From NCBI GenBank assembly GCA_046045965.1, contig JBJOKS010000018.1, forward strand, positions 1-64,000: a DNA stretch of 64,000 bases, read 5' to 3'. Position numbers and translations under genes: made by a program. The notes beneath the pieces are model-generated. The model worked only from the letters and a program-made list of their open reading frames with translations. It ran no database searches and was not told the origin of the DNA. Positions 1-64,000 of this stretch are shown piece after piece (position 1 is the first letter of the stretch; the number at the start of each line of letters is the position of its first letter). This stretch comes from Cyanobacteriota bacterium (GTDB lineage: Bacteria > Cyanobacteriota > Cyanobacteriia > Cyanobacteriales > Nostocaceae).

Positions 1-113
1 TTTTGCTGGTTGTCATGGCTGCTCTCAATCGCTCAATTACTTGTCTAGATTGAGTTTCCCATGTTTTTGACCACTACAAATACCACCCTTGACAATTTCC
101 CTTTTTCCTTAAC

Positions 114-491
114 TTGTCACTAATGGTTGGTGATAGACTAGCTTACGATTTAGTGTTTGATATTGGGGGAAACTTAATTAAAATACAAGTCAAATACGCT
201 TGGTTTGATGAACCTTCTGGTAATTATGTGGTAGATAATCGCCGCCCGAAAACAAATAGACGGATAATGGTTAGAGATGTTTATCAGCTGTCAGACTTTG
301 ATTTTGCGTTGGTATATGTAGAAAACCTTGACCTTTTTTATATTTTTCCTGTGGATGTTTTTATTAGCTATGGAAGTGAAATACATCTTGTGGAGGCTGA
401 AAAAAGACAGCGCAAACCTCGTTCAGCAGAATATCGCAATGCTTGGGAATTAATCATAAACATCAAGCGTGAAACTAAGGAGATGGGGTAA
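114..491 (+). pseudogene. PD-(D/E)XK endonuclease of the group I intron-associated type (PDDEXK_5-like), probably N-terminally truncated
   Basis: GDRLAYDLVFDIGGNLIKIQVK nuclease core begins at residue 6. The N-terminal helix expected in this family is missing and the start codon is TTG. Confidence 0.55.
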
Positions 492-512
492 TGGGAAGAA
501 AATCAAGAATCA

Positions 513-550
513 CCCATTACCCATTACCCATTACCCATTACCCATTACCC
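513..550. repeat. STRR heptamer array (CCCATTA)n overlapping the stop of the HdrB-like gene
   Basis: About 5 tandem CCCATTA units. Confidence 0.9.
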
Positions 551-1446
551 AATTTTTCCAAAACTGGTTTTGTGGAAACAATGTGACGTTCTAAACCCAA
601 TTCTTTAGGACTAACACCTAAAGCCAAAGCAATTAATTGAGGTAAATGTAAAACAGGTAAACCTAACTTTTTACCAATGACCTTTTCTACCTCTGGTTGA
701 CGAGAATCTAAATTGAGGTGACACAAAGGACAAGGTGTAACAATACAATCAGCACCGCTTGAGATAGCGTCTTGAATGTGCATTCCTGCCATTTTAAAAG
801 ATTCGGTAGTAGCATAACTAGAAAGAGGCCAACCACAACATTGGGTGCGTCCACGATAATATATAGGAGTTGCCCCTACAGCCCGAAACACATTTTCCAT
901 TGCTTCTGGTTGAAATGGATCATCATAAGGCATAGATTTTTGAGCGCGGAGGAGATAACAACCATAAAAAGCTGCACATTTGAGGTTAGATAACTTGCGG
1001 GTGACACGTTGACTGATGTTCTCTAAACCGTAATCAGTGACTAAAGCGTAAAGTAGATGTTTAACTTCTGTACTACCCCGATAAGGAGAACAACCTTCTT
1101 TTTCTAGCAGCCCATTAACTTGATTAAGATAAATTGGGTTAGTTGTTTGGCATTCCTTGAGGCGTTCATCAACATGACCAATAACACCTTGACAAGTGCT
1201 GCAATGGGTGAGAAGAGGCAAATTTAATTCCTCTGCTAAAGCGATATTTCTGGCGTTAACGGTATCTTCCAACAATTGGGAATCTTCCTTAAACGTACCC
1301 GAACCGCAACAAGCAGCTTTTTTAAGTTCAATTAATTCAATACCCAGAGCTTTGGTAAGTGATTGAGTGGATAGATAAAGCTCTCGGCAGGCTCCTTGAG
1401 CAACACAACCGGGGTAGTAAGCGTATTTTAGGGTTTGAGATAGCAT
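538..1446 (-). CDS. hdrB: Heterodisulfide reductase subunit B-like CCG-domain protein (SdhE-type membrane anchor in cyanobacteria)
   Basis: Two CCG domains: YYPGC...CCGSG...CSTC and FYGC...CCGWP...CPLC. Confidence 0.85.
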   Translation of the reverse strand: MLSQTLKYAYYPGCVAQGACRELYLSTQSLTKALGIELIELKKAACCGSGTFKEDSQLLEDTVNARNIALAEELNLPLLTHCSTCQGVIGHVDERLKECQTTNPIYLNQVNGLLEKEGCSPYRGSTEVKHLLYALVTDYGLENISQRVTRKLSNLKCAAFYGCYLLRAQKSMPYDDPFQPEAMENVFRAVGATPIYYRGRTQCCGWPLSSYATTESFKMAGMHIQDAISSGADCIVTPCPLCHLNLDSRQPEVEKVIGKKLGLPVLHLPQLIALALGVSPKELGLERHIVSTKPVLEKLGNG

Positions 1447-1579
1447 AAAATTATATTTGAGTTAAAGGCGTGGTGAACGCCCTGGTACAAGAAATCCAAC
1501 AGTTTGATTATCACCCGTGAGTTTAGCTTGAAAAAGACAGAAAGCAGAAGACAGAAGTTGTTTAATTTTTAATTATTCT

Positions 1580-1635
1580 ATTCCCTGTTCCCTGTTCCCT
1601 GTTCCCTGTTCCCTGTTCCCTGTTCCCTGTTCCCT
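1580..1635. repeat. STRR heptamer array (TTCCCTG)n
   Basis: About 7-8 tandem units. Confidence 0.9.
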
Positions 1636-1742
1636 TTTTCTGATAACTGTACTCAGGATCACCCTTTCCGATAAGATGTATATGCTCAAAAAACATTGCC
1701 CATAAAGAGCAGATCATAGCAACTGGTTAAGGAATTTTATCT

Positions 1743-1994
1743 ATGAGCCAAGCTGACATTTTTGAAAGAGTAAAGAAAATCATCGTCGAACAACTAGACG
1801 CTGAAGCTGAAAAAGTTTTACCAAATGCCTCATTTACAGAGGATTTAGGGGCTGACTCCCTAGATATCGTGGAACTGGTAATGGCTTTGGAAGAAGAATT
1901 TGATCTGGAAATTCCCGATGAAGCCGCCGAAAAGATTTTAACGGTTCAAGAGGTAGTAGACTATATCAAGAGTAACGCTCCTGCATCTGCTTAA
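1743..1994 (+). CDS. acpP: Acyl carrier protein
   Basis: [20 protein letters not shown] phosphopantetheine motif; lies upstream of fabF. Confidence 0.98.
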
Positions 1995-2144
1995 GAGTGT
2001 TGAGGGACTGGGTATCAGAAACTGGGGAGCGAGAAATCCTAAATTTTGAACTGTTCCTAATTTTGATGCCAATTATCTTAAATCCCTCATCCCTAGTCTC
2101 CTTATTTTTCTAACTGCTGCTTTTTCGCCACCTTTAACTGAATC

Positions 2145-3392
2145 ATGACAGACTATAAACGTAAACGCGTTGTTGTAACTGGTGTTGGCGCGATTACACC
2201 TATTGGTAACACACCATCTGAATATTGGGAAGGATTGTTAAGCGGACGTAATGGTATAGACTACATCCAAGCTTTTGATGCGTCTAAACATGACTGCCGC
2301 ATTGCGGGGGAAGTGAAAAACTTTGATCCGCATGAATACATGGAGAAAAAAGAAGCCAAGCGCACAGATCGGTTTGCTCAATTTGCGATCGCAGCTTCTA
2401 AACAGGCTATATCAGACGCGCAATTAGTTATCAATGACCTCAACGCCGAACAAATAGGTGTCATGATCGGTTCAGGCGTTGGAGGAATTAAAGTATTAGA
2501 AGACCAGCAAACAGTCTACCTCAATCGGGGACCAGACCGCTGTAGTCCATTCATGATCCCGATGATGATTGCCAACATGGCAGCAGGATTAACAGCAATT
2601 CATACTGGTGCAAAAGGTCCAAATTCCTGTTCTGTTACAGCTTGCGCGGCTGGTTCTAACGCCATTGGTGATGCCTTTCGCTTAATTCAAAATGGATACG
2701 CCCAAGCAATGATTTGTGGCGGAGCGGAAGCAGCAGTAACACCATTGTCTGTAGCCGGATTTGCCGCAGCCAGGGCGCTTTCTACAAAAAATGACCCGTC
2801 CAAGGCTTGTCGTCCATTTGACAAAGATCGGGATGGCTTTGTTATGGGTGAAGGTTCAGGAATTTTAATTCTGGAAGAATTAGAACACGCTCTCAAGCGC
2901 GGCGCTCGGATTTATGCAGAAATGGTGGGCTATGGGATGACCTGTGACGCTTATCATATGACTTCTCCCGTCCCCGGAGGTTTAGGTGCAGCTAGAGCAA
3001 TGGAACTGGCACTCAAAGACGGTCAACTGACACCAGAAATGATTAGCTATATCAATGCTCATGGAACCAGCACCGCAGCTAATGATGTCACAGAAACCGC
3101 AGCCATTAAAAAGGCTTTGGGCGATTATGCTAAAAAGATCGCAATTAGTTCTACTAAATCCATGACAGGTCATCTGTTAGGTGGTTCAGGAGGAATAGAA
3201 GCAGTAGCTACAGTTTTGGCGATCGCCAATGACCAAATTCCCCCTACCATCCATTTGGATAACCCCGATCCAGGATGTGACTTAGATTATGTACCCCACA
3301 ATAGCCGCCCTCAAAAAGTAGAAGTAGCACTATCCAACTCCTTTGGATTTGGTGGTCATAATGTCACTTTGGCTTTTAAGAAGTACCACTAA
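2145..3392 (+). CDS. fabF: 3-oxoacyl-ACP synthase II
   Basis: RRVVVTG, TACAAG (Cys), NAHGTST, KSMTGHLLG, NSFGFGGHN. Confidence 0.97.
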   Translation: MTDYKRKRVVVTGVGAITPIGNTPSEYWEGLLSGRNGIDYIQAFDASKHDCRIAGEVKNFDPHEYMEKKEAKRTDRFAQFAIAASKQAISDAQLVINDLNAEQIGVMIGSGVGGIKVLEDQQTVYLNRGPDRCSPFMIPMMIANMAAGLTAIHTGAKGPNSCSVTACAAGSNAIGDAFRLIQNGYAQAMICGGAEAAVTPLSVAGFAAARALSTKNDPSKACRPFDKDRDGFVMGEGSGILILEELEHALKRGARIYAEMVGYGMTCDAYHMTSPVPGGLGAARAMELALKDGQLTPEMISYINAHGTSTAANDVTETAAIKKALGDYAKKIAISSTKSMTGHLLGGSGGIEAVATVLAIANDQIPPTIHLDNPDPGCDLDYVPHNSRPQKVEVALSNSFGFGGHNVTLAFKKYH

Positions 3393-3397
3393 CGGTA

Positions 3398-3490
3398 ATT
3401 GGGCATTGGGCATTGGGCATTGGTAAAAATCTTTCCCCCCCTGCTCCCCCTGCTCCCCCTGCTTCCCCTGCTCCTTGCTCCTTGCCTCCT
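3398..3490. repeat. Mixed STRR array: (TTGGGCA)n and (CTCCCCCTG)n
   Basis: Tandem 7-mers and 9-mers between fabF and tkt. Confidence 0.8.
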
Positions 3491-3713
3491 GAAGTAAACC
3501 TGTGGAGCGTATTATATATAATACCATTCCCAGCTGAACCAAGGGTTCGGCATGACCAAATTATTAGCTTTATTCATCACCAGAAACTCAGAAGATCCCG
3601 CTTGTCCATCGACCAGTAGGAATGGGATGATGAGAATGGTGGGATCGCTTTATAATGACCCCAGAAAGAGAAAGCTACAAAGAGTCCTAACCCGTCGTTA
3701 AAAACAAGAAATT

Positions 3714-5726
3714 ATGGCTGTTGCAACCCAATCCCTCGAAGAACTTTGTATTAACTCGATTCGCTTCTTGGCTGTTGATGCCATCGAAAAATCTAAATCG
3801 GGACACCCTGGACTGCCGATGGGCGCTGCTCCGATGGCTTTCGTCCTTTGGGATAAATTCATGCGGTATAACCCCAAAAATCCCAAATGGTTCAATCGCG
3901 ATCGCTTCGTCTTGTCTGCTGGTCACGGGTCTATGTTACAGTATGCCATGCTGTACCTGACAGGCTACGATAGCGTCGGTATTGAAGATATCAAGCAATT
4001 CCGTCAATGGGGAGCTAAAACTCCTGGACACCCAGAAAACTTTGTTACAGCTGGTGTAGAAGTAACCACTGGTCCTTTAGGTCAAGGTATTGCTAACGCA
4101 GTCGGTTTAGCCATAGCAGAAGCACACCTCGCCGCTAAGTTTAACAAACCCGATGCCAAAATTGTAGACCACTACACCTATGTAATTTTGGGTGATGGTT
4201 GTAACATGGAAGGAATTTCTGGTGAAGCGGCTTCTATCGCTGGACACTGGGGTTTAGGTAAACTGATCGCACTCTACGACGACAACCACATCTCCATTGA
4301 TGGTTCTACAGATGTGGCATTTACCGAAGATGTTTCTAAACGGTTTGAAGCTTACGGTTGGCACGTTCTCCACGTTCCAGACGGTAACACCGATTTAGGA
4401 GCAATCTCTAAAGCAATTGAAGCAGCAAAAGCTGTCACCGACAAACCCACCATGATCAAGGTGACAACCACCATCGGTTATGGTTCTCCCAACAAGCAAA
4501 ACACCGCTGGTATTCACGGTGCTGCATTGGGTCCAGAAGAAACAGCCGCAACCCGCAAACACTTAAATTGGGAATACGCACCTTTTGAAATTCCACAAGA
4601 TGTCCTCAACCATTTGGGTAAGGCTGTAGAACGTGGTGCAGCTTCCGAAGGTGAATGGAACAAGACCTTTGCTGACTATAAGGCTAAATATCCCGCTGAA
4701 GCCGCAGAATTTGAACGTTTCGTCAGCGGTAAACTGCCCGAAGGTTGGGACAAAGTTCTACCTACCTACACAGCAGAAGATAAAGCACAGCCCACCCGTA
4801 AACATTCAGAAATCTGTCTCAATAAGCTGGCAGCCGTGTTACCTGAACTCATCGGTGGTTCTGCTGACCTGACTCACTCCAACTTGACTGAACTCAAAGG
4901 TTTTGGCGACTTCCAGAAAGGACAATTCCAAAACCGAAATCTTCACTTTGGTGTCCGGGAACACGCTATGGGCGCAATTTGTAACGGTATCGCGTTGCAT
5001 GGTTCAGGCTTAATTCCCTATGGTGCGACATTCCTGATTTTTACCGATTATATGCGTGCTGCCATTCGTTTGGCTGCGCTTTCGGAAGCTGGCTCAATTT
5101 GGGTGATGACTCACGATTCTATTGGTCAAGGTGAAGATGGTCCTACTCACCAACCCATTGAAACTTTAGCTTCTTTGCGGGCAATTCCAGATTTGACTGT
5201 GATTCGTCCTGCGGACGGAAACGAAACCTCTGGTGCTTATAGCATAGCGATCGCCAAATCCAAAGCCAACGCTTCCACTCTCTTGGCTTTCACCCGTCAA
5301 AATGTCCCCAACTTAGCTGGTACATCTATTGAAGGTGTAGCTAAGGGTGCATACACAATCGTAGATTGTGCTGGTACACCAGATATCATCTTAATTGGTA
5401 CTGGTTCAGAAGTCAGCCTCTGTGTCACTGCTGCTGAGAAACTCACTGCGGAAGGTAAGAAAGTCCGCGTTGTTTCTATGCCTTCTTCTACCTTGTTTGA
5501 TACACAAGATGCAGCTTACAAAGAATCAATTCTACCTAAAGCAGTTACCAAGCGTCTTTCTGTAGAAGCAGCTAGTAGCTTTGGTTGGCATAAGTATATT
5601 GGGACTGAAGGTGATACCGTGAGTATTGATACCTTTGGTGCTTCCGCTCCCGGTGGTACTTGTTTAGAGAAGTTTGGCTTCACAGTTGAGAATGTGTTAA
5701 CTAAGGCTAAGGCATTATTGGGTTAA
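3714..5726 (+). CDS. tkt: Transketolase
   Basis: [20 protein letters not shown] motif, [16 protein letters not shown]. Confidence 0.98.
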
Positions 5727-5765
5727 TTAGCAACAGAATATTGCTCGAAATAGTTTTGTTTTTTC

Positions 5766-5795
5766 AGGGTGGGATAAAAATCCTGCCCTTTTTTT
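5766..5795 (+). terminator. Intrinsic terminator of tkt
   Basis: AGGGTGGGAT-AAAA-ATCCTGCCCT stem followed by a T run. Confidence 0.8.
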
Positions 5796-5829
5796 GTAGC
5801 ATGATGGCATAATTCAATACCTATTAATC

Positions 5830-5966
5830 GTAAGAATTCAGGAGTCAGGAGTCAGGAGTCAGGAAGTATAGGTGGGAATGTTTGATAAATCAGTAGATGA
5901 TCAAATAGTGAGTTTGGGTAGTAGGTTTGGGAGTACCCTGGAAAAAGCTGACAGCTGAATGCTTAC
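5830..5966. mobile_element. MITE-like element, family A
   Basis: Ends GTAAGAATTCAG ... CTGAATGCTTAC (11/12 inverted match). Flanks TATTAATC / CATTAATC (8-bp duplication, 1 mismatch). Confidence 0.75.
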
Positions 5967-5988
5967 CATTAATCACTATTGTTTATAT

Positions 5989-6486
5989 TTAAATTGGCTC
6001 AAATTTAGCTATAGTATTAATAGTCCTTTGTAGACTTGGTGAAAATAATTTAGCCACTTCCATTTGCCAGTAGTTATTAACAAAGTAAATCATCTGTCCA
6101 TTATAGTCTCTACCTACCTTTGCCGTACTGTTAGACTGTGGAACTATAGCCTCACGCAATTCACGTTTTTTAGATTTCCTCGCAATATTAATCAATGTTT
6201 GTTTCGGATCACTAATTTCGTCTACGTTTTGAGGAATCAATTTTGGTAAAACTCCCAAGAATTTGGCAAAGCTTTCATGATCAGCTAAAAGCCATGCTTC
6301 TATTTCCTTGACAGCGATACGAAACAACAAATTAGGATGTTTTGGATATGGTAGCCATTCTTGAATTAGTTCCAGTGGACACTCTGCTCTATCGAGGTAT
6401 GTTAAAACTATATAAGGCGTTCCTTTTGCAGCATGATTAAATGTCACGCAGAAAGCGAAATACATCAAGAAAATTGGATTTACCAC
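5989..6486 (-). pseudogene. DUF4276-like (TOPRIM-related) protein, probably 5'-truncated
   Basis: VLTYLD (expected DLD) and KEIEAWLLAD motifs. The sequence before FNHAAKG looks non-homologous and there is no partner ATPase gene. Confidence 0.5.
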
Positions 6487-6670
6487 AAGCGTTAGAACCG
6501 ACTATAAAAACTCTGTCACCCAATCCAACATCTACTGATAAAAAATTACGCCAATTCTTGAGTATGATATGGGAAATAAACATTAGGAATACAGAGAAGA
6601 TGGGAAGAGACTAGTTAAAAATAGCAAACTGACTATCTCTGCATCTTATCATATTTTCCAGGGAGCAGCC

Positions 6671-9547
6671 ATGTTGGACTTTTTTAATAGCTTATTTTTG
6701 ACACCACTGTTTCTACCTCATGGAGACTGCTACCTGTGGAAACCAGAGTTGGTGTCTCTGCACATCATTTTAGATGGACTGATTGCATTCGCTTATTTCT
6801 CAATTGCCATAATGTTAGTTTACTTTATTAATAAGCGTCCCGATATCCCATTTAGAAGTATATTGGTCTTATTTGCAGCTTTGATTATTTCTGCGGGTAC
6901 AAACGAATTCATGGCAATATGGACAGTGTGGTATCCAAATTATGGGCTATCTGTTGTGATTAAAGCAATTACAGCCCTAATTTCCGGCTATACAACCCTA
7001 AAATTCATAAATTTTACACCTAAAGTTATAGCTATATTTAGTTCCCAATTAGAATTAAAACAAAGTGAATCAGCCCTGCGAAATTTATATGAAGCAGCAG
7101 CTCAAAATTTAGATTTTGAATCACGGATACAAGGATTTTTAAAATTGGGATGTCAAACATTTGGGATGGAATTTGGTTTTCTTGGTCATATTGATGAAAA
7201 TAAAAGTTATCACCTATTATTGGTTCAAACCCCAGATAATTCATTGCAACCAGGAGATACTTTTGATGTCCGACAGATGTATTGTAACGAAGTCATTGAT
7301 AAAGAAACACCTGTAACTATTACTCATGCTAGTGCTTCTGACTGGTCAAAGCATCCAGGCTATCAAACATTCCAGATGGAAGCCTACATTGGCATCAGAA
7401 TTATGATTGGGGGCCAATTGTATGGCGCTCTCAGTTTTTCTAGTCATAAACCCCGACAAAAACCATTTAAATTAGGAGAACAAGAGCTATTAATGCTAAT
7501 GGCACAATGGGTAGGTAGTGAAATTGCTCGTCAACAAGCAAAACAGCAAGCAGAAAGCGCCAATAAAGCTAAAAGCGAATTCTTGGCCATGATGAGCCAT
7601 GAAATTCGTACTCCCATGAATGCCGTTATTGGTATGACAGGATTATTATTAGACACAAACCTTGATATCCAACAACGTGATTTTGTGTCCACCATTCGCA
7701 GCAGCGGTGATGCTTTACTATCAATAATTAATGATATTCTAGATTTTTCCAAAATAGAATCTGACCAATTAGATTTAGAAGCACAACCTTTTAGTTTATC
7801 TAATTGTGTAGAAGAATCTTTGGATTTATTAGCTCCCCAAGCCGCAGAAAAGAAACTAGAACTAATTTATTTATTAACTCCTCAAACACCCAATATTATC
7901 ATCGGAGATATCACCCGGCTGCGACAAATTTTAGTGAATTTGTTGAGTAATGCGGTCAAATTTACCAACATTGGCGAAGTGATCATTACTGTCACCGCCA
8001 AACAATTGGCAACAACAACAGAGCCAACTTTCCCACTCTATGAAATCGAGTTTGCCATTAAAGATACAGGTATTGGCATTCCCCCAGAAAAAAAAGATCG
8101 ACTATTTAAATCTTTCAGTCAAGTTGATTCCTCTATGACACGCAAATATGGCGGCACAGGATTAGGCTTGGTTATCAGCAAACGATTAAGTGAAATGATG
8201 GGCGGAAGAATGTGGGTGGAAAGCCAGATAAATATAGGATCTACTTTTTATTTTACAATCACAATTCCAGCAGATCCTCACTCTGAACCAATCAACTTCA
8301 TCAATTCAGTCAATCTACTCAAGGGCAAACGGTTACTAATTCTAGAAAATCATCCGACTCATGGGCAATTTTTAACTATGCAAGCTGAGTCTTGGGGAAT
8401 GTTAGTACGTACAGTGAAATCTGCTGCTGAAGTATTATCATGTCTGCAAGAAGAACAATTTGACATTATAATTCTAGATACGCAATTTGTTGAAATAGAT
8501 AGTTTGGCATTAGCAAGAGAAATACGTCAACAACCAAATGCCCACACATTACCTTTGGTACTATTAAAAGATATCAACCAGTCCGAAGAACATCCAGATA
8601 CACCCAGAGAAGCAATAGCTTTCCTTAATAAACCCATCAAACAATCCCAACTTTATAACAGTTTACTAAATCTCATTAGTCAGCAACCTGTTATATTTAA
8701 CTGTGCGGAGAATAATGTTGTCCAAACCTATCCCTATTTAGGTGATCTACCAATGCGGATTTTGGTAGCAGAAGACCATCCTGTTAACCTGAAAATGGTA
8801 ACTTTAATATTGACCAAACTAGGTTTGAGAGCTGATGTAGCGGGTAACGGCATAGAAGTCTTATCTGCCTTACATCGTCAGTCCTATGATGTCATATTGA
8901 TGGATGTACAGATGCCAGAAATGGACGGGTTAGAAGCTACTAAACAAATTCGTATGTGGCATTGGGACGAACAACCACGAATTATTGCTATGACTGCCAA
9001 TGCAATGCAGGGTGACAAAGAAATTTGTCTTGAGGCAGGTATGGATGATTATATTAGTAAACCTATCCGATTGGAAGAACTGGTTAGGGTACTTAGCCAA
9101 TGTCCTCTAAAAGTCCAGAAAATTTCAGTTAAACAGCCTGATATTAACAGTAACTACCAAGAAGTAAAGCCAGTCGAAAAATTATCCTCACTCACTCCTG
9201 GTACTGCAATTGATCTTCGCATTCTGCAATCAATCAGGGATATGGCAGGTAAAGATGCTACTGTTTTCTTATCAGAAGTGATTAATATCTATCTAAAAGA
9301 ATCCGCAAAAATATTAGTAGCTATGAGCGTAGCAATCGAACAAATAGATACAAATGAAGTTAAACAAATGGCACACAAATTTAAGTCTAGTAGTGCCTCT
9401 GTGGGTGCTATACACTTATCTAATCTTTGCAAAAACATGGAAACTATCAGTCACTATGGAACCATAGACCAATGTCGCAAAATATTACAGCAGATAGAAA
9501 TTGAATATGAGAGAGTAAAGTTAGCTTTGCAGATAGAATGCTGTTAA
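6671..9547 (+). CDS. Hybrid histidine kinase: ETR1-like membrane domain, GAF, HisKA, HATPase, degenerate REC, REC, HPt
   Basis: [59 protein letters not shown]. Confidence 0.93.
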
Positions 9548-9550
9548 AAA

Positions 9551-9740
9551 GTAAGAATTCAGGAGTCAGGAGGGGCGAACGGCCGTTCGCCCGTACAGGA
9601 GTCAGAATGCTTATGAAATCAGGAATAGAGACAAGTGATATTTTCTAAAAATCATCATAACTTACTTGATAAGCCTTTATTCTCCTGACTTATATCATTT
9701 ACTTTAGCTGATTACTGATTACTGATAGCTGAATACTTAC
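9551..9740. mobile_element. MITE-like element, family A, with perfect 8-bp target-site duplication
   Basis: Ends GTAAGAATTCAG ... CTGAATACTTAC. GTTAAAAA at both 9543-9550 and 9741-9748. Confidence 0.85.
9571..9596. repeat. REP-like palindrome nested in the MITE
   Basis: Perfect 20-bp palindrome GGGCGAACGGCCGTTCGCCC (9573-9592). Confidence 0.8.
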
Positions 9741-9779
9741 GTTAAAAACATAGACATAATGGGGATGTGCTGAATTTGT

Positions 9780-11258
9780 ATGACTATTTCTTTACACACA
9801 AATCAACCATTGGTATTGGTCGTAGACGATGACCTAGTTATACAAATGCAGCTACGTCAAGCTATGCACAAAGAAGGGTACAAGGTGATAGCAGCTAGTG
9901 ATGGCAAGGAAGCCTTAGATATTTATATTAGTTCACATCCAGACATTATACTTTTAGATGCCATGATGCCAGTTATGGATGGTTTTACCTGCTGTGCTCA
10001 ATTACAAGCCCTAGCTACAGACAAATTTACAGATAACTTTAGCCAAACGCCTCCAATATTAATGATTACAGGACTGGATGACCCCAATTCAGTAGATAAA
10101 GCCTTTGCTGTGGGTGCAAGTGATTATATTACTAAACCAATTCATTGGGCAGTGTTGCGGCAAAGAGTTCGTCGTCTCTTGCAAATGAATTGGGCTGTGA
10201 AAGAATTACAGCAGAAGATAGAACAAGAACAACTTATTGCCAAAATTACTCATAAAATTCGGCAATCTTTAAACTTAGAGATAATTCTCAACACAACCGT
10301 AACTGAAGTACGTAAATTACTGCACACCGACCGGGTAATTGTTTATCGTTTTCAAGCAGACGGTAGCGGAATTGTATTAGTAGAATCAGTAAGTTCTGAA
10401 TGGAAACCTGCATTGGGAAAAGAACTTACTGATTGCTACTTTGTAGAGAAATGTGGAAGAGACTATCAAAAAGGTAATGTTTATATTATTAACGATATTT
10501 ATGCGGCTGATCTGCCTCAATGTCAAATTGATTTACTTGGTGAGTTGCAAGCCAAGGCTAATTTAGTTGTTCCCATTGTTCAAGGTAAAAATTTATGGGG
10601 ATTATTAGTTGCTTATCAATGTTCTGCACCCCGTAAATGGCAGCAATTGGAAATAGATTTGCTCCAAAAAATAGCCGATCAGCTAGTTATAGGTATTCGA
10701 CAAGCACATATATATCAACAATTAGAAGCGGCTAACCAAGAATTGCAAAGATTGGCAAATATAGATAGCTTAACTCAAATTGCCAACCGTCGCTGCTTTG
10801 ATGAAGTGTTATTTCAGGAATGGAAACGACTGCAAAGGGAAAAATTACCATTGTCTTTAATTTTATGTGATATTGATTTTTTCAAAAATTATAATGATAC
10901 TTATGGACATCCCGCTGGTGATGATTGCCTTAAACAAGTAGCCAATATTCTTGATCAAGCTATAAATCGTCCTGCTGATTTGGTAGCACGCTATGGTGGA
11001 GAAGAATTTGTATTAATTCTTCCCAATACAGATACTGAAGGAGCAGTTCACATAGTTGAGGAAATTAGATCCCAAATCACACTTGCTGCTATTGGTCATA
11101 TTAGTTCTCAAATTAGCCAATATGTTACCCTCAGCTTAGGGATTGCCACCTTGATTCCCCATGATCAAACTTCTCCTGAATCTTTAATTTCCCAAGCTGA
11201 TCAAGCTCTTTATCAGGCTAAACAATCAGGGCGTAATTGTTTTGTTATTGCCTCTTAA
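9780..11258 (+). CDS. Diguanylate cyclase, REC-GAF-GGDEF
   Basis: LLDAMMPVMDG receiver, phytochrome-type GAF (TDRVIVYRF), RPAD I-site and GGEEF. Confidence 0.93.
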   Translation: MTISLHTNQPLVLVVDDDLVIQMQLRQAMHKEGYKVIAASDGKEALDIYISSHPDIILLDAMMPVMDGFTCCAQLQALATDKFTDNFSQTPPILMITGLDDPNSVDKAFAVGASDYITKPIHWAVLRQRVRRLLQMNWAVKELQQKIEQEQLIAKITHKIRQSLNLEIILNTTVTEVRKLLHTDRVIVYRFQADGSGIVLVESVSSEWKPALGKELTDCYFVEKCGRDYQKGNVYIINDIYAADLPQCQIDLLGELQAKANLVVPIVQGKNLWGLLVAYQCSAPRKWQQLEIDLLQKIADQLVIGIRQAHIYQQLEAANQELQRLANIDSLTQIANRRCFDEVLFQEWKRLQREKLPLSLILCDIDFFKNYNDTYGHPAGDDCLKQVANILDQAINRPADLVARYGGEEFVLILPNTDTEGAVHIVEEIRSQITLAAIGHISSQISQYVTLSLGIATLIPHDQTSPESLISQADQALYQAKQSGRNCFVIAS

Positions 11259-11288
11259 AACTAATACAGTCTTCTGCCTTCTGTTATG

Positions 11289-12359
11289 TTATATTTCAAT
11301 TGTAAAAATTGCCCCTTGTGGTTGATTACTTTCTACCGTGATTTTTCCACCATGTGCTTCAACTGTCATTTTACAGAAAGCCAGACCTAAACCAATCTGA
11401 GATGCTGCTTGTTTGAAAGTGCCGATTTCGTATTTCTCAAAAATGATTTGGCGTAATTCTTCTTTCACTCCTGAGCCTGAATCAGCTACTTGAATTTTAG
11501 CTTTTCCTGGGGCTTGATAATCAGCGTGTAAAACAATTTGACTATATGGTTTTGTGAATTTAATTGCATTAGACAGCAAATTATCAATAACTCGACGGAA
11601 CAAGTTTACATCCAAACTAATACTACCACCTGGTTTGGGTAGATCAGTGATTAGTTCTAGATTTTTGTGAATTATAGCTGGTTGAATATCAGAAATTGCT
11701 AAGGAACAGAGTTCACAGATATCAACATCTGTGCGTTGCAGAATTAACTTTCCTGAATCTAATTTTGCCATCAGTAGTAAACTATCAATCATGGCTTGTA
11801 ATTGTTGTCCAGATGCAATGATCTGATTGCTTTTTTGAAACTGACGTTCAGTTGATAAATTACCAACGCGCAACATTTCTGCGGAAAGAATAATTGAAGT
11901 TAAGGGATTCCGTAAATCATGAACTATCATATTAGAAAGGTCTTCCCGCAAGTGTAACATTTCTTGGAGAGAATCATATTGTTGTTTGATGCGTAACATG
12001 GATCTAACTCGCGATCGCAGTTCTATGGCATTTACAGGTTTACTAATAAAATCGTCAGCACCTACAGCTATACATTCAGCTAAATCTTCTTTAGAACTCA
12101 AAGCCGTAACCATAATTACGGGAATATGTTTCCATTGAGAATTTGATTTGAATTTCTCACAAAATTGGATACCATTCATTTGCGGCATCATCACATCCAG
12201 CAAAATTACATCGGGCTGAAAAGAAGCTAGAAGATCCAGTGCTTGTAGTCCATTAGCCACATAACTTAAGTCATAACCTTCACTATCTAATAAGGCATCA
12301 ATAACATCAAAGTTATCAGGCTCATCATCAATAATTAAAATCTTTGCTGGCGTTTCCAT
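11289..12359 (-). CDS. Hybrid REC-histidine kinase
   Basis: LLDVMMPQMNG, VHDLRNPL, NLLSNAIKFT, GLGLAFC. Confidence 0.93.
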   Translation of the reverse strand: METPAKILIIDDEPDNFDVIDALLDSEGYDLSYVANGLQALDLLASFQPDVILLDVMMPQMNGIQFCEKFKSNSQWKHIPVIMVTALSSKEDLAECIAVGADDFISKPVNAIELRSRVRSMLRIKQQYDSLQEMLHLREDLSNMIVHDLRNPLTSIILSAEMLRVGNLSTERQFQKSNQIIASGQQLQAMIDSLLLMAKLDSGKLILQRTDVDICELCSLAISDIQPAIIHKNLELITDLPKPGGSISLDVNLFRRVIDNLLSNAIKFTKPYSQIVLHADYQAPGKAKIQVADSGSGVKEELRQIIFEKYEIGTFKQAASQIGLGLAFCKMTVEAHGGKITVESNQPQGAIFTIEI

Positions 12360-12442
12360 TATTAGTTACTAGTTATTAGTCATTAGTTATTAGTTATTAG
12401 TTATTACTTATTAGTGGCAGAAGGCAAAAACTCTGTACCCTG

Positions 12443-15400
12443 TCACCTGTAAGCCATTCCCTGATTTAAAAGTTGTTGAATTTTATCTGCTAGAAATTTA
12501 AGTTTAACTGGTTTAGTTAAATAATCATTAGCTCCTGCTGCAATACATTTTTCTTGATCCCCAGCCATAGCTAATGCTGTCAAAGCAATAATTGGCGTAT
12601 TTATAAACTGGTGATCGGCACGAATGAGACGCATTGCTTGTAATCCATCCATACCAGGCATTTGAATATCCATGAGAATTAAATTAGGATGTTGTTCTTT
12701 AGTGAGAGTAACAGCTTCTTGACCATTTTTTGCCATAATTATGTTATATCCCCTAGCACCTAGATAGTTGGAGATAGTGGCAATATTGGCTTCATTGTCT
12801 TCTGCCAGCAGGATGAGATATGGGGAAGTTGATTCAATTGGTGCGGCAACTGGGGTAGTTGTGGGAGCAATAATCACTGCATTTGTTGAAGAATTATCTG
12901 CTGTTAGAAGTTTATTTAATATTTGTCGGATTTGGTTGCGGCTAATGGGTTTAACGAAGTAATCAGTTGCTCCCAAAGATAATGCTTGCGATCGCTCATC
13001 AACTACCGAAATCACAATTACAGGAATATTTTTCGTTTGGGGATGTGCTTTTAGCTGCTCTAGAACTTCCCACCCAGATAAGTTGGGTAACTGGATATCT
13101 AAAAGTATCAGCAACGGATTAAGAGATATGGCTTGATCAATTGCTCCGTCACCCCTCCTATAAATTGTAGTTTCCATATTCAGTTCATGCAAATATCGGG
13201 CCACCTGTTCTGCTGCAACTATGGAATCTTCGATAATCAGCACCCGTAAATTTTCAGATTTATGATGCGGTAATACTTGATAAGTGGTAGGTAATAGAGT
13301 TTTTTTCTCATCTTCCGATTTCCCGATACAGGGTATGCGAACTGTAAAACAGCTACCTTCACCTACCTCACTAGTTACTATTATTTGACCACCATGCAAC
13401 TCTACCAGTCGCTGTACTAAAGCTAAACCCAATCCTGTACCATTGTGCTGACGGTTCAAACTACTGTCGATCTGCACAAAAGGTTGAAACAGTTTATCTA
13501 ACTCTTCCTTCGCAACTCCAATTCCGGTGTCAATTACTGAAAAGCAAATCCATTGGAGGCAGGAGGAAAGGGAGGATTTTTCGCCAATTCCCCCATCTTC
13601 GACACTTCCCATTTGCTGTACCACTAACTTAACGCTGCCACCGTTGGGAGTGAATTTTACGGCGTTGTTGAGCAAATTAATCAGCATCTGACGAATACGA
13701 CGTTCATCTACAACTAAATCTGGTAGATTGGGAGGGATTTCTACAGATAGCTGAATATTTTTTTTCAGTGCCTGTTGTTTAACAAATGTCAAACTGGAAT
13801 CACAAAGATAGCTACAAGCAACAGGTGCGAGTTGTAGTTCTAGTTTGCCGGCTTCAACTTTGGAGAGATCAAGAATATCATTAATCAATTCTAGTAAGTG
13901 TTTACCGCTCCGTTCAATAGTTTTGATGGCTTGTTTTTGGCGATCGCTAATTTGATCAAAAACTCCCTCTAACAACCCTTCTGACATTCCCAAAATCGCA
14001 TTCAGAGGAGTCCGCAGTTCGTGACTCATATTCGCTAAAAATTCATCTTTAAGGCGAGTAGCGCGGGCAAGTTCGGCATTAGTTTGGCGTAATTCTGCTT
14101 CCATTTGCTTGCGTTCTGTCATTTCTAAAGCCGCACCAATAATTTGCGTGGGTTGATTTTCAGCATCCCGGCTAAATACGGTATCATGACTGAGAAACCA
14201 GTGCCAGTTACCTTGGATATCGCGCATTCTATATTCAATTTCCCTGATATCTTCATCCTTGGCTGTGGCAAAATGAGCATGATATTCAACTATTTTGGGC
14301 AGATCATCAGGATGGGAGATTTTCAGCATAAATTCTGACCCCATACTGTGTATTTCTGTGGGAGAATAGCCTAGTAATCGCGTAATTTCTCGGTTAATGT
14401 AAATATTGCGTTTTTCTTGCAAATCGTAAATGTAAAGGATATCTGGACTGGCTTCGGTGATCCTTTCAATTAAATACTGACTTTCTTTTAAAGCCATTTC
14501 GGCTTTTTTCCGATCAGTGATATCAAGAGCGGCACAGGTTACACCTTCTATTTCACCATTGCGATCGCGTAGTGGATCAATTGTCAACACATAACAAATA
14601 AAATTATCTTCTGTACCAATGACAATTTCTTCTCTTATGCCTTGACCTGTTTCTATCACCTGACGTTTCCAAGTTTCTAATTTTTCGGCATCTTTAGCTA
14701 GGAAAAGATCAGTATCCAACTTACCAACTACATCTTCAACTTTATAGCCCAAAGCAGGGTTATAAATCCAGGTGTAACGCAGATTAAGGTCTTGGTTAAA
14801 TACGACAATAGGCGAATTATTTAAAGCAATGCGAAATCTTTCTTCACTGTAGCGCAAGGCTTCTTCCGCACTACGTCTGCTGGTAATATCTTCATAAGTT
14901 CCCAAAATCCCAATAATATTACCATCAGCGTCCCGTAATGGAACTTTATTGGTTTCTATCCACATTAAAGAACCATCATGTTTATGGAAAGTTTCTTGGA
15001 TGTGCAGTTGTGGTTGACCAGTTGTCATGACAAGGTGGTCGCATTCTAGGTAAAAATCAACTTCTTCACGAGTTGCAGACATATCATAAGGATCTTGTCC
15101 GATAACTTCTTCTGGGGTTTGACCAGCATCTTCAGCAAACTTGCGGTTACAACCTCTTACCACTGATTGAAGATCTTTCCAGAAAACACGCTGCGGGATT
15201 GTATCCAATACCAATTGCAGCATAGCCTGTGATTCTTGTAAAGCAGTAGTTCTTTGCTCAACTCTAGCTTCTAGTTCTTCATTAAGTTGCTGTAATTCTG
15301 CTTCTGCTTCCTTGCGTTCGGTAATATCTTCAGCAAAACCAGCAATACGGTAAATTATACCCTGTTCATTGGCGATGGGAAAAGCGCGATCGCGAATCCA

Positions 15401-18322
15401 GCGCACTGTCCCATCAGGTTGAATAATCCTGTATTCTTGATCATATTCACCTGGTGTAATTTGATTTGGCAGAGATTTGATTACCTGTTCTCGATCATCT
15501 TCGTGAATAGCAGTAACCCAGGTTATCGGTTGCTGGTAAAGGTTCTCCAGACTCCGACCCCAAATTTTTTCATACTGGGGACTGACAAAAATTATCTCCG
15601 ACTTTTCTATATTCGTCATCCAAATTACTTCCGGCAAATTCTCGGCAATTTGTCGAAACCGTTCTTCACTATTTCTCAGGGCAATTTCTGCCTGTTCCCG
15701 TTCTTTTAATGCAGCTTGCCGCTCACTAATATCCACAAATGTGACTACTACTTGTTTTAAACTGCCATCGTTATTAAATTCAGGAAAAGCATTCACCAAT
15801 AACCAAATTTGGGTTTTACTTTGAGGTCTATTCACCCCAACTACATAGTTAGTCAGGGGTTTAAGTGTAGAGATTACCTTATTAATTGGATATTCTGAAG
15901 ATGGCATTAATGTTTCATCTTCCCTCAAAAAATGCCAAGCTGGATCAACGGCTGTTTTTCCCTGCATTTGCGAGATAGTTAATTCTAAAAGTTCGCAAGC
16001 TTTAGCATTACAGGTGATAATAGAAGTATCGACTGCATGAACAACCAAACCCAAGGGTAAATTTTCTACCAACAGTCGATATTTAGCTTCACTTTGACGC
16101 AATAATTCTTCAGTTTGTTTTAACTCAGTAATGTCTGAAAGTGACATCAAAAAAGCATTTTGTCCTTCCCAAGCAATAGCCGCAGCTTGCATATTCACCG
16201 TCCGTCGCTGGCCAGATGCTTGTAAAACTTCAATTTCTTCTATTCGATGAGTATCATAATCACAAGGGAGGGCAAAAGGCCAGCCGCAGAGCATTTCAAT
16301 ATCCCTACCAAACATCCTTGCAGCTGCCGGGTTGACGAAGAGTATATTACCTTGCCGATCAACGGTGACAAGACCACTAGCACTGGTTTCAACTATGGTT
16401 CGCAAGCGTTGTTCACTATCTTGTAATGCTTTTTCTACTTGTTTGCGTTCAGTGATGTTGCGACAGGAATACAGCAGTGTACCGCTACCAATTTTGACCT
16501 GTTTTACATTCACCAAGACTGTATATTTTCTACCATGTTTATCAACAATATCACGCTCAATGTTGGCAATCTCACCAGACAAAGCTAACTGTTGCGGGTC
16601 AAATAGATCCTGACCAAGTAGAAATTTAATGTTTCCCATCTGAGTGACATCTGCTACTGAATAACCAAAGAGAATATCGACATTAGGACAGATAAAAGTA
16701 AATTTACCCTGGTCATCAGTAATAAATAAGGCATCAGAAATGGTACTCAGGGTAGTGCGGTACAGTTCTTCAGACTGGGATAAAGCAGCTTCGGCACGTT
16801 GTCGTTCTTGAAGTTCTAGCTGGATGCGATGATAGAGATCCGCTTGTTGGATAGCAATGGCTACATGAATAGACAGCTGTTGTAGTAGTTCGGTTTCTTC
16901 TGGTTGCCAAATTCGTGGAGCGTCATTTTGACAGGCCAGCATTAATCCCCAAAGTTGATCACCAACAACAATCGGTACTAATATTTTAGCTCTGATTTGC
17001 AGACTTTCTAATAGTTGCCGATGACAGGGACTCATATCATCTGTAGTAATATCATCAACAACTTGAATCCTGCCATGAATATATTGTTCGATCCAATCAG
17101 GTGTAAAACAAGGGTCGCTGACTAGTTGCCCTAGTAAGGATAACCATCCTGCTTTTACGTCTTCAGCAATGACGATACCGTTGCCATCAGTATAACATTG
17201 ATAGATGAGAACGCGATCACAATTCAAAAATTGTCGCACTTCCAGAGCGATCGCATTCAGGGTTTCTTGCAAGTCTAATGATATCCTAATCCGGCTAGTA
17301 ATCCCACTCAATAGCCGTTCCCGTTGTGCCTGTGCTTGCAACTCTGCGGTACGTTTTTTTACTTCTCCTTCTAGTTCTGCGTTTCTAATCTGCAATAACT
17401 CCAGCTTTTCAACCTCTAACCGCGATACCTCCTGTTTGAGATTGTCTACTAAAGTATAAATATCCAAAGGATTCAAGGCTTGTAATAAGGTAGTTTGTGT
17501 AACAATTCCTAGTAATTCTCCTTGTTCACCAGTAATCACAACCCGATTGATACGCCTGGATTGCATGAGCATTAATACTGACCAGAGAGTTTCTTTTGGT
17601 GACAAAGAAAAAACCGGACTACTCATGACTGTTTGCGCCTGAATGCTCTGCAAATCCAGCCCTAAGGCCTGAAACTGCACAATATCGCGTTCAGTCATAA
17701 TCCCTACTGGTATTAGCAGAGAATTTTGCTCTTCGGCAATGATCACCGAACTGACGTTATCCCGCGCCATTAACTTGGTGATATCTAGCACAGAAGTTTG
17801 GGGAGTAGCTTTGACGAGGCGAAAGTTCATAACTTCCGATACAAGACGCAAACGCAACAGGTCTACAGGTTTCAGCAATTGACGCAAGCTTTCGTGAGTC
17901 AGCAGTCCTACTATTTGTCCATGCTCGTCTAGAATTGGTAAATGACGAATCCGATGGCGTTGAAAAAGATTGAGCGCCACAAAAATATCCGTAAATTCGG
18001 ACTGCTTCATGGTGATTACACAGTGAGTCATCACATCCGAGATCGCCACTCCGGCAATTTTTCGCCCCTCCGCACTCAATCTCACCACATCTCTCTCTGT
18101 AAAAATTCCTATTAATTGAGTTCCCTCCATCACAAGTACACAACTAGCTCGGCAATCAGTTAACAGATAACTGGTATCCTCTTCCGGTAATGTGCAACTT
18201 CCTCTGGCGTTACTCATGAGGGCGATCGCATCAGTTGCTAATGTATTCGCAGTCACAACTAAGGGAGTATCAGCAACTGCCTGTTCTAGATTGTTTACTT
18301 CGATCAGGGAAGAGAACAACAT
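12443..18322 (-). CDS. Multi-sensor hybrid kinase: 4 CBS, DXCF cyanobacteriochrome GAF, about 7 PAS, HisKA, HATPase, 2 REC
   Basis: GIFTERDVV and GIMTERDIV CBS repeats; SDPCF and SPCH in the GAF; repeated DITERK PAS ends; MSHELRTPLN; two receiver domains. Confidence 0.92.
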   Translation of the reverse strand: MLFSSLIEVNNLEQAVADTPLVVTANTLATDAIALMSNARGSCTLPEEDTSYLLTDCRASCVLVMEGTQLIGIFTERDVVRLSAEGRKIAGVAISDVMTHCVITMKQSEFTDIFVALNLFQRHRIRHLPILDEHGQIVGLLTHESLRQLLKPVDLLRLRLVSEVMNFRLVKATPQTSVLDITKLMARDNVSSVIIAEEQNSLLIPVGIMTERDIVQFQALGLDLQSIQAQTVMSSPVFSLSPKETLWSVLMLMQSRRINRVVITGEQGELLGIVTQTTLLQALNPLDIYTLVDNLKQEVSRLEVEKLELLQIRNAELEGEVKKRTAELQAQAQRERLLSGITSRIRISLDLQETLNAIALEVRQFLNCDRVLIYQCYTDGNGIVIAEDVKAGWLSLLGQLVSDPCFTPDWIEQYIHGRIQVVDDITTDDMSPCHRQLLESLQIRAKILVPIVVGDQLWGLMLACQNDAPRIWQPEETELLQQLSIHVAIAIQQADLYHRIQLELQERQRAEAALSQSEELYRTTLSTISDALFITDDQGKFTFICPNVDILFGYSVADVTQMGNIKFLLGQDLFDPQQLALSGEIANIERDIVDKHGRKYTVLVNVKQVKIGSGTLLYSCRNITERKQVEKALQDSEQRLRTIVETSASGLVTVDRQGNILFVNPAAARMFGRDIEMLCGWPFALPCDYDTHRIEEIEVLQASGQRRTVNMQAAAIAWEGQNAFLMSLSDITELKQTEELLRQSEAKYRLLVENLPLGLVVHAVDTSIITCNAKACELLELTISQMQGKTAVDPAWHFLREDETLMPSSEYPINKVISTLKPLTNYVVGVNRPQSKTQIWLLVNAFPEFNNDGSLKQVVVTFVDISERQAALKEREQAEIALRNSEERFRQIAENLPEVIWMTNIEKSEIIFVSPQYEKIWGRSLENLYQQPITWVTAIHEDDREQVIKSLPNQITPGEYDQEYRIIQPDGTVRWIRDRAFPIANEQGIIYRIAGFAEDITERKEAEAELQQLNEELEARVEQRTTALQESQAMLQLVLDTIPQRVFWKDLQSVVRGCNRKFAEDAGQTPEEVIGQDPYDMSATREEVDFYLECDHLVMTTGQPQLHIQETFHKHDGSLMWIETNKVPLRDADGNIIGILGTYEDITSRRSAEEALRYSEERFRIALNNSPIVVFNQDLNLRYTWIYNPALGYKVEDVVGKLDTDLFLAKDAEKLETWKRQVIETGQGIREEIVIGTEDNFICYVLTIDPLRDRNGEIEGVTCAALDITDRKKAEMALKESQYLIERITEASPDILYIYDLQEKRNIYINREITRLLGYSPTEIHSMGSEFMLKISHPDDLPKIVEYHAHFATAKDEDIREIEYRMRDIQGNWHWFLSHDTVFSRDAENQPTQIIGAALEMTERKQMEAELRQTNAELARATRLKDEFLANMSHELRTPLNAILGMSEGLLEGVFDQISDRQKQAIKTIERSGKHLLELINDILDLSKVEAGKLELQLAPVACSYLCDSSLTFVKQQALKKNIQLSVEIPPNLPDLVVDERRIRQMLINLLNNAVKFTPNGGSVKLVVQQMGSVEDGGIGEKSSLSSCLQWICFSVIDTGIGVAKEELDKLFQPFVQIDSSLNRQHNGTGLGLALVQRLVELHGGQIIVTSEVGEGSCFTVRIPCIGKSEDEKKTLLPTTYQVLPHHKSENLRVLIIEDSIVAAEQVARYLHELNMETTIYRRGDGAIDQAISLNPLLILLDIQLPNLSGWEVLEQLKAHPQTKNIPVIVISVVDERSQALSLGATDYFVKPISRNQIRQILNKLLTADNSSTNAVIIAPTTTPVAAPIESTSPYLILLAEDNEANIATISNYLGARGYNIIMAKNGQEAVTLTKEQHPNLILMDIQMPGMDGLQAMRLIRADHQFINTPIIALTALAMAGDQEKCIAAGANDYLTKPVKLKFLADKIQQLLNQGMAYR

Positions 18323-18415
18323 TATTTTTTAAGATCATGTTTCCTTATTTTCTAATTTTACGAAAAAATATCCCTAATTCTTGTAAATCAATGCTTGGGG
18401 CTGAAAGGTTTTTTC

Positions 18416-19192
18416 TCACGGCAACTTAGTACCGCATCTTTTACAAAACTCAGCATCTGTATCATGAAACTTTAAACCGCAACTTGAACAAACATTTTCG
18501 ATCTGATTAGCAGTTTTTACCAATCGTTTAATTAAATCTCCCACCTGCCAAGGAATCAAAGCTACTCCTGTTAAAATCATCAATACAGTGAGCAACCGCC
18601 CTAATTCAGAAATTGGTGTTAAATCTCCAAATCCTACGGTTGTCATCGTCACAACTGAAAAATAAAAGGCATCTAAAAAAGTGCCAAAGTTTTGCGAGTT
18701 AACTGGATGCTCAACTTGATAAATTAAGCCAGAATAAACAAAAATAATAGCAAATAATGTAAATAATATTCGCGTAAAAATTACGCTATCTTCACTGCTG
18801 ATACTCTTAAATAAAAATCTACTATCTATAAACCTGAGTAATCTTAAAATTCTAAACCATCGCAATAAGCGGATAAATCTAATATCTACAAAGCCGATTA
18901 AAGATGGTAAAATAGCCATTAAATCAATAATTGAATAAAAACTAAAAACATATTTAAGTTTATTTTCTGCACTCCATAAACGGAGTAAATATTCTATAGA
19001 AAAAATTATTAATATGCAGGTATTTAATGCCTTTAATTCTAAACGAGCATCATTAGAAATATTATAAGTTTCTGCCACAAAAATCCCTGATGATAATAAA
19101 ACTAGAGAAGCAATTGTTAAATTGATTATTTTACCAATTGGTGTTTCTAAGTCAGTTAAATAAAATTCTATTTTTGCTCGATTTAGTAACAT
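18416..19192 (-). CDS. 6-TM potassium channel (ion transporter) with C-terminal zinc ribbon
   Basis: S4-like IRFIRLLRWFRILRLLR, pore TMTTVGFGD, CSSC...CKRC. Confidence 0.9.
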   Translation of the reverse strand: MLLNRAKIEFYLTDLETPIGKIINLTIASLVLLSSGIFVAETYNISNDARLELKALNTCILIIFSIEYLLRLWSAENKLKYVFSFYSIIDLMAILPSLIGFVDIRFIRLLRWFRILRLLRFIDSRFLFKSISSEDSVIFTRILFTLFAIIFVYSGLIYQVEHPVNSQNFGTFLDAFYFSVVTMTTVGFGDLTPISELGRLLTVLMILTGVALIPWQVGDLIKRLVKTANQIENVCSSCGLKFHDTDAEFCKRCGTKLP

Positions 19193-19283
19193 AATGTAAC
19201 CCCAAATAAATTAGCTAATTCACAGAGATCACACCAAAAATGCGCTATAATGAAAAATTATGCTATTCCAATGTCCTGTGAAG

Positions 19284-19718
19284 ATGAACCAAGAATACCA
19301 AGAATATTTTATGCGTCTAGCAATAGAAGAAGCAAAAAAAGGAGATGCGCCTTATGGGACTGTGATAGTTAAAGATCATCAAGTAGTTGCAGCCGCTTAT
19401 AATACTGTTAGACGAGATAGTGATCCATCAGCCCATGCAGAAATTAATGTCATTCGCAGTTTAACCGCGCAACTAAAAAAACCCTCTTTAGAAGGCTATT
19501 GTATATATACCACTGGCGAACCTTGTCCTATGTGTGCTACAGCTTGTGTATGGGCTGGGATATCGGAAATTATCTATGGTGCTTCAATAGCAGATTTAAT
19601 TGCCATTCATCAAGGACAAATTAGTATATCTTGTGAAGAAGTTATAGCTAAATCATTTAGAGAAATTAAGGTAACGAAAGGAATTTTAAGGAAAGATTGT
19701 CTAGAATTATTTGCATAA
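19284..19718 (+). CDS. Nucleoside/guanine deaminase family protein
   Basis: HAE...EPCPMC zinc motif. Start taken at ATG 19284 (MNQEY); the ORF track starts at 19260. Confidence 0.85.
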   Translation: MNQEYQEYFMRLAIEEAKKGDAPYGTVIVKDHQVVAAAYNTVRRDSDPSAHAEINVIRSLTAQLKKPSLEGYCIYTTGEPCPMCATACVWAGISEIIYGASIADLIAIHQGQISISCEEVIAKSFREIKVTKGILRKDCLELFA

Positions 19719-19835
19719 AAAAGCCCCAGTAATATACCAGGGCGTTTGAATTTATGGCTAAAGGTAACAAGTGTTAAGAAAAAAAAGTACCAGAAATTTT
19801 ATTAAATTAATCTGATTAACTTTCCAGACTTGCGC

Positions 19836-20390
19836 TTACATAGAGGATGCACCAGTGGCAATAAGTCGTTTGAATAAGGCTTCTGACCAACCAGTTTCTC
19901 TAAGTACCGCAGTTGAGGAAACTTCTACATAAGCTTGCTCAATAAAAGCTAAATCAATCATACAAATTCTACCCAATGCTTCTTGCAATACCTCTGGTTT
20001 GCCATCAATTTTCAGCTTTTTACCAACTTCATGCACGACAACTGACATAGCTGGAACTACGTGCTGAGGGCCTATTCCAATTTTGACATGGACAAGTCCA
20101 ATATGCCAACGACAATTAGCGTAGGCTGAACCCCAATCATCTATGCCAGTAAACATTTGATGAAACCATTCAACAAATGTTTCATGTAGACGGTGAATTC
20201 GTCCCTCAGTTTTATTTAAAATGGCATTCATTTCTTCATCACGTCCTAAATAAGCATAGAAGTGATCAGCCATAATGGGTGCGCTTTCTAGCCCCCAATC
20301 TGCGTGGACGTTAAGAATAGCTTTATCTTCAGAAGTTAAACCAACTCTTCTTTCCATCGTTTGCATAAAAACGCTAGGTTCTACAGTCAT
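19836..20390 (-). CDS. Stand-alone protoglobin / sensor-globin domain protein
   Basis: VGLTSEDKAIL start, FYAYL (B10 Tyr), IGLVHVKIGI proximal His motif. Confidence 0.85.
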   Translation of the reverse strand: MTVEPSVFMQTMERRVGLTSEDKAILNVHADWGLESAPIMADHFYAYLGRDEEMNAILNKTEGRIHRLHETFVEWFHQMFTGIDDWGSAYANCRWHIGLVHVKIGIGPQHVVPAMSVVVHEVGKKLKIDGKPEVLQEALGRICMIDLAFIEQAYVEVSSTAVLRETGWSEALFKRLIATGASSM

Positions 20391-20461
20391 AACTAGTCCT
20401 TTTTTATTGTTTATTGTTTACTATGTATCTTCCCTGTGAACACCAAAATTACTTTTTAAAA

Positions 20462-21379
20462 TTAAGCAGTTTTACTGCGGAGAAAACCAACTAAATTTTT
20501 CAGGAATGATTGACTAACAGCAGGTTTTTCTGTTGGCTTTTCTGTGGGTTTAGTTGCAGGTACGGTTTCCGGCACTGGTTCTGGAAAAGTAATTGTGGGA
20601 GCAGGAGTAGAAAGAGGATCTTCTAAAGTGAATGTGGGTGTAGCAGCAACCATGAAATACTCTTCTGCTAAACCAACTACAATTAGTCGGAAAGCAATTT
20701 GTTGTACATTTGCTATCGGTAGATTGATTTGATTAGCAATGTACTGTAAAGAAACCTGTCCATTGACAAATTCCCACACTTGCCATTCTTGAGCATTTAG
20801 CTGTAGTTTGGGCTGTTTGACCATCAAACCCGATAAACCCGAAGTAGGGTCTGGAAGTTTTTCTTCTAAAGCTCTCCAATCTCGTAATGCACGCAGTCCA
20901 ATTAATATGACCTCAGTTGCAGACATACTCAAGCCAGTCATTTCCCCTAAAGGTAATGTTGGTGTTGGCTCAAATCTAAATAGAGCATCCTTGACTTGGA
21001 ATAAGCCACATACTGGACGCAAAACTTGGCTATTAAATAGTAGTTTTAGTTGTTCTGGTTGTAGTAGTCCTTGAGATTTGAGACACAAACCTAGTGGTGA
21101 GTTGACAAAACAAGCGGAAATTTGAGTTACTCTAGAAATTACTCGCTCGCTTATCCATCCCCTTTGAGCAATCATTAATGTTAAAGCTTGTTGATCTAAA
21201 CGATCAGCAGCAGCAACTACACGACCTTGGTGTAACCAGATATAATAGACTTGCTTTTTCTTTTTATCATTTTCCTCAGCTAAAAATTCAATGTAAAGTA
21301 TTCCGGTTTTTTTACCTTGATCTAAAAACTGAAGGAGTTCGGGTAAGGAAAAATCTGCAAAGTTACCAGTAATAGTCAT
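20462..21379 (-). CDS. DUF4388/PATAN domain protein
   Basis: GNFADFSLPELLQFLDQGKKTGIL, YIWLHQGRVVAA, C-terminal wHTH-like segment. Confidence 0.85.
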   Translation of the reverse strand: MTITGNFADFSLPELLQFLDQGKKTGILYIEFLAEENDKKKKQVYYIWLHQGRVVAAADRLDQQALTLMIAQRGWISERVISRVTQISACFVNSPLGLCLKSQGLLQPEQLKLLFNSQVLRPVCGLFQVKDALFRFEPTPTLPLGEMTGLSMSATEVILIGLRALRDWRALEEKLPDPTSGLSGLMVKQPKLQLNAQEWQVWEFVNGQVSLQYIANQINLPIANVQQIAFRLIVVGLAEEYFMVAATPTFTLEDPLSTPAPTITFPEPVPETVPATKPTEKPTEKPAVSQSFLKNLVGFLRSKTA

Positions 21380-21469
21380 AATCCACCTCCCGCCTGGGGG
21401 AATTAAAATAGTTAACTAATCAGAATAATTTTCTACAAAAATGATTTGTCTGCTGACTGCTGCGGTAAA

Positions 21470-22009
21470 TTAAACTGCACAACTTTCCATTAAATGCTGC
21501 ACTAGGACAATTACTGCTTCAGCTACAGAATCTCCTTGATTAGGGTTGACTCTAACCATAGGAGGTCGTTGAGCTTCATCAACATATCCAAGAGCAAGAT
21601 ACACATCTTCTTCAGACCAAGCTCCAGCACAATCTGTATGTGTGAGACCAAGAATCATGGGAATGTCAGCGCGTTCTTGCATAAAGTTGAGAATTTTACG
21701 TACATAACGAAATTCTCTAGCTCGATGTGCTGCTATCAGTACGATATAAGCATGAGCTTTGCGAATTAAAATATCCCACATGAAATCAAAACGAGACTGA
21801 CCAGGTGTACCATACAGGTGTAAAGCCATGTCGGGTCCAAATTGCAGCCGACCAAAGTCAAATGCTACTGTAGTTCTTTGTTTGAGTAATGCTGTTTCAT
21901 CTGTGGCACGGGTATCTGTATCTACAACTTCAATTTCACTGACGGAGCGGATAAAAGTGGACTTTCCCGCGCCTACAGATCCCGTCACCATCAAGCGCAT
22001 AATCTCCAT
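21470..22009 (-). CDS. MglA-like small GTPase
   Basis: G1 GSVGAGKST, RTTVAFDFG, G3 YGTPGQSRF, G4 variant THTD. Confidence 0.9.
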   Translation of the reverse strand: MEIMRLMVTGSVGAGKSTFIRSVSEIEVVDTDTRATDETALLKQRTTVAFDFGRLQFGPDMALHLYGTPGQSRFDFMWDILIRKAHAYIVLIAAHRAREFRYVRKILNFMQERADIPMILGLTHTDCAGAWSEEDVYLALGYVDEAQRPPMVRVNPNQGDSVAEAVIVLVQHLMESCAV

Positions 22010-22176
22010 GTTTATTTACTCCATAAATAAACAATTAATAAGTCATTATTCACTAGTTTGACTAAGCTCCTCAATGTTGTTTACAGCTTTTTGGTATTAG
22101 GTCAAAAGTTCCCTCACTTAATTTGATATTTATTTAGGAGGGAACTTAGAATTGAGTGACTTTTGTTATAGATCAT

Positions 22177-22548
22177 TTAGACCAAAACTAGCTTGAGTTC
22201 TGCAAGAACACGTTTAATTTCTAGCATTAATACCCCCTGTTTAGCTGTTTCACTAGCCAAAACCAGGAATACTGCATCTTCACCACAACCTGTTAAGATA
22301 CCAAAGCCTTTCTTGCCTTCTACAAAGATGCGATCAACTGTGCCTCTAGCTAACTCAATACCTATTCTTTCACCTAAAGACAGCATAGATGCTGACATTG
22401 CTGATACCCGTTCTTCGTCCATTGCACCGGGTAAACTTGTGGCTAAAGGTAGACCATCTGGGGTAACAAGTGCTGCTCCTTGAACATCTGTTGTAGCAGC
22501 TACAAAGTTTTGTAAAATCAGACCCAATTTTTCTGTGTTAATTGCCAT
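22177..22548 (-). CDS. Roadblock/LC7 (MglB-like) protein
   Basis: VQGAALVTPDGLPLA...RVSAMSASMLSLGERI. Confidence 0.92.
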   Translation of the reverse strand: MAINTEKLGLILQNFVAATTDVQGAALVTPDGLPLATSLPGAMDEERVSAMSASMLSLGERIGIELARGTVDRIFVEGKKGFGILTGCGEDAVFLVLASETAKQGVLMLEIKRVLAELKLVLV

Positions 22549-22647
22549 AATAATTTATTCTCCAGGTTGCTTCAAATTTGGTCGTGAGTAGGAAATTTAT
22601 TCCTGATTACATAAAGTCTTGATCTGTGATTTAAAGTTACAGATTTT

Positions 22648-23118
22648 TTAGTCTCGGTTTGTAAATTCAAATACGTCGTGATTACCGCCTCTGAGGACTG
22701 ATTCAGTATGCACTCCCCGTAAACGTTTGCTAAGTATTTCTTCTAATGCTCCCCAAACCGCGCCCAATGTAAAGGTACACTTGCGTTCTGAACCCTGTGG
22801 TTCACCTGCTGAACAAACTGTTTCAGATGTGTATACTTTAATAGTATCACCCTCTTTAACAATTTTATCAATTATGCAAAGTCTGGTTCCCTCTTTACCT
22901 ACGGCTAGGGCTAATTTGGCTTGTGCTACATCCAAGGAATCTACAGATCCTGATAAACCCAAACTTGCAGCTATTTGTTTGCCCCGTGCGCGTCCAGCTG
23001 TGGTTAGGGCAATGGCTGTGGCTTTTTCTCCTAAAGCTTCTTCCATGCCGATAACTACTGCTTTGAAACAAACTATGCTGTTGAAATCTCCTAGTTGTGG
23101 TCTTAGTAATTCTGGCAT
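22648..23118 (-). CDS. V4R-domain small-ligand-binding protein
   Basis: GMEEALGEKA...AGRARG, ETVC...KCTFTLGAVWGALE, RGGNHDVFEF. Confidence 0.7.
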   Translation of the reverse strand: MPELLRPQLGDFNSIVCFKAVVIGMEEALGEKATAIALTTAGRARGKQIAASLGLSGSVDSLDVAQAKLALAVGKEGTRLCIIDKIVKEGDTIKVYTSETVCSAGEPQGSERKCTFTLGAVWGALEEILSKRLRGVHTESVLRGGNHDVFEFTNRD

Positions 23119-23575
23119 ATAATGTACTCCATTCTAATTCAACTAAACTGTATTTTTACGTAGAGTAGAGAAAATCTATTTTGGCTGTTTTTATCTCTCC
23201 AATGTAGATATTCTTCACAATTTCAACGTGTAAATTTATGCTTTGTTTGTCGAGCTATGCCTCATTTCCTTTTGAGTTCATTATCTGGGATTCAAAACTA
23301 AGATCACACCGTAATACTACTGAAATTAGGTTTCTTTATCGTTAACATAAGTTACGTTTATGTGAGTCAATGCTCATTTATGGGTTAGTGCTTAGAAGAC
23401 TATATATAGCTGTCATTGTGTTCCGAGAAGATGCAAATTTATCTGTATGAAGTTGGTATGAATGTTTTTAAAATCATCAAAAAAATACTTAAGCATAATT
23501 TTAACCAAAAAATAATTATCAGCAATAATTCTTAGTAAATTCAATCATTCAGTCACAAAATAGATCAGAGCATTT

Positions 23576-24229
23576 TTAGTACAAAGAGGAAAAATAAGTA
23601 TTAGCAAGAATAGCAGCTTGGGTGCGATCGCGCAAATTAAGTCTACTTAAAATGTTAGTAACGTGATTTTTAACTGTTCCCTCAGAAATGTAGAGTTCTT
23701 GGGCAATTTCTCGGTTACTAGCACCTGTAGCAATTAATCGTAAAACCTCTTTCTCTCTAGGTGTTAATTCGGTTAAACTCGGTGGTACAGATGGTGTGAG
23801 GTTGGGTGCTGGGGATGGAAACTGAGTCAGCAGTTTTTTGACTATTCCCGGACCTAGTTGAGAATATCCTTTATCAACAGCGCGAATAGCAACAGCTAAC
23901 TCTTCTGAGGGTGTATCTTTGAGTAAATAACCCATTGCACCATTTTGTAATGCTGCTTTGACATATTCATCATCATCAAAAGTTGTTAATACCAAAACTT
24001 TCGTATTTGGAAACTGTTTGTGAATTTCTCTTGTTGCTGCAACTCCATCCATAATAGGCATTCTAATATCCATTAAAACTACATTGGGTTGCAATTTTTC
24101 CACTAAATTAATAGCAATTTCACCGTTTTCGGCTTCTCCAACTATTTCTAAATCTGGTTCTAATTCTAATAATGCTTTTAAACCTTGACGAATTAAACCT
24201 TGATCATCTACAAGTAAAACTTTAATCAT
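23576..24229 (-). CDS. NarL/LuxR-family response regulator
   Basis: VLMDIRMPIMDG, LTPREKEVLRLIATGASNREIA HTH. Confidence 0.95.
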   Translation of the reverse strand: MIKVLLVDDQGLIRQGLKALLELEPDLEIVGEAENGEIAINLVEKLQPNVVLMDIRMPIMDGVAATREIHKQFPNTKVLVLTTFDDDEYVKAALQNGAMGYLLKDTPSEELAVAIRAVDKGYSQLGPGIVKKLLTQFPSPAPNLTPSVPPSLTELTPREKEVLRLIATGASNREIAQELYISEGTVKNHVTNILSRLNLRDRTQAAILANTYFSSLY

Positions 24230-24234
24230 GATTT

Positions 24235-25434
24235 TTACCTAGTTGAAGGAATAGTAACTATAATTTTACAACCAGCACCAGGAGCAGAGTTAATTGTAAA
24301 TTCTCCACCTAATGCTAAAGTGCGATCGCGCATACTTTGTAAACCGAAACCAGTTGTATTTTGTGTGATATCAAAACCTTTACCATTATCTTGAACTCTT
24401 AATTTTATAGCCTTGTTTGTTGTAGTTAGTTCTAGTTGTACAGATGATGCTTTTGCATATTTAGAAATATTGGTAAATGACTCTTGAATAATGCGATAAA
24501 TGGAAATGCTCATTTCTGGGGGAAGTGGATATTCTAGAGAAATTAAACAAGTTGGTAAAATCCCATTGGCACGTTGAAAGTCTGCTGCTAAAATAGTAAT
24601 AGCCTGTGCTAAAGATTGTGATTGTAAAGGGTGCGATCGCATAGTAGAAACTGATTGACGCACATCCTGTAAAGCTTTTGAACCAAGTTCCTTAGCAGTT
24701 GCTAAAAAAGTCATTGCTCTAGGTATATCAGACTTAGAAAGTTTTAATGCTGTTTCTAATTGTAGATTTAAAGCTGTGAGAGAATGTCCCAAAGAATCAT
24801 GAATTTCCCTAGCGATGCGATTACGTTCTTGTAAAGTTGCTTGATTTTCAATTTGCAGAGCATATTGGCGCAGTTTTTCATTAGCAAGAACTAGTTTATC
24901 CCGACTTTGACGCTCGGATAAAACTGCATTCATCAAAAGTAAAACGAATACTAAACTTAACCCAAATAAAACCGCTAAACTAAAACTAAAAAATCTGAAT
25001 TTTTCTTGTACTATTAGTGGTAATCTATGAGGTGGAAACCGACTTTTCAGTGTCATTAAAAAAAAGATAAATGATAAAAAAGTAACCGTTAACCGCCCTG
25101 GTAATTGAAAAATCAAGCAACTGCGAGTTACCAAAATTAAGTATAGAAAAGGAAAAAGTCTAGCTGTTCTACCACCGAAAAAACCAGTAATTAAAATTAA
25201 AAAAACTTCCGTGGCTGTATATATAATTTTGCCAACATGATTACTGGTAGGTAATCTTAAACCCATCAAACCAAAAACAGCCAAACTACAGATAGTTAAC
25301 TCTGGAAATCTGGCGGCAAATTTTGGTGATGGTGAGGGCATAATTACTACTAATACAGACAACCCCAGTAATACCCATTCTAAATAAAGCAGAAACCGAA
25401 ATGGATGATTATTAATTTGGATAGGACGAGACAT
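24235..25434 (-). CDS. Membrane sensor histidine kinase (HisKA_3 type)
   Basis: ERNRIAREIHDSLGH, QESFTNISKYA, DNGKGF, GFGLQSM; multiple TM segments. Confidence 0.93.
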   Translation of the reverse strand: MSRPIQINNHPFRFLLYLEWVLLGLSVLVVIMPSPSPKFAARFPELTICSLAVFGLMGLRLPTSNHVGKIIYTATEVFLILITGFFGGRTARLFPFLYLILVTRSCLIFQLPGRLTVTFLSFIFFLMTLKSRFPPHRLPLIVQEKFRFFSFSLAVLFGLSLVFVLLLMNAVLSERQSRDKLVLANEKLRQYALQIENQATLQERNRIAREIHDSLGHSLTALNLQLETALKLSKSDIPRAMTFLATAKELGSKALQDVRQSVSTMRSHPLQSQSLAQAITILAADFQRANGILPTCLISLEYPLPPEMSISIYRIIQESFTNISKYAKASSVQLELTTTNKAIKLRVQDNGKGFDITQNTTGFGLQSMRDRTLALGGEFTINSAPGAGCKIIVTIPSTR

Positions 25435-25463
25435 AATAATTCATAATTTATAATTCATAATTG

Positions 25464-25499
25464 AAGCAGAAAACAAAGCAGAAAACAAAGCAGAAAACA
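25464..25499. repeat. Tandem 12-mer (AAGCAGAAAACA)x3
   Basis: Three exact copies. Confidence 0.85.
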
Positions 25500-25547
25500 C
25501 TGCTGACTTTTGAATTTGATTATCCTATATATTGCCCAGATTGGCAT

Positions 25548-25563
25548 CATGACTAAAGTCATG
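25548..25563. promoter_or_regulatory. 7-2-7 inverted repeat, candidate operator of the adjacent NarL regulator
   Basis: CATGACT-AA-AGTCATG between the divergent kinase and Spy/CpxP genes. Confidence 0.6.
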
Positions 25564-25651
25564 GGTGTAGATGTGACTATTTACTCATGCGCTGATGGGG
25601 GATGATTTCATATCATGGTGATATCCAACCGAGAGAAAAACAAGGGAATTT

Positions 25652-26134
25652 ATGAAAACTAAAACATTATCACTGATAGCTGCTGCTTTTGCTCTAACTT
25701 TAACAGCAACCCCCTTTGTAGCGCAAGCACAAGAAACCTTTCCTTCCCGTCAACCAGGTAAAGAATTTGCAGAAAAAGGTCCTTGGAAACAGTTAGGACT
25801 AACAGATGCACAAAAAGCCAAAATGCAGGAAATTCGCCGCAATACCCGTGCAGAAATGGAGAAAGTTTTGACACCAGAACAAAAAGAACAGTTAAAAGCT
25901 GCAATGCAAGAACGTCGGGGACAGCGTTCACAAGGTGAAGGTAGAGGTAAAGGGAAGAAAAATAATCCTTTTGCTTCCTTGAATTTAAGTGAAGCACAAA
26001 AAACCCGGATGCAGGAAATTAAAGAATCATCAAAACAACAAATGGAAGCTGTTTTAACACCAGCACAACGGGAACAAATGAAACAAATACAGCAGAATTG
26101 GAAATCTCGTCGTCAACAAGGTAATTCTATTTAA
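25652..26134 (+). CDS. Spy/CpxP-family periplasmic chaperone
   Basis: Signal peptide (AQA), repeated LTDAQ/LTPEQ/LSEAQ/LTPAQ motifs. Confidence 0.88.
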   Translation: MKTKTLSLIAAAFALTLTATPFVAQAQETFPSRQPGKEFAEKGPWKQLGLTDAQKAKMQEIRRNTRAEMEKVLTPEQKEQLKAAMQERRGQRSQGEGRGKGKKNNPFASLNLSEAQKTRMQEIKESSKQQMEAVLTPAQREQMKQIQQNWKSRRQQGNSI

Positions 26135-26244
26135 TAAAGGTGACAGGTGATAGGTGACAGGTGACAGTAAATAATTCATTACCTATTACCTATTACCCAT
26201 AGAGGATGTTTGAAAAAGTCTTATTTTGTCATGATTTGGTGTGG

Positions 26245-27603
26245 TTAAGAATTAGTTAGAGGTTTATTTTTTTCTAAGTTTTGGATATTTAAAGTTCCAG
26301 GTATTTGTATCGTTAATACAACCATAATAGTTGTCATGTAAGAAACAAGAGTTGCCCATAGTAAATGGTTGTTGTGGAAATACCAGGCGGCGATCGCTAA
26401 AGGCGAAAAACCCACGAAAAAAGCCAGTAATACAGCATTTCGTAGACTTGCACCAGCCTTTAAACCGATAAAGTAACCTTCGAGAATAAAAGCGATCGCC
26501 GTAATTACCAAAACAGGTAACAACCAAATTGTATATTCAGAAATGTGGTTATTAACTTCTGGGTGATTAGTCAACAACCCAAAAACCTGATCGGGAAAAA
26601 CAATAGATATAAAAGCAAATACGAAAGCGAGCGCTAAAGCTGCAACCATAGACACAGTTAGCAATGGCATCATCTGCTTTTGATTTCCCTTACTTTTAAA
26701 ATTGCCGATTAGGGTTTGCGTTGTCAACCCCACACCTTGAACTGCAAACTGACTCAAAAAAGCAATTTGCAATAGCAACCCATTTTGAGCTAACACATCT
26801 GTTCCTAGCACCGCACTCAGATTAGTAAAGATAGAATAGGCAGAAATAAGTGCTACAAATCGAATCAGAATATTACTCTTGAGAACAAAAGTATCTTTAA
26901 GTGCTACCCAATCAAAAATTTCTTGTAGTGCTTTAGGTAACACTTGCCACTGAATACTCAAACCAACACCAACCAAACCAACTCCCAGCGCCAAATACTG
27001 ACTTAAAGCCGTGGCTAAACCCGCACCCATGCTTTCCCAACCCCATTTAACAATCATTAGATAGTCAAGCAAAACATTAGAACCATTACCAATAATAGAC
27101 ATCAGCAGCACGACACCATTCATTTCCCGTCCTAAAAACCAACCAAAAAGGACAAAATTCAGCAAAACAGCAGGTGCGCCCCAAATACGTCCGTAAAAAT
27201 AATCAACCCCAGAAACTTCAATTTCAGGAGAACCACTTAACACAAAAAAACCAAACTTCTGTATAGGATATTGCAGCAGTAGAATCACTAACCCCACAGT
27301 TAAAGCAATCAAAGCACTGCGTAAACCAGCCAATAATACAGCTTTTGGTTCATCTAGTCCCGCAGCTTGAGCAGTCAGAGCATTGGTACTCGACCGCATA
27401 AATTTTAACACCCGATAAAGGTAGTCAAAAAGGATAGTTGCCAAAATCACCCCAGCCAGATGACGGATATCTGCCAAATGTCCCAAAAAGGCAATATCCA
27501 CTAACCCCGCAAGGGGAACCATCATATTAGACAATACACTTACACTTGCCAGCCGAGAAAAGCGGGGTAAAAAATCGTATTTAGTTGAAACTACTTCAGG
27601 CAT
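26245..27603 (-). CDS. MATE (DinF-like) efflux transporter
   Basis: PLAGLVDIAFLGHL, GAGLATALSQY, about 12 TM segments. Confidence 0.9.
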   Translation of the reverse strand: MPEVVSTKYDFLPRFSRLASVSVLSNMMVPLAGLVDIAFLGHLADIRHLAGVILATILFDYLYRVLKFMRSSTNALTAQAAGLDEPKAVLLAGLRSALIALTVGLVILLLQYPIQKFGFFVLSGSPEIEVSGVDYFYGRIWGAPAVLLNFVLFGWFLGREMNGVVLLMSIIGNGSNVLLDYLMIVKWGWESMGAGLATALSQYLALGVGLVGVGLSIQWQVLPKALQEIFDWVALKDTFVLKSNILIRFVALISAYSIFTNLSAVLGTDVLAQNGLLLQIAFLSQFAVQGVGLTTQTLIGNFKSKGNQKQMMPLLTVSMVAALALAFVFAFISIVFPDQVFGLLTNHPEVNNHISEYTIWLLPVLVITAIAFILEGYFIGLKAGASLRNAVLLAFFVGFSPLAIAAWYFHNNHLLWATLVSYMTTIMVVLTIQIPGTLNIQNLEKNKPLTNS

Positions 27604-27723
27604 AACATTTCGGAATTAAATTGGGACTAATCTGATTTATTCCCATTATTCAAATATATAGATATAGAATGAGGCAGATCCCTGTTAAAAGTGAGAAATG
27701 TTGTAATTTCTCAATATTTCCAA

Positions 27724-27966
27724 ATGTCTCAAGAATTCCCTATTGGTAGTAAAGTCCGTGTCGTCACATTACCACCCTACGTCAAGACCGCTGACCCTAT
27801 GCCTATGTTACGTCCCCCTGATGTGATTAGCATTGGGGAAGAAGGTATAGTTATTGATCGTCGTCCTGGAGGATATTGGGGTGTACGCTTTGCTGGAGGT
27901 GCTTTCCTTATAGATACTCAATACATTGAAAGTACAGAAAATGCTTCTGCACCTGAGCCAGAGTAA
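27724..27966 (+). CDS. sipA: NblS/Hik33-interacting protein SipA (DUF3148)
   Basis: PPYVKTADPMPMLRPPD...GGYWGVRF signature; start taken at ATG 27724. Confidence 0.88.
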   Translation: MSQEFPIGSKVRVVTLPPYVKTADPMPMLRPPDVISIGEEGIVIDRRPGGYWGVRFAGGAFLIDTQYIESTENASAPEPE

Positions 27967-27999
27967 ACTTAATATAAGTTAATATTCCGGGGGAGCAAA

Positions 28000-28557
28000 A
28001 TGATTTCACGTCGCGCTTTTATCAGCATTTTCTTGGCTAGTTGTTTATCCCTGATCAGTTGCTTAAACTTTACCCCCACTGCTGATGCTTTGGGTGGTAA
28101 ACTACCTGCAATTAACCAACCAGCGCCTGATTTTACCTTACCCACCAACACAGGAGATGGTAAAATATCCCTTTCTGACTTGCGTGGTCAGTGGGTTGTT
28201 TTGTATTTTTATCCCAAAGATTTTACCTCTGGTTGTACTATCGAAGCGCGGCGTTTTCAACAGGACTTACCCAAATATCTCCAAAAAAACACTCAGATTA
28301 TTGGTGTCAGTGCGGATGATATTGATTCCCACGCCGAATTTTGTGATTCAGAAGGGCTAAAATTCCCCTTGTTGGCGGATACTGATGGTGCAGTTAGTAA
28401 AGCTTATGGTTCTTGGATTGGCTATGTATCTATGCGTCATAGTTTTATCATCGATCCCCAGGGTATGATCCGGGATACTTTTGTCAAGGTGAATCCTAAT
28501 ATTCACAGTACAGAAGTTTTAGCACGACTGGAAAAACTACAATCAGGTAATGGGTAA
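28000..28557 (+). CDS. Peroxiredoxin of the BCP/PrxQ family with export signal
   Basis: YFYPKDFTSGCTIEA active site; SRRAF N-terminal leader. Confidence 0.92.
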   Translation: MISRRAFISIFLASCLSLISCLNFTPTADALGGKLPAINQPAPDFTLPTNTGDGKISLSDLRGQWVVLYFYPKDFTSGCTIEARRFQQDLPKYLQKNTQIIGVSADDIDSHAEFCDSEGLKFPLLADTDGAVSKAYGSWIGYVSMRHSFIIDPQGMIRDTFVKVNPNIHSTEVLARLEKLQSGNG

Positions 28558-28637
28558 TAATGGGTAATAGGTAATGGGTAATAGGTAATGAATTATTTAC
28601 TGTCACCTGTTCCCTGTTCCCTGTTCCCTGTTCTAAC

Positions 28638-28780
28638 TAAGTAAGTAGGCACGAAAAAACCAAGCAAGTACAAAAATGTAAAATGGCTAAAAACCTCTTC
28701 CCTCCTGCCTCCTGCCCCCTGCCTCCTGCCCCCTGCCTCCTGCCTTGCCCTAACGACAATTTTTAACGCCTACCTACTTA
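28638..28780. mobile_element. MITE-like element, family B (TA-ended)
   Basis: TAAGTAAGTAGGCACGAAAAA versus reverse complement of the right end TAAGTAGGTAGGCGTTAAAAA (17/21); internal (CCTCCTG)-type repeats. Confidence 0.65.
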
Positions 28781-28823
28781 TAAAATTTATTTTGCACGAC
28801 TATTTATGAAGGTGCTTTTACAG

Positions 28824-29693
28824 ATGAATCACGATCCTTTTATTGTACATCCAGGGGCTAAGATTTCTTTAAAAGATGATTATGACCCAACTTATAAAGC
28901 AGAGTTTCATGAAAAAGCTGATGCACAAAGAAAACTAAAAGCAGGTATTAAACAACTTGCTAATTATCAAGATATTCTCTATGCTCAAAATACTTATGCT
29001 TTGCTGATTATTTTTCAAGCCATGGATGCGGCTGGTAAAGATAGTACCATTAAACACGTTATGTCTGGGGTAAATCCTCAAGGATGTCAGGTTTTTAGTT
29101 TCAAAGCGCCTAGTAATGAAGAATTGGATCATGATTATTTATGGCGTTCGATGAAAGCTTTACCTGAACGGGGAAGAATTGGTATATTTAACCGTTCATA
29201 TTATGAAGAATTACTGGTGGTGCGCGTACATCCAGAGATTCTAAAAAAACAACAGCTTCACTATGTTCCTAATGGTAATCAAATATGGCACCAGCGGTTT
29301 GAGGAAATTAATAATTTTGAAAAATATTTGGTGAATAATGGGATTATTGTCCTCAAGTTTTTTCTCAATGTCTCGAAACAAGAACAGAAAAAACGTTTTT
29401 TAGATAGAATTGAATCACCCAGCAAACATTGGAAATTTTCAGCCAGCGATGTGCGGGAACGTGGTTTTTGGGATGATTACATGATAGCTTACGAGGATGT
29501 TTTTAATCATACTAGCACTGAATATGCTCCTTGGTATATTATTCCTGCGGATCGCAAGTGGTTTACACGGTTAATTGTGTCAGAGATTATTTGCTCAAAA
29601 TTAAGAGAATTAAATTTACAATATCCTACTGTTAGTGAAGAGCATCAACATAAGCTTTTAGAAGCTAAGAAAATATTAGAAAGTGAAACTTAA
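28824..29693 (+). CDS. ppk2: Polyphosphate kinase 2 family protein (class III-like)
   Basis: [32 protein letters not shown]; start taken at ATG 28824 after GAAGGTG. Confidence 0.9.
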
Positions 29694-29738
29694 GCTTAAA
29701 GGAACTCTGCCGCGATCGCCTTTGAATTCTAATGTCTA

Positions 29739-29954
29739 TTAAGTCAGGATCAGCTTCAAGCTTGCATATCGATGGTCTTGTTTTTGTTTTTGATTCTTTT
29801 TTGGGATGGGATTTAAAATAGCCTTTACCAAAGAACTTGAAAGATTTTTGTTAATCACAGGCATTTCTTGCCAGCAGGAGCGACAAAACCAGTAACTTTG
29901 CGAATTACGTATATGTTTTAAAAGTAGGTCAGAACAGCAAGGACAGTAATTCAT
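29739..29954 (-). CDS. Small zinc-ribbon hypothetical protein (71 aa)
   Basis: MNYCPCCSD...YWFCRSCWQEMP; has its own upstream box and -10 element. Confidence 0.7.
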   Translation of the reverse strand: MNYCPCCSDLLLKHIRNSQSYWFCRSCWQEMPVINKNLSSSLVKAILNPIPKKNQKQKQDHRYASLKLILT

Positions 29955-30063
29955 ATTCAGTAAATCCTTTTTAATCAAAAAGTTTTTTATCCCCAGTAGC
30001 CAGTTGATGAGCCGAGCAGGATTAAAAACAGCGTTTTTATATATATAATGTAGTTTACAAATG

Positions 30064-30080
30064 TGAGGAAGTTGTGAGGA
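30064..30080 (-). promoter_or_regulatory. TCCTCA direct-repeat box, copy 1 (zinc-ribbon gene)
   Basis: TCCTCACAACTTCCTCA on the minus strand, 11 nt before TACATT. Confidence 0.8.
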
Positions 30081-30156
30081 TTCTTGAATTATCAAAATAT
30101 AGCGTAATATTCCAAAATAAAGTACCCATATTTACTTTACAGTTCGTCACATTTTA

Positions 30157-30173
30157 TCCTCACAAGTTCCTCA
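30157..30173 (+). promoter_or_regulatory. TCCTCA direct-repeat box, copy 2 (ppsA)
   Basis: TCCTCACAAGTTCCTCA, 11 nt before TATAAA. Confidence 0.8.
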
Positions 30174-30273
30174 AATTTTCTGTGTATAAAAATAATTGTG
30201 ACGATCAAAAGCAGAACGGGTTACTAAAAGCTTTTTAATCAAAATATTTGTAGGTTTTAAAGGACTCAAAAAT

Positions 30274-32712
30274 ATGCTGGAAACACGAAGCAATCAACAA
30301 AATGATAGCCCAGCCGCCAAAGAACAGGCATTAGTCCTGCCTTTTAATACCGTTGGAATTGCAGATATTTCCTTTGTAGGGGGGAAAAATGCCTCCTTGG
30401 GAGAGATGATACAGCAGTTGCAACCCCAGGGAGTGAAGGTTCCGACTGGGTTTGCGACCACAGCTTTTGCTTATAGATATTTCATCACCAACGCAGGTTT
30501 AGAAACCAGACTGAGAAAGATTTTTGCAACTTTAGATGTAGAAGATGTAGACAATTTGCGGCAATGTGGAAAGCAAGCGCGATCGCTCATGTTAGAAACG
30601 CCATTTCCGCTAGAATTGCAAGAAGCGATCGCCAGATCCTATCAAGCTTTATGTCAAGAATACGGTGAAGATACAGACGTTGCAGTGCGTTCCAGTGCTA
30701 CCGCAGAAGACTTACCCGATGCTAGTTTTGCAGGTCAACAAGAAACCTACCTCAACGTTCACGGACTCAAAGACGTATTAGAATCTTGCCATAAATGCTT
30801 TGCTTCTATTTTTACCGACCGTGCCATTTCCTACCGACAACAAAGAGGTTTTGATCACTTCGATGTCGCACTGTCAGTAGGCGTGCAAAAAATGGTACGT
30901 TCTGATCTAGCGAGTTCTGGTGTGATGTTCTCCATTGACACTGAAACCGGGTTTAAAAATGCAGCCTTAATTACAGCTGCTTATGGTTTAGGTGAAAACG
31001 TAGTTCAAGGTGCTGTTAACCCAGACGAATATTTGGTATTTAAACCCACCTTAAAACAAGGATATAAACCGATTCTCCAAAAACGTTTGGGGACAAAAGA
31101 AATTAAAATGGTTTATGATGTGGGCGGTACAAAATTAACCAAAAACGTCTCTGTTCTCCCCTCTGAACGCAGCCAATTTGCTCTTACTAATGACGAAATT
31201 CTGCAACTAGCAAACTGGGCTTGCATTATTGAAGACCATTATTCCCAAGTCCGTGGTATGGACACACCAATGGATATTGAATGGGCAAAAGATGGTATAA
31301 CTGGTGAACTATTTATTGTCCAAGCTAGACCAGAAACAGTACAATCTCAAAAATCGAAAACCGTCCTTAAAAGTTATCAACTTCAGGAAAAAGGTGAAGT
31401 TCTGCTCACTGGTCGTAGCGTTGGTGAAATGATTGGACAAGGTAAAGCTAGAGTTATTCTTGATGCCAGTCAAATTAACCTATTCCAAGCAGGTGATGTG
31501 TTAGTTACCAACCGCACAGACCCGGACTGGGAACCAATTATGAAAAAAGCCAGTGCCATTGTTACTAATGCTGGTGGGAGGACTTGTCACGCGGCAATTA
31601 TCGCTAGAGAAATGGGAATTCCTGCCATAGTTGGTTGTGGAAATGCAACAACATTATTAAAGACTGGACAGGAAATTACTGTTAGCTGTGCTGAAGGTGA
31701 AACAGGCAAAGTTTATGCAGGTTTGTTAAACTTTGAAATTCAAGAATTGCCTTTAGAAAACTTGCCTCGTACTCGTACCAAAATTATGATGAATGTGGGC
31801 AACCCAGAGGAAGCTTTAGGTTTAACCGCAATTCCTAATGATGGTGTAGGTTTAGCAAGGATGGAATTTATTATTGCTAACCACATCAAGGCACATCCTT
31901 TAGCATTATTACATTTTGATCAATTAGAAGACGAACTAGCAAAATATAAGATTGCGGAATTAACTTCCCAATACGAAAATAAAGCTGAATTTTTCGTAGC
32001 TCAATTGGCACAAGGTATTGGTACAATTGCCGCAGCATTTTATCCCAAACCTGTCATAGTTCGTTTGTCTGATTTCAAGAGTAATGAATATGCAAACCTC
32101 TTGGGTGGTAGACAATTTGAACCCAAAGAAGAAAACCCGATGATCGGTTGGCGTGGTGCTTCTCGCTACTATGATCCTCGTTACCGTGAAGGTTTCGCCC
32201 TGGAATGTCAAGCGATGAAACGGGTACGTGATGAGATGGGTTTAACTAACATGGTTCTCATGGTTCCTTTCTGTCGTACTCCCGAAGAAGGAAAACGGGT
32301 ACTCGCAGAGATGGCAGCAAATGGCTTGGTACAAGGTGAGAACGGCTTGGAAGTCTATGTAATGTGCGAGTTACCGAGTAACGTGGTACTTGCAGATGAG
32401 TTTAGCCAAGTCTTTGACGGTTTCTCTATTGGTTCTAATGACTTGACACAGTTAACATTAGGATTAGATCGAGATTCTGAATTAGTGGCACATTTGTTTG
32501 ATGAACGCAACGAAGCTGTAAAACGGACAATTGCCAAAGCGATCGCCACCGTTAAAGAAAATAATCGCAAGATTGGTATTTGCGGTCAAGCTCCCAGCGA
32601 TTATCCCGAATTTGCCAGATTCTTGGTAGAATTAGGTATTGATTCTATCAGTCTTAACCCTGATTCTGTAATCAAGACCATGTTAGAAATTGCAGCAGCA
32701 GAAGGGAAATAG
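30274..32712 (+). CDS. ppsA: Phosphoenolpyruvate synthase
   Basis: VGGKNASLGEM, AVRSSATAED, GGRTCHAAIIARE phospho-His, FSIGSNDLTQ. Confidence 0.97.
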   Translation: MLETRSNQQNDSPAAKEQALVLPFNTVGIADISFVGGKNASLGEMIQQLQPQGVKVPTGFATTAFAYRYFITNAGLETRLRKIFATLDVEDVDNLRQCGKQARSLMLETPFPLELQEAIARSYQALCQEYGEDTDVAVRSSATAEDLPDASFAGQQETYLNVHGLKDVLESCHKCFASIFTDRAISYRQQRGFDHFDVALSVGVQKMVRSDLASSGVMFSIDTETGFKNAALITAAYGLGENVVQGAVNPDEYLVFKPTLKQGYKPILQKRLGTKEIKMVYDVGGTKLTKNVSVLPSERSQFALTNDEILQLANWACIIEDHYSQVRGMDTPMDIEWAKDGITGELFIVQARPETVQSQKSKTVLKSYQLQEKGEVLLTGRSVGEMIGQGKARVILDASQINLFQAGDVLVTNRTDPDWEPIMKKASAIVTNAGGRTCHAAIIAREMGIPAIVGCGNATTLLKTGQEITVSCAEGETGKVYAGLLNFEIQELPLENLPRTRTKIMMNVGNPEEALGLTAIPNDGVGLARMEFIIANHIKAHPLALLHFDQLEDELAKYKIAELTSQYENKAEFFVAQLAQGIGTIAAAFYPKPVIVRLSDFKSNEYANLLGGRQFEPKEENPMIGWRGASRYYDPRYREGFALECQAMKRVRDEMGLTNMVLMVPFCRTPEEGKRVLAEMAANGLVQGENGLEVYVMCELPSNVVLADEFSQVFDGFSIGSNDLTQLTLGLDRDSELVAHLFDERNEAVKRTIAKAIATVKENNRKIGICGQAPSDYPEFARFLVELGIDSISLNPDSVIKTMLEIAAAEGK

Positions 32713-32715
32713 AAA

Positions 32716-32823
32716 GCAGGGGAAGCAGGGGAAGTAGGGGAAGCAGGGGAAGCAGGGGAAGCAGGGGAAGATGAATAACCCAGTCCCCAGTTCCCAGTCC
32801 CCAGTCCCCAGTCCCCAGTCCCC
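32716..32823. repeat. STRR arrays (GCAGGGGAA)n and (CCAGTCC)n
   Basis: Tandem 9-mers and 7-mers between ppsA and pyk. Confidence 0.85.
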
Positions 32824-32901
32824 AAATTTGGCAGCAAAAAGTGAATTTAAATATCTGTACAGCCCGAAAGATTTAAAATTTGTAACGGGGAATTTACGAA
32901 T

Positions 32902-34428
32902 ATGCAGCCATTAAATGTGCAAACAAATATTCAAACAAAAACTTTAGCAGGGTTGGATCTTGCCGATCCTGCTAATTTACTGAAAACTTTACAACAACTG
33001 CGTTTGTCTGTTGATCAGGAAGGTAGGGCAATATTTGAACAATGGCGATCGCGCATTCATCGTTCTGAATTTATTAACAGTAGTCTCAATCTAGCCTATT
33101 ATATGGCATTACGCAGACATGATCTGCGTCCACTCCAAGCAGCTTTGATGCCTTGGGGTTTGTCGTCTTTGGGGAGAATAGAAGCCAAGGTTTTGCCAAC
33201 TTTAGATGCGGTGATAGCCACCTTAGCAGCGGTTTGTGGAAGAGAAACCAGTCATCCACCCATTGAAGCATTTTTTGAGGGCGATCGCCTACTCCAACAA
33301 CATACAGAAAATATTTTCGGACAGACTCTGCACCACCGCAGGGTAAGAATCATGGTGACATTACCCAGCCAAGCCGCCACTAATTACGAGTTTGTCCGAG
33401 ATCTAATTCATCAGGGTACTGACTGTGTAAGGATCAACTGCGCCCATGATACACCTATCCAATGGTTGGAGATGATTAACAATGTCCATAAGGCAGCAGC
33501 AGAGATCGGAAATTCCTGTAAAATCCTCATGGATTTAAGCGGACCAAAACCAAGAATTAAATTTGCAGTCGCACCCCATCCCAAAAAACGTATATTTAAA
33601 GGTGAATGTCTCCTCCTGACTCCCGACTCCCCCACAACCATTGGTTCTAAATGTTTCCAAGCCAGTTGCACACTACCAGAAATACTCAAAGAACTCAACG
33701 TAGGGGCTACAGTTTGGATAGATGATGGACGTATCGGGGCGCTTGTAGAGTCGATTACACAAAAAGGGGTATTATTACGAATCACCCATGCTCGGCTCAA
33801 AGGTGAAAAACTATTACCAGATAAAGGACTTAATTTCCCTTATACTGACTTACACCTCAGTTCTCTAACGAAAAAAGACAAACAAGATTTAGACTTTATT
33901 GCTGATCATGCCGATAAAATTGATATTGTCGGCTATTCTTATGTGCAGACACCTGAAGACATTCAGCTTTTACAACAAGAATTAGCAGCAAGATTACCAG
34001 AAAATTTTCCACTTCCAGCTATTGTTGCTAAAATAGAAACACCTCTAGCTGTTAGCAACTTGCCAGAATTAATTGTCCAAGCAGCAGCTAAACAACCCTT
34101 TGGGATTATGATTGCTAGAGGAGATTTAGCTATTGAGATTGGTTATCAACGTTTAGCAGAAATTCAAGAGGAAATTCTCTGGCTTTGTGAAGCTGCCCAT
34201 ATACCCGTAATTTGGGCAACCCAAGTATTAGAAAATCTTGTCAAAGATGGAATGCCATCAAGGGCAGAAATGACTGATGCGGCAATGGCAGAAAGAGCAG
34301 AATGTGTCATGTTAAATAAAGGTCCCCATATTGTGGAAGCTGTGGGAATTTTAGATGATGTTCTCACCAGAATGCAAGCACATCAAGTCAAAAAAACACC
34401 TCAATTGCGTGCGTTACAATCTTGGTAA
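32902..34428 (+). CDS. pyk: Pyruvate kinase, atypical form with N-terminal extension and no C-terminal allosteric domain
   Basis: RINCAHD, DLSGPK, AKIET, MIARGDLAIE, WATQVLE, AECVMLNKG. Confidence 0.9.
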   Translation: MQPLNVQTNIQTKTLAGLDLADPANLLKTLQQLRLSVDQEGRAIFEQWRSRIHRSEFINSSLNLAYYMALRRHDLRPLQAALMPWGLSSLGRIEAKVLPTLDAVIATLAAVCGRETSHPPIEAFFEGDRLLQQHTENIFGQTLHHRRVRIMVTLPSQAATNYEFVRDLIHQGTDCVRINCAHDTPIQWLEMINNVHKAAAEIGNSCKILMDLSGPKPRIKFAVAPHPKKRIFKGECLLLTPDSPTTIGSKCFQASCTLPEILKELNVGATVWIDDGRIGALVESITQKGVLLRITHARLKGEKLLPDKGLNFPYTDLHLSSLTKKDKQDLDFIADHADKIDIVGYSYVQTPEDIQLLQQELAARLPENFPLPAIVAKIETPLAVSNLPELIVQAAAKQPFGIMIARGDLAIEIGYQRLAEIQEEILWLCEAAHIPVIWATQVLENLVKDGMPSRAEMTDAAMAERAECVMLNKGPHIVEAVGILDDVLTRMQAHQVKKTPQLRALQSW

Positions 34429-34463
34429 TTCTTGGTAATTCTAGGTAATTAATAGAATAGCTA

Positions 34464-34493
34464 AAGGGTCTAGTTGTTATCAACCAGACCCTT
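34464..34493 (+). terminator. Hairpin downstream of pyk
   Basis: AAGGGTCTAGTTG-TTAT-CAACCAGACCCTT. Confidence 0.6.
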
Positions 34494-34931
34494 CAGTGTT
34501 ATGCCGTATAGAAAGGGGGACTTTGATCACCGTTACCCAACATTCAGACTCTTGACTCCCGACTCCTGAATTCTGAGGTTTAGTCTTTGGCAGAAAATGA
34601 TCATTTATGCCCCATGAGATCGTACAATAAATTTGTAAGCTAATTGTCTATTCGATTTTGGATTTGGGATTGACTCCACGGATAAATCCGGAGGCTTGCA
34701 GCATCAAGGAATTATTGGTCAGTTAACAATTTTATTGCTCATATTTCCATATAAGTGATTATTTTATCATCTATTTGTTGTTAAAATCATTAAATTAACT
34801 TATGAGCGTGAGAAAAAAAATGCCAAAATGCTTCTAAAATAACCAAAATTAACATTTAAAATCTTTTTATAAACAACAATTTTCTGAGAATGCCCTGATA
34901 TCAATAGGATAATTCAACTCGACGATTACCT

Positions 34932-37913
34932 ATGCAATTAAACGATCAACTAGTTGCTTTGCCAAATTTACATCAAGTTATTGATCGTTATCCCTTGACG
35001 ATTAGCCCTGATAGTCATGTATTAGACGCTATAATCTTGATGAATCAAGAACAAAATAAGAGCGTGGAAATCGTCAACGCCTCAGAATCATTACCAGTGA
35101 GCAAAGGCAGAGAAAAAGCCAGCGGCTATATTTTGGTAGTACAAAAAACACAACTATTAGGAATATTTACGCTTAGAGATGTACTCCGATTAACAGCATT
35201 GGGTAAAGATTTATCCAAGACGAGAATAGCTGAAGTGATGACACAGCAACTCATCACATTGAAAGAATCAGATTTTCAGGATATTTCCACAGTCTTATCA
35301 ATCTTGCAGCAGCATGAAATACATCATTTACCGATTGTGGATAATGGAGAAAAATTAGTAGGAATAGTTACTGAATCTGCACTGTTGGAAGAGTTGGATT
35401 TAGTGGGCATAGTTAGTGTTGTCAAGAGCGTACAGAATTATTTCCAAGAGTCACAAAAATCAACAACAACATCTGATGAATGTCAGGATACAAATCAGCA
35501 AATAAAAGAAGTAGACCGTAAAACGGATAAGGATAATATTTTACACAGATTGTTAGTAGAACGCACAGCAGAATTAGTAGTTGTTAATCAAGCTTTGCAA
35601 CAAGAAATCCAGGAGCGTCAGCAAACAGAAGCAGCATTGCGGAAGAGTGAGGGGATATTTCGCCAATTTGGGGAAAACATTCAAACACAGATCATCTGGA
35701 TTAAATCCTACAATAACGGCGAAACAGTATATGTAAATCCGGCTTATGAGAAAATTTGGGGTCGTTCTTGCCAAAGTCTGTGGGAAAATCCCCAATCTTG
35801 GATGGAAGCCATTCATCCAGAAGATCGCGATGACATTTTGGCAAAAATAGAGGAGCGTCATCAAAAGGGTGAAGGTGTTAGTTTAGAGTATCGCATTGTA
35901 CAACCCAATGGAGCAATCCGCTGGATCTGGAGTAGATGTTTTCCTATTAAGAATGAACAAGGACAGCTAGATTACTATGGCAGTATTACTGAAGATATCA
36001 CTGAGCCTAAACTGGCTGACCAATCTTTGCGAGAAAGTGAAGCGCGACTAACTTTAGCCCTAGAAGCTATCAACATGGGCATTTGGGATTGGGACTTTGG
36101 GACTGATGAAAAGTTGTGGTCTCCAAATATGGGTTTGCTTTATGGCTTGCCCAGTGGCACAGTTTGCCCTAGTATTGATAATTTTCTAAATTTAATTCAT
36201 CCTCAAGACAGAGAATTATTTGTTCAAGGAGTAAAACTTGCGATTGAGCAAAAAAGCGAATTTAGTGTTGAATATCGGGCTGTTTGGCCTGATGGTAGCT
36301 TGCACTGGTTAAGCACTAGAGGAAAAGTCTACTATGACGAACAAAGTCAGCCGATACGGATGATTGGTACAACTAAAGATATCTCTGATCGCAAGGAAAA
36401 AGAACATAAAATTTACGAGCAAGCTGCTTTATTAGATATTGCTACCGATGCCATTTTTGTCCGAGATTTCCAGACAGAGATATTATTCTGGAATCAAGGT
36501 GCAGAAAGGATATATGGTTGGACTAAGGATGAAGCTGTAGGTAAAAATCTCAAGGATCTTTTCTGCCCTAAAACTGCACTACAACAAGAAGCAGCCGCAC
36601 TCAAAGCTGTTCTGAAGTTGGGAACTTGGCAAGGTGAGTTACGTAAACAAAGCAAATCTGGCCAGGAAATTATTGTTGAGAGTCGTTGGACACTGATGTT
36701 TGATGCCGATGGACAACCAAAATCTATCCTGATCGTAGATACTGACATTACCGAAAAGAAACAACTGGAAGAGCAGTTTTTCCGTACTCAAAGATTAGAA
36801 AGTATTGGCACTTTAGCGGGTGGTATTACCCACGACTTGAATAATATATTGACACCTATTTCAGTCGCAGCGCAATTACTTAAAGGCAGATTTGCCAAAG
36901 ATCAAGAACGCCATCCCCATCTATTAACAATCATTGAAAATAATGCTGTACGCGGTGCGGCTTTAGTTAAGCAAATTTTATCCTTTGCGCGGGGACTAAA
37001 AGGAGAACGGACAATTGTACAAGTTAAACACTTGATTACAGAAATTATTCAAATTGCTAAACAGACATTTCCCAAATCTATCGAATTTAGCGCCCAGATA
37101 CCCGAAGACCTTTGGACTGTTTCTGGAGATTCTACACAATTACATCAGGTATTGATGAATCTGGTACTTAATGCCCGTGATGCGATGCCAGAAGGTGGAC
37201 TGCTGACAATTTCGGCGGAAAATAGGTTTATTGATGAAGTATATACCCAGATGCACCTTGAGGCTAATGTGGGGGATTACATTGTGATTAGTGTCACAGA
37301 TACAGGTATGGGGATGTGTCCAGAAATATTAGAGAGGATTTTTGAGCCATTTTTTACTACTAAAGAAGTTGGCGCTGGCACAGGATTGGGTTTGTCTACC
37401 GCAGCATTTATTATTAAAAGTCATAATGGTTTTGTGACAGTCTCTAGTCAAGTTGGTAAAGGCAGTACATTTAAGATATTTTTGCCATCAGTTGAAGCTC
37501 ATCAACTTCCTAGTTTAGAGCAGTTAGAAATACTTCCAGGAACAGGAGAATTAATTTTGGTGGTGGATGATGAACCGCAAATTAGAGATGTGGCGAAAAT
37601 CATTTTGGAAAATCACAATTACCGAACGCTAACTGCTAGTAATGGCATTGAAGCGATCGCACTTTATGCCCAAAATAAACAGCAAATCAGTGCAGTTTTA
37701 ATGGATATGATCATGCCAGAAATGGATGGTGTCACAGCTATTTACACTTTACAAAAAATGAACCCAGAGGTACAAGTGATTGCTTGTAGTGGACTGGGTA
37801 CAATAGAATTATTACCACAATCAGCTGAGACAAAAGTGCAAGCTGTTTTATTAAAACCTTACACGGCAAATGATTTACTCAAAAACTTAAATCAAGTAAT
37901 TCGTAATTCGTAA
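34932..37913 (+). CDS. Hybrid histidine kinase: CBS pair, 3 PAS, HisKA, HATPase, REC
   Basis: GIFTLRDV, PAS repeats, THDLNNIL, NARDAM, FEPFFTTK, LMDMIMPEMDG. Confidence 0.92.
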   Translation: MQLNDQLVALPNLHQVIDRYPLTISPDSHVLDAIILMNQEQNKSVEIVNASESLPVSKGREKASGYILVVQKTQLLGIFTLRDVLRLTALGKDLSKTRIAEVMTQQLITLKESDFQDISTVLSILQQHEIHHLPIVDNGEKLVGIVTESALLEELDLVGIVSVVKSVQNYFQESQKSTTTSDECQDTNQQIKEVDRKTDKDNILHRLLVERTAELVVVNQALQQEIQERQQTEAALRKSEGIFRQFGENIQTQIIWIKSYNNGETVYVNPAYEKIWGRSCQSLWENPQSWMEAIHPEDRDDILAKIEERHQKGEGVSLEYRIVQPNGAIRWIWSRCFPIKNEQGQLDYYGSITEDITEPKLADQSLRESEARLTLALEAINMGIWDWDFGTDEKLWSPNMGLLYGLPSGTVCPSIDNFLNLIHPQDRELFVQGVKLAIEQKSEFSVEYRAVWPDGSLHWLSTRGKVYYDEQSQPIRMIGTTKDISDRKEKEHKIYEQAALLDIATDAIFVRDFQTEILFWNQGAERIYGWTKDEAVGKNLKDLFCPKTALQQEAAALKAVLKLGTWQGELRKQSKSGQEIIVESRWTLMFDADGQPKSILIVDTDITEKKQLEEQFFRTQRLESIGTLAGGITHDLNNILTPISVAAQLLKGRFAKDQERHPHLLTIIENNAVRGAALVKQILSFARGLKGERTIVQVKHLITEIIQIAKQTFPKSIEFSAQIPEDLWTVSGDSTQLHQVLMNLVLNARDAMPEGGLLTISAENRFIDEVYTQMHLEANVGDYIVISVTDTGMGMCPEILERIFEPFFTTKEVGAGTGLGLSTAAFIIKSHNGFVTVSSQVGKGSTFKIFLPSVEAHQLPSLEQLEILPGTGELILVVDDEPQIRDVAKIILENHNYRTLTASNGIEAIALYAQNKQQISAVLMDMIMPEMDGVTAIYTLQKMNPEVQVIACSGLGTIELLPQSAETKVQAVLLKPYTANDLLKNLNQVIRNS

Positions 37914-37964
37914 TTCGTCACAGGAGGCATCACTAATCTCTTTCTGTTCCCTGTTCCCTGTTCC

Positions 37965-39029
37965 CTATTTTTCTCCTATATATATGCCTAAAGAGTGAGC
38001 AATTTGTATTAAATCAGATTTAGGATCAACAAGTGAGGGACTTTTATCTAGAGCATCTTGGATAGGAACAGCTACAGCTTGTCCATTTTGCCAAGCTAAC
38101 ATTTGATCATATTTTTCTTGGGCAATTAAATCAACTGCGGTTTTACCAAATACTGTAGCTGTGAGACGGTCTAAAGCTGAGGGAATACCACCTCGTTGAA
38201 TATGTCCCAAAACAGAAACTCTCGTATCTACTAAATTATTGCTACAACTAGCAATTTGATCTGCAATATATTGACCACGACCACATTTAGGAGAAGAACA
38301 ATTAGCAGGATTATCAACATCTTCTATACTAGAAGTAGCACCTTCAGCAACAACCACGATGGCAAATTTTCGCCGCCAGAGATCGCGCAATTGGCTAAGA
38401 TGATCACACAAACCTTTGATAGTATAAGACCGTTCAGGAATTAAAATCACATCTGCACCACCAGCAATACCAGAATGTAAAGCTAAATGACCAGCAGTGC
38501 GTCCCATTACTTCCACAATCATTACTCGGTCATGACTGGCAGCCGTAAATGTGAGACGATTAATAGCATCAACAACTGTATTTACTGCCGTATCAAAACC
38601 TATCGAGCGTTCTGTTAAAGCTACATCATTATCAATGGTTTTGGGAATAGCAACTAAATTCCAATTACCCAAAGTTGCTAACTCATGGATAATCTTTAAA
38701 CTACCATCTCCACCTACAGCAATTAAAGCATCTAAACCCAATGCTTCATAACTGGCTAAAATTTCCGTTGCAGAAGCTAAAGTATCTCCTTTATTAATAC
38801 TACCTAAAATCGTTCCCCCCATATTTATTAAAGGGTCAATACCTCGTAAGTCCCAACCGTGTAAATTTAGGGGGATAGTTTGCCGTTCTAATAAACCTTG
38901 GGTAGCATAGGGAATACCCACAACTTCCCAATTAAACGTAAGTGTCGCATGACTAACAACTGCTCGAATTACACAGTTTAAACCAGGACAGTCACCACCA
39001 CTTGTAAGAATACCAATGCGTTTTTTCAT
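37965..39029 (-). CDS. pfkA: 6-phosphofructokinase (PfkA family)
   Basis: GILTSGGDCPGLN, GGDGS, PKTIDND, EVMGR, LGHIQRGG. Confidence 0.95.
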   Translation of the reverse strand: MKKRIGILTSGGDCPGLNCVIRAVVSHATLTFNWEVVGIPYATQGLLERQTIPLNLHGWDLRGIDPLINMGGTILGSINKGDTLASATEILASYEALGLDALIAVGGDGSLKIIHELATLGNWNLVAIPKTIDNDVALTERSIGFDTAVNTVVDAINRLTFTAASHDRVMIVEVMGRTAGHLALHSGIAGGADVILIPERSYTIKGLCDHLSQLRDLWRRKFAIVVVAEGATSSIEDVDNPANCSSPKCGRGQYIADQIASCSNNLVDTRVSVLGHIQRGGIPSALDRLTATVFGKTAVDLIAQEKYDQMLAWQNGQAVAVPIQDALDKSPSLVDPKSDLIQIAHSLGIYIGEK

Positions 39030-39032
39030 AAT

Positions 39033-39149
39033 AGGGAACAGGGAACAGGGAACAGGGAACAGGGAACAGGGAACAGGGAACAGGGAACAGGGAACAGGGA
39101 ACAGGGAACAGGGAACAGGGAACAGGGAACAGGGAACAGGGAACAGGGA
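39033..39149. repeat. STRR array (AGGGAAC)x16
   Basis: 16 exact tandem heptamers directly upstream of the pfkA start. Confidence 0.95.
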
Positions 39150-39185
39150 GAGATTAATACCCAGTCCCTAGTCCCCAGTCACTAA

Positions 39186-40217
39186 TCACCTCATCTGTGT
39201 TGACATCTGTGTGTGTCGTCCCCATTCTGGTTTGTAACTTTGTAAAGCCTTCATATACTGAGCGCGTTCAAAGGCGCTAGGATCAGGACAGTTGCGTTGA
39301 CTCATGCTACCCTGCATCTGTTTAACAGACTCATATTCGTGGGTTTCCATCCATTCCCGCACGTCTTTTTCTAGACACCGAATATGATCAATACCATGAC
39401 GTAATAATACTGAACATAGCATAGTTGCATTTGCCCCTACCATCAGCATTTTTATGACATCATGAGCATTGTGAATACCGCTAGTTGCAGCCAGACTACC
39501 TTGAATATGACCATAGAGAATAGCTATCCAGCGCAGAGGTAAACGTATATCTTGAGGTGTACTTAATAGTACATGAGGTTCTACTTCCAAATGCTCTAAA
39601 TTAATATCTGGTTGATAGAACCGATTAAATAATACCAAACCATCAGCCCCAGCTTGATCTAACCGCTTGGCCATATTTGCAGTATTGGTAAAATAGGGAC
39701 TGAGTTTTACAGCTACAGGAATGGTAACTGCGGCTTTAACTCTGGCGAGAATATCAATATATGTGTTTTCAATTTCGTGGCTCGTTAGGTCTATATCTGT
39801 GGGAACATAATAAATATTAAGTTCTAGGGCTGATGCACCTGCTTGTTGAATTAAATGAGCGTAATTAGTCCATCCTCCCACAGAACAACCATTTAAACTA
39901 CCAATAATGGGAATATCTACTTGTTCTTTGGCTTTGCGAATATGGTCTAAATATTCTTCTGGTCCTACGCGGAAAGTTGTAGGTTCAGGAAAATAAGTTA
40001 AGGATTCGGCAAAACTTTCTGTACCATAAGTTAAATGATGATGCAGTTCGTATTTTTCTAAAGTTAATTGTTCTTCAAATAACGAGTGCATAACTACTGC
40101 ACCAGCACCAGCATCTTCCATAAATTTGATATTATCAACTTCTTGGGAGAGGGGAGAAGCTGAAGGTACGAGGGGAGACTTTAATTCTAATCCGAGATAT
40201 GTTGTAGTTATATTCAT
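39186..40217 (-). CDS. Dihydroorotate dehydrogenase-like flavoprotein (PFOR-associated)
   Basis: [31 protein letters not shown]. Confidence 0.85.
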
Positions 40218-40344
40218 AAGTTTGGTAATGGGTAATGGGTAATTGGTAATTGGTAATTGGTAATTGGTAATTGAGAAATATCAATATATTTGATTATGAA
40301 CATTTCTCAATCCCCAATCAATAATTAATCCAAGATTTACAGGG

Positions 40345-43300
40345 TTATTTAACTGCTTTTGGTTGTTTGTTTTCTTGAACTTCTTGTAATTTCCTGGCGG
40401 CTAAATATTGATACATTTGCCAACGAGTATTAACATCAGATTGGGCTTCTTGCAAGAATTCTTTTGCCTTTTCTGGGTTAATTTTGGTCAACATTTTGAA
40501 CCGATTTTCCATATACATGGAATTTTCAACTGGTATTCTAGGAGTGCGTGAATCAAGTTGTAAGGGGTTTTGTCCTTGTTCCACACGGTCGGGATGATAA
40601 CGGTACAATAACCAACGTCCAGAGTCTACAGCAGCTTTTTGATTTTGCATTGCTGTAGCCATATTAATACCATGAGCAACACAATGACTGTAGGCAATTA
40701 TTAATGATGGTCCATCGTAAGCTTCCGCTTCCAAAAATGCTTTTAATGTGTGTTCATCTCTTGCACCCATAGCCACACTAGCAACGTAAACATTACCATA
40801 GGTCATGGCTATTAAACCCAGGTCTTTTTTAGCTGCGGGTTTACCACCTGCTGCAAATTTTGCTACTGCACCTTTGGGGGTTGATTTGGACATTTGACCG
40901 CCAGTGTTAGAATAAACTTCTGTGTCTAATACCAAAATATTGACATTGCGACCACTAGCAATTACATGATCTAATCCACCGTAACCAATATCATAAGCCC
41001 AACCATCACCACCGATAATCCAAACACTCTTTTTCACTAAATAATCAGCTAAGGATTTGAGATTTTGGATTTGGGATTTTAGATTGGTGAAATCGGTATT
41101 ATTCAACAATTCATCTAATTTTGCTTTGAGAATAGATACCCGTTCTCTTTGTTCGTAAATATCCGCTTCGTCTTTTTGTTCAGCATTAAGAATTGCGGTA
41201 ACTAAATTGTCGCCTATTTGGGGTGCAAGTTGTTGGAGTAAATAAGCTGCCATTTCTGCTTGTTTATCAATAGAAACGCGGAAACCTAAACCAAATTCGG
41301 CGTTATCTTCAAATAAACTATTAGACCAAGCTGGACCTCTACCTTCAGCGTTTGTTGTCCAAGGTGTAGTAGGTAAATTACCACCATAGATGGATGAACA
41401 ACCGGTGGCGTTTGCTACGATCATGCGATCGCCAAATAATTGTGTTACCAGTTTAATATATGGTGTTTCTCCACATCCTCCACAAGCACCAGAGAACTCA
41501 AATAACGGTTCTTGCATTTGTTGTTGATTAATTCTATTCAACTTCAAATTTCTGCGGTCTGGATTTGGTAAACTCAAGAAGAAATCCCAGTTTTCCCGTT
41601 CTGCTTCTCTTAATGGTCTTTGTGGTTCCATATTAATGGCTTTTTTGCGTGGTTCGGCTTTATTTTTCGCCGGACATACATCCACACATAAAGCACAACC
41701 TGTACAGTCTTCTGCTGCTACTTGAATGGTAAACTTCAAATCATGCCAATCATGTTCTTTTGCATTTGCACTTTTGAAGGTTGTAGGGGCATTTTCTAAC
41801 TGTTCTGGTTCATAAACTTTACCCCTAATTACGCTGTGTGGACAGACCATTACACATTTACCACATTGAATACAAACGTCTGAGTCCCAAACAGGAATTT
41901 CTTGAGCAATATTGCGTTTTTCCCATTTCGATGTACCTGTAGGATATGAACCATCACAAGGTAATGCACTCACTGGTAAATCATCACCTTCACGGGCTAT
42001 CATTTTACCTAAAACATCACGCACAAATGCAGGTGCATAATGGGGAATAGGTGACAGTTGACAGGTGACAGGTGACAGTTCTTTTTTGAGTTCTTTAGTT
42101 GTGATTTCGTAGAGGTTATCCAAGGTTTTATCAACTGCTTGAATATTCATTTGGACGATTTCTTCGCCTTTTTTACCGTAGGTTTTGCGAATTGATTTTT
42201 TAATTTGGGCTATCGCTTCTTCTCTGGGTAAAACACCGGAAACTGCAAAGAAACAAACCTGCATGACTGTGTTAATATGTCCGCCCATTCCCGCTTCCCG
42301 TGCGACTTTATAGGCATTAATTACATAAAATTTGAGATTTTTGGTAATTATCTCTTCTTGCATAGAAGCGGGTAATTTATCCCATACTTCATCTTTGTTA
42401 TAAGGTGAATTCAGTAAGAACGTACCACCAGGGACAATATCTTTCAACATGGGGAATTTTTCTACAAACTCCCATTGATGACAAGCGACGAAGTTGGCTT
42501 TGGTGATTAAATAGGTAGAGCGAATTTGTTGAGGTCCAAACCGCAAATGGGAAACTGTAACAGAACCAGATTTTTTTGAGTCGTAAACAAAGTAACCTTG
42601 AGCATAATTATCAGTTTCTTCACCGATAATTTTGATAGAGTTTTTGTTTGCTCCGACTGTACCATCAGCACCTAAACCATAGAAAATAGCTCTAACTATG
42701 CTATCAGATTCAATGTTAAATTCTGGGTCATATTCTAGGCTGGTGTGGGTGACATCATCGTTAATACCAACTGTGAAATGATTTTTTGGAGATCCCCCTT
42801 TGTCCCCCTTATTAAGGGGGGTTGGGGGGATCAAATTATCAAATACAGCTTTTACCATTGCAGGTGTAAATTCTTTAGAAGATAAACCATATCTTCCACC
42901 AACTACTTGAATATTATTGAGTTGATTTTCTGCCAAAGCTGTGACGACATCTGTATATAGAGGTTCGCCAATTGCTCCTGGTTCTTTGGTTCTATCTAAA
43001 ACTGCAATACTGCGGGTTGTTTTTGGTAAAGCATCAATAAATCTTTGGGTGTCAAAAGGACGATATAATCTAACTTTGATAACTCCAACTTTTTCTCCTT
43101 GTTTTTTGAGATAATCTACGGTTTCATGAACTGTTTCACAACCAGAACCCATGAGGATAATTATTCTTTCTGCTTCTGGATCTCCATGATATTCAAATAG
43201 TTTATATTGTCGCCGTGTAATTGCGGCGAATTCATCCATTACCTTCTGAGTGATATCTGGGCAAGCAAGATAAAATGGGTTTACTGTTTCCCTGGCTTGA

Positions 43301-43986
43301 AAGTAAACATCGGGGTTTTGGGCTGTTCCTCTTAATACTGGTTTATCAGGAGTTAAAGCCCGTGAGCGATGGTTTATTACTAATTCTATGGGGATGATTT
43401 TTTGTAAGTCTTCGGTTGTTAATGTTTCTACTTTATCTACTTCGTGAGAGGTGCGAAAACCATCAAAAAAGTGTAAGAAAGGAATGCGAGATTCTAAAGT
43501 TGCACGGGTAGAAATAACGGCAAAATCTTGAGCTTCTTGCACAGAAGCAGCGCATAACATGGCAAAACCGGTACTTCTAGCGGCCATGACATCACTATGA
43601 TCACCAAAAATTGATAATGCCTGTGCTGCAAGCGATCGCGCCGCAATATGAAATACTGTAGGTGTAAGTTCACCGGCAATTTTGTACATATTCGGGATCA
43701 TTAACATTAATCCCTGGGATGCTGTAAATGTGGTAGTTAGTGAACCGGTTTGTAAAGCACCATGTACAGCGCCGGCAACTCCTCCTTCACTCTGCAACTG
43801 TACTACGGTGGGAACACTACCCCAAATATTGGGTTTATTTTCACTCATCCAAGCATCAGACCATTCAGCCATCGGTGAAGATGGTGTAATGGGATAAATA
43901 GCAATAACTTCATTGAGTGGGTAGACAACTTTGGCAACTGCTTCGTTACCGTCTATGGTGGCATAAGTTCTAGTTTTCATATTCAT
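40345..43986 (-). CDS. nifJ: Pyruvate:ferredoxin/flavodoxin oxidoreductase
   Basis: YPITPSS, CIQCGKC and CTGCALC Fe-S motifs, GACGGCGE, GGDGWAYDIG. Confidence 0.97.
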   Translation of the reverse strand: MNMKTRTYATIDGNEAVAKVVYPLNEVIAIYPITPSSPMAEWSDAWMSENKPNIWGSVPTVVQLQSEGGVAGAVHGALQTGSLTTTFTASQGLMLMIPNMYKIAGELTPTVFHIAARSLAAQALSIFGDHSDVMAARSTGFAMLCAASVQEAQDFAVISTRATLESRIPFLHFFDGFRTSHEVDKVETLTTEDLQKIIPIELVINHRSRALTPDKPVLRGTAQNPDVYFQARETVNPFYLACPDITQKVMDEFAAITRRQYKLFEYHGDPEAERIIILMGSGCETVHETVDYLKKQGEKVGVIKVRLYRPFDTQRFIDALPKTTRSIAVLDRTKEPGAIGEPLYTDVVTALAENQLNNIQVVGGRYGLSSKEFTPAMVKAVFDNLIPPTPLNKGDKGGSPKNHFTVGINDDVTHTSLEYDPEFNIESDSIVRAIFYGLGADGTVGANKNSIKIIGEETDNYAQGYFVYDSKKSGSVTVSHLRFGPQQIRSTYLITKANFVACHQWEFVEKFPMLKDIVPGGTFLLNSPYNKDEVWDKLPASMQEEIITKNLKFYVINAYKVAREAGMGGHINTVMQVCFFAVSGVLPREEAIAQIKKSIRKTYGKKGEEIVQMNIQAVDKTLDNLYEITTKELKKELSPVTCQLSPIPHYAPAFVRDVLGKMIAREGDDLPVSALPCDGSYPTGTSKWEKRNIAQEIPVWDSDVCIQCGKCVMVCPHSVIRGKVYEPEQLENAPTTFKSANAKEHDWHDLKFTIQVAAEDCTGCALCVDVCPAKNKAEPRKKAINMEPQRPLREAERENWDFFLSLPNPDRRNLKLNRINQQQMQEPLFEFSGACGGCGETPYIKLVTQLFGDRMIVANATGCSSIYGGNLPTTPWTTNAEGRGPAWSNSLFEDNAEFGLGFRVSIDKQAEMAAYLLQQLAPQIGDNLVTAILNAEQKDEADIYEQRERVSILKAKLDELLNNTDFTNLKSQIQNLKSLADYLVKKSVWIIGGDGWAYDIGYGGLDHVIASGRNVNILVLDTEVYSNTGGQMSKSTPKGAVAKFAAGGKPAAKKDLGLIAMTYGNVYVASVAMGARDEHTLKAFLEAEAYDGPSLIIAYSHCVAHGINMATAMQNQKAAVDSGRWLLYRYHPDRVEQGQNPLQLDSRTPRIPVENSMYMENRFKMLTKINPEKAKEFLQEAQSDVNTRWQMYQYLAARKLQEVQENKQPKAVK
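42791..42832. repeat. Palindromic dispersed repeat lying in-frame within nifJ
   Basis: GATC-CCCCTTTGTCCCCCTTATTAAGGGGGGTTGGGGG-GATC; encodes about IPPTPLNKGDKGGS. Confidence 0.75.
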
Positions 43987-44096
43987 TAACCTTTGAGAAT
44001 TTTTAAACTATGGATCATAAAGTAAATGGAAAAAAATCGAACCCAGTCCCCAGTCCCCAGTATCCTGGTGTCTATCTTGAAACTAAACTGAAAATT

Positions 44097-44113
44097 TGAG
44101 GAACTTGTGAGGA
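44097..44113 (-). promoter_or_regulatory. TCCTCA direct-repeat box, copy 3 (nifJ operon)
   Basis: TCCTCACAAGTTCCTCA on the minus strand, 11 nt before TAGTTT. Confidence 0.8.
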
Positions 44114-44213
44114 AAACCTGTACTTGATGATCTTGTATACAAATTTCTCGGAAGTCCTGTTTAAGTTTTGACTTAAGTATTCAGTTATCAGCTATAGAGT
44201 ATATTTTTCTCCT

Positions 44214-44230
44214 TCCTCACAAGTTCCTCA
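44214..44230 (+). promoter_or_regulatory. TCCTCA direct-repeat box, copy 4 (DUF442-like gene)
   Basis: TCCTCACAAGTTCCTCA, 11 nt before TAAATT. Confidence 0.8.
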
Positions 44231-44377
44231 ACTTCTAGTTCTAAATTAATAGTAGATTAAGGACTAATCGGTTAAGACTTGTATAACAAGGTTGTAGGAA
44301 ATTCCTACATTAATTTTTAATACCAAGTTGGAGACAGGGTTGCCATCAAAATATTAACTTCATTTCCACCAAAACCT

Positions 44378-44782
44378 ATGATTGACAATGTACTGCCAAT
44401 GAATATTGTCAGGAAGATTAATCAGGAGATAACAATCAGTGGACAAATTACACCAGAACAGCTACAAAAGCTGGCTGATGATGGTTATAAGTCTGTCCTA
44501 AATCTGTGTTTTGCCGATGAACAAGGCTCCTGGAAAAGCGAACAGGAAGAAACTGAATTTCTAGGATTATGTTATGTCAATCAGCCTACAAAAATTGAAA
44601 ATCTAACTCTTCAAGGTGCAAGCCAGGTTTTTCAAATTATTAACGAATTGCCTAAACCACTGCTGATACATTGTAATAATTCCAAACGATCAGCAGCTAT
44701 AGTATTATTATATATTTCTACTAAACAAGGAATTAATTTTGAGCAGGTCTGGCAACAGGCTATCAATTTAGACTTGCTATAG
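44378..44782 (+). CDS. DUF442/Blh-like phosphatase-fold (sulfurtransferase-like) protein
   Basis: SGQITPEQLQKLADDGYKSVLNL, PLLIHCNNSKRS. Confidence 0.75.
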   Translation: MIDNVLPMNIVRKINQEITISGQITPEQLQKLADDGYKSVLNLCFADEQGSWKSEQEETEFLGLCYVNQPTKIENLTLQGASQVFQIINELPKPLLIHCNNSKRSAAIVLLYISTKQGINFEQVWQQAINLDLL

Positions 44783-44835
<53 letters not shown>

Positions 44836-44882
44836 GAAAGGGGAGGAATGGTGAAAAGTATTCCCGTACCTCCCGCGTCTTC

Positions 44883-45176
44883 TTAGTTAGTGCTGAAGAC
44901 TTGAGATGAAGCTACCCGATGAGTGGTATTAACAGATGGTAATTTCTGTTTAGTAGCAGATGCTGATGCTGTGACAACGTGGCTGTTTTCTTTCATTAAA
45001 CGGCTATAAGTACGCTGGGGAATATAATGCAGTGGATTATAGCCAATAAAACGTAAAATCAACACACAAGCCCAAGAATATCTACCATCAGCAATAACTT
45101 CAATAATCTGATTTAATTCTTCAGGTGTAATAACATTCTCAAAAGTAGCTGGAGAAGAAGAAATTCGGTAGTTCAT
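44883..45176 (-). CDS. HetP-family heterocyst commitment protein
   Basis: [42 protein letters not shown] family signature; the paralog cannot be assigned. Confidence 0.88.
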
Positions 45177-45222
45177 AACTAGCCCTGATATAACTGGTAT
45201 TATTGGAGATTTGGCGTTACAT

Positions 45223-45332
45223 TACAGCAGAATATGGCTTACGCCACGCTATCAGGAGTCAGGGGTGAAACGGGCGAATGTCTATAGGTTTCAATTTTGA
45301 TTCTGTACCTGATTGATCTGTAATCTGCTGTA
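45223..45332. mobile_element. MITE-like element with TACAGCAGA termini
   Basis: TACAGCAGA ... TCTGCTGTA 9-bp perfect inverted ends. Confidence 0.55.
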
Positions 45333-46097
45333 TCTGCGGAATGATCTGATCTATTGACATGGTTGTATAATCGCCAAAAGTTCTGAAATCAAGTGAACTA
45401 GAAATTTAGCGATCGCTGGCAACTATGCCCAAATTATCGAACAATAAAGATGTATGAAGTAATCCTAATGACTAAAGATTTAGCTTCACTTTTCGGTAGT
45501 TAAATTCAAGCTGATCAACTTGCTTTATCATTATTTTTATCTTACTAATTCCCCCTTAGATTACATTTATGTAAATTCTAGACCAAGGTTATTTATGTTA
45601 ATGTCTCAGTCAATTGTCTGATAAAAAAATAGGGAACACAAACAATCATCTGATATGCAGAATACTATTTTTTTTTAAGCATTTTAGCCAAGTTGGCAAT
45701 TTTTATATAAAGAAATTATAGTTGATGGCAATTTTTGTATATTTATAAAATGCCTATTTAAATAGTGTCACATGGGGAGTTTACAAAATTACAACTAGCA
45801 GCTATTGAAAGAGACAGGTAAAAAAATTAGACTAAATAACTTTACTTGCTAGTTAGCTAAAAGGTGACTTTAGTATGGGTAAAATGATAGACAATAGTTA
45901 CTAACTAAACCATATTGTTCTCTATCTCAGGAATTACTTTATGGTTTCACACTTGAGTTAGATGCGATAATTTTGACAATTTATATATAATCGCAGAGGA
46001 TAATACACCTCACCTAAACCATCATCTAAAACTACTGTGGTTTTTTTTGAGGGTAGAAAAATGAGGTCTTAACCTAGTGATGGTTGGTTAATTTCCT

Positions 46098-48533
46098 ATG
46101 TATGAATTATTTCAAGCTATTTTAAACAGTGAGGAAAAAACTGAGATACTTCAGTTTCTCTTGACTTTAAACACTACGGATAAACGTTACTTTTTAAGAA
46201 ATGAAATTTTGCAATTTTTTGGATATTATTGTCATCAGTCCCAAAAACCTGCTTATTTTTACCACTCTTCTTCTCTAGGTACACTCATTCACTATACCCA
46301 TGAAATAATTCTAGAAAGTGAAAATACTTGGTTTGTGGTCAGGCCAAAAATTGCGAGTCAAGAAGTATGGAGACTAACCGCAGATTTTACGAAGTTTGAT
46401 TTAATGACACCGAAAGAATTTTTAGATGTGAGCGATCGCTTAGTCAACCGTTACCAATCTCACATTCTAGAAATCGATCTCCACCCATTTTATCAAACAT
46501 CTCCAAGAATTACCGATCCTAGAAACATTGGTCAAGGTCTAACCTTCCTGAACCATTATCTATGCAATGAATTTGTCACAGATCCTCAGTATTGGCTAGA
46601 AAAATTGTTTCAAGCCTTACAAGGAATAGAATATAATGGCATTAGGCTGTTAATTGGCGATCGCATTCATTCCGGTATTAAGTTTGCTAAACAAATTAAA
46701 CCAGCTATCACCTTTTTAAGTCAAATTCCCCCCAACGAACCCTACACACAGTTTCGTTTTCAACTCCAACAACTTGGTTTTGAAGCTGGTTGGGGTCATA
46801 ATGCAGCGCGAGTTAGGGAAACCCTAGAACTCTTACAAAGACTCATAGACACCCCCCAACCCTCCATCCTGGAAGCTTTTGTAGCGCGTATTCCCGCAGT
46901 TTTTCGTGTTGTTCTTGTTTCTATACATGGGTGGGTAGCGCAAGAAGACGTTTTAGGACGAGAAGAAACATTAGGTCAAGTTATTTATGTGCTTGAACAA
47001 GCACGCAGCTTAGAAAACAAACTCCGAGAGGAAATTAAACTTGCTGGACTTGACCTCTTGGGTATCAAACCTCATGTAATTATTCTGACTCGCCTCATTC
47101 CCAACTGTCAAGGAACATTTTGTGACCTGCGTTTAGAAAAAGTTGACAATACAGAAAATGCTTGGATTTTGCGGGTTCCATTTACAAATTTAAACTCAGA
47201 TGTTGAACCAGAAATTACCAATAACTGGATTTCTAAATTTGAAATTTGGCCTTATTTAGAAAAGTTTTCCCAAGATGCAGAAAAAGAACTATTAGCGCAA
47301 TTTTCAGGCAAACCAAACTTGATTATTGGTAACTACACCGATGGTAATTTAGTGGCGTTTCTTCTCTCCCATAGTTTGAAAGTTACCCAATGCAATATTG
47401 CTCATGCCTTAGAAAAACCAAAACACTTATTTAGTAACTTATACTGGCAAGATTTAGAAGAAATATATCACTTCTCAGCCCAATTTACTGCTGATTTGAT
47501 TAGCATGAATGCGGCAGATTTTATCATAGCTTCCACCTATCAAGAAATTGTGGGTACACCAGACACAATGGGACAATATGAATCCTATAAATGTTTTACA
47601 ATGCCTGAATTATATCATGTAGTTGATGGCATTGATTTATTTAACCCTAAATTTAATATGGTACCTCCGGGAGTAAGTGAAACATTCTTTTTTCCCTATA
47701 ACCAAACAAAAGATAGAAATATTCAAGAAACCCAAGAAATTGAAAATCTACTTTTTCAAAATCAAGATGATCACATTTTCGGTAACATAGACGATATCAA
47801 CAAAAGACCAATTTTTGCAGTAGCACCCATTACCTCAATTAAAAACCTGACTGGTTTGGTTGAATGTTTTGGCAAAAGTGAGGAGTTAAAAACACGGTGT
47901 AACCTGATTTTATTAACCAGTAAATTATATGCAGATGAAGCCACAAACCCAGAAGAAGCCAGAGAAATTGCCAAACTGCACAACATTATTAACGAGTATC
48001 ATCTACAAGGTAAAATCCGCTGGTTAGGAATGCGCTTACCTAGCCAAAAAATCGGGGAAGCTTATCGGATAATTGCCGATCATGGCGGTATTTATATTCA
48101 TTTTGCCCTTTATGAAGCCTTTGGTCGCAGCATTTTAGAAGCAATGATTTCCGGTTTACCAACCTTTGCTACTAAATTTGGTGGTTCATTAGAAATTATC
48201 GAAGATTGGCAAAATGGATTTCATCTCAACCCCACAGACTTAGAAGGTACAGCCAAGACAATTATTACTTTCTTAGATAAATGTGATGCTAACCCAGAAT
48301 ATTGGCAAGAAACATCCCAATGGATGATCCAAAGAATTCGCCATAAATACAACTGGAAATCACACACAGAACAATTATTATTATTAACTAAAACCTTTAG
48401 TTTTTGGAACTTCATCGCCCCCGAAGACAACGACGCAAGAGATAGATATATGGAAACATTATTTTATCTCATTTATAAACCCAGAGCCGAAAAGATTTTA
48501 GCACAACATCAAAGACAATATGCTCACACTTGA
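46098..48533 (+). CDS. susB: Sucrose synthase (divergent SusB type)
   Basis: WISKFEIWPYLE, IIGNYTDGNLVA, HALEK, YEAFG..LEAM. Confidence 0.85.
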   Translation: MYELFQAILNSEEKTEILQFLLTLNTTDKRYFLRNEILQFFGYYCHQSQKPAYFYHSSSLGTLIHYTHEIILESENTWFVVRPKIASQEVWRLTADFTKFDLMTPKEFLDVSDRLVNRYQSHILEIDLHPFYQTSPRITDPRNIGQGLTFLNHYLCNEFVTDPQYWLEKLFQALQGIEYNGIRLLIGDRIHSGIKFAKQIKPAITFLSQIPPNEPYTQFRFQLQQLGFEAGWGHNAARVRETLELLQRLIDTPQPSILEAFVARIPAVFRVVLVSIHGWVAQEDVLGREETLGQVIYVLEQARSLENKLREEIKLAGLDLLGIKPHVIILTRLIPNCQGTFCDLRLEKVDNTENAWILRVPFTNLNSDVEPEITNNWISKFEIWPYLEKFSQDAEKELLAQFSGKPNLIIGNYTDGNLVAFLLSHSLKVTQCNIAHALEKPKHLFSNLYWQDLEEIYHFSAQFTADLISMNAADFIIASTYQEIVGTPDTMGQYESYKCFTMPELYHVVDGIDLFNPKFNMVPPGVSETFFFPYNQTKDRNIQETQEIENLLFQNQDDHIFGNIDDINKRPIFAVAPITSIKNLTGLVECFGKSEELKTRCNLILLTSKLYADEATNPEEAREIAKLHNIINEYHLQGKIRWLGMRLPSQKIGEAYRIIADHGGIYIHFALYEAFGRSILEAMISGLPTFATKFGGSLEIIEDWQNGFHLNPTDLEGTAKTIITFLDKCDANPEYWQETSQWMIQRIRHKYNWKSHTEQLLLLTKTFSFWNFIAPEDNDARDRYMETLFYLIYKPRAEKILAQHQRQYAHT

Positions 48534-48636
48534 AAATTAACAACAAACTTATATTTCTCCTTCTTCTCTCTTCTCTCTTTCTCTGCGCCTCTGCGTGAGA
48601 TAAATTCCCTTCATTCTTCAAGAAATAATTATAAAA

Positions 48637-51534
48637 ATGGAAAACAAACGCGATTTTATTTACACAGATTGGATCTTAATAGAAAACCAATTTAACCCTG
48701 ACGAATTACACGCCAGAGAAACGATCTTTAGCATCGGTAACGGTTATTTAGGAACAAGAGGAAACTTTGAAGAAAGCTATCCTCGTGCATTATCAGCTAC
48801 ATTCATTCATGGTGTTTATGACGATGTTCCTGTAGTTTATACCGAACTGGCTAACTGTCCAGACTGGTTACCATTGGTAGTGCTGATTGATGGCGAACGC
48901 TTTCGTCTCGATCAAGGTAAAATATTGCAGTACCACCGCGAGCTTGACCTGCATCAAGGGGTTCTCAGCCGTTCTCTGCGTTGGCGTAGTCCCACGGGAA
49001 AAACCATAGATATCAGCTTTGAACGCTTTGCAAGTTTAGCGGATCATCATGTATTAGGGCAACGCTGCCAGTTAACAACAGTAGATTTTCATGGATTAAT
49101 TGAAATTCAAGCCAGTATCAACGGCTACCCAGAAAATAAAGGTTTCAATCATTGGGAAGGACTAGACCAAGGGAAAATTGACAAAGGGTTCTGGTTACAC
49201 AGTCGCACTCGCTACTCCCGCATTGATATCGGAATGGCTGCAAAAATGAGCATATCAGGAATTGAAGCGGCTATGCAAGTCAATACTGCTCCTGGTTATC
49301 CTAGCATCAGCGCCACTTTTTTCTCTGAACCACAGCAGACCGTAACCATAGAAAAGATTGTTACAGTTTTTACTTCGCGCGATGTTGTAGAACCAGTGTC
49401 AGCCGCACAGTCAAAACTTGCCCAGATACAAGATTATATGACTCTACGTGATGCCAATCAACAAGCATGGGCTGAGGTTTGGCAGCAAAGCGACATTACG
49501 ATTGAGGGAGATAGCAAAGCTGCTTTTGCTGTGCGTTATAATTTGTTTCAATTATTAATTGCTGCTCCCCGTGATGATGATAGAGTGAGTATTCCCGCTA
49601 AAACCCTATCTGGATTCGGTTATCACGGTCATATTTTTTGGGATACGGAAATCTTTATTCTACCATTTTTTACATTTACTCAACCTGCATTAGCTCGGAA
49701 TTTACTGACTTACCGCTATCATACTTTAGATGGGGCGCGACGGAAAGCGATACATTATGGATATCAAGGAGCAATGTACGCTTGGGAAAGTGCAGTGACG
49801 GGGGATGAAGTAACACCACGTTGGGCGCTATTGAGTGATTATTATGCTGAGGATATACGTATTTGGTGCCGCGATCGCGAAATTCATATTAGCTCAGTTA
49901 TCCCCTATGCTGTATGGTACTATTGGCGAGTGACTGGGGACGATGAATGGCTGAGAGATTATGGTGCGGAGGTAATTCTAGATACCGCAATTTTCTGGTC
50001 AAGTCGCGTTGAATTTAATTCTCAGACTCAACGTTATGAAATACGTAGTGTTATCGGTGCGGACGAATACCATGAGTTAGTGCATAACAATACTTTTACT
50101 AACCGTATAGTCCAGTGGCATTTGGAAAAAGCTTGTATAGTTTATGAGTGGTTACGTCGTATTTTCCCGGAACGTGCTGAGGAACTAGAGAAAAAATTGC
50201 AGCTGACTGACAAAATTAGACATAATTGGCCAGAAATCATTGATAAAATCTGGATTCCTTACGACGCAGAAACAGGACTAATTGAGCAATTTGAGGGATT
50301 TTTCCAATTAGATGATATTAACTTAGCAGACTATGAACCGCGTCAAAAGTCAATGCAAGCAATTTTAGGTATTGAAGGTGCAAACAAACACCAGGTTCTA
50401 AAGCAGCCTGATGTTTTAATGCTACTTTATCTTATGCGTGAATCTGCGGAAGTTCCTTACAGCAAAAAAATATTAGAAGTAAATTGGAATTACTACGCAC
50501 CCCGCACGGATATTACTTATGGTTCTTCCCTTGGTCCAGCTATTCACGCCATTTTAGCCGCAGATTTAGGTAAAACCCAAGAAGCTTACGAACGCTTTAT
50601 GCAAGCGGCGATGGTGGATTTGGAAGATATGCGGGGGAACACAAATGAAGGTATTCACGCTGCTAGTGCTGGAGGCGTTTGGCAAGCTATAGTTTTTGGT
50701 TTTGGAGGTATCCAATTTACAAATAATCAGCCCGTAGCTCATCCCCATTTACCTCCTGGTTGGACACGCTTAAAGTTTAAATTATACTGGCGTGGTCAAT
50801 GGCATGATTTTGATTTACGCCAGGAATTAGGGACTGGGAAAGAATCTGCTACTAACATTCAAGGTGTGATTTTTGATTTAGATGGTGTGTTAACGGATAC
50901 AGCAGAATATCACTATCAAGCTTGGCAGAAGTTAGCAGATGAGGAAGGTATACCTTTTAACCGTCAAGCTAATGAGGCGTTGCGGGGAATTTCTCGCCGT
51001 GCTTCGCTACTGTTAATTATTGGCGATAGGCGATATTCTGATACACAGATACAAGAGATGATGGAGCGCAAAAATGATTACTATGTGGAATTAATTCAAA
51101 ATATCACCCCTGATAATTTGTTACCAGGTGCAGTTTCTTTATTAGATGATTTGCGACAAGCTGGGTTAAAGATAGCTCTTGGTTCAGCGAGTAAAAATGC
51201 TCGTGTAGTAGTTGAAAAGTTGGGGATTAGTGATAAATTGGATGCGATCGCTGATGGTTATAGTGTGCAGAAACCCAAACCCGCACCGGATTTATTTTTG
51301 TTTGCAGCCCAGCAGTTAGGACTTCCAGCAAACCAATGTGTAGTGTTTGAAGATGCGTCCGCAGGTATAGATGCAGCTTTAGCCGCAGGTATGTGGGCGG
51401 TGGGTATGGGACCACCGGAAAGGGTGGGAACTGCTCACATTGTTTTACCCAATTTAGCAGGGATGACTTGGGAAAAATTACAGGGCAAATTTAGGGATAT
51501 TGCGTTACAAAAACGGACTGCTGTGGGTGTTTGA
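48637..51534 (+). CDS. GH65 disaccharide phosphorylase fused to beta-phosphoglucomutase
   Basis: IGNGYLGTRG, GHIFWDTE, GADEYHE, KQPD; C-terminal HAD FDLDGVLTDT and KPKPAPDLF. Confidence 0.92.
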   Translation: MENKRDFIYTDWILIENQFNPDELHARETIFSIGNGYLGTRGNFEESYPRALSATFIHGVYDDVPVVYTELANCPDWLPLVVLIDGERFRLDQGKILQYHRELDLHQGVLSRSLRWRSPTGKTIDISFERFASLADHHVLGQRCQLTTVDFHGLIEIQASINGYPENKGFNHWEGLDQGKIDKGFWLHSRTRYSRIDIGMAAKMSISGIEAAMQVNTAPGYPSISATFFSEPQQTVTIEKIVTVFTSRDVVEPVSAAQSKLAQIQDYMTLRDANQQAWAEVWQQSDITIEGDSKAAFAVRYNLFQLLIAAPRDDDRVSIPAKTLSGFGYHGHIFWDTEIFILPFFTFTQPALARNLLTYRYHTLDGARRKAIHYGYQGAMYAWESAVTGDEVTPRWALLSDYYAEDIRIWCRDREIHISSVIPYAVWYYWRVTGDDEWLRDYGAEVILDTAIFWSSRVEFNSQTQRYEIRSVIGADEYHELVHNNTFTNRIVQWHLEKACIVYEWLRRIFPERAEELEKKLQLTDKIRHNWPEIIDKIWIPYDAETGLIEQFEGFFQLDDINLADYEPRQKSMQAILGIEGANKHQVLKQPDVLMLLYLMRESAEVPYSKKILEVNWNYYAPRTDITYGSSLGPAIHAILAADLGKTQEAYERFMQAAMVDLEDMRGNTNEGIHAASAGGVWQAIVFGFGGIQFTNNQPVAHPHLPPGWTRLKFKLYWRGQWHDFDLRQELGTGKESATNIQGVIFDLDGVLTDTAEYHYQAWQKLADEEGIPFNRQANEALRGISRRASLLLIIGDRRYSDTQIQEMMERKNDYYVELIQNITPDNLLPGAVSLLDDLRQAGLKIALGSASKNARVVVEKLGISDKLDAIADGYSVQKPKPAPDLFLFAAQQLGLPANQCVVFEDASAGIDAALAAGMWAVGMGPPERVGTAHIVLPNLAGMTWEKLQGKFRDIALQKRTAVGV

Positions 51535-51549
51535 TAGTTGACTTTTTCA

Positions 51550-51582
51550 AGATTCCCGGCTTATTTAATAAGTCAGGAATCT
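51550..51582. repeat. Palindromic hairpin between convergent genes
   Basis: AGATTCCCGGCTTATTTAATAAGTCAGGAATCT. Confidence 0.65.
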
Positions 51583-51589
51583 ATCTTTA

Positions 51590-51952
51590 TTATGGCAAAT
51601 TAACTAAAAAATCAGGTACTTCCAAAACATGAAAATATACCAACAAAGCCACCACAATTGTATAAAGTGTAGAACCACCCAAACCCAAAATTAAATCTCG
51701 TTTTAAATTGCGGTTTTCTTCTTTAAAAAACATATCCATAGCTCCCATTTGCATCATTACAATACCCAACACATTTGAGAGCCAATAGCCCATAATTGTA
51801 AACGGTAAAAACCAATCCGGCTTTGCCCAACTTACCAGATAACCAAACAATAAAGCAATTGGTAAATTAAAAAATACATCATTCCACCAGGATAAAGGCG
51901 ATAACATATAGCCTATTCCCACAAATAAACTACCACGCAATTTTTTAAACAT
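51590..51952 (-). CDS. Hypothetical membrane protein
   Basis: GYMLSPLSWWNDVFFNLPIA; 3-4 TM segments. Confidence 0.75.
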   Translation of the reverse strand: MFKKLRGSLFVGIGYMLSPLSWWNDVFFNLPIALLFGYLVSWAKPDWFLPFTIMGYWLSNVLGIVMMQMGAMDMFFKEENRNLKRDLILGLGGSTLYTIVVALLVYFHVLEVPDFLVNLP

Positions 51953-51990
51953 TTATTTATCCTCCTATTAATGTTACTTAACTTAATAAA

Positions 51991-52632
51991 TCAAAAACTC
52001 AAATCAGGTAAATCATCAGCTTTATTGAGGATAAATAAACTTTCATCTCCTCCTCTGCCAATTCTTAATGTTTCATCTAAGTAAGTAATATCAAGAGTTG
52101 CAACTCTACCTTTAGGTCCAGTAGCAGCTACGACTTTAAATGGATTTAGTTGAGGAGTGTTAACACCTATAATCTTATCAATCGCTAAATAGCGTTTATC
52201 AAAATAAACATTTATTCGCTTATCTGGTAAACTAGATGTATCTAAATCAGGTTCAAATCTAGCTGTTACTTTCACATATCCTGAGATAAATTTGAGGGGA
52301 TGTTTGACATAAGCAAGGTTAAAAAACTGTGCATCAGCCACATTAATGACTTGATAAACCTTACCTATTTGTAAACCTAGAGGTAGAGAATCTAAAGCCC
52401 GAATTTCTCTAGCTGTAGAGTATTGTAATTGCCAAGCTCCATTTAATAAATTAATAGCATTCTGGAGTGGTTGCGGATGGGGATTAAGACTTTCTAATTC
52501 AACTGTTAACTGTTCTATTTCTGCGGCTTTAGTTTTGTCAAGTTTTAAATTAGTAATGGGAGAACCATCATCCTGAATTTTAATTTCTTTAATTAATGCT
52601 TGGAACTGTTCTTTCAATGTTTGACGATCCAT
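51991..52632 (-). CDS. PAP/fibrillin family protein
   Basis: LESLNP, LLNGAWQLQYST, LDITYLDETLRIGRG; ATG at 52632 preferred as start. Confidence 0.88.
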   Translation of the reverse strand: MDRQTLKEQFQALIKEIKIQDDGSPITNLKLDKTKAAEIEQLTVELESLNPHPQPLQNAINLLNGAWQLQYSTAREIRALDSLPLGLQIGKVYQVINVADAQFFNLAYVKHPLKFISGYVKVTARFEPDLDTSSLPDKRINVYFDKRYLAIDKIIGVNTPQLNPFKVVAATGPKGRVATLDITYLDETLRIGRGGDESLFILNKADDLPDLSF

Positions 52633-52677
52633 AAACTGATATTTTGCTATTATTAACAAATAAGATTGTAACTCAAA

Positions 52678-53160
52678 ATGGAACTAAAAATTGTAACTTT
52701 AGAAATTCCCGTAGGTTGTAACCTGATATTGGGACAAACCCACTTTATCAAAACTGTAGAGGATTTATATGAAATCATGGTAGGGATATCCTCACAGGTT
52801 AAGTTTGGTATTGCTTTCTGTGAAGCATCAGCAGCTTGTTTGATTAGAATAGCTGGAAATGATGAAAATTTGCAAGAAGTAGCTACTAAAAATGCTCAAG
52901 CTATCAGTGCAGGACATAGTTTTTTAGTTATATTAAAAGACGCTTATCCTATCAATTTTCTCAATGCTATTAAACAATGTCCAGAAGTTTGCAATATTTA
53001 TTGTGCTACTGCTAATCCCGTCCAAGTAATTTTAGCAGAAACTGAACAAGGGCGGGGTATTCTTGGTGTAATTGATGGATTTTCAGCCAAGGATGTAGAA
53101 GGTGATGAAGATATAAAAGCACGTCAAGAATTACTGCGTCATATAGGTTATAAATTGTAG
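52678..53160 (+). CDS. Adenosine-specific kinase family protein (DUF355)
   Basis: NLILGQTHFIKTVEDLYE, FCEAS, CATANP, LLRHIGYKL. Confidence 0.85.
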   Translation: MELKIVTLEIPVGCNLILGQTHFIKTVEDLYEIMVGISSQVKFGIAFCEASAACLIRIAGNDENLQEVATKNAQAISAGHSFLVILKDAYPINFLNAIKQCPEVCNIYCATANPVQVILAETEQGRGILGVIDGFSAKDVEGDEDIKARQELLRHIGYKL

Positions 53161-53175
53161 CTGGGTGGAAAGGAT

Positions 53176-53628
53176 ATGGCTATTAATTATCGAGAAAAAA
53201 TTATTGCTTTGTGGACAGTATTTCTATTAGGGACACTGTTTCATACTCAACTAGGTTTAATGCCATTATTTCATGGTTTAAATGTACTTGAATCTCAACC
53301 AGCTACATCACTCAATGAACTTTCAGGAATTTTTTGGTTAATGTTAGGCTTTTTTGTATTGCCAATGTTAGCTATTATTGGTACTGCTTTTACTGAAAAT
53401 AAACGTTATCGAATCATACATTTGGGTTTAACTATTTTTTATGGTATTATGAATTTAATGCACTTGATTTTAGATTTACTTTTACCACAAGTTTTATGGT
53501 ATCAAATCGCTTTGATGTTGCTGCTATTTTTAATTGGTTTATTGTTGATTTTTGTGGCTTATCAGTGGATGAAATCTCCCGTAATTAGAGAAAATCACTT
53601 GGGATCTAAATCTTCTACAATAATCTGA
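53176..53628 (+). CDS. Hypothetical membrane protein
   Basis: Four hydrophobic segments; follows the previous gene after 15 bp. Confidence 0.7.
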   Translation: MAINYREKIIALWTVFLLGTLFHTQLGLMPLFHGLNVLESQPATSLNELSGIFWLMLGFFVLPMLAIIGTAFTENKRYRIIHLGLTIFYGIMNLMHLILDLLLPQVLWYQIALMLLLFLIGLLLIFVAYQWMKSPVIRENHLGSKSSTII

Positions 53629-53700
53629 TTCATAGTCAAGTATTTACACTTCCATAAGTTTACCTCTTTGGTTATATTCTAATATCTAGACTTTCCCCAC

Positions 53701-54450
53701 TTAAAAAAAATCTGCTGCTTCAATTGTGGCTTGAAAAAAAACATTATACTTTTCCGTTCCCAACCACCATCCTGCATTTATTTGGGAGGGAATAGTAAAA
53801 CCTTGAAAACTGGTTTCTTGTGAAAATGTGCCACCAAAGGGTATGTATTGCCAAATTTTATCTGTTGTTTGATTTCCCCAACGTGGTAATTTAGCTTCTA
53901 AAACTCTACCATTTTCATCAATAATAAAAGTGAGATTCACCGTATCACTATCAATATTAAAACTTGCTTGAATTATATTGTTATCAATAGCTTGCCAGCT
54001 TACCTGATTTTGCGGTAATAAAGCAGATGGCAACCAAAATAATTCACCTCCACATCTACCAATACTAGAACGAGAAACATCAGAATTTTCTTCTTTTACT
54101 AATGGAATTAAACCCCAGAGTTTAAACTCTACTTTTCCTGAATTATTATAATAATAATCTGCCCCTTTAATATTAAACAATTTATTACCCATGACTGCTT
54201 GCCACACAAATCCTTTAAGAGTTAAAATTTCTGTGGCTTGCATGGTAAATTTTTGATCTTTATTTGGTTGAAAATAACCTTGCATTTTTAACTTCACACC
54301 AGTTGCTAAAGGTGTTCCCAGAGTAATAGCGTGTAAGAAATAACGTTGTACTGGTGCTGGTAATTCCGCAATTAAATCTTGGGTGAATATCTGTTTTGTT
54401 GTTGGATATTCCAGACTTAGCCAAATTTGATTAATGTTTTGTTTGTTCAT
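53701..54450 (-). CDS. DUF6544-like hypothetical protein
   Basis: LPAPVQRYF, ELFWLPSALLP, GFTIPSQINAGW; ATG at 54450 preferred as start. Confidence 0.65.
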   Translation of the reverse strand: MNKQNINQIWLSLEYPTTKQIFTQDLIAELPAPVQRYFLHAITLGTPLATGVKLKMQGYFQPNKDQKFTMQATEILTLKGFVWQAVMGNKLFNIKGADYYYNNSGKVEFKLWGLIPLVKEENSDVSRSSIGRCGGELFWLPSALLPQNQVSWQAIDNNIIQASFNIDSDTVNLTFIIDENGRVLEAKLPRWGNQTTDKIWQYIPFGGTFSQETSFQGFTIPSQINAGWWLGTEKYNVFFQATIEAADFF

Positions 54451-54477
54451 ATTTTGTGAATATATTAACCGAACATA

Positions 54478-54506
54478 GTAAGAGTTTAGCATTGCTAAAC
54501 CCCTAC
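54478..54506. repeat. GTAG-type REP-like palindrome
   Basis: GTAAGAGTTTAGCATTGCTAAACCCCTAC; related inverted copy at 62400. Confidence 0.7.
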
Positions 54507-54517
54507 TGATTACTTAC

Positions 54518-57286
54518 CTACAAATCAATCTCCGCTTTTAACACAGTTGCATCATTAGTATGTGACATCTTAAAACCGAGTCTTTCACATACTTTCTGCA
54601 TTCCTAAATTATCAGCCAATATATCAGCAGATATAGAAGAGATTTTCTCGTTTCTACCTACTTCTATTAACCTCCTGAGTAACTCTGTACCTAAGCCTTG
54701 ACATTGATAGCGATCGCTAATTAACATAGCAAATTCCGCCCCATCATTACCATGTAATTTACTCAATCTTCCCACTGCTAAAATTTCCGTTTCTCTGGTT
54801 TCTGGATTTTGATATTCTGCGACTAATGCCATTTCTCGATCATAGTCAATAAAACAAATTCTGGTAAGTCGTTCATGGGCTATTCTTTGACTTAATTTAA
54901 TTAAGTGAAAATAACGTAAATACACACTTTCTTCTGATAGTGTTTGATGGAATTTAACTATCAATGGTTCATCTTCAGGACGGATAGGACGGATATTAAT
55001 TGGTGTCCCATTTTTCAATGTCCAATTACCAACATATTGGTGAGGATAGGGACGAATTCCTAATTTCGGTAATTGATCATCTTCAACATCAGCAGGATGT
55101 AAAACTATCCTCCCATCTAAAGCTATTAAACCACCAGGATGATCAGGACTAGGAGGAATAGCTAATAAAGGATTAATATCAATTTCTTTAATCGCTGGTT
55201 GTTCTACGACCAAATGACTAAATACTACTAACAATTCCTCCAAAGCTGCCATATTTATACTTTCTCTACCCCGCACACCTTTTAAGGCTTTATAGATTTT
55301 GGTTTGTTCCATCATCCTTCTTGCTAGGGTACTATTTAAAGGTGGTAAAGCAATGGCACTATCTTGAAAAACTTCCACCAATTGTCCCCCAGCACCAAAT
55401 AATAATACTGGTCCAAACTGCGGATCTAAACTACTACCAATGATTAATTCATAACCGCTAGTTTTTACCATTTGCTGCACGGTTACGCCTAAAAAATCTT
55501 CTGGCTTGGCTTTTTCTAATACCGAAGTTTCTATTAAATGATAGGCTTTTTTTACAGCTTCGGCATTTCTTAAATTTAACTGCACCCCACCCACATCTGT
55601 TTTATGGGTAATTGTTTGAGAATACAATTTTAAAACCACTGGATAACCAATTTTTTCAGCACATTCTACCGCTTCTTCTGCACTTTTAGCAATGCTTCCA
55701 GCTACTACAGGAATACCATAAGCAGCTAAGACTTCCTTAGATTCAAATTCTGTTAAAATCGTTCTTCCTGCTTTTCTGGCATCGTTAATAATGGTTTCAA
55801 CTAATGCACAATTACGGGAACTACTATCACATTCTAAACTTGATAGTACAGGAGTTTCATAAATTCCCTTTAAGTTATAACTATACCGCCACATATAGCT
55901 AAATATCCGCGCTGCGGTATCGGGATAAGGATATGTAGGAATACCTTGACGGTTAAGAATTTGTTGCCCTTCTGCTACATCTTCTCCACCCATCCAACTT
56001 GCTAAAATTGGTTTATTCGACATTTGCGCGTAGGGTTCTAATTGTTCAGCAATTTTTGTCGGATCGGTCATTGCTTGGGGTGTTAAAATTACTAACAAAC
56101 CATCACTATTAGGATCTTTGGCAGCAATTTCTAAAGCTTTTGTATAACGTTGAGGATCTGCATCTCCTAAAATATCAATAGGGTTATTATGACTCCATTG
56201 TGGGGGTAAAATTTCATTTAAACCCTGCATGACTTCTTCAGAAATTGGTGCAAGTTCTCCCTTACTTTCTATTAATGTATCAGTGGCTAATACTCCTGGT
56301 CCACCGGCATTAGTTAAAATTGTTAATCTTGGACCTTTGGGTCGCGGTTGTTTTGCTAATACTTCTGACATATCAAATAAATCAGAAATACTATCAACTC
56401 TTAATACTCCACACCGACGAAAAGCTGCATCTAAAACAGCATCACTTCCTGCTAATGATCCTGTATGAGAAGCGGCCGCTTTTGCTGCTGCTGCGGTACG
56501 ACCAGCTTTAATAACAATTATCGGTTTTGTTAATGCTACTTCTCGCGCTGCGGAAAGAAAAGAACGCGCATCACCGATTGATTCCATATAGATTACAATA
56601 CTTTTTGTATTGGGATCATCTCCCAAATAATAAATTAAGTCTCCCCAACCTATATCTAACATTGAACCGATAGAAACAAAGGCACTAAAACCAACGTTTT
56701 CCTGTAAACTCCAATCCAAAATTGATGTACATAATGCCCCACTTTGACTTAAGAAACCTACATTTCCTGGTTGTGCCATTTTACTAGCAAATGTAGCATT
56801 TAAACCAGAAATTGGACTCATAACTCCTAAACAGTTTGGTCCAATAATTCTAATTTTTCCTTTGTGTGCTATTTCCAGAATTTCTTGTTCTAAAGCAATT
56901 CCTTTTTCTCCTGCTTCTTTAAAACCAGCAGAGATAATTATTGCTCCTTTAATTCCGGCTTTTACGCAATCAGTAATAATTTGTGGTACTGTGGGTGCAG
57001 GGGTAGCAATTACCGCTAAATCAATTTTTTCAGGAACATCAAAAATTGTCGGATAGGCTTTAATTCCTAATACACTATTGCGTTTGGGATTGATGGGAAA
57101 TACTGTACCATTGAAAGGGTTTGTAATTAAATTCCAGAGTAAGGTTCTACCCACACTTCCGGGTTTTTCACTTGCACCAATGACGGCTACGGTTTGAGGG
57201 GCAAAAATCGCGTCTAAGGGGTTGATTTTCTCGGTTTGTAAGATGTCGTAAGCTTTGTCTGTCGTTGGTTTGATAGATGCTTGCAT
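54518..57286 (-). CDS. Acetate-CoA ligase (ADP-forming) family protein fused to a GNAT acetyltransferase (Pat-like architecture)
   Basis: [41 protein letters not shown]-grasp, [14 protein letters not shown] motif A. Confidence 0.92.
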
Positions 57287-57369
57287 AATTACTCCTTAAT
57301 TAGTTATTAGTCATTAGTTATTGGGTATTAGTGTTTTTTTTCAATTACCCATTACCTATTACCCATTTT

Positions 57370-57837
57370 TCACTCTGAATTCATCCCTAAATTGTTATGT
57401 TTATCTAGAATTTGCATAATTTTTGATAGTGCAGTGGTAATACCTTTTTGTGCTGTAGGTGAAATGCGATCGCTCAATTCAAAATTAACACCTGGGACAG
57501 TGACTAACCATGCTAATGGACAATTACCATAGAGAAATTGAGCCAGAAAAAGTAAGGTTTGCGGATCACTTGTATGGGGATTAATAGTATTTGATTCACT
57601 AGGTAATAATGGTTTTACCTGTACTTCATGAGATTGGGAATTAATACAGGCATCCACAAAAATTGCTAACTGAGAATTTGCCAAAGGTTCAGCTAATTCT
57701 GGTGTAAGTTGGTGAACAGCAACTGATTTTACAGATGATAAACACCAAAATTTTATAGCCTTTGCTACCTGTTGTCCAATGGCATCATCACCCCGTAATT
57801 CATTACCGTAACCAATCACTATTGCAGTTCCACTCAT
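57370..57837 (-). CDS. hoxW: Hydrogenase maturation protease
   Basis: IGYGNELRGDDAIG, HQLTPELAE, IFVDA; close to hoxH. Confidence 0.88.
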   Translation of the reverse strand: MSGTAIVIGYGNELRGDDAIGQQVAKAIKFWCLSSVKSVAVHQLTPELAEPLANSQLAIFVDACINSQSHEVQVKPLLPSESNTINPHTSDPQTLLFLAQFLYGNCPLAWLVTVPGVNFELSDRISPTAQKGITTALSKIMQILDKHNNLGMNSE

Positions 57838-58038
57838 TACCTGATCATCCTCTTAGTAAGTCACTAATTGCTTGTATTATTAGACATTTTAGCTTTTGGA
57901 TTGCTAATTCCCTTTCCCTTGTAAATATACCTTGGTTGAAATCCATCTCTCACAATCATTTGACAAATTAGTAGAATTGGCATATTGTCATTTAAAATCA
58001 GCATTCTCTTCTTTATATTTGAGCTTAAAACAAAAGTT

Positions 58039-58055
58039 TGAGGAACTTGTGAGGA
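58039..58055 (-). promoter_or_regulatory. TCCTCA direct-repeat box, copy 5 (hoxW and acetate-CoA ligase)
   Basis: TCCTCACAAGTTCCTCA on the minus strand, 11 nt before TAAGCT. Confidence 0.8.
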
Positions 58056-58205
58056 AATATAATAATTTAACAATTACTATTTTTCGACAACTTGACAAAT
58101 TTATGTTAATACTCTATTCCTTTTCAGAATTATTAGTTATATGATTAATTTGCGTGGTGAAATCAAACCCGTTAAAAAAAATTAGATAAATTGTGAGGCT
58201 GTTTT

Positions 58206-58592
58206 ATGCCTGAAGTAAATTTTCAACAGCCAATTAAGAGTGCTGCTACTCTGATTGAGGAATATGTAGCGGGAAAACGAGACTTTGAACGAGCAGAATT
58301 AGGTGATGCTAATCTGCAAGGTGTAGACTTAAAAGGGTCTGACCTCAGCTATGCTGATTTAAGTACAGCCAACCTCAGCCGTGCTATTCTGCGGGGATGT
58401 GATCTTAGCTATACTGATTTGAGTCAAGCTAATTTACAAAATGCAGATTTGCGAGGTGCGATGTTGTTTTCTGCGGATCTGCGTCAAGCTGATTTACAGG
58501 GAACACGTTTAGAAAAAGCAGATTGCGACCATAACACCCATTTTCCCCCAAATTTTGATGCTATTACAGCTGGTGTAAAGATGAGCAAATAA
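58206..58592 (+). CDS. Pentapeptide repeat protein
   Basis: YVAGKRDF followed by A(D/N)L repeats. Confidence 0.92.
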   Translation: MPEVNFQQPIKSAATLIEEYVAGKRDFERAELGDANLQGVDLKGSDLSYADLSTANLSRAILRGCDLSYTDLSQANLQNADLRGAMLFSADLRQADLQGTRLEKADCDHNTHFPPNFDAITAGVKMSK

Positions 58593-58608
58593 CCGGATGA
58601 ATACTGAT

Positions 58609-58632
58609 GCGGCTATATCAGCCGCCTATTTT
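58609..58632 (+). terminator. Intrinsic terminator
   Basis: GCGGCT-ATATC-AGCCGC followed by CTATTTT. Confidence 0.6.
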
Positions 58633-58846
58633 TATACAGATGTAAATATTAAAAGTTAATAAAACCCTAATAGATCACTTGACAAATATAATAGCAGATT
58701 TGATATATAGCAGTTCCCATGCTCGTGAGGTACAAAGTTTTTTAGTTTTAGGGAACAGGGAAATCTTAACAGGGAATAAATTGGTATTTACTTCATTAGA
58801 CTGAGCAACTCTACAATATCATACGTTATATTATAGTAAAAATTAC

Positions 58847-58963
58847 TATAGGAATCATATTTGATTCTTGAAAAACACTCCTTACACTTTCCTTGTTAAG
58901 AGTTCCCTGTTAAGATTTCCCTCTCTACACAGATAATTTCAAAAATCAAATACCAGTCCTATA
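58847..58963. mobile_element. MITE-like element, family C
   Basis: 27-bp termini TATAGGAATCATATTTGATTCTTGAAA and TATAGGACTGGTATTTGATTTTTGAAA (reverse complement), 23/27 match. Confidence 0.75.
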
Positions 58964-58985
58964 TCAACCGAAATTAATAAAACCC

Positions 58986-59501
58986 ATGAGAAAGATCCGC
59001 TTATTTATTGCTTCTAGTCTCGACGGATATATTGCAGATAAAACCGGGAAAGTAGATTGGTTATTTACTGACGATGATTATGGTTATTCTGAGTTTTTTA
59101 ACCAAATAGATACTTTAATCATGGGAAATAAAACATATCAACAAATTCTCGGTTTTGGTGAATATCCCTATCCTGGAAAAGAAGCATTTGTTTTTTCCAA
59201 GATGCAGCATGGAGAACAAGATGATCATGTCAAATTTGTCGGGGAAGATTTAGAGAACTTTATCAAAAACTTACGTCGATCTAGTGGTGATGATATTTGG
59301 CTAGTTGGTGGTTCACAGGTAATCGAATTTTTTATGGAAAAGGGATTTTTGGATGAAATTATTATTGCTATCCATCCAATTATTTTAGGGGATGGTATTC
59401 CTTTATTTAGCAAGAATACCAATATTACGCAAAGATTAGATTTAATAGATGTGAAAACGTATCCTTCGGGATTAGTGCAAGTTTATTATTTATTCTGTTA
59501 A
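58986..59501 (+). CDS. Dihydrofolate reductase / RibD C-terminal family protein
   Basis: IASSLDGYIA, MGNKTY, IWLVGG, ILGDGIPLF. Confidence 0.9.
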   Translation: MRKIRLFIASSLDGYIADKTGKVDWLFTDDDYGYSEFFNQIDTLIMGNKTYQQILGFGEYPYPGKEAFVFSKMQHGEQDDHVKFVGEDLENFIKNLRRSSGDDIWLVGGSQVIEFFMEKGFLDEIIIAIHPIILGDGIPLFSKNTNITQRLDLIDVKTYPSGLVQVYYLFC

Positions 59502-59599
59502 ATCAATGATCACCGCTTGACTTCACCCCTTTCAATAACAAAAATTTTTCCTTTTTCCTCCCCTGTAGGGGAGGGTTAGGGAATGGGGAATCTCAATAA

Positions 59600-61048
59600 T
59601 TAATCCCTGACAATTTGATTAACTATTGTGCCATCTTTTGCCACTAATTCTATTAGTACAGGCATTTGTCCCACCGCATGAGTAGAACAACTTAAACAAG
59701 GATCAAAAGCCCGAATACCAGCCTCCACACGGTTTAACATTCCTTCTTTAATTTCACTACCTTGGATAAAATAACGGGCAATTTGAGCAACTGTACGATT
59801 CATTGCTAAGTTATTTTGACCAGTTGCAATAATTAAATTTACCTTCAACATCAAACCATTTTCATCAACTTGATAATGATGGAATAAAGTCCCCCTTGGT
59901 GCTTCACTCACACCCACAGCTTCTAATTGATTAATACCAGCTTCCGCACGCAGACGAGTTGATAAAATCTCTGGGTCATCAAGTAAAATTTCGATGTGTT
60001 CAATACAAGCCAAAATTTCAATTAACCGCGCATAGTGATAAAAGAAAGAAGATTTTACCGTACCAGTTCCATAACTGCGAAATTCTTTTAATTCCTTATC
60101 AGCTAAAGGTGTACCAATGTGACTGCAAATATTCAATCTTGCTAAAGGTCCAACCCGATACATTCCACTATCTAAACGACAATGATCACTTGTGTCTGGA
60201 TAGCCTAAAGGACGATAGTAAGGAGATTTCAAATAAGAATCTTCTTGAACTGCTTCACCAAGAAATTCTTGATAATTAGCAGCATCTAATTTATCAGCAA
60301 CTATGTTTCCCGCACTATCAACAAAACGGATATGTCCATCATAAGTTTCCCATAAACCTTCTGATGTGACTAACCCCATAAATAAACTAGGGAAATTACC
60401 AAAAGTTTGCGCTTCTTTTTCGTAATCTTTTAACAAGCCCTTAAATAAATCTATGGCATTTAAAACAGTGGTTTTAGCTTCAGGAATACGTTGTTGAATG
60501 TGAGTGCGATTTTCTTGGGTTAAAGGATCACTAACTCCACCAGGAACCGCCCAAGAAGGATGGATTTTTTTCCCTCCTAATAATTCAATAATTTCTTGTC
60601 CAAATTGCCGTAAACGAATACCACCTCTGGCTAATTCTGGATCTGCGGCTATCAAACCAAATACGTTACGGTTAGCAGGTTCGCTATCCATTCCTAATAA
60701 TAAATCTGGGGCGCTAAGGTGAAAGAAACTCAAAGCATGAGATTGGACAATTTGCCCTAAATTCATTAAACGGCGTAATTTTGTAGCGGTTTTGGGGATA
60801 GTTACAGCCAGAATTTGGTCGCCTGTTTTTGCTGATGCTAACAAATGGCTTACCGGACAAATACCGCAAATTCTCGCAGTAATTCCTGGCATTTCTGGAA
60901 ACGGACGACCCACACAAAACTTTTCAAAACCGCGAAATTCTGTCACATGAAACCGCGCATCATTTACTTGACCGTCATCGTCTAAATAAATGCTAATTTT
61001 CGCGTGTCCTTCAATGCGAGTAACCGGATCAATAATTATTTTTTTCAT
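59600..61048 (-). CDS. hoxH: Bidirectional NiFe hydrogenase large subunit
   Basis: [16 protein letters not shown] (L1), DPCLSCSTH (L2); start at ATG 61048 (MKKIII). Confidence 0.97.
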
Positions 61049-61132
61049 AAGAGACTGGGGACTGGGGACTGGGGACTGGGGACTGGGAATTACTATTTTC
61101 TCAATCCCCAATTATGAATTACGAATTATCAA

Positions 61133-61747
61133 TTACAGATCATAAACCCTAGCTTCTTCGGCTTCTGGATACTCTTCACAGTATTCTTCAAAAGCTGTTT
61201 TTAGGGGTTTCATAGCCCGTTGGTGAGAAATTTCGGCTTGTATTTCTTCTACCACATCCCAAGCGGCTGCACATTCGGGGGAATTAATACCTTTGTCTGC
61301 ACAAACAAGACGGGCTTTTCTAATTTCATCTTGTAATTCTTGTTCTAACAGAATTGAATGAGGTTTTTCTAAAGAACTGCTTCCAGCCAAGATATCAGTT
61401 AATGAGATTATTCCTAATAATTCACCACTAATTACAGGCGCACGCCGCAAATGATGATCAGCAAATAATCTCGCTACATATTCTAAACCCAGACTAGGAT
61501 TAACAACAATGCAAGGTTTAGTCATGATTTCATAGATACGGACTTTATTTGGGTCTTTTCCATAAGCTATAACTTTATAAACAATATCGCTTTCAGTCAC
61601 AATTCCATAAGCATCTTGTTCATGACGACGATCTACAATTAACGCTCTCCAGTCTCTAGCTTTCATTAAATCAACCGCTTCTTTGACTGTAGCAGAACCA
61701 CGAATCATTGCTACATCTTTTGTCATTACATCTGCTGCTGTTAACAT
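61133..61747 (-). CDS. CBS-CP12 fusion protein
   Basis: CBS pair plus CAAAWDVVEE CP12 core and RVYD end. Confidence 0.92.
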   Translation of the reverse strand: MLTAADVMTKDVAMIRGSATVKEAVDLMKARDWRALIVDRRHEQDAYGIVTESDIVYKVIAYGKDPNKVRIYEIMTKPCIVVNPSLGLEYVARLFADHHLRRAPVISGELLGIISLTDILAGSSSLEKPHSILLEQELQDEIRKARLVCADKGINSPECAAAWDVVEEIQAEISHQRAMKPLKTAFEEYCEEYPEAEEARVYDL

Positions 61748-61825
61748 AATTCACCTCTTTAAAAAATAGGGTACTGGGTACTGGGTACTGGGTACTGGGG
61801 ATAATAATTAATTACCAATTACCAA

Positions 61826-62371
61826 TTACCCAAACTTAATCATTTCTCTGCCTTCCATTAGTGGTTTTTCTCCTTTTAATAATGGTTCAAGTGTGGCACG
61901 AATACGGGGGGCTGAAGGTGGACAACCGGGTAAATAAATATCAACTGGTACTACATAATGAACAGGTATAACTGTATCAAGTAATGGGGGAACTATACCA
62001 GGTGAATGGGGAATTTTTTGGTTAATATCAGCACCTTGAATATAAGCTAATTGCAAGCTGACATCAGCATTTCCTGTCGGGTTACGCATGGCGGTTACAT
62101 TACCAGTTACAGCGCAATCTCCAAAGGAAATTATTGTTTTGGTGCGTTGTCTAATAATGTGGATTAATTCTAAATGTTCTTCGTTAGCTATAGCCCCTTC
62201 AACTAATACCACATCCACACCTTCTGGATATTCTTTAATATCAGCAATGGGACTATAAACTACATCCACTTGTTCGGCTAAATCTATTAACCATTCATCC
62301 AAATCAAGAAAAGACATATGACATCCAGAACAACCACCTAACCATACTGTTGCGAATTTAATTTTAGTCAT
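61826..62371 (-). CDS. hoxY: Bidirectional hydrogenase small subunit
   Basis: WLGGCSGCHMS, FGDCA, PGCPP. Confidence 0.96.
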   Translation of the reverse strand: MTKIKFATVWLGGCSGCHMSFLDLDEWLIDLAEQVDVVYSPIADIKEYPEGVDVVLVEGAIANEEHLELIHIIRQRTKTIISFGDCAVTGNVTAMRNPTGNADVSLQLAYIQGADINQKIPHSPGIVPPLLDTVIPVHYVVPVDIYLPGCPPSAPRIRATLEPLLKGEKPLMEGREMIKFG

Positions 62372-62399
62372 TTTTTACCTTGTTAGTAATTTGTTTTTT

Positions 62400-62428
62400 G
62401 TAGGGGTTTAGGATTGCTAAAACCTTAC
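62400..62428. repeat. GTAG-type REP-like palindrome
   Basis: GTAGGGGTTTAGGATTGCTAAAACCTTAC. Confidence 0.7.
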
Positions 62429-62430
62429 TT

Positions 62431-62952
62431 TCAATGATCATTTGTAATTAATGATTTCCATTCTTTAACAACATGAACAGGAACTGAGAGATTAATAGAT
62501 TTGAGACCAGGTAAAGGTATTGCTAAATTTAAAGATTCTGGAGGTAATTGGGGCAGTATTTTAGTGAAATCATATTGACCAATAGTAGGGGCTGGTGCTT
62601 CATCTAAAAACACATCTGCTGCATTCCAAACTTTACCTGTATCTGAGGTGATTTTTAAAGGTTGGGGATGAATTAATTCCGCAGTACCAGGAAAACCAAC
62701 TAACCGGAGATTGATTGTAGTTGCTTCACCAGGATAGACTTGTTTAAATAATACAACCTGCCAAACCTTACCTGATTGATCATCTAATTTTGTTTGTGAG
62801 CGATAAAGAATTTCTCCTGGTATTTCTTCTATTTTGGTAACAACAGCAATTGCACTCTTGAAGGTGAAATTTGCTAAACCCAGGAATATAACTATTGTCA
62901 ATATTCCCAGTAATATCACCCGTAAAAATATTTTTCCAATCCAGTGGAACAT
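62431..62952 (-). CDS. DUF3122 family exported protein inside the hox operon
   Basis: N-terminal signal/TM segment; WQVVLFK...LRLVGFPG...HPQPL. Confidence 0.75.
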   Translation of the reverse strand: MFHWIGKIFLRVILLGILTIVIFLGLANFTFKSAIAVVTKIEEIPGEILYRSQTKLDDQSGKVWQVVLFKQVYPGEATTINLRLVGFPGTAELIHPQPLKITSDTGKVWNAADVFLDEAPAPTIGQYDFTKILPQLPPESLNLAIPLPGLKSINLSVPVHVVKEWKSLITNDH

Positions 62953-63003
62953 CAGATTTACCTCCCGGTAATTGATAAGAAATATTCCCCGGTTCCCAAC
63001 CTT

Positions 63004-63720
63004 CTAAAAATTCCATTGTTTTTTCTCCCTTGCAGTGACTAAAAAATCAATTTTGCCCCGTTCATGTACCATTTCACTGACGCTTGAACCTTTATTAAAC
63101 AGCGCACCTGTGGGACAGGCATTCACACATTTACCACAGGAAGTACAAGTTTGAGAAGTTCCCCAAGGCTGATTTAAATCAGTAATCACGTGAGATTTTG
63201 ATCCTCTTCCTGCCATATCCCAAGTATGTGCGCCTTCGATTTCATCACAGACACGAACACAACGAGTACAAAGTACACAACGATTATGATCAATCCCAAA
63301 ACGGTCATGAGAAGTATCAACGGCACGAACAGGATTTTGATATTCTAATCTGACGTGATCCATACCCATTTCGATAGCTAAATCTTGTAATTCACAATTG
63401 CCATTAGCAACACAAACAGAACAAATGTGATTACCTTCTGCAAATAGCATTTCGATGATTGTACGACGGTATTTTTGCAAGCGATCGCTGTTTGTCGTCA
63501 CCTCCATTCCTTCTGAAACTTTTGTGACACAAGCTGGTAAAAGTCTATTCATCCCCGCAATTTCTACCAAACACAATCTACAAGCTCCCACATCTCCCAC
63601 ACCTTCTAAATGACAAAGTGTAGGAATATGCACACCCGCTTCTTGCGCTGCTTCTAATAAGGTTTCATCCTCACGGGCGCTAATCATTTGCCCGTTAATT
63701 GTTAATGTTTTTACTGTCAT
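63004..63720 (-). CDS. hoxU: Bidirectional hydrogenase diaphorase subunit U
   Basis: IPTLCH...[31 protein letters not shown]. Confidence 0.96.
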
Positions 63721-63849
63721 AATAATTTGGTAATGGGTAATGGGTAATTGCTAATTGGTGATTGGTAATTGGTGATAGGGAAGAAAGAATAAACTCTTGC
63801 CTTTTGCCTTTTGCCTCTTGCCTTCTTACTGTTCCCTGTTCCCTGTTCC

Positions 63850-63999
63850 CTATTCCCTAACTAATGCCAAATACTCATCATGGAAATAACGCAAAGTGCT
63901 AAAAACGGGATTTGGTGCAGACTGGCCTAAACCACATAAACTTGTGTGTTTCACCATGTCGCAAAGTTCTTCTAATAATTGCAAATCAGCTTTTGCTGC
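63850..63999 (-). CDS. hoxF: HoxF (NuoF-like) C-terminal end, truncated by the window edge
   Basis: Manual translation ...[41 protein letters not shown]; lies upstream of hoxU. Confidence 0.9.
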
Positions 64000-64000
64000 T

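Follow-up and report, generated by a model that had tools for sequence, protein, structure and literature searches.

A conserved Roadblock-GTPase-PATAN cassette of cyanobacteria with a globin and a V4R-fold protein as candidate inputs

Five genes at positions 19836-23118 of the window, the whole 64,000-nucleotide stretch of cyanobacterial DNA that was analyzed, appear to form one conserved signaling cassette. In the reading that we favor, with confidence that is about even, a Roadblock protein and a GTPGQ-type small GTPase make up a switch, and the inputs that would gate it, likely exchangeable, are a stand-alone globin and a V4R-fold protein. Established here are the gene content, its conservation in spite of a shuffled order, the occurrence of the genes in RNA libraries, the folds of the proteins encoded by genes A and D, and the membership of the globin in the family of Tlr1989. 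The genes were designated A to E, and their strands and coordinates agree with the five co-oriented genes described in a first-pass annotation of this DNA.

Gene A, 22648-23118, minus strand: 156 amino acids; divergent V4R/Bet3-fold small protein, candidate ligand sensor
Gene B, 22177-22548, minus strand: 123 amino acids; Roadblock/LC7 (MglB-like) protein
Gene C, 21470-22009, minus strand: 179 amino acids; MglA-family small GTPase of the GTPGQ type
Gene D, 20462-21379, minus strand: 305 amino acids; receiver-less PATAN/DUF4388 and winged-helix protein
Gene E, 19836-20390, minus strand: 184 amino acids; stand-alone S-family (protoglobin-type) sensor globin

The spacers A-B, B-C, C-D, and D-E are 99, 167, 90, and 71 bp long. 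A Pfam scan detected a kinase or enzymatic domain in none of the five proteins (0/5), in line with the earlier statement that the operon has no such output domain. A histidine kinase/LuxR pair located upstream is a separate unit, 457 bp from the cluster.

Two samples were used to examine the conservation of the module in cyanobacteria. In the first, which consisted of 20 loci around GTPase homologues in a 151-genome sample of the phylum, Roadblock genes were found in 20/20 loci, PATAN genes in 18/20, globin genes in 14/20, and V4R-like genes in 11/20. The second comprised 80 loci, the best among at least 607 relatives from cyanobacterial species genomes. In 80/80 of these best loci the same genes were found together, with all module genes on one strand, and thus the clustering of the genes is far above chance level. 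Among the same best 80 of at least 607 loci, all 80 had a PATAN gene and 75 a Roadblock gene, the remaining 5 being contigs cut at the 5' end; V4R-like genes were present in 40 loci, globin genes in 35, both in 17, hemerythrin genes in 5, and carotenoid-protein genes in 8. At least one sensor was encoded in 66/80, and 9 of the 14 loci without a sensor are truncated by contig ends. Five intact loci had no sensor at all, and therefore the sensors are dispensable.

The Roadblock-GTPase-PATAN genes are the constant core of the module in these best 80 of at least 607 loci, and the sensors vary and the gene order is shuffled (ABCD, EABCD, EBCD, EBCDH, BCDE, BCDAE, and ABCDE), with the A-B-C-D-E order of the window being a rare variant. 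A hemerythrin gene, another sensor of the O2 type in the same slot, follows the PATAN gene in loci L017 and L018 and in the five of the best 80 noted above; PMC4919030 gives tlr1993 as a hemerythrin that binds O2. In a same-genus relative (L002) gene A has been lost from the module, and in another locus (L003) there are stop codons within gene A. On the GTPase tree, 19 changes in sensor complement were needed, 7 to 10 per group being forced by well-supported branches. These many gains and losses indicate that the association was kept through many rearrangements.

Contigs from metatranscriptome libraries bridged spacers D-E, C-D, and B-C (X1 records 3, 4, and 6) as well as spacer A-B (X3 record 20 and X4 record 23); a two-gene contig is not proof that the genes share one transcript, and DNA may be present in RNA libraries. 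The five-gene unit that had been proposed can be described as a conserved module that is present in RNA libraries, with contigs over all four spacers. The following elements flank or interrupt the genes.

23119-23261, minus strand: 5' leader ahead of gene A, spanned by RNA-library contigs
About 23280-23285: candidate GATAAT-like hexamer, from sequence inspection
22102-22147, minus strand: hairpin and trailing UUUU between genes B and C (centroid structure; whole-spacer z, -2.28)
19717-19743, minus strand: intrinsic-terminator-like hairpin with a U run (9 pairs, 5 of them G-C), 92 nt past the globin stop codon

X2 record 13 extends to 23261, and a loose end of X1 lies at 23245; contig ends such as these cannot fix the start of transcription. 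The hairpin in the B-C spacer is possibly a partial terminator or attenuator.

MglA and MglB of Myxococcus xanthus and Thermus thermophilus are a Ras-superfamily GTPase and a Roadblock/LC7 regulator encoded beside it, with a link to type IV pili in Myxococcus. Genes B and C have the same arrangement. Gene B matched Robl_LC7 (PF03259) over residues 12-98 with 59.4 bits (cut-off, 23); its alignment of 23 sequences has a mean column identity of 81%, and Asp31-Gly32 is invariant in all 23. By analogy with MglB, the gene B product would act as a GAP or GEF on the neighboring GTPase. Pfam identified gene C as a small GTPase, with ATP_bind_1 as the best match (2.8e-13) and further matches to Roc and Ras. 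Its G1 motif, GSVGAGKS (residues 10-17), conforms to the P-loop pattern GxxxxGK[ST], and among 22 aligned sequences G10, G15, and K16 do not vary. The G3 motif, Y66-G67-T68-P69-G70-Q71, is also invariant except for T68, which is nearly so. In G2 (T46-T47), Thr is found where Group 1 proteins have the intrinsic Arg finger. G4 is THTD (residues 123-126), the variant noted in the first-pass annotation, instead of [NT]KxD; 22 homologues have [TS]HxD, and the guanine-specifying D126 is invariant in them.

Because of its GTPGQ motif, T46-T47, and the coupled Roadblock protein with an invariant Asp-Gly, gene C matches, at the level of sequence, the description of Groups 2-5 of the MglA family, and as a member of that family its product would bind and hydrolyze GTP. 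In the available text of PMC4316618, GTPGQ defines Groups 2-5 and the cyanobacterial members constitute Group 5. MglA sensu stricto (Group 1) was ruled out for gene C, which has neither the arginine finger nor TVPGQ. The earlier designation of the pair as MglA/MglB does not hold in the strict sense, since the GTPase is of the GTPGQ type without the Arg finger. Genes B and C also differ from MglA/MglB in that they are accompanied by sensor and PATAN proteins, with no RomR or RomX genes in the cluster. The actinobacterial conservon (CvnA-D / Mfp) is similar in that a GTPGQ-type GTPase and a Roadblock protein are encoded in a multigene signaling operon with a dedicated sensor. However, the conservon sensor is a membrane histidine kinase (CvnA) and the fourth conservon protein is DUF742 (CvnC), and Pfam found neither a histidine kinase nor DUF742 among genes A-E.

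The B-C-D core is already catalogued in print, as it belongs to the Group 5 MglA-MglB-PATAN neighborhoods (PMC4316618; Makarova et al. 2006 as cited there). The available text of PMC4316618 describes PATAN near Group 1 and Group 5 MglA genes and terms the link "occasional," in contrast to the 80/80 loci with PATAN and 66/80 with sensors among the best 80 of at least 607 loci studied here. The words "V4R" and "globin" do not occur in that text, which fits the previous remark that similar neighborhoods were in print without functional work. A literature search found no paper linking the sensors to the Roadblock-GTPase-PATAN core.

The gene E product matched Protoglobin (PF11563) with 65.5 bits (cut-off, 25) and PDB entry 8H17 (Tlr1989) with an E value of 2.7e-85 and 72% identity in a full-length alignment that includes the C-terminal tail. 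H101 and Y45 are invariant among 20 globins, and in an alignment with the AfGcHK globin each falls opposite its counterpart; in globin-coupled sensors these positions are the proximal His F8 (H101) and the distal Tyr B10 (Y45). The Protoglobin match and the invariant H101 bear out the initial description of a stand-alone sensor globin with its proximal His. At 184 amino acids gene E encodes a globin domain only and is not a fused globin-coupled sensor. Longer relatives with a fused domain were not found in the gene E subfamily, and neither was a fusion of the gene B Roadblock with a partner domain, two absences that are weak evidence. The globin of locus L017, in a 2.6-Mb single-contig Thermosynechococcus-type genome, is identical to Tlr1989 at 184/184 positions. 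Tlr1989 is an orthologue of gene E whose own gene lies inside an E-B-C-D-hemerythrin module. This single sensor hemoglobin domain of Thermosynechococcus elongatus BP-1 was reportedly studied, going by the title of the report of Mathur et al. in 2023, as an isolated globin.

In the 151-genome sample, strong globin matches were found in 14 of the 17 genomes with a strong GTPase match versus 0 of the 134 genomes without the GTPase. This supports a tie between the globin and the Roadblock/GTPase pair. The C-terminal tail of the globin, residues 165-183, is invariant. It is equally conserved in orphan paralogues outside any module (L022-L028), including a second copy in the window genome, and therefore the tail is not specific to in-module globins.

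The structure of a complex of two Roadblock copies, the globin, and heme was predicted, a check that the first-pass annotation had suggested, with our own shallow alignments of 14 to 15 rows. The globin was predicted to bind the Roadblock dimer, with ipSAE values of 0.61, 0.61, and 0.60 versus 0.00 for the best control, values that express model confidence in a predicted structure. Between runs, 94% or more of the contacts were shared, with a partner pLDDT of 89 or higher. Of 157 solved complexes 116 score this high, as do 2 of 215 mismatched pairs, rates that are a rough guide here because our own alignments were used and the riding ligand falls outside the calibration. In the model, the globin tail E165-S183 is predicted to dock on the conserved P30-D31-G32-L33 loop and helix 44-61 of the Roadblock dimer. 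The following contact residues fall in invariant columns: in the globin, G167, L172, R175, and L176; in the Roadblock protein, D31, G32, L33, D44, R47, A50, M51, A53, S57, L58, and R61.

These contacts suggest how the globin might gate the switch. The ligand or redox state of the heme would alter the engagement of the tail with the Roadblock dimer, and altered engagement would change the action of the Roadblock protein, as GAP or GEF, on the GTPase. Since the Asp31-type residue is predicted to be within contact distance of the GTPase (Wuichet and Sogaard-Andersen 2015, available text of PMC4316618), the globin may be in competition with the GTPase or may target the same Roadblock face. A physical coupling of a heme globin to a Roadblock domain is known from HGbRL of Methylacidiphilum infernorum, in which the two are fused; Teh et al. 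(2015, PMC4476040) propose a relay from ligand-driven movements of the globin to the Roadblock domain. That genome also encodes an MglB/MglA-like pair elsewhere. However, the globin of HGbRL is of the HGbI type rather than a protoglobin/S globin, and HGbRL lacks a PATAN partner and is confined to one genus.

Docking of the globin on the Roadblock protein, if true, would be an undescribed means by which a bacterial G-protein switch receives signals of the oxygen type. What is known of small Ras-like GTPases in bacteria comes mainly from Myxococcus, in which inputs arrive via a chemosensory phosphorelay. In the proposed cassette, a stand-alone heme sensor and a V4R/Bet3-fold protein would be wired without a kinase to a switch of the GTPGQ type, which is a much wider group, and this bears on how single-domain "sensor" globins without an output domain signal. 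The predicted interface, globin tail 165-183 against Roadblock D31-G32 and helix 44-61, can be mutated. The idea is directly testable: the orthologous globin has been crystallized, Thermosynechococcus and Nostoc are genetically tractable, and pilus-motility assays are established.

Gene A had no Pfam or NCBIfam match, even at an E value of 10. Its assignment comes from the family and from the fold: 5 of 31 family members matched Pfam V4R (PF02830; best, 1.3e-11), and the family profile matched MJ1460 with an E value of 0.004. The structure model (pLDDT, 89) resembled the V4R domains of MopR and PoxR as well as Bet3/TRAPPC3 (TMq, 0.63-0.72); the best fold match was MopR 7vqf (E value, 7.7e-6; TMq, 0.72), DmpR and MJ1460 also matched, and Thorarchaeota TRAPPC3 gave a TMq of 0.70. 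Sequence identity to the structural matches was only 11-17%. The earlier label "V4R protein" thus holds for family and fold, but the window protein itself lacks a Pfam V4R match. A pattern C81...E99-x2-C102...C114, in which C81 is nearly invariant and E99, C102, and C114 are only mostly conserved in the alignment, is similar to the zinc site of MopR and may mark a Cys/Glu zinc site.

The fold is common to gene A, the V4R sensors MopR, PoxR, and DmpR, and Bet3/TRAPPC3. In TRAPP, a Bet3-fold subunit and longin subunits act as a Rab GEF, and the Bet3-fold protein of gene A is likewise encoded beside a Roadblock protein and a small GTPase. Gene A differs in having no Pfam V4R or TRAPP match and no AAA+ or DNA-binding output. 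A role like that of the globin, with a hydrophobic or some other small ligand, is proposed for the V4R-fold protein of the cassette.

A broader proposal, which we put forward tentatively and well short of even confidence, is that these modules are a plug-in family in cyanobacteria. The Roadblock-GTPase-PATAN core would take at least three and perhaps four unrelated stand-alone cofactor inputs, namely the heme globin, the V4R/Bet3-fold protein, a hemerythrin, and a helical carotenoid protein. All of them would dock noncovalently on the Roadblock dimer, in the case of the globin via its short invariant C-terminal tail at the face with the Asp that contacts the GTPase. In this proposal, the triad of V4R(Bet3), Roadblock, and GTPase would be a bacterial counterpart of the eukaryotic TRAPP-type Bet3/longin GEF platform. 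The module bears on a possible bacterial equivalent of the Bet3-fold/Roadblock/GTPase combination of eukaryotic trafficking GEFs.

The output of the cassette would pass through gene D, which matched DUF4388/PATAN (PF14332) over residues 4-169 with 93.7 bits (cut-off, 25) and had no Response_reg match in Pfam, as anticipated for a PATAN protein without a receiver domain. The PATAN domain (residues ∼1-170) and a winged helix (∼170-244) are joined by a disordered Pro/Thr linker (247-286) to a conserved amphipathic C-terminal helix (290-304). PATAN is an output module in the PATAN-REC proteins PixE and PixG of Synechocystis, which are membrane localized and bind the N-terminal domains of PilB1 and PilC; in the available text, the PixE PATAN domain binds PilB1 and PilC and suffices to reverse phototaxis (bioRxiv 10.1101/2021.06.11.447907). 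In contrast, gene D has no receiver, its presumed controller is the GTPase and not a phosphorelay, and it has the additional winged helix and amphipathic C-terminal helix. GTP-bound GTPase may engage protein D, which would carry the signal to a membrane machine, possibly the type IV pilus motor, as PixE/PixG PATAN domains do. There is one MshEN/PilB-type match in the genome of the window itself, and in locus L058 genes for PATAN-REC, CheY, and CheW come after the cassette.

It is also conceivable, though improbable in our estimate, that the same inputs lead to a transcriptional output, with the winged helix of protein D binding DNA and the state of the GTPase setting gene expression. The winged helix (residues 170-244) is conserved in 26 homologues and matches many DNA-binding domains of the MarR/AsnC/Fur type (Z, 5.6-6.6). 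However, its best structural matches (Z, 10.4 and 10.0) come from subunits of the GATOR1/SEA complex, a regulator of Rag GTPases in which the winged helices serve protein-protein contacts, and the conserved amphipathic helix after the disordered linker fits anchoring to a membrane or partner better than DNA binding. Han et al., in the part of their text available, also argue against DNA binding by PatA-type regulators.

We consider it quite unlikely that the globin and the other cofactor proteins are protective or enzymatic, acting in NO/O2 detoxification or O2 buffering, and are merely co-regulated with the cassette. Single-domain globins and hemerythrins can scavenge O2 and NO, and the orphan paralogues of the globin do occur outside the module. 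However, the linkage has survived many rearrangements, gains, and losses, and strong globin homologues in the 151-genome sample are confined to GTPase-bearing genomes. Furthermore, the globin belongs to the sensor (S) family, its conserved tail is predicted to bind the Roadblock protein, and a globin-Roadblock fusion is described elsewhere (HGbRL; available text of PMC4476040).

Equally doubtful is the role suggested in the first-pass annotation, heterocyst placement or hormogonium taxis, taken as specific to Nostocales. The genome of the window does group with heterocystous genera, and PatA, the founding PATAN protein, controls heterocyst pattern (cited in the available text of PMC4316618). 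However, the module was also found in Pseudanabaena, Leptolyngbya, Chamaesiphon, Microcystaceae, and the 2.6-Mb Thermosynechococcus-type genome, and it was not found in 9 of the 17 genomes of the window's own family in the 151-genome phylum sample. Because the module occurs in many nonheterocystous lineages, its general function cannot be a developmental role tied to one lineage. That part of the earlier interpretation did not hold, nor did MglA/MglB in the strict sense, but the conserved kinase-less module and the tie of the globin to the Roadblock/GTPase pair did.

It is very improbable that the Roadblock/GTPase pair serves the accessory proteins as a nucleotide-driven maturation or delivery factor for heme, di-iron, zinc, and carotenoid proteins, for while all four accessory families bind cofactors and ATP_bind_1 is the best Pfam match of the GTPase, the cofactors are chemically unrelated, the GTPase has no metallochaperone GTPase signature but the GTPGQ signature of the MglA family with a coupled Roadblock protein, and the constant third partner is a PATAN signaling domain.

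The five-gene cluster is a real, conserved and uncharacterised cassette. The first-pass annotation had described five co-oriented genes, and five open reading frames were found on the minus strand exactly where it had placed them.

Features of the cluster and its upstream flank
23576-25434, minus strand: histidine kinase (399 aa) and LuxR-type response regulator (217 aa), same strand as the cluster and 457 bp upstream of it
22648-23118, minus strand: A, V4R-like protein, 156 aa
22177-22548, minus strand: B, Roadblock/LC7 protein, 123 aa, Pfam Robl_LC7
22102-22147, minus strand: hairpin of 12 pairs followed by UUUU, in the Roadblock-GTPase (B-C) spacer
21470-22009, minus strand: C, small GTPase, 179 aa, Pfam small-GTPase families ATP_bind_1, Roc and Ras
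20462-21379, minus strand: D, PATAN protein, 305 aa, Pfam DUF4388/PATAN without a receiver domain
19836-20390, minus strand: E, stand-alone globin, 184 aa, Pfam Protoglobin

Pfam detected no kinase or enzyme domain in A to E, in agreement with the annotation on this point and on the absence of a receiver from the PATAN protein. The A-B, B-C, C-D and D-E spacers are 99, 167, 90 and 71 bp long, respectively. A strong hairpin of the terminator type, accompanied by a U run, is located 92 nt 3' of the globin stop codon, and the hairpin in the B-C spacer might act as a transcriptional attenuator ahead of the GTPase gene. A promoter scan of the sequence yielded 18 sites compared to 14.6 ± 3.9 in shuffled sequence, which is no excess.

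The cluster stretch was present in metatranscriptome libraries. Contigs from these RNA libraries spanned the D-E, C-D and B-C junctions (run X1, records 3, 4 and 6) as well as the A-B junction (X3, record 20; X4, record 23). Contigs over all four junctions are compatible with one transcription unit, as the operon proposal implies, but do not prove it: a contig that spans several genes need not represent one RNA molecule, and libraries of this kind may include some DNA. In X1 the cluster was covered, with little or no cover of the flanks at 23307-23700 and 19500-19781; since missing RNA cover is not evidence, these flanks set no transcript ends and exclude no DNA carry-over.

The position of the histidine kinase/LuxR pair beside the cluster is kept in the Nostocaceae relatives (loci L002 and L004-L008) and not in other families, and it is probably a matter of lineage synteny. 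On the other side, 1.5 kb downstream of the cluster, is an open reading frame of 1959 aa (12443-18322, minus strand), separated from the cluster by a deaminase-like gene in convergent orientation and a channel-like gene. Its translation, read by eye only, resembles a hybrid histidine kinase of the multi-sensor type that ends in two receiver domains.

In an even sample of the phylum (151 genomes), the GTPase was found in 18 genomes, the globin in 16 and protein A in 14; 8 of the 17 genomes from the window's own family had the GTPase. Strong globin matches occurred in 14 genomes, all within the 17 with a strong GTPase match, and covered seven families, in which related genomes are not independent. 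The 20 GTPase loci of this sample were accompanied by Roadblock (20/20), PATAN (18/20), globin (14/20) and A (11/20). A scan of species genomes detected at least 607 relatives, and the best 80 loci were tabulated. These carried cyanobacterial labels, save one Sericytochromatia MAG and two labelled only "bacterium", and all module genes in them were on the GTPase strand.

Gene content and gene order at the best 80 loci of at least 607 relatives (letters as for the cluster; H, hemerythrin; O, taken as Carot_N protein)
PATAN: 80/80
Roadblock: 75/80, the remaining 5 being contigs truncated on the 5' side
A (V4R-like): 40/80
Globin: 35/80
A and globin together: 17/80
Hemerythrin: 5/80
Carot_N (helical carotenoid) protein: 8/80
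Any sensor: 66/80; 9 of the 14 without a sensor are contig-truncated
Order ABCD: 13 (+2 contig-cut)
Order EABCD: 10
Order EBCD: 5 (+3 contig-cut)
Order EBCDH: 5
Order OBDC(D): 8
Order BCDE: 3 (+2 contig-cut)
Order BCDAE: 3
Order ABCDE, as in the window: 1 (+1 contig-cut)

The sensor complement needs 19 changes on the GTPase tree (81 rows), several of which are forced by well-supported branches. The closest relatives of the window on this tree are Anabaena and Trichormus records with the order BCDE and no A. Our reading of these sequence comparisons is that a constant core is served by accessory, exchangeable sensor genes, and that the linkage has survived many independent rearrangements. In the Carot_N loci (L069, L072, L077, L079, L087, L089, L090 and L091; Carot_N match of 2e-61 in L069), the Carot_N gene is upstream of Roadblock in the arrangement Roadblock-PATAN-GTPase(-PATAN). 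Because these eight loci form one clade of the GTPase tree, and hence one change, the helical-carotenoid link is only a lead and could simply reflect synteny within a single lineage.

Protein A belongs to a narrow family, for which a set of 1.84 billion proteins yielded 115 representatives with E values of at most 0.001, and its homologues are labelled "hydrocarbon-binding protein" in public sources. Pfam V4R was matched by 5 of 31 aligned family members (best, 1.3e-11), and the family profile matched the V4R protein MJ1460 (E value, 0.004). The language-model neighbours of A were V4R clusters and one Thorarchaeota TRAPP cluster. The AlphaFold model (pLDDT 89, pTM 0.85) matched the sensor domains of MopR, PoxR and DmpR, as well as Bet3/TRAPPC3, with TMq values of 0.63-0.72. 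Judged by these sequence and model matches, A is a divergent V4R/Bet3-fold protein. Its initial V4R label thus holds at the level of fold and family, but not for the window protein by itself, which had no Pfam (V4R included) or NCBIfam match even at an E value of 10 and no phmmer match in the PDB. Protein A carries the pattern C81...E99-x2-C102...C114, which we take to resemble the zinc site of MopR.

Pairs of A and Roadblock genes without a neighbouring GTPase gene were found at three loci (L030, L032 and L033), in one of which (L030) a PATAN gene is upstream of the pair. These pairs suggest that the V4R-fold protein and Roadblock form a unit of their own. Orphan copies of A also exist. In one relative (L003:4980-5246, genome G026) the A gene is degraded, the match covering residues 65-153 only and being interrupted by two TGA and three TAA stops in the genome search.

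Globin E is the orthologue of a solved protein, the "Tlr1989 protein" of Thermosynechococcus elongatus BP-1 (PDB 8H17), to which it is 72% identical over the full length. The globin domains of AfGcHK and the Geobacter globin-coupled sensor are more remote relatives. Both Y45 and H101 are invariant, the latter in keeping with the proximal His ascribed to this globin at first pass. At locus L017, in a single-contig genome of 2.6 Mb, the globin is identical to Tlr1989 at 184/184 positions and the gene order is globin-Roadblock-GTPase-PATAN-hemerythrin; tlr1993 is listed as an O2-binding single-domain hemerythrin (PMC4919030). Thus, the crystallised globin belongs to the cassette. The Tlr1989 globin is the subject of Mathur et al. 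2023; a literature search for the neighbours tlr1988 and tlr1990-1993 returned the hemerythrin survey only, and one for the name Tlr1989 returned no match.

A model of two Roadblock copies, one globin and haem, a complex prediction of the kind proposed at first pass, scored 0.61, 0.61 and 0.60 compared to 0.00 in all three controls, with contact agreement of at least 94% and partner pLDDT of at least 89. Of 157 solved complexes, 116 reached the score mark, as did 2 of 215 mismatched pairs; these counts apply only approximately here, given our own alignments and the riding ligand. The globin C-terminal tail is predicted to dock on the Roadblock dimer through residues 165-169, 171-172, 175-176, 179 and 183, against residues 30-33 and 44-61 of both Roadblock protomers. 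In both proteins, the contacts predicted with the lowest error fall in columns that are invariant or almost so. A second globin in the window's own genome (G000:C21:112525-113076), 69% identical to E, has the same conserved tail and is at a contig end, away from Roadblock/GTPase genes. Similar orphan globins with this tail were found in relatives (L023-L028); the interface tail is equally present in orphan paralogues and is not confined to in-module copies. An independent precedent for globin-Roadblock coupling is HGbRL, a fused globin::Roadblock/LC7 protein of Methylacidiphilum (PMC4476040). Searches for longer relatives found none for the globin and 12 for the Roadblock protein, each Roadblock only, both weak negatives for fusion.

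GTPase C contains G1 GSVGAGKS, G2 T46-T47, G3 YGTPGQ and the expected G4 variant THTD, of which the Asp is invariant. According to Wuichet and Sogaard-Andersen 2015 (PMC4316618), a GTPGQ G3 marks MglA Groups 2-5, Group 1 MglA is characterised by TVPGQ together with an intrinsic Arg finger, and cyanobacterial members are Group 5. By these motif criteria C is of the GTPGQ type of Groups 2-5 and not Group 1 MglA, and the name MglA does not apply to it in the strict sense. The window's own genome has a single copy of this GTPase, for which phmmer found nothing in the PDB. Roadblock protein B is highly conserved (mean column identity of 81%, n = 23 sequences), and its Asp-Gly pair, D31-G32, is invariant among the same sequences. 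PMC4316618 also describes an Asp-Gly pair in MglB proteins coupled to Groups 2-5, its Asp being predicted within 5 Å of the GTPase. The B-C-D core is a catalogued, unstudied Group 5 MglA-MglB-PATAN neighbourhood.

The model of PATAN protein D (pLDDT 84) begins with a folded PATAN part (residues 1 to about 170) and continues with a winged helix (about 170-244), a Pro/Thr linker that is disordered (247-286) and a C-terminal helix (290-304) with the motif VSQSFLxxLVGFLxxK, conserved among 26 homologues. By its resemblance to MinD-type tails, the amphipathic tail may serve to target the protein to membranes. The whole model had no Foldseek match at an E value of 0.001 or better, and the wide structure search covered the PATAN part too thinly to bear on its fold. 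The winged helix best matched GATOR1/SEA-complex subunits (Z scores, 10.4 and 10.0) and also many MarR/AsnC/Fur domains (Z score, about 6).

It is possible that the haem state of the globin modulates tail docking and so alters the action of Roadblock on the GTPase; the predicted docking site takes in Asp31, for which contact with the GTPase has been predicted. The V4R-fold protein might act likewise on the switch; of the 40 loci with A among the best 80 of at least 607, 35 have it next to Roadblock. The active GTPase would then engage the PATAN protein; in OBDC-type loci, only 2 bp separate the genes for these two proteins. The target of the PATAN protein may in turn be a membrane machine, for which the type IV pilus motor is the most plausible candidate. 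This output is suggested by the PATAN domain of PixE, which binds PilB1/PilC and is enough by itself to reverse phototaxis (bioRxiv 10.1101/2021.06.11.447907), by PATAN-REC, CheY and CheW genes after the cassette in a Rivularia record, and by a PilB-type gene in the window's own genome. The main alternative is a transcriptional output via the winged helix of D. The general idea of a sensor-fed GTPase switch is partly borne out; the specified role in hormogonium taxis or heterocyst placement is not.

No paper describing stand-alone sensors linked to a Roadblock/GTPase/PATAN switch was found in a literature search that covered few subscription journals. The window adds a variant with both sensors, A and globin; a tabulation of the sensor slot over the best 80 loci; the finding that sensors were repeatedly gained and lost along the GTPase tree; and a predicted interface between tail and Roadblock that held up against its controls. 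Two loci carry tandem sensor-Roadblock-GTPase units, with an NB-ARC and TPR (STAND-type) protein downstream, where PATAN usually stands (L020:9321-11645 and L021:3337-5427).

Follow-up and report, generated by a model that had tools for sequence, protein, structure and literature searches.

A conserved direct-repeat box before fermentation and hydrogenase genes of heterocystous cyanobacteria and a candidate haem-PAS regulator that may read it

The locus and the geometry of the box

The window, that is the whole stretch of 64,000 nt that was analysed, carries ppsA, a pyruvate kinase gene, pfkA, nifJ, a hoxW-like gene and the distal part of a hox run on contig C18 of a Nostocaceae genome, together with five copies of a 17-bp box. 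The features of the window and of the adjoining sequence, in the same contig numbering, are as follows.

29739..29963, minus strand: 74-aa Cys-rich (zinc-ribbon-like) gene, no Pfam match
30047..30052, minus strand: putative -10 hexamer TACATT, predicted start about 30040
30064..30080, minus strand: box before the zinc-ribbon gene; same box before homologues, 12 unique sites
30157..30173, plus strand: box before ppsA; 13 unique homologous sites
30185..30190, plus strand: putative -10 hexamer TATAAA, predicted start about 30197
30274..32712, plus strand: ppsA, PEP synthase
32902..34428, plus strand: pyruvate kinase (PRK14725 type); own box in G447
37965..39029, minus strand: pfkA; own box in other genomes
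39186..40217, minus strand: dihydroorotate-dehydrogenase-like protein (PRK07565)
40345..43986, minus strand: nifJ, pyruvate:ferredoxin/flavodoxin oxidoreductase
44080..44085, minus strand: putative -10 hexamer TAGTTT, predicted start about 44073
44097..44113, minus strand: box before nifJ; 10 unique homologous sites
44214..44230, plus strand: box before the DUF442-like gene
44242..44247, plus strand: putative -10 hexamer TAAATT, predicted start about 44254
44378..44782, plus strand: small phosphatase-like (DUF442/BLH) gene; weak match, E 6e-4, below cut-off
54518..57286, minus strand: acyl-CoA synthetase (ADP-forming)-like protein fused to a GNAT domain
57370..57837, minus strand: hoxW-like hydrogenase maturation protease (TIGR00072)
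58022..58027, minus strand: putative -10 hexamer TAAGCT, predicted start about 58015
58039..58055, minus strand: box before hoxW; 13 unique homologous sites
59600..63720, minus strand: hoxU, DUF3122, hoxY, CBS-CP12, hoxH; distal part of the usp-hoxE-hoxF-hoxU run, hox names by sequence resemblance
66727-66743 on C18, past the window, minus strand: sixth exact box, heading the usp-hoxE-hoxF-hoxU run
66873-70778 on C18, past the window, plus strand: candidate regulator, 1301 aa, 2.9 kb beyond the window
70864-71250 on C18, past the window, plus strand: single-domain receiver

A re-scan recovered the five 17-mers at the positions given in the first-pass annotation, four of them identical and the fifth (30064-30080) with C in place of the central G. 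No further match at up to 3 mismatches was found in the window, and 100 shuffles of it yielded a mean of 0.27 matches, with none reaching five. All copies are intergenic, as had been proposed; the one at 30064 overlaps a possible TTG-extended frame and is counted as intergenic because the homologues begin at ATG 29963. Each box lies in sense to the gene assigned to it earlier, 100-201 nt from the ATG, with the label 'DUF442' for one of these genes being weak (Pfam match under the cut-off). The statement that the window contains no OmpR-type gene holds for the window itself, but one sits just past its end, as does the sixth exact box.

The box is made up of two 11-bp units in direct repeat, with the halves at positions 1-6 and 12-17 and an AATT continuation. 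The 11-nt gap between box and hexamer is constant in length as claimed, but its sequence does not simply differ from copy to copy, as the first four spacer bases are mostly AATT and the conserved element therefore extends over about 21-22 bp. The five hexamers were verified, although the final T of the proposed TANNNT is weakly kept (14/53 and 124/213 sites) and the conserved part is TA. Among 53 sites collected around the regulator without using TA, 51 have TA exactly 11 nt downstream, and the same gap was counted by hand in 31 of the 34 sites found by the 17-mer alone. In the larger set of 213 sites, which were partly selected with TA, gap 11 occurs 204 times, gap 10 once and gap 12 never. 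A sigma-70 -35 match was found in none of the four promoters scanned, one of them being ruled out by the rule of the scan itself.

Distribution of the box and its targets

A matrix scan of this 5.3-Mb genome revealed nine strong sites. A box predicted upstream of hoxE exists (before usp-hoxE, C18:66743), whereas none was found before the hyp genes of this genome, which had also been named as places to scan; another strong site precedes ptox. Sites with 3 mismatches all scored at background level, as did three of the five with 2. For the site at C13:231 a target gene is unassignable, as the contig ends in a repeat; in G167 and G001, a protoglobin gene follows sites whose flanks resemble those of C13:231.

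The box is present in 178/201 genomes of the family. A conserved box is common to most filamentous nitrogen-fixing cyanobacteria and is located at a fixed distance before hydrogenase and fermentation promoters. A gene of the reference set lies in sense within 450 nt of 176 of the 267 unique sites and in antisense to none. The same targets, mostly fermentation and hox genes, recur across genera, and the targets include the O2-sensitive PFL/PflA and rogue D1. An exact box stands before ptox in all four g63 genomes in which ptox was found (8 g63 genomes searched). Against a link with the regulator, only 45/80 of the loci around it carry a site. These comparative data agree with the earlier reading of TCCTCA half-sites 11 bp apart as a tandem of the OmpR/PhoB type, situated at -35, sense-oriented and before fermentation and H2 genes.

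The box is, to our knowledge, unlike the sites of RpaB (HLR1), SphR, ManR, NrrA and RpaA. NtcA recognizes a palindrome, and two exact palindromes of this type lie beside, or barely overlap, boxes; the box itself is a direct repeat. Matches to the LexA consensus, as given in the accessible part of PMC3091678, occur near the promoters only with 1-2 mismatches and not on the repeat. Our search of the published literature, exact motif spellings included and with RegPrecise and subscription journals outside its scope, returned no description of the box. LexA, CyAbrB1/2 with SigE, RpaA (hox/nifJ) and ChlR (low-O2 tetrapyrrole genes) act on overlapping genes or conditions, and the accessible portions of this literature hold no link to the box (PMC13421787, PMC3091678, PMC4463661). 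The CdgK/CdgS pair (PMC9927289) is a different system.

The candidate regulator and its co-occurrence with the box

The OmpR-type protein encoded beyond the window has the Pfam domain order REC-wHTH-HPt-REC-PAS-PAS(haem type)-HisKA-HATPase-REC-REC, its wHTH being PF00486. The phospho-acceptor Asp51 and the HPt His292 are at least 90% conserved in 81 sequences, and the recognition helix is near-invariant in the 81 orthologues; among the 10 Trans_reg_C proteins of this genome only the candidate has this helix. Complete orthologues are 774 to 1897 aa long and differ in their middle domains; some of them carry GAF domains (bilin motifs unchecked), which the protein of this genome lacks. Cys171 is invariant, many paralogues having Arg at that place, and might subject DNA binding to an additional thiol-based control. 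Nostocaceae encode kinase and regulator as one protein, whereas in G281, G296 and G040 the kinase is a separate protein. A single-domain receiver adjoins the gene in 73 of 80 loci and overlaps it in one, the other six loci ending at most 257 nt from the gene; usp-hox is often adjacent as well. The orthologue in PCC 7120 is BAB74127.1, which by accession numbering we take to be alr2428. The latter is listed as an annotated hybrid sensor-regulator (PMC12267927).

All 160 genomes with an orthologue, which are kin and not independent counts, have at least two sites. Of the 41 orthologue-negative genomes, rechecked with full scoring, 23 have no site, 12 have one and six have 2-7. The Fisher and hypergeometric values for this co-occurrence are overstated, since related genomes are not independent, and were not relied on. 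Six genera contain both states of the regulator and five of them are cleanly split; the overlap in g67 (2, 3 and 11 sites with the regulator, and 0, 1, 1, 2 and 3 without) speaks against the link. Ten of the 12 regulator-negative genomes with hoxH have 0-1 sites, and all nine genomes of genus g42, without a hoxH match, keep the regulator and 2-3 sites. Judged by gene content, the box tracks the regulator and not hox. Three rival OmpR proteins are retained in 22, 23 and 9 of the 23 box-free genomes; RpaA, RpaB, SphR, NrrA and ManR-like proteins lay outside the rivals profiled. Outside the family (80 genomes, 12 site-positive), the six best wHTH matches all come from site-positive genomes, and G296 (12 sites) and G445 (17 sites) retain the recognition helix unchanged, although the protein as a whole is only 55% alike. 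Against the link stand G343 and G284, with helices 10/12 alike and no site, G246, with 4 sites and a 9/12 helix, and G138 (99% complete, 60 contigs), where six sites, five of them at canonical targets, occur without an orthologue and a kdp operon lies upstream of usp-hox. Orthologues are likewise absent from G176 and G214 (3 sites each), G083 and G193 (2 each) and G067 (860 contigs, 7 sites).

We consider it quite probable, from these sequence comparisons, that the box is the binding site of this RcaC-type OmpR-family regulator acting as an activator, the activator role being read from the spacing between box and TA. Two winged-helix domains would bind head-to-tail, one per 11-bp unit, and the box would replace the -35 element and recruit RNA polymerase to a weak TA-led -10 element at a fixed distance, in a PhoB-like manner. 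Autophosphorylation at His817 would be controlled by a FixL-type haem PAS, and the phosphate would pass to a receiver, either the single-domain protein encoded alongside or one of the internal RECs, then to His292 of the HPt and to Asp51, whose phosphorylation would switch DNA binding on. The predicted regulon comprises PFOR, PFL with its activase, Hox, HoxW, PEP synthase, Pfk, PTOX, protoglobin, Hsp20 and, in some genomes, a 'rogue' D1 inactive in water splitting, and its output would provide an outlet for excess electrons whenever O2 or other sinks are limiting.

The winged helix PF00486 is common to the candidate, to PhoB with the pho box of E. coli and to SphR. The pho box consists of two 11-bp direct units in place of the -35 element, about 10 bp before the -10 element, and activates through sigma region 4. 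The box sequence and the recognition helix differ from those of PhoB and SphR, however, and the presumably SphR-like protein of this genome is 37% alike with another helix; unlike PhoB, the candidate has an HPt, extra receivers and a kinase of its own, and its putative targets are fermentation and H2 genes. RcaC has the layout REC-wHTH-HPt-REC, and the candidate shows this order of the RcaC/RfpB-type complex response regulators, sharing the front end and a neighbouring single-domain receiver with RcaE-RcaF-RcaC of Fremyella diplosiphon and with RfpA-RfpC-RfpB. It departs from these systems in its candidate sensor, a haem-type PAS and not a bilin GAF, in the fusion of the kinase in Nostocaceae, and in its box and targets (RcaC was compared by its domain layout). 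The L-box is a direct repeat. It is described as inverted in the accessible part of PMC5737509, in which the relay runs from the kinase to RcaF and on to RcaC. The candidate, which has no GAF here and mostly fermentation and hox targets, would work like the Rca/Rfp relay without being a member of the chromatic acclimation systems. FixJ is a LuxR-type protein; in contrast to FixL-FixJ, the candidate has no separate FixJ and would signal through an HPt relay to an OmpR-type domain within its own polypeptide. A haem-type PAS is shared with FixL-FixJ, DosP and the one-component factor FG214 (PDB 10jx), that of the candidate sitting directly before the kinase core.

Several readings dispense with this regulator or with its activating role. 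That another factor, co-inherited and co-lost with the cluster (a further two-component regulator or a non-OmpR protein), reads the box while the hybrid kinase is a fellow traveller seems unlikely: the frequent position beside usp-hox would allow joint loss, and G138, G176, G214 and G067 do retain several sites without the regulator, but regulator and sites persist together in the nine hoxH-less genomes and are jointly absent from 10 of the 12 hox-bearing ones, and the recognition helix, confined to one Trans_reg_C protein here, follows the box into distant families with a different gene order. It is very improbable that the regulator represses, covering the -35 region until inducing conditions displace it from the box. 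RcaC both activates and represses, according to the excerpt of PMC5737509, and the box overlaps the -35 position, yet repression requires neither single-base spacing nor a fixed orientation, and the scanned promoters lack a -35 match. Still less likely is an alternative sigma factor promoter, in which part of the 17-mer, at 16-17 nt from the TA hexamer, would serve as a -35-like element and no separate activator would be involved; the strict spacing to TA would fit it, but sigma region 4 reads fewer positions than the approximately 21 constrained ones of this one-helical-turn direct repeat, and box presence follows one OmpR-type protein, sigma factors lying outside the profiled set. Also in its favour, hox and nifJ of Synechocystis are transcribed with SigE in the accessible part of PMC13421787. 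That the box is an RNA element or a dispersed or mobile repeat, with no regulatory role, is largely refuted and hardly credible. Short repeats are frequent in Nostocales, and the window has such runs (e.g., near 39033-39149); the box, by contrast, has just nine strong sites in the genome, unrelated flanks (22-43% pairwise identity among the copies), a fixed orientation and spacing, recurring targets across genera and no Rfam match.

The input signal and predicted transcription starts

The kinase-proximal PAS has FixL as its best PDB match (E 1e-22, 38% identical), followed by DosP, and a fold search agrees; the fold used was built from a 46-sequence input (pLDDT 74), a single-sequence fold (pLDDT 39) having been discarded. 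Of the five PAS matches in this genome it is the sole one of haem type. The proximal His is the haem ligand in FixL, and the aligned His741 is kept in 78/78 untruncated orthologues. The position mutated in the R220A structure 1y28 corresponds to Arg762, which is Arg in 71 and Gln in 7 of the 78. The haem-PAS-like fold, the proximal His and the distal Arg, which in FixL and Dos sensors stabilises bound O2, are thus all present in the sequence. A 2004 paper in DNA Research on Anabaena PAS proteins is said, with some uncertainty, to touch on haem binding. The identity of the targets and the haem-PAS together suggest a dark or anoxic role, and on this predicted domain we regard it as evenly balanced whether O2 sensing is the main input. 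Tentatively, and with slightly less than even confidence, we propose that heterocystous cyanobacteria may combine a FixL-like kinase and an OmpR-type activator in a single polypeptide that serves as a dedicated O2 switch based on haem. It would fill the role of FNR or FixLJ and activate fermentation, the bidirectional hydrogenase and, in some species, rogue D1 via one box.

PTOX requires O2, which speaks against a simple anoxic switch. In the accessible part of PMC7699953, ppsA, hox, ptox and nifJ of PCC 7120 are highly expressed in cultures grown in the light in air plus 3% CO2, and 1 h after the cells are washed into air CO2 all four have fallen, by 42- to 107-fold; no other row of its Table 2 falls more than 10-fold. 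The authors were surprised by the drop in ptox and, for hox, could name only LexA or cyAbrB as possible regulators. The joint drop supports a common regulon, but it follows a CO2 shift in the light, and oxygen as the signal is therefore not established by it; such high expression in lit, aerated cultures is not predicted by a model of 'on only without O2'. A reading with the same box and regulator but an input other than oxygen, namely a carbon or electron surplus perceived through haem redox, CO/NO, variable PAS/GAF domains or other kinases via the HPt, with anoxia triggering the overflow programme indirectly, is a serious possibility that falls somewhat short of an even chance, and it would refine the best explanation. 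The CO2 response in the light supports it, as do the joint response of hox and nifJ to Ca2+ (PMC4915528, in its accessible part), the variable length and middle domains of the orthologues and the fact that, of 7 neighbourhoods around orthologues from outside the family, only 3 yielded a haem-PAS. The conserved His and the frequent Arg of the FixL-type PAS, together with the O2-sensitive PFL/PflA and rogue D1 among the targets, argue for oxygen, and the CO2 experiment (PMC7699953) involved pelleting and a medium change with the O2 history uncontrolled.

The switching-on of the bidirectional hydrogenase and of pyruvate fermentation has so far been ascribed to the general factors LexA, CyAbrB, SigE and RpaA without a specific signal path, as far as the accessible parts of PMC13421787 and PMC4463661 go, and in that of the former, a 2026 review, neither 'FixL' nor 'oxygen sens' appears. 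If our reading is true, the fusion of kinase and transcription factor would be the missing master switch for these genes, placing hydrogen production, PFL, PTOX and rogue D1 under common control. With the box, its targets, a probable sensor domain and a candidate gene named in the model strain, the question comes down to a one-gene test, and photosynthetic hosts could gain a promoter that is tight and switchable for expressing O2-sensitive enzymes.

Public RNA was available as assembled contigs only (word shares 0.05-0.47); three runs compared with 39200-58400 gave scattered pieces with no start or end signal, which carries no weight either way. Start-site tables, namely three Nodularia supplement files and one Fischerella table covering a subset of candidate genes, did not contain the box. 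Starts are predicted about 23-24 nt after the box. Before hoxU the predicted start is at -57 in two loci (L141 and L368), and the start in PCC 7120 was reportedly placed at -57 by Sjoholm in 2007, a comparison made with the PCC 7120 promoter sequence absent. The supplement of PMC4183373 has no match for the box or for alr0750. Its table gives a start at -64 for alr0750 (printed there as alr0705), and the start predicted before usp in L051 is at -63, the PCC 7120 promoter sequence again being absent from the comparison.

Sites, geometry and targets of the box

The five 17-mers claimed by the first-pass annotation are present as given, with no further match at three or fewer mismatches within the window, where the chance expectation is a mean of 0.27 and none of 100 shuffles reached five. 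Across the genome (5.29 Mb, 107 contigs), the 17-mer has 6 exact matches, all on C18 (the contig that begins with the window), and 1, 5 and 32 further matches at one, two and three mismatches. In a scan with a weight matrix derived from 213 unique sites in other genomes, nine sites scored 28 bits or more, the next score being 14.9, and the reversed matrix gave one match, at 18. The copy expected upstream of hoxE is among the nine.

Strong sites of the matrix scan (contigs of this genome)
C18:30064-30080 (-), before the zinc-ribbon gene
C18:30157-30173 (+), before ppsA-pyk
C18:44097-44113 (-), before nifJ-DHODH-like-pfkA
C18:44214-44230 (+), before the DUF442-like gene
C18:58039-58055 (-), before hoxW and the acyl-CoA-synthetase-like gene
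C18:66743, before usp-hoxE-hoxF-hoxU
C58, before two radical-SAM genes
C5, before ptox
C13, close to the contig end

Geometry was assessed in 80 loci around the candidate regulator, collected without downstream sequence as a criterion, of which 45 carry the box (53 sites at two or fewer mismatches, versus 0 with a reversed control). The proposed TANNNT at a fixed 11-nt gap holds for its TA, which lies exactly 11 nt downstream in 51 of the 53 sites, but its final T is present in only 14. Loci chosen by the 17-mer alone (n = 30) have TA at 11 nt in 31 of 34 sites, counted by hand, and two of the three exceptions fall within reading frames. Gaps of 10, 11 and 12 nt occur at 1, 204 and 0 sites in the set of 213, whose selection pattern partly included TA. 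Because the four bases 3' of the 17-mer, mostly AATT, continue it, the element is read as two 11-bp units, which is the tandem geometry of the pho box. When a 28-gene reference set was compared with the genes within 450 nt of 267 unique sites, a reference-set gene was in sense for 176 sites and antisense for 0, the other 91 being matched to none.

The 17-mer at one or no mismatch occurs in 25 of 41 relatives (one match with the control), and the box plus TA in 178 of 201 genomes of the family (Nostocaceae). A phylum sample (n = 301) contained 48 positives, 35 within the family and 13 among 263 outside, 8 of these 13 with at least two sites.

Recurrent targets, unique sites (tally biased towards usp by the manner of fetching loci)
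usp 52, hoxW 13, ppsA 13, zinc-ribbon 12, nifJ 10
pflA 9, hsp20 8, radical SAM 7, protoglobin 5, hoxE 4
pfkA 4, hoxU 3, ptox 3, pflB 2, psbA variant 2

Targets seen once, many of no evident relation or function, include ftsH, feoB, lon-like, cfa, yedE and DUF305 genes. The box-headed psbA variant (fetched loci L146, at 2601-3668, and L030) has lost manganese ligands, with Glu189, Glu333, Asp342 and Ala344 replaced, as checked in L146; it is of the 'rogue D1' type. A second box in L146 faces the opposite way, towards a PLP decarboxylase. The box also repeatedly heads a conserved gene encoding about 410 aa (L006, L045, L153, L359; 5 unique sites), whose L153 copy had no Pfam or NCBIfam match.

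Co-occurrence of the box with a candidate hybrid regulator

The genome encodes 10 Trans_reg_C proteins. The first-pass annotation saw no OmpR-type gene in the window; a fitting one lies 2.9 kb beyond its end (C18:66873-70778 (+); L031:3874-7779), divergent from usp-hox. It encodes a 1301-aa REC-wHTH-HPt-REC-PAS-PAS-HisKA-HATPase-REC-REC protein and is followed by a gene for a 128-aa single receiver.

Orthologues, defined among the 41 relatives by at least 70% over REC-wHTH (next matches at 64%), occur in 23, and the box is found in 23/23 genomes with one versus 2/18 without. Within the 201 family genomes, all 160 orthologue-positive ones have at least two sites, and the 41 negatives comprise 23 with no site, 12 with one and six with 2, 2, 3, 3, 6 and 7. 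The first family screen scored only 14 candidates per genome, so every one of the 41 negatives was rescored on the wHTH: identity reached 61% at most, and the 18 recognition helices open to inspection differ. Six genera hold both orthologue states, with a clean split in five and overlap in g67. Of the 41 orthologue-negative genomes, 12 have hoxH, and 10 of these 12 carry one site or none. No hoxH was found in any of the nine genomes of genus g42, all of which retain the regulator together with 2-3 sites. The box therefore follows the regulator, not the hydrogenase, in a correlation among related genomes. Three other OmpR proteins of the genome are retained in 22, 23 and 9 of the 23 box-free genomes, a paralogue accounting for second matches of the second protein in 7 genomes.

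Outside the family, 80 of 263 genomes were searched, 12 of them site-positive, the selection largely passing over small genomes and other classes. The best six wHTH matches among the 80 are all site-positive. The 12-residue recognition helix, near-invariant across 81 close orthologues, is identical at 12, 12, 12, 12, 11, 11, 10 and 9 positions in the eight outside genomes with at least two sites, as against 5-10 in the top matches of 21 zero-site genomes. In G296 and G445 (12 and 17 sites), the identical-helix protein, a stand-alone REC-wHTH-HPt-REC, is only 55% alike and ranked under paralogues overall. A separate kinase-like gene adjoins the regulator in G281, G296 and G040, and the start of the haem-PAS kinase of G296 appears similar, by eye, to the window's CBS-PAS kinase (34932-37913). 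A winged-helix cysteine, Cys171, shows no variation across the 81 orthologues and is kept in most of the distant ones, with Arg in many paralogues and Pro in G296 and G445; it could be a thiol switch.

Some observations run against the assignment. Two genomes with 10-of-12 helices (G343, G284) have no site. G138 has six sites, one each at usp-hox, hoxW, nifJ, the zinc-ribbon gene, a protoglobin and an unassigned gene, and a further one before ppsA without TA, and a search of that genome found no regulator orthologue. Of these six boxes (G138:C56; L293, L194), five are at canonical targets and three carry mismatches; usp-hox has a kdp operon upstream of it. The regulator gene is missing from all eight genomes of the genus of G138, and their site counts (0, 0, 1, 1, 1, 1, 3, 6) would fit a decay following regulator loss.

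Candidate sensor, proposed relay and competing explanations

The kinase-proximal PAS has its closest matches in FixL haem domains (E 1e-22), followed by DosP, and nothing comparable matched the other PAS. A model from 46 sequences (pLDDT 74) retrieved the FixL, Dos and FG214 haem-PAS ahead of LOV domains. In the alignment, His741 falls on the proximal-ligand His of FixL and Arg762 on the position altered in the FixL R220A structure; among five PAS matches in the genome, only this one has both, and three truncated orthologues yielded no PAS. A haem-type PAS was found in 3 of 7 non-family neighbourhoods. The single-receiver gene adjoins the regulator in 73 of 80 loci and overlaps it in one, six loci ending too early; Asp51, His292 and the His motif of the kinase are conserved too. 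The layout is that of the RcaE-RcaF-RcaC relay, as far as described in the part of PMC5737509 consulted, except that here the kinase is fused in and a predicted haem sensor replaces the bilin one.

The PCC 7120-type orthologue, BAB74127.1 (1627 aa; presumably alr2428), is identical in helix, His and Arg. In the part of PMC7699953 consulted, Table 2 lists, for cells washed out of 3% into 0.04% CO2 and sampled 1 h later, drops above tenfold only for ppsA (-107), the hox clusters (-74), ptox (-65) and nifJ (-42), and Table 3 a LysR gene down 146-fold. The four Table 2 groups are all box targets in genomes other than PCC 7120, this one included; ptox has an exact box in 4/4 g63 genomes where it was found (8 searched). 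This joint fall supports a single regulon. Predicted starts lie at -57 before hoxU in L141 and L368, from genomes other than PCC 7120. The hoxU start is reportedly at -57, with anaerobic induction (Sjoholm 2007). In L051 the predicted start is -63 before usp, versus -64 listed for alr0750 of a different genome in the part of PMC4183373 consulted. Such agreement is only suggestive, because the genomes differ and the distance from box to usp ranges from 34 to 357 nt.

Taken together, the phosphorylated hybrid would probably bind the tandem box and bring polymerase to a promoter that lacks a -35. It is unlikely that another factor reads the box, as G138 might invite; a regulator acting there as a repressor is quite improbable, and a sigma-only promoter more so. 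A repeat is hardly credible, with window flanks only 22-43% identical pairwise, no Rfam match for the element and only nine strong sites in 5.29 Mb. For the input of the hybrid, haem-sensed O2 has, on domain similarity, roughly an even chance. An electron or carbon surplus instead is a serious contender at somewhat less than even: the four gene groups were high in lit, air-based cultures (PMC7699953, in part), which also counts against a pure anoxia switch, but the haem-type PAS, with His741 in 78/78 and Arg762 in 71/78 orthologues, speaks for the haem.

Each component is of a known type, but there appears to be no description of their combination, in which a FixL-type haem kinase would act through an Rca-type relay on a new tandem box at fermentation and hydrogen genes. 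Searches of the open literature found no account of the box or the hybrid's targets, neither in the parts consulted of PMC3091678, PMC4463661, PMC2674450, PMC2408588, PMC4915528, PMC9927289 and PMC12267927 nor in the supplements of PMC3610870 and PMC5580265; key older papers lie outside this scope, so an earlier account is possible. A July 2026 review (PMC13421787), in the part consulted, names RpaA, CyAbrB1/2 and SigE as hox regulators and lacks the terms 'FixL' and 'oxygen sens'.

Neighbouring genes in and just beyond the window

Exact NtcA-type palindromes separate the box pair at ppsA (30122-30135) and occur just 3' of the predicted usp start (C18:66688-66701), and may provide a nitrogen input. 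The acyl-CoA-synthetase-like protein at 54518-57286 is fused to GNAT, the layout of Pat-type lysine acetyltransferases; because the His of its SHTG motif is retained, it could act as a ligase, as an acetyltransferase or as both. The CBS-PAS hybrid kinase at 34932-37913 lies between pyk and pfkA, and its matched PAS is without the haem His. CBS-CP12 and DUF3122 genes (61133-62952) are embedded in the hox run, and two box sites of other genomes are followed by CBS-CP12-like genes. A HetP-family gene, sucrose synthase and a GH65 phosphorylase fused to HAD (beta-PGM-like) lie box-free within the fermentation cluster (44883-51534). Also box-free is the run at 19836-23118 (-), with an unassigned 156-aa gene, Roadblock/LC7, a small ATP/GTP-binding protein, DUF4388 and a protoglobin 70% identical to the box-linked type. 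An ethylene-receptor-like hybrid kinase (ETR1_N, GAF, HisKA, HATPase, REC, HPt) precedes a REC-GAF-GGDEF gene at 6671-11258, and short intergenic tandem-repeat runs occur at 32700-32900, 39033-39149 and 44040-44062.
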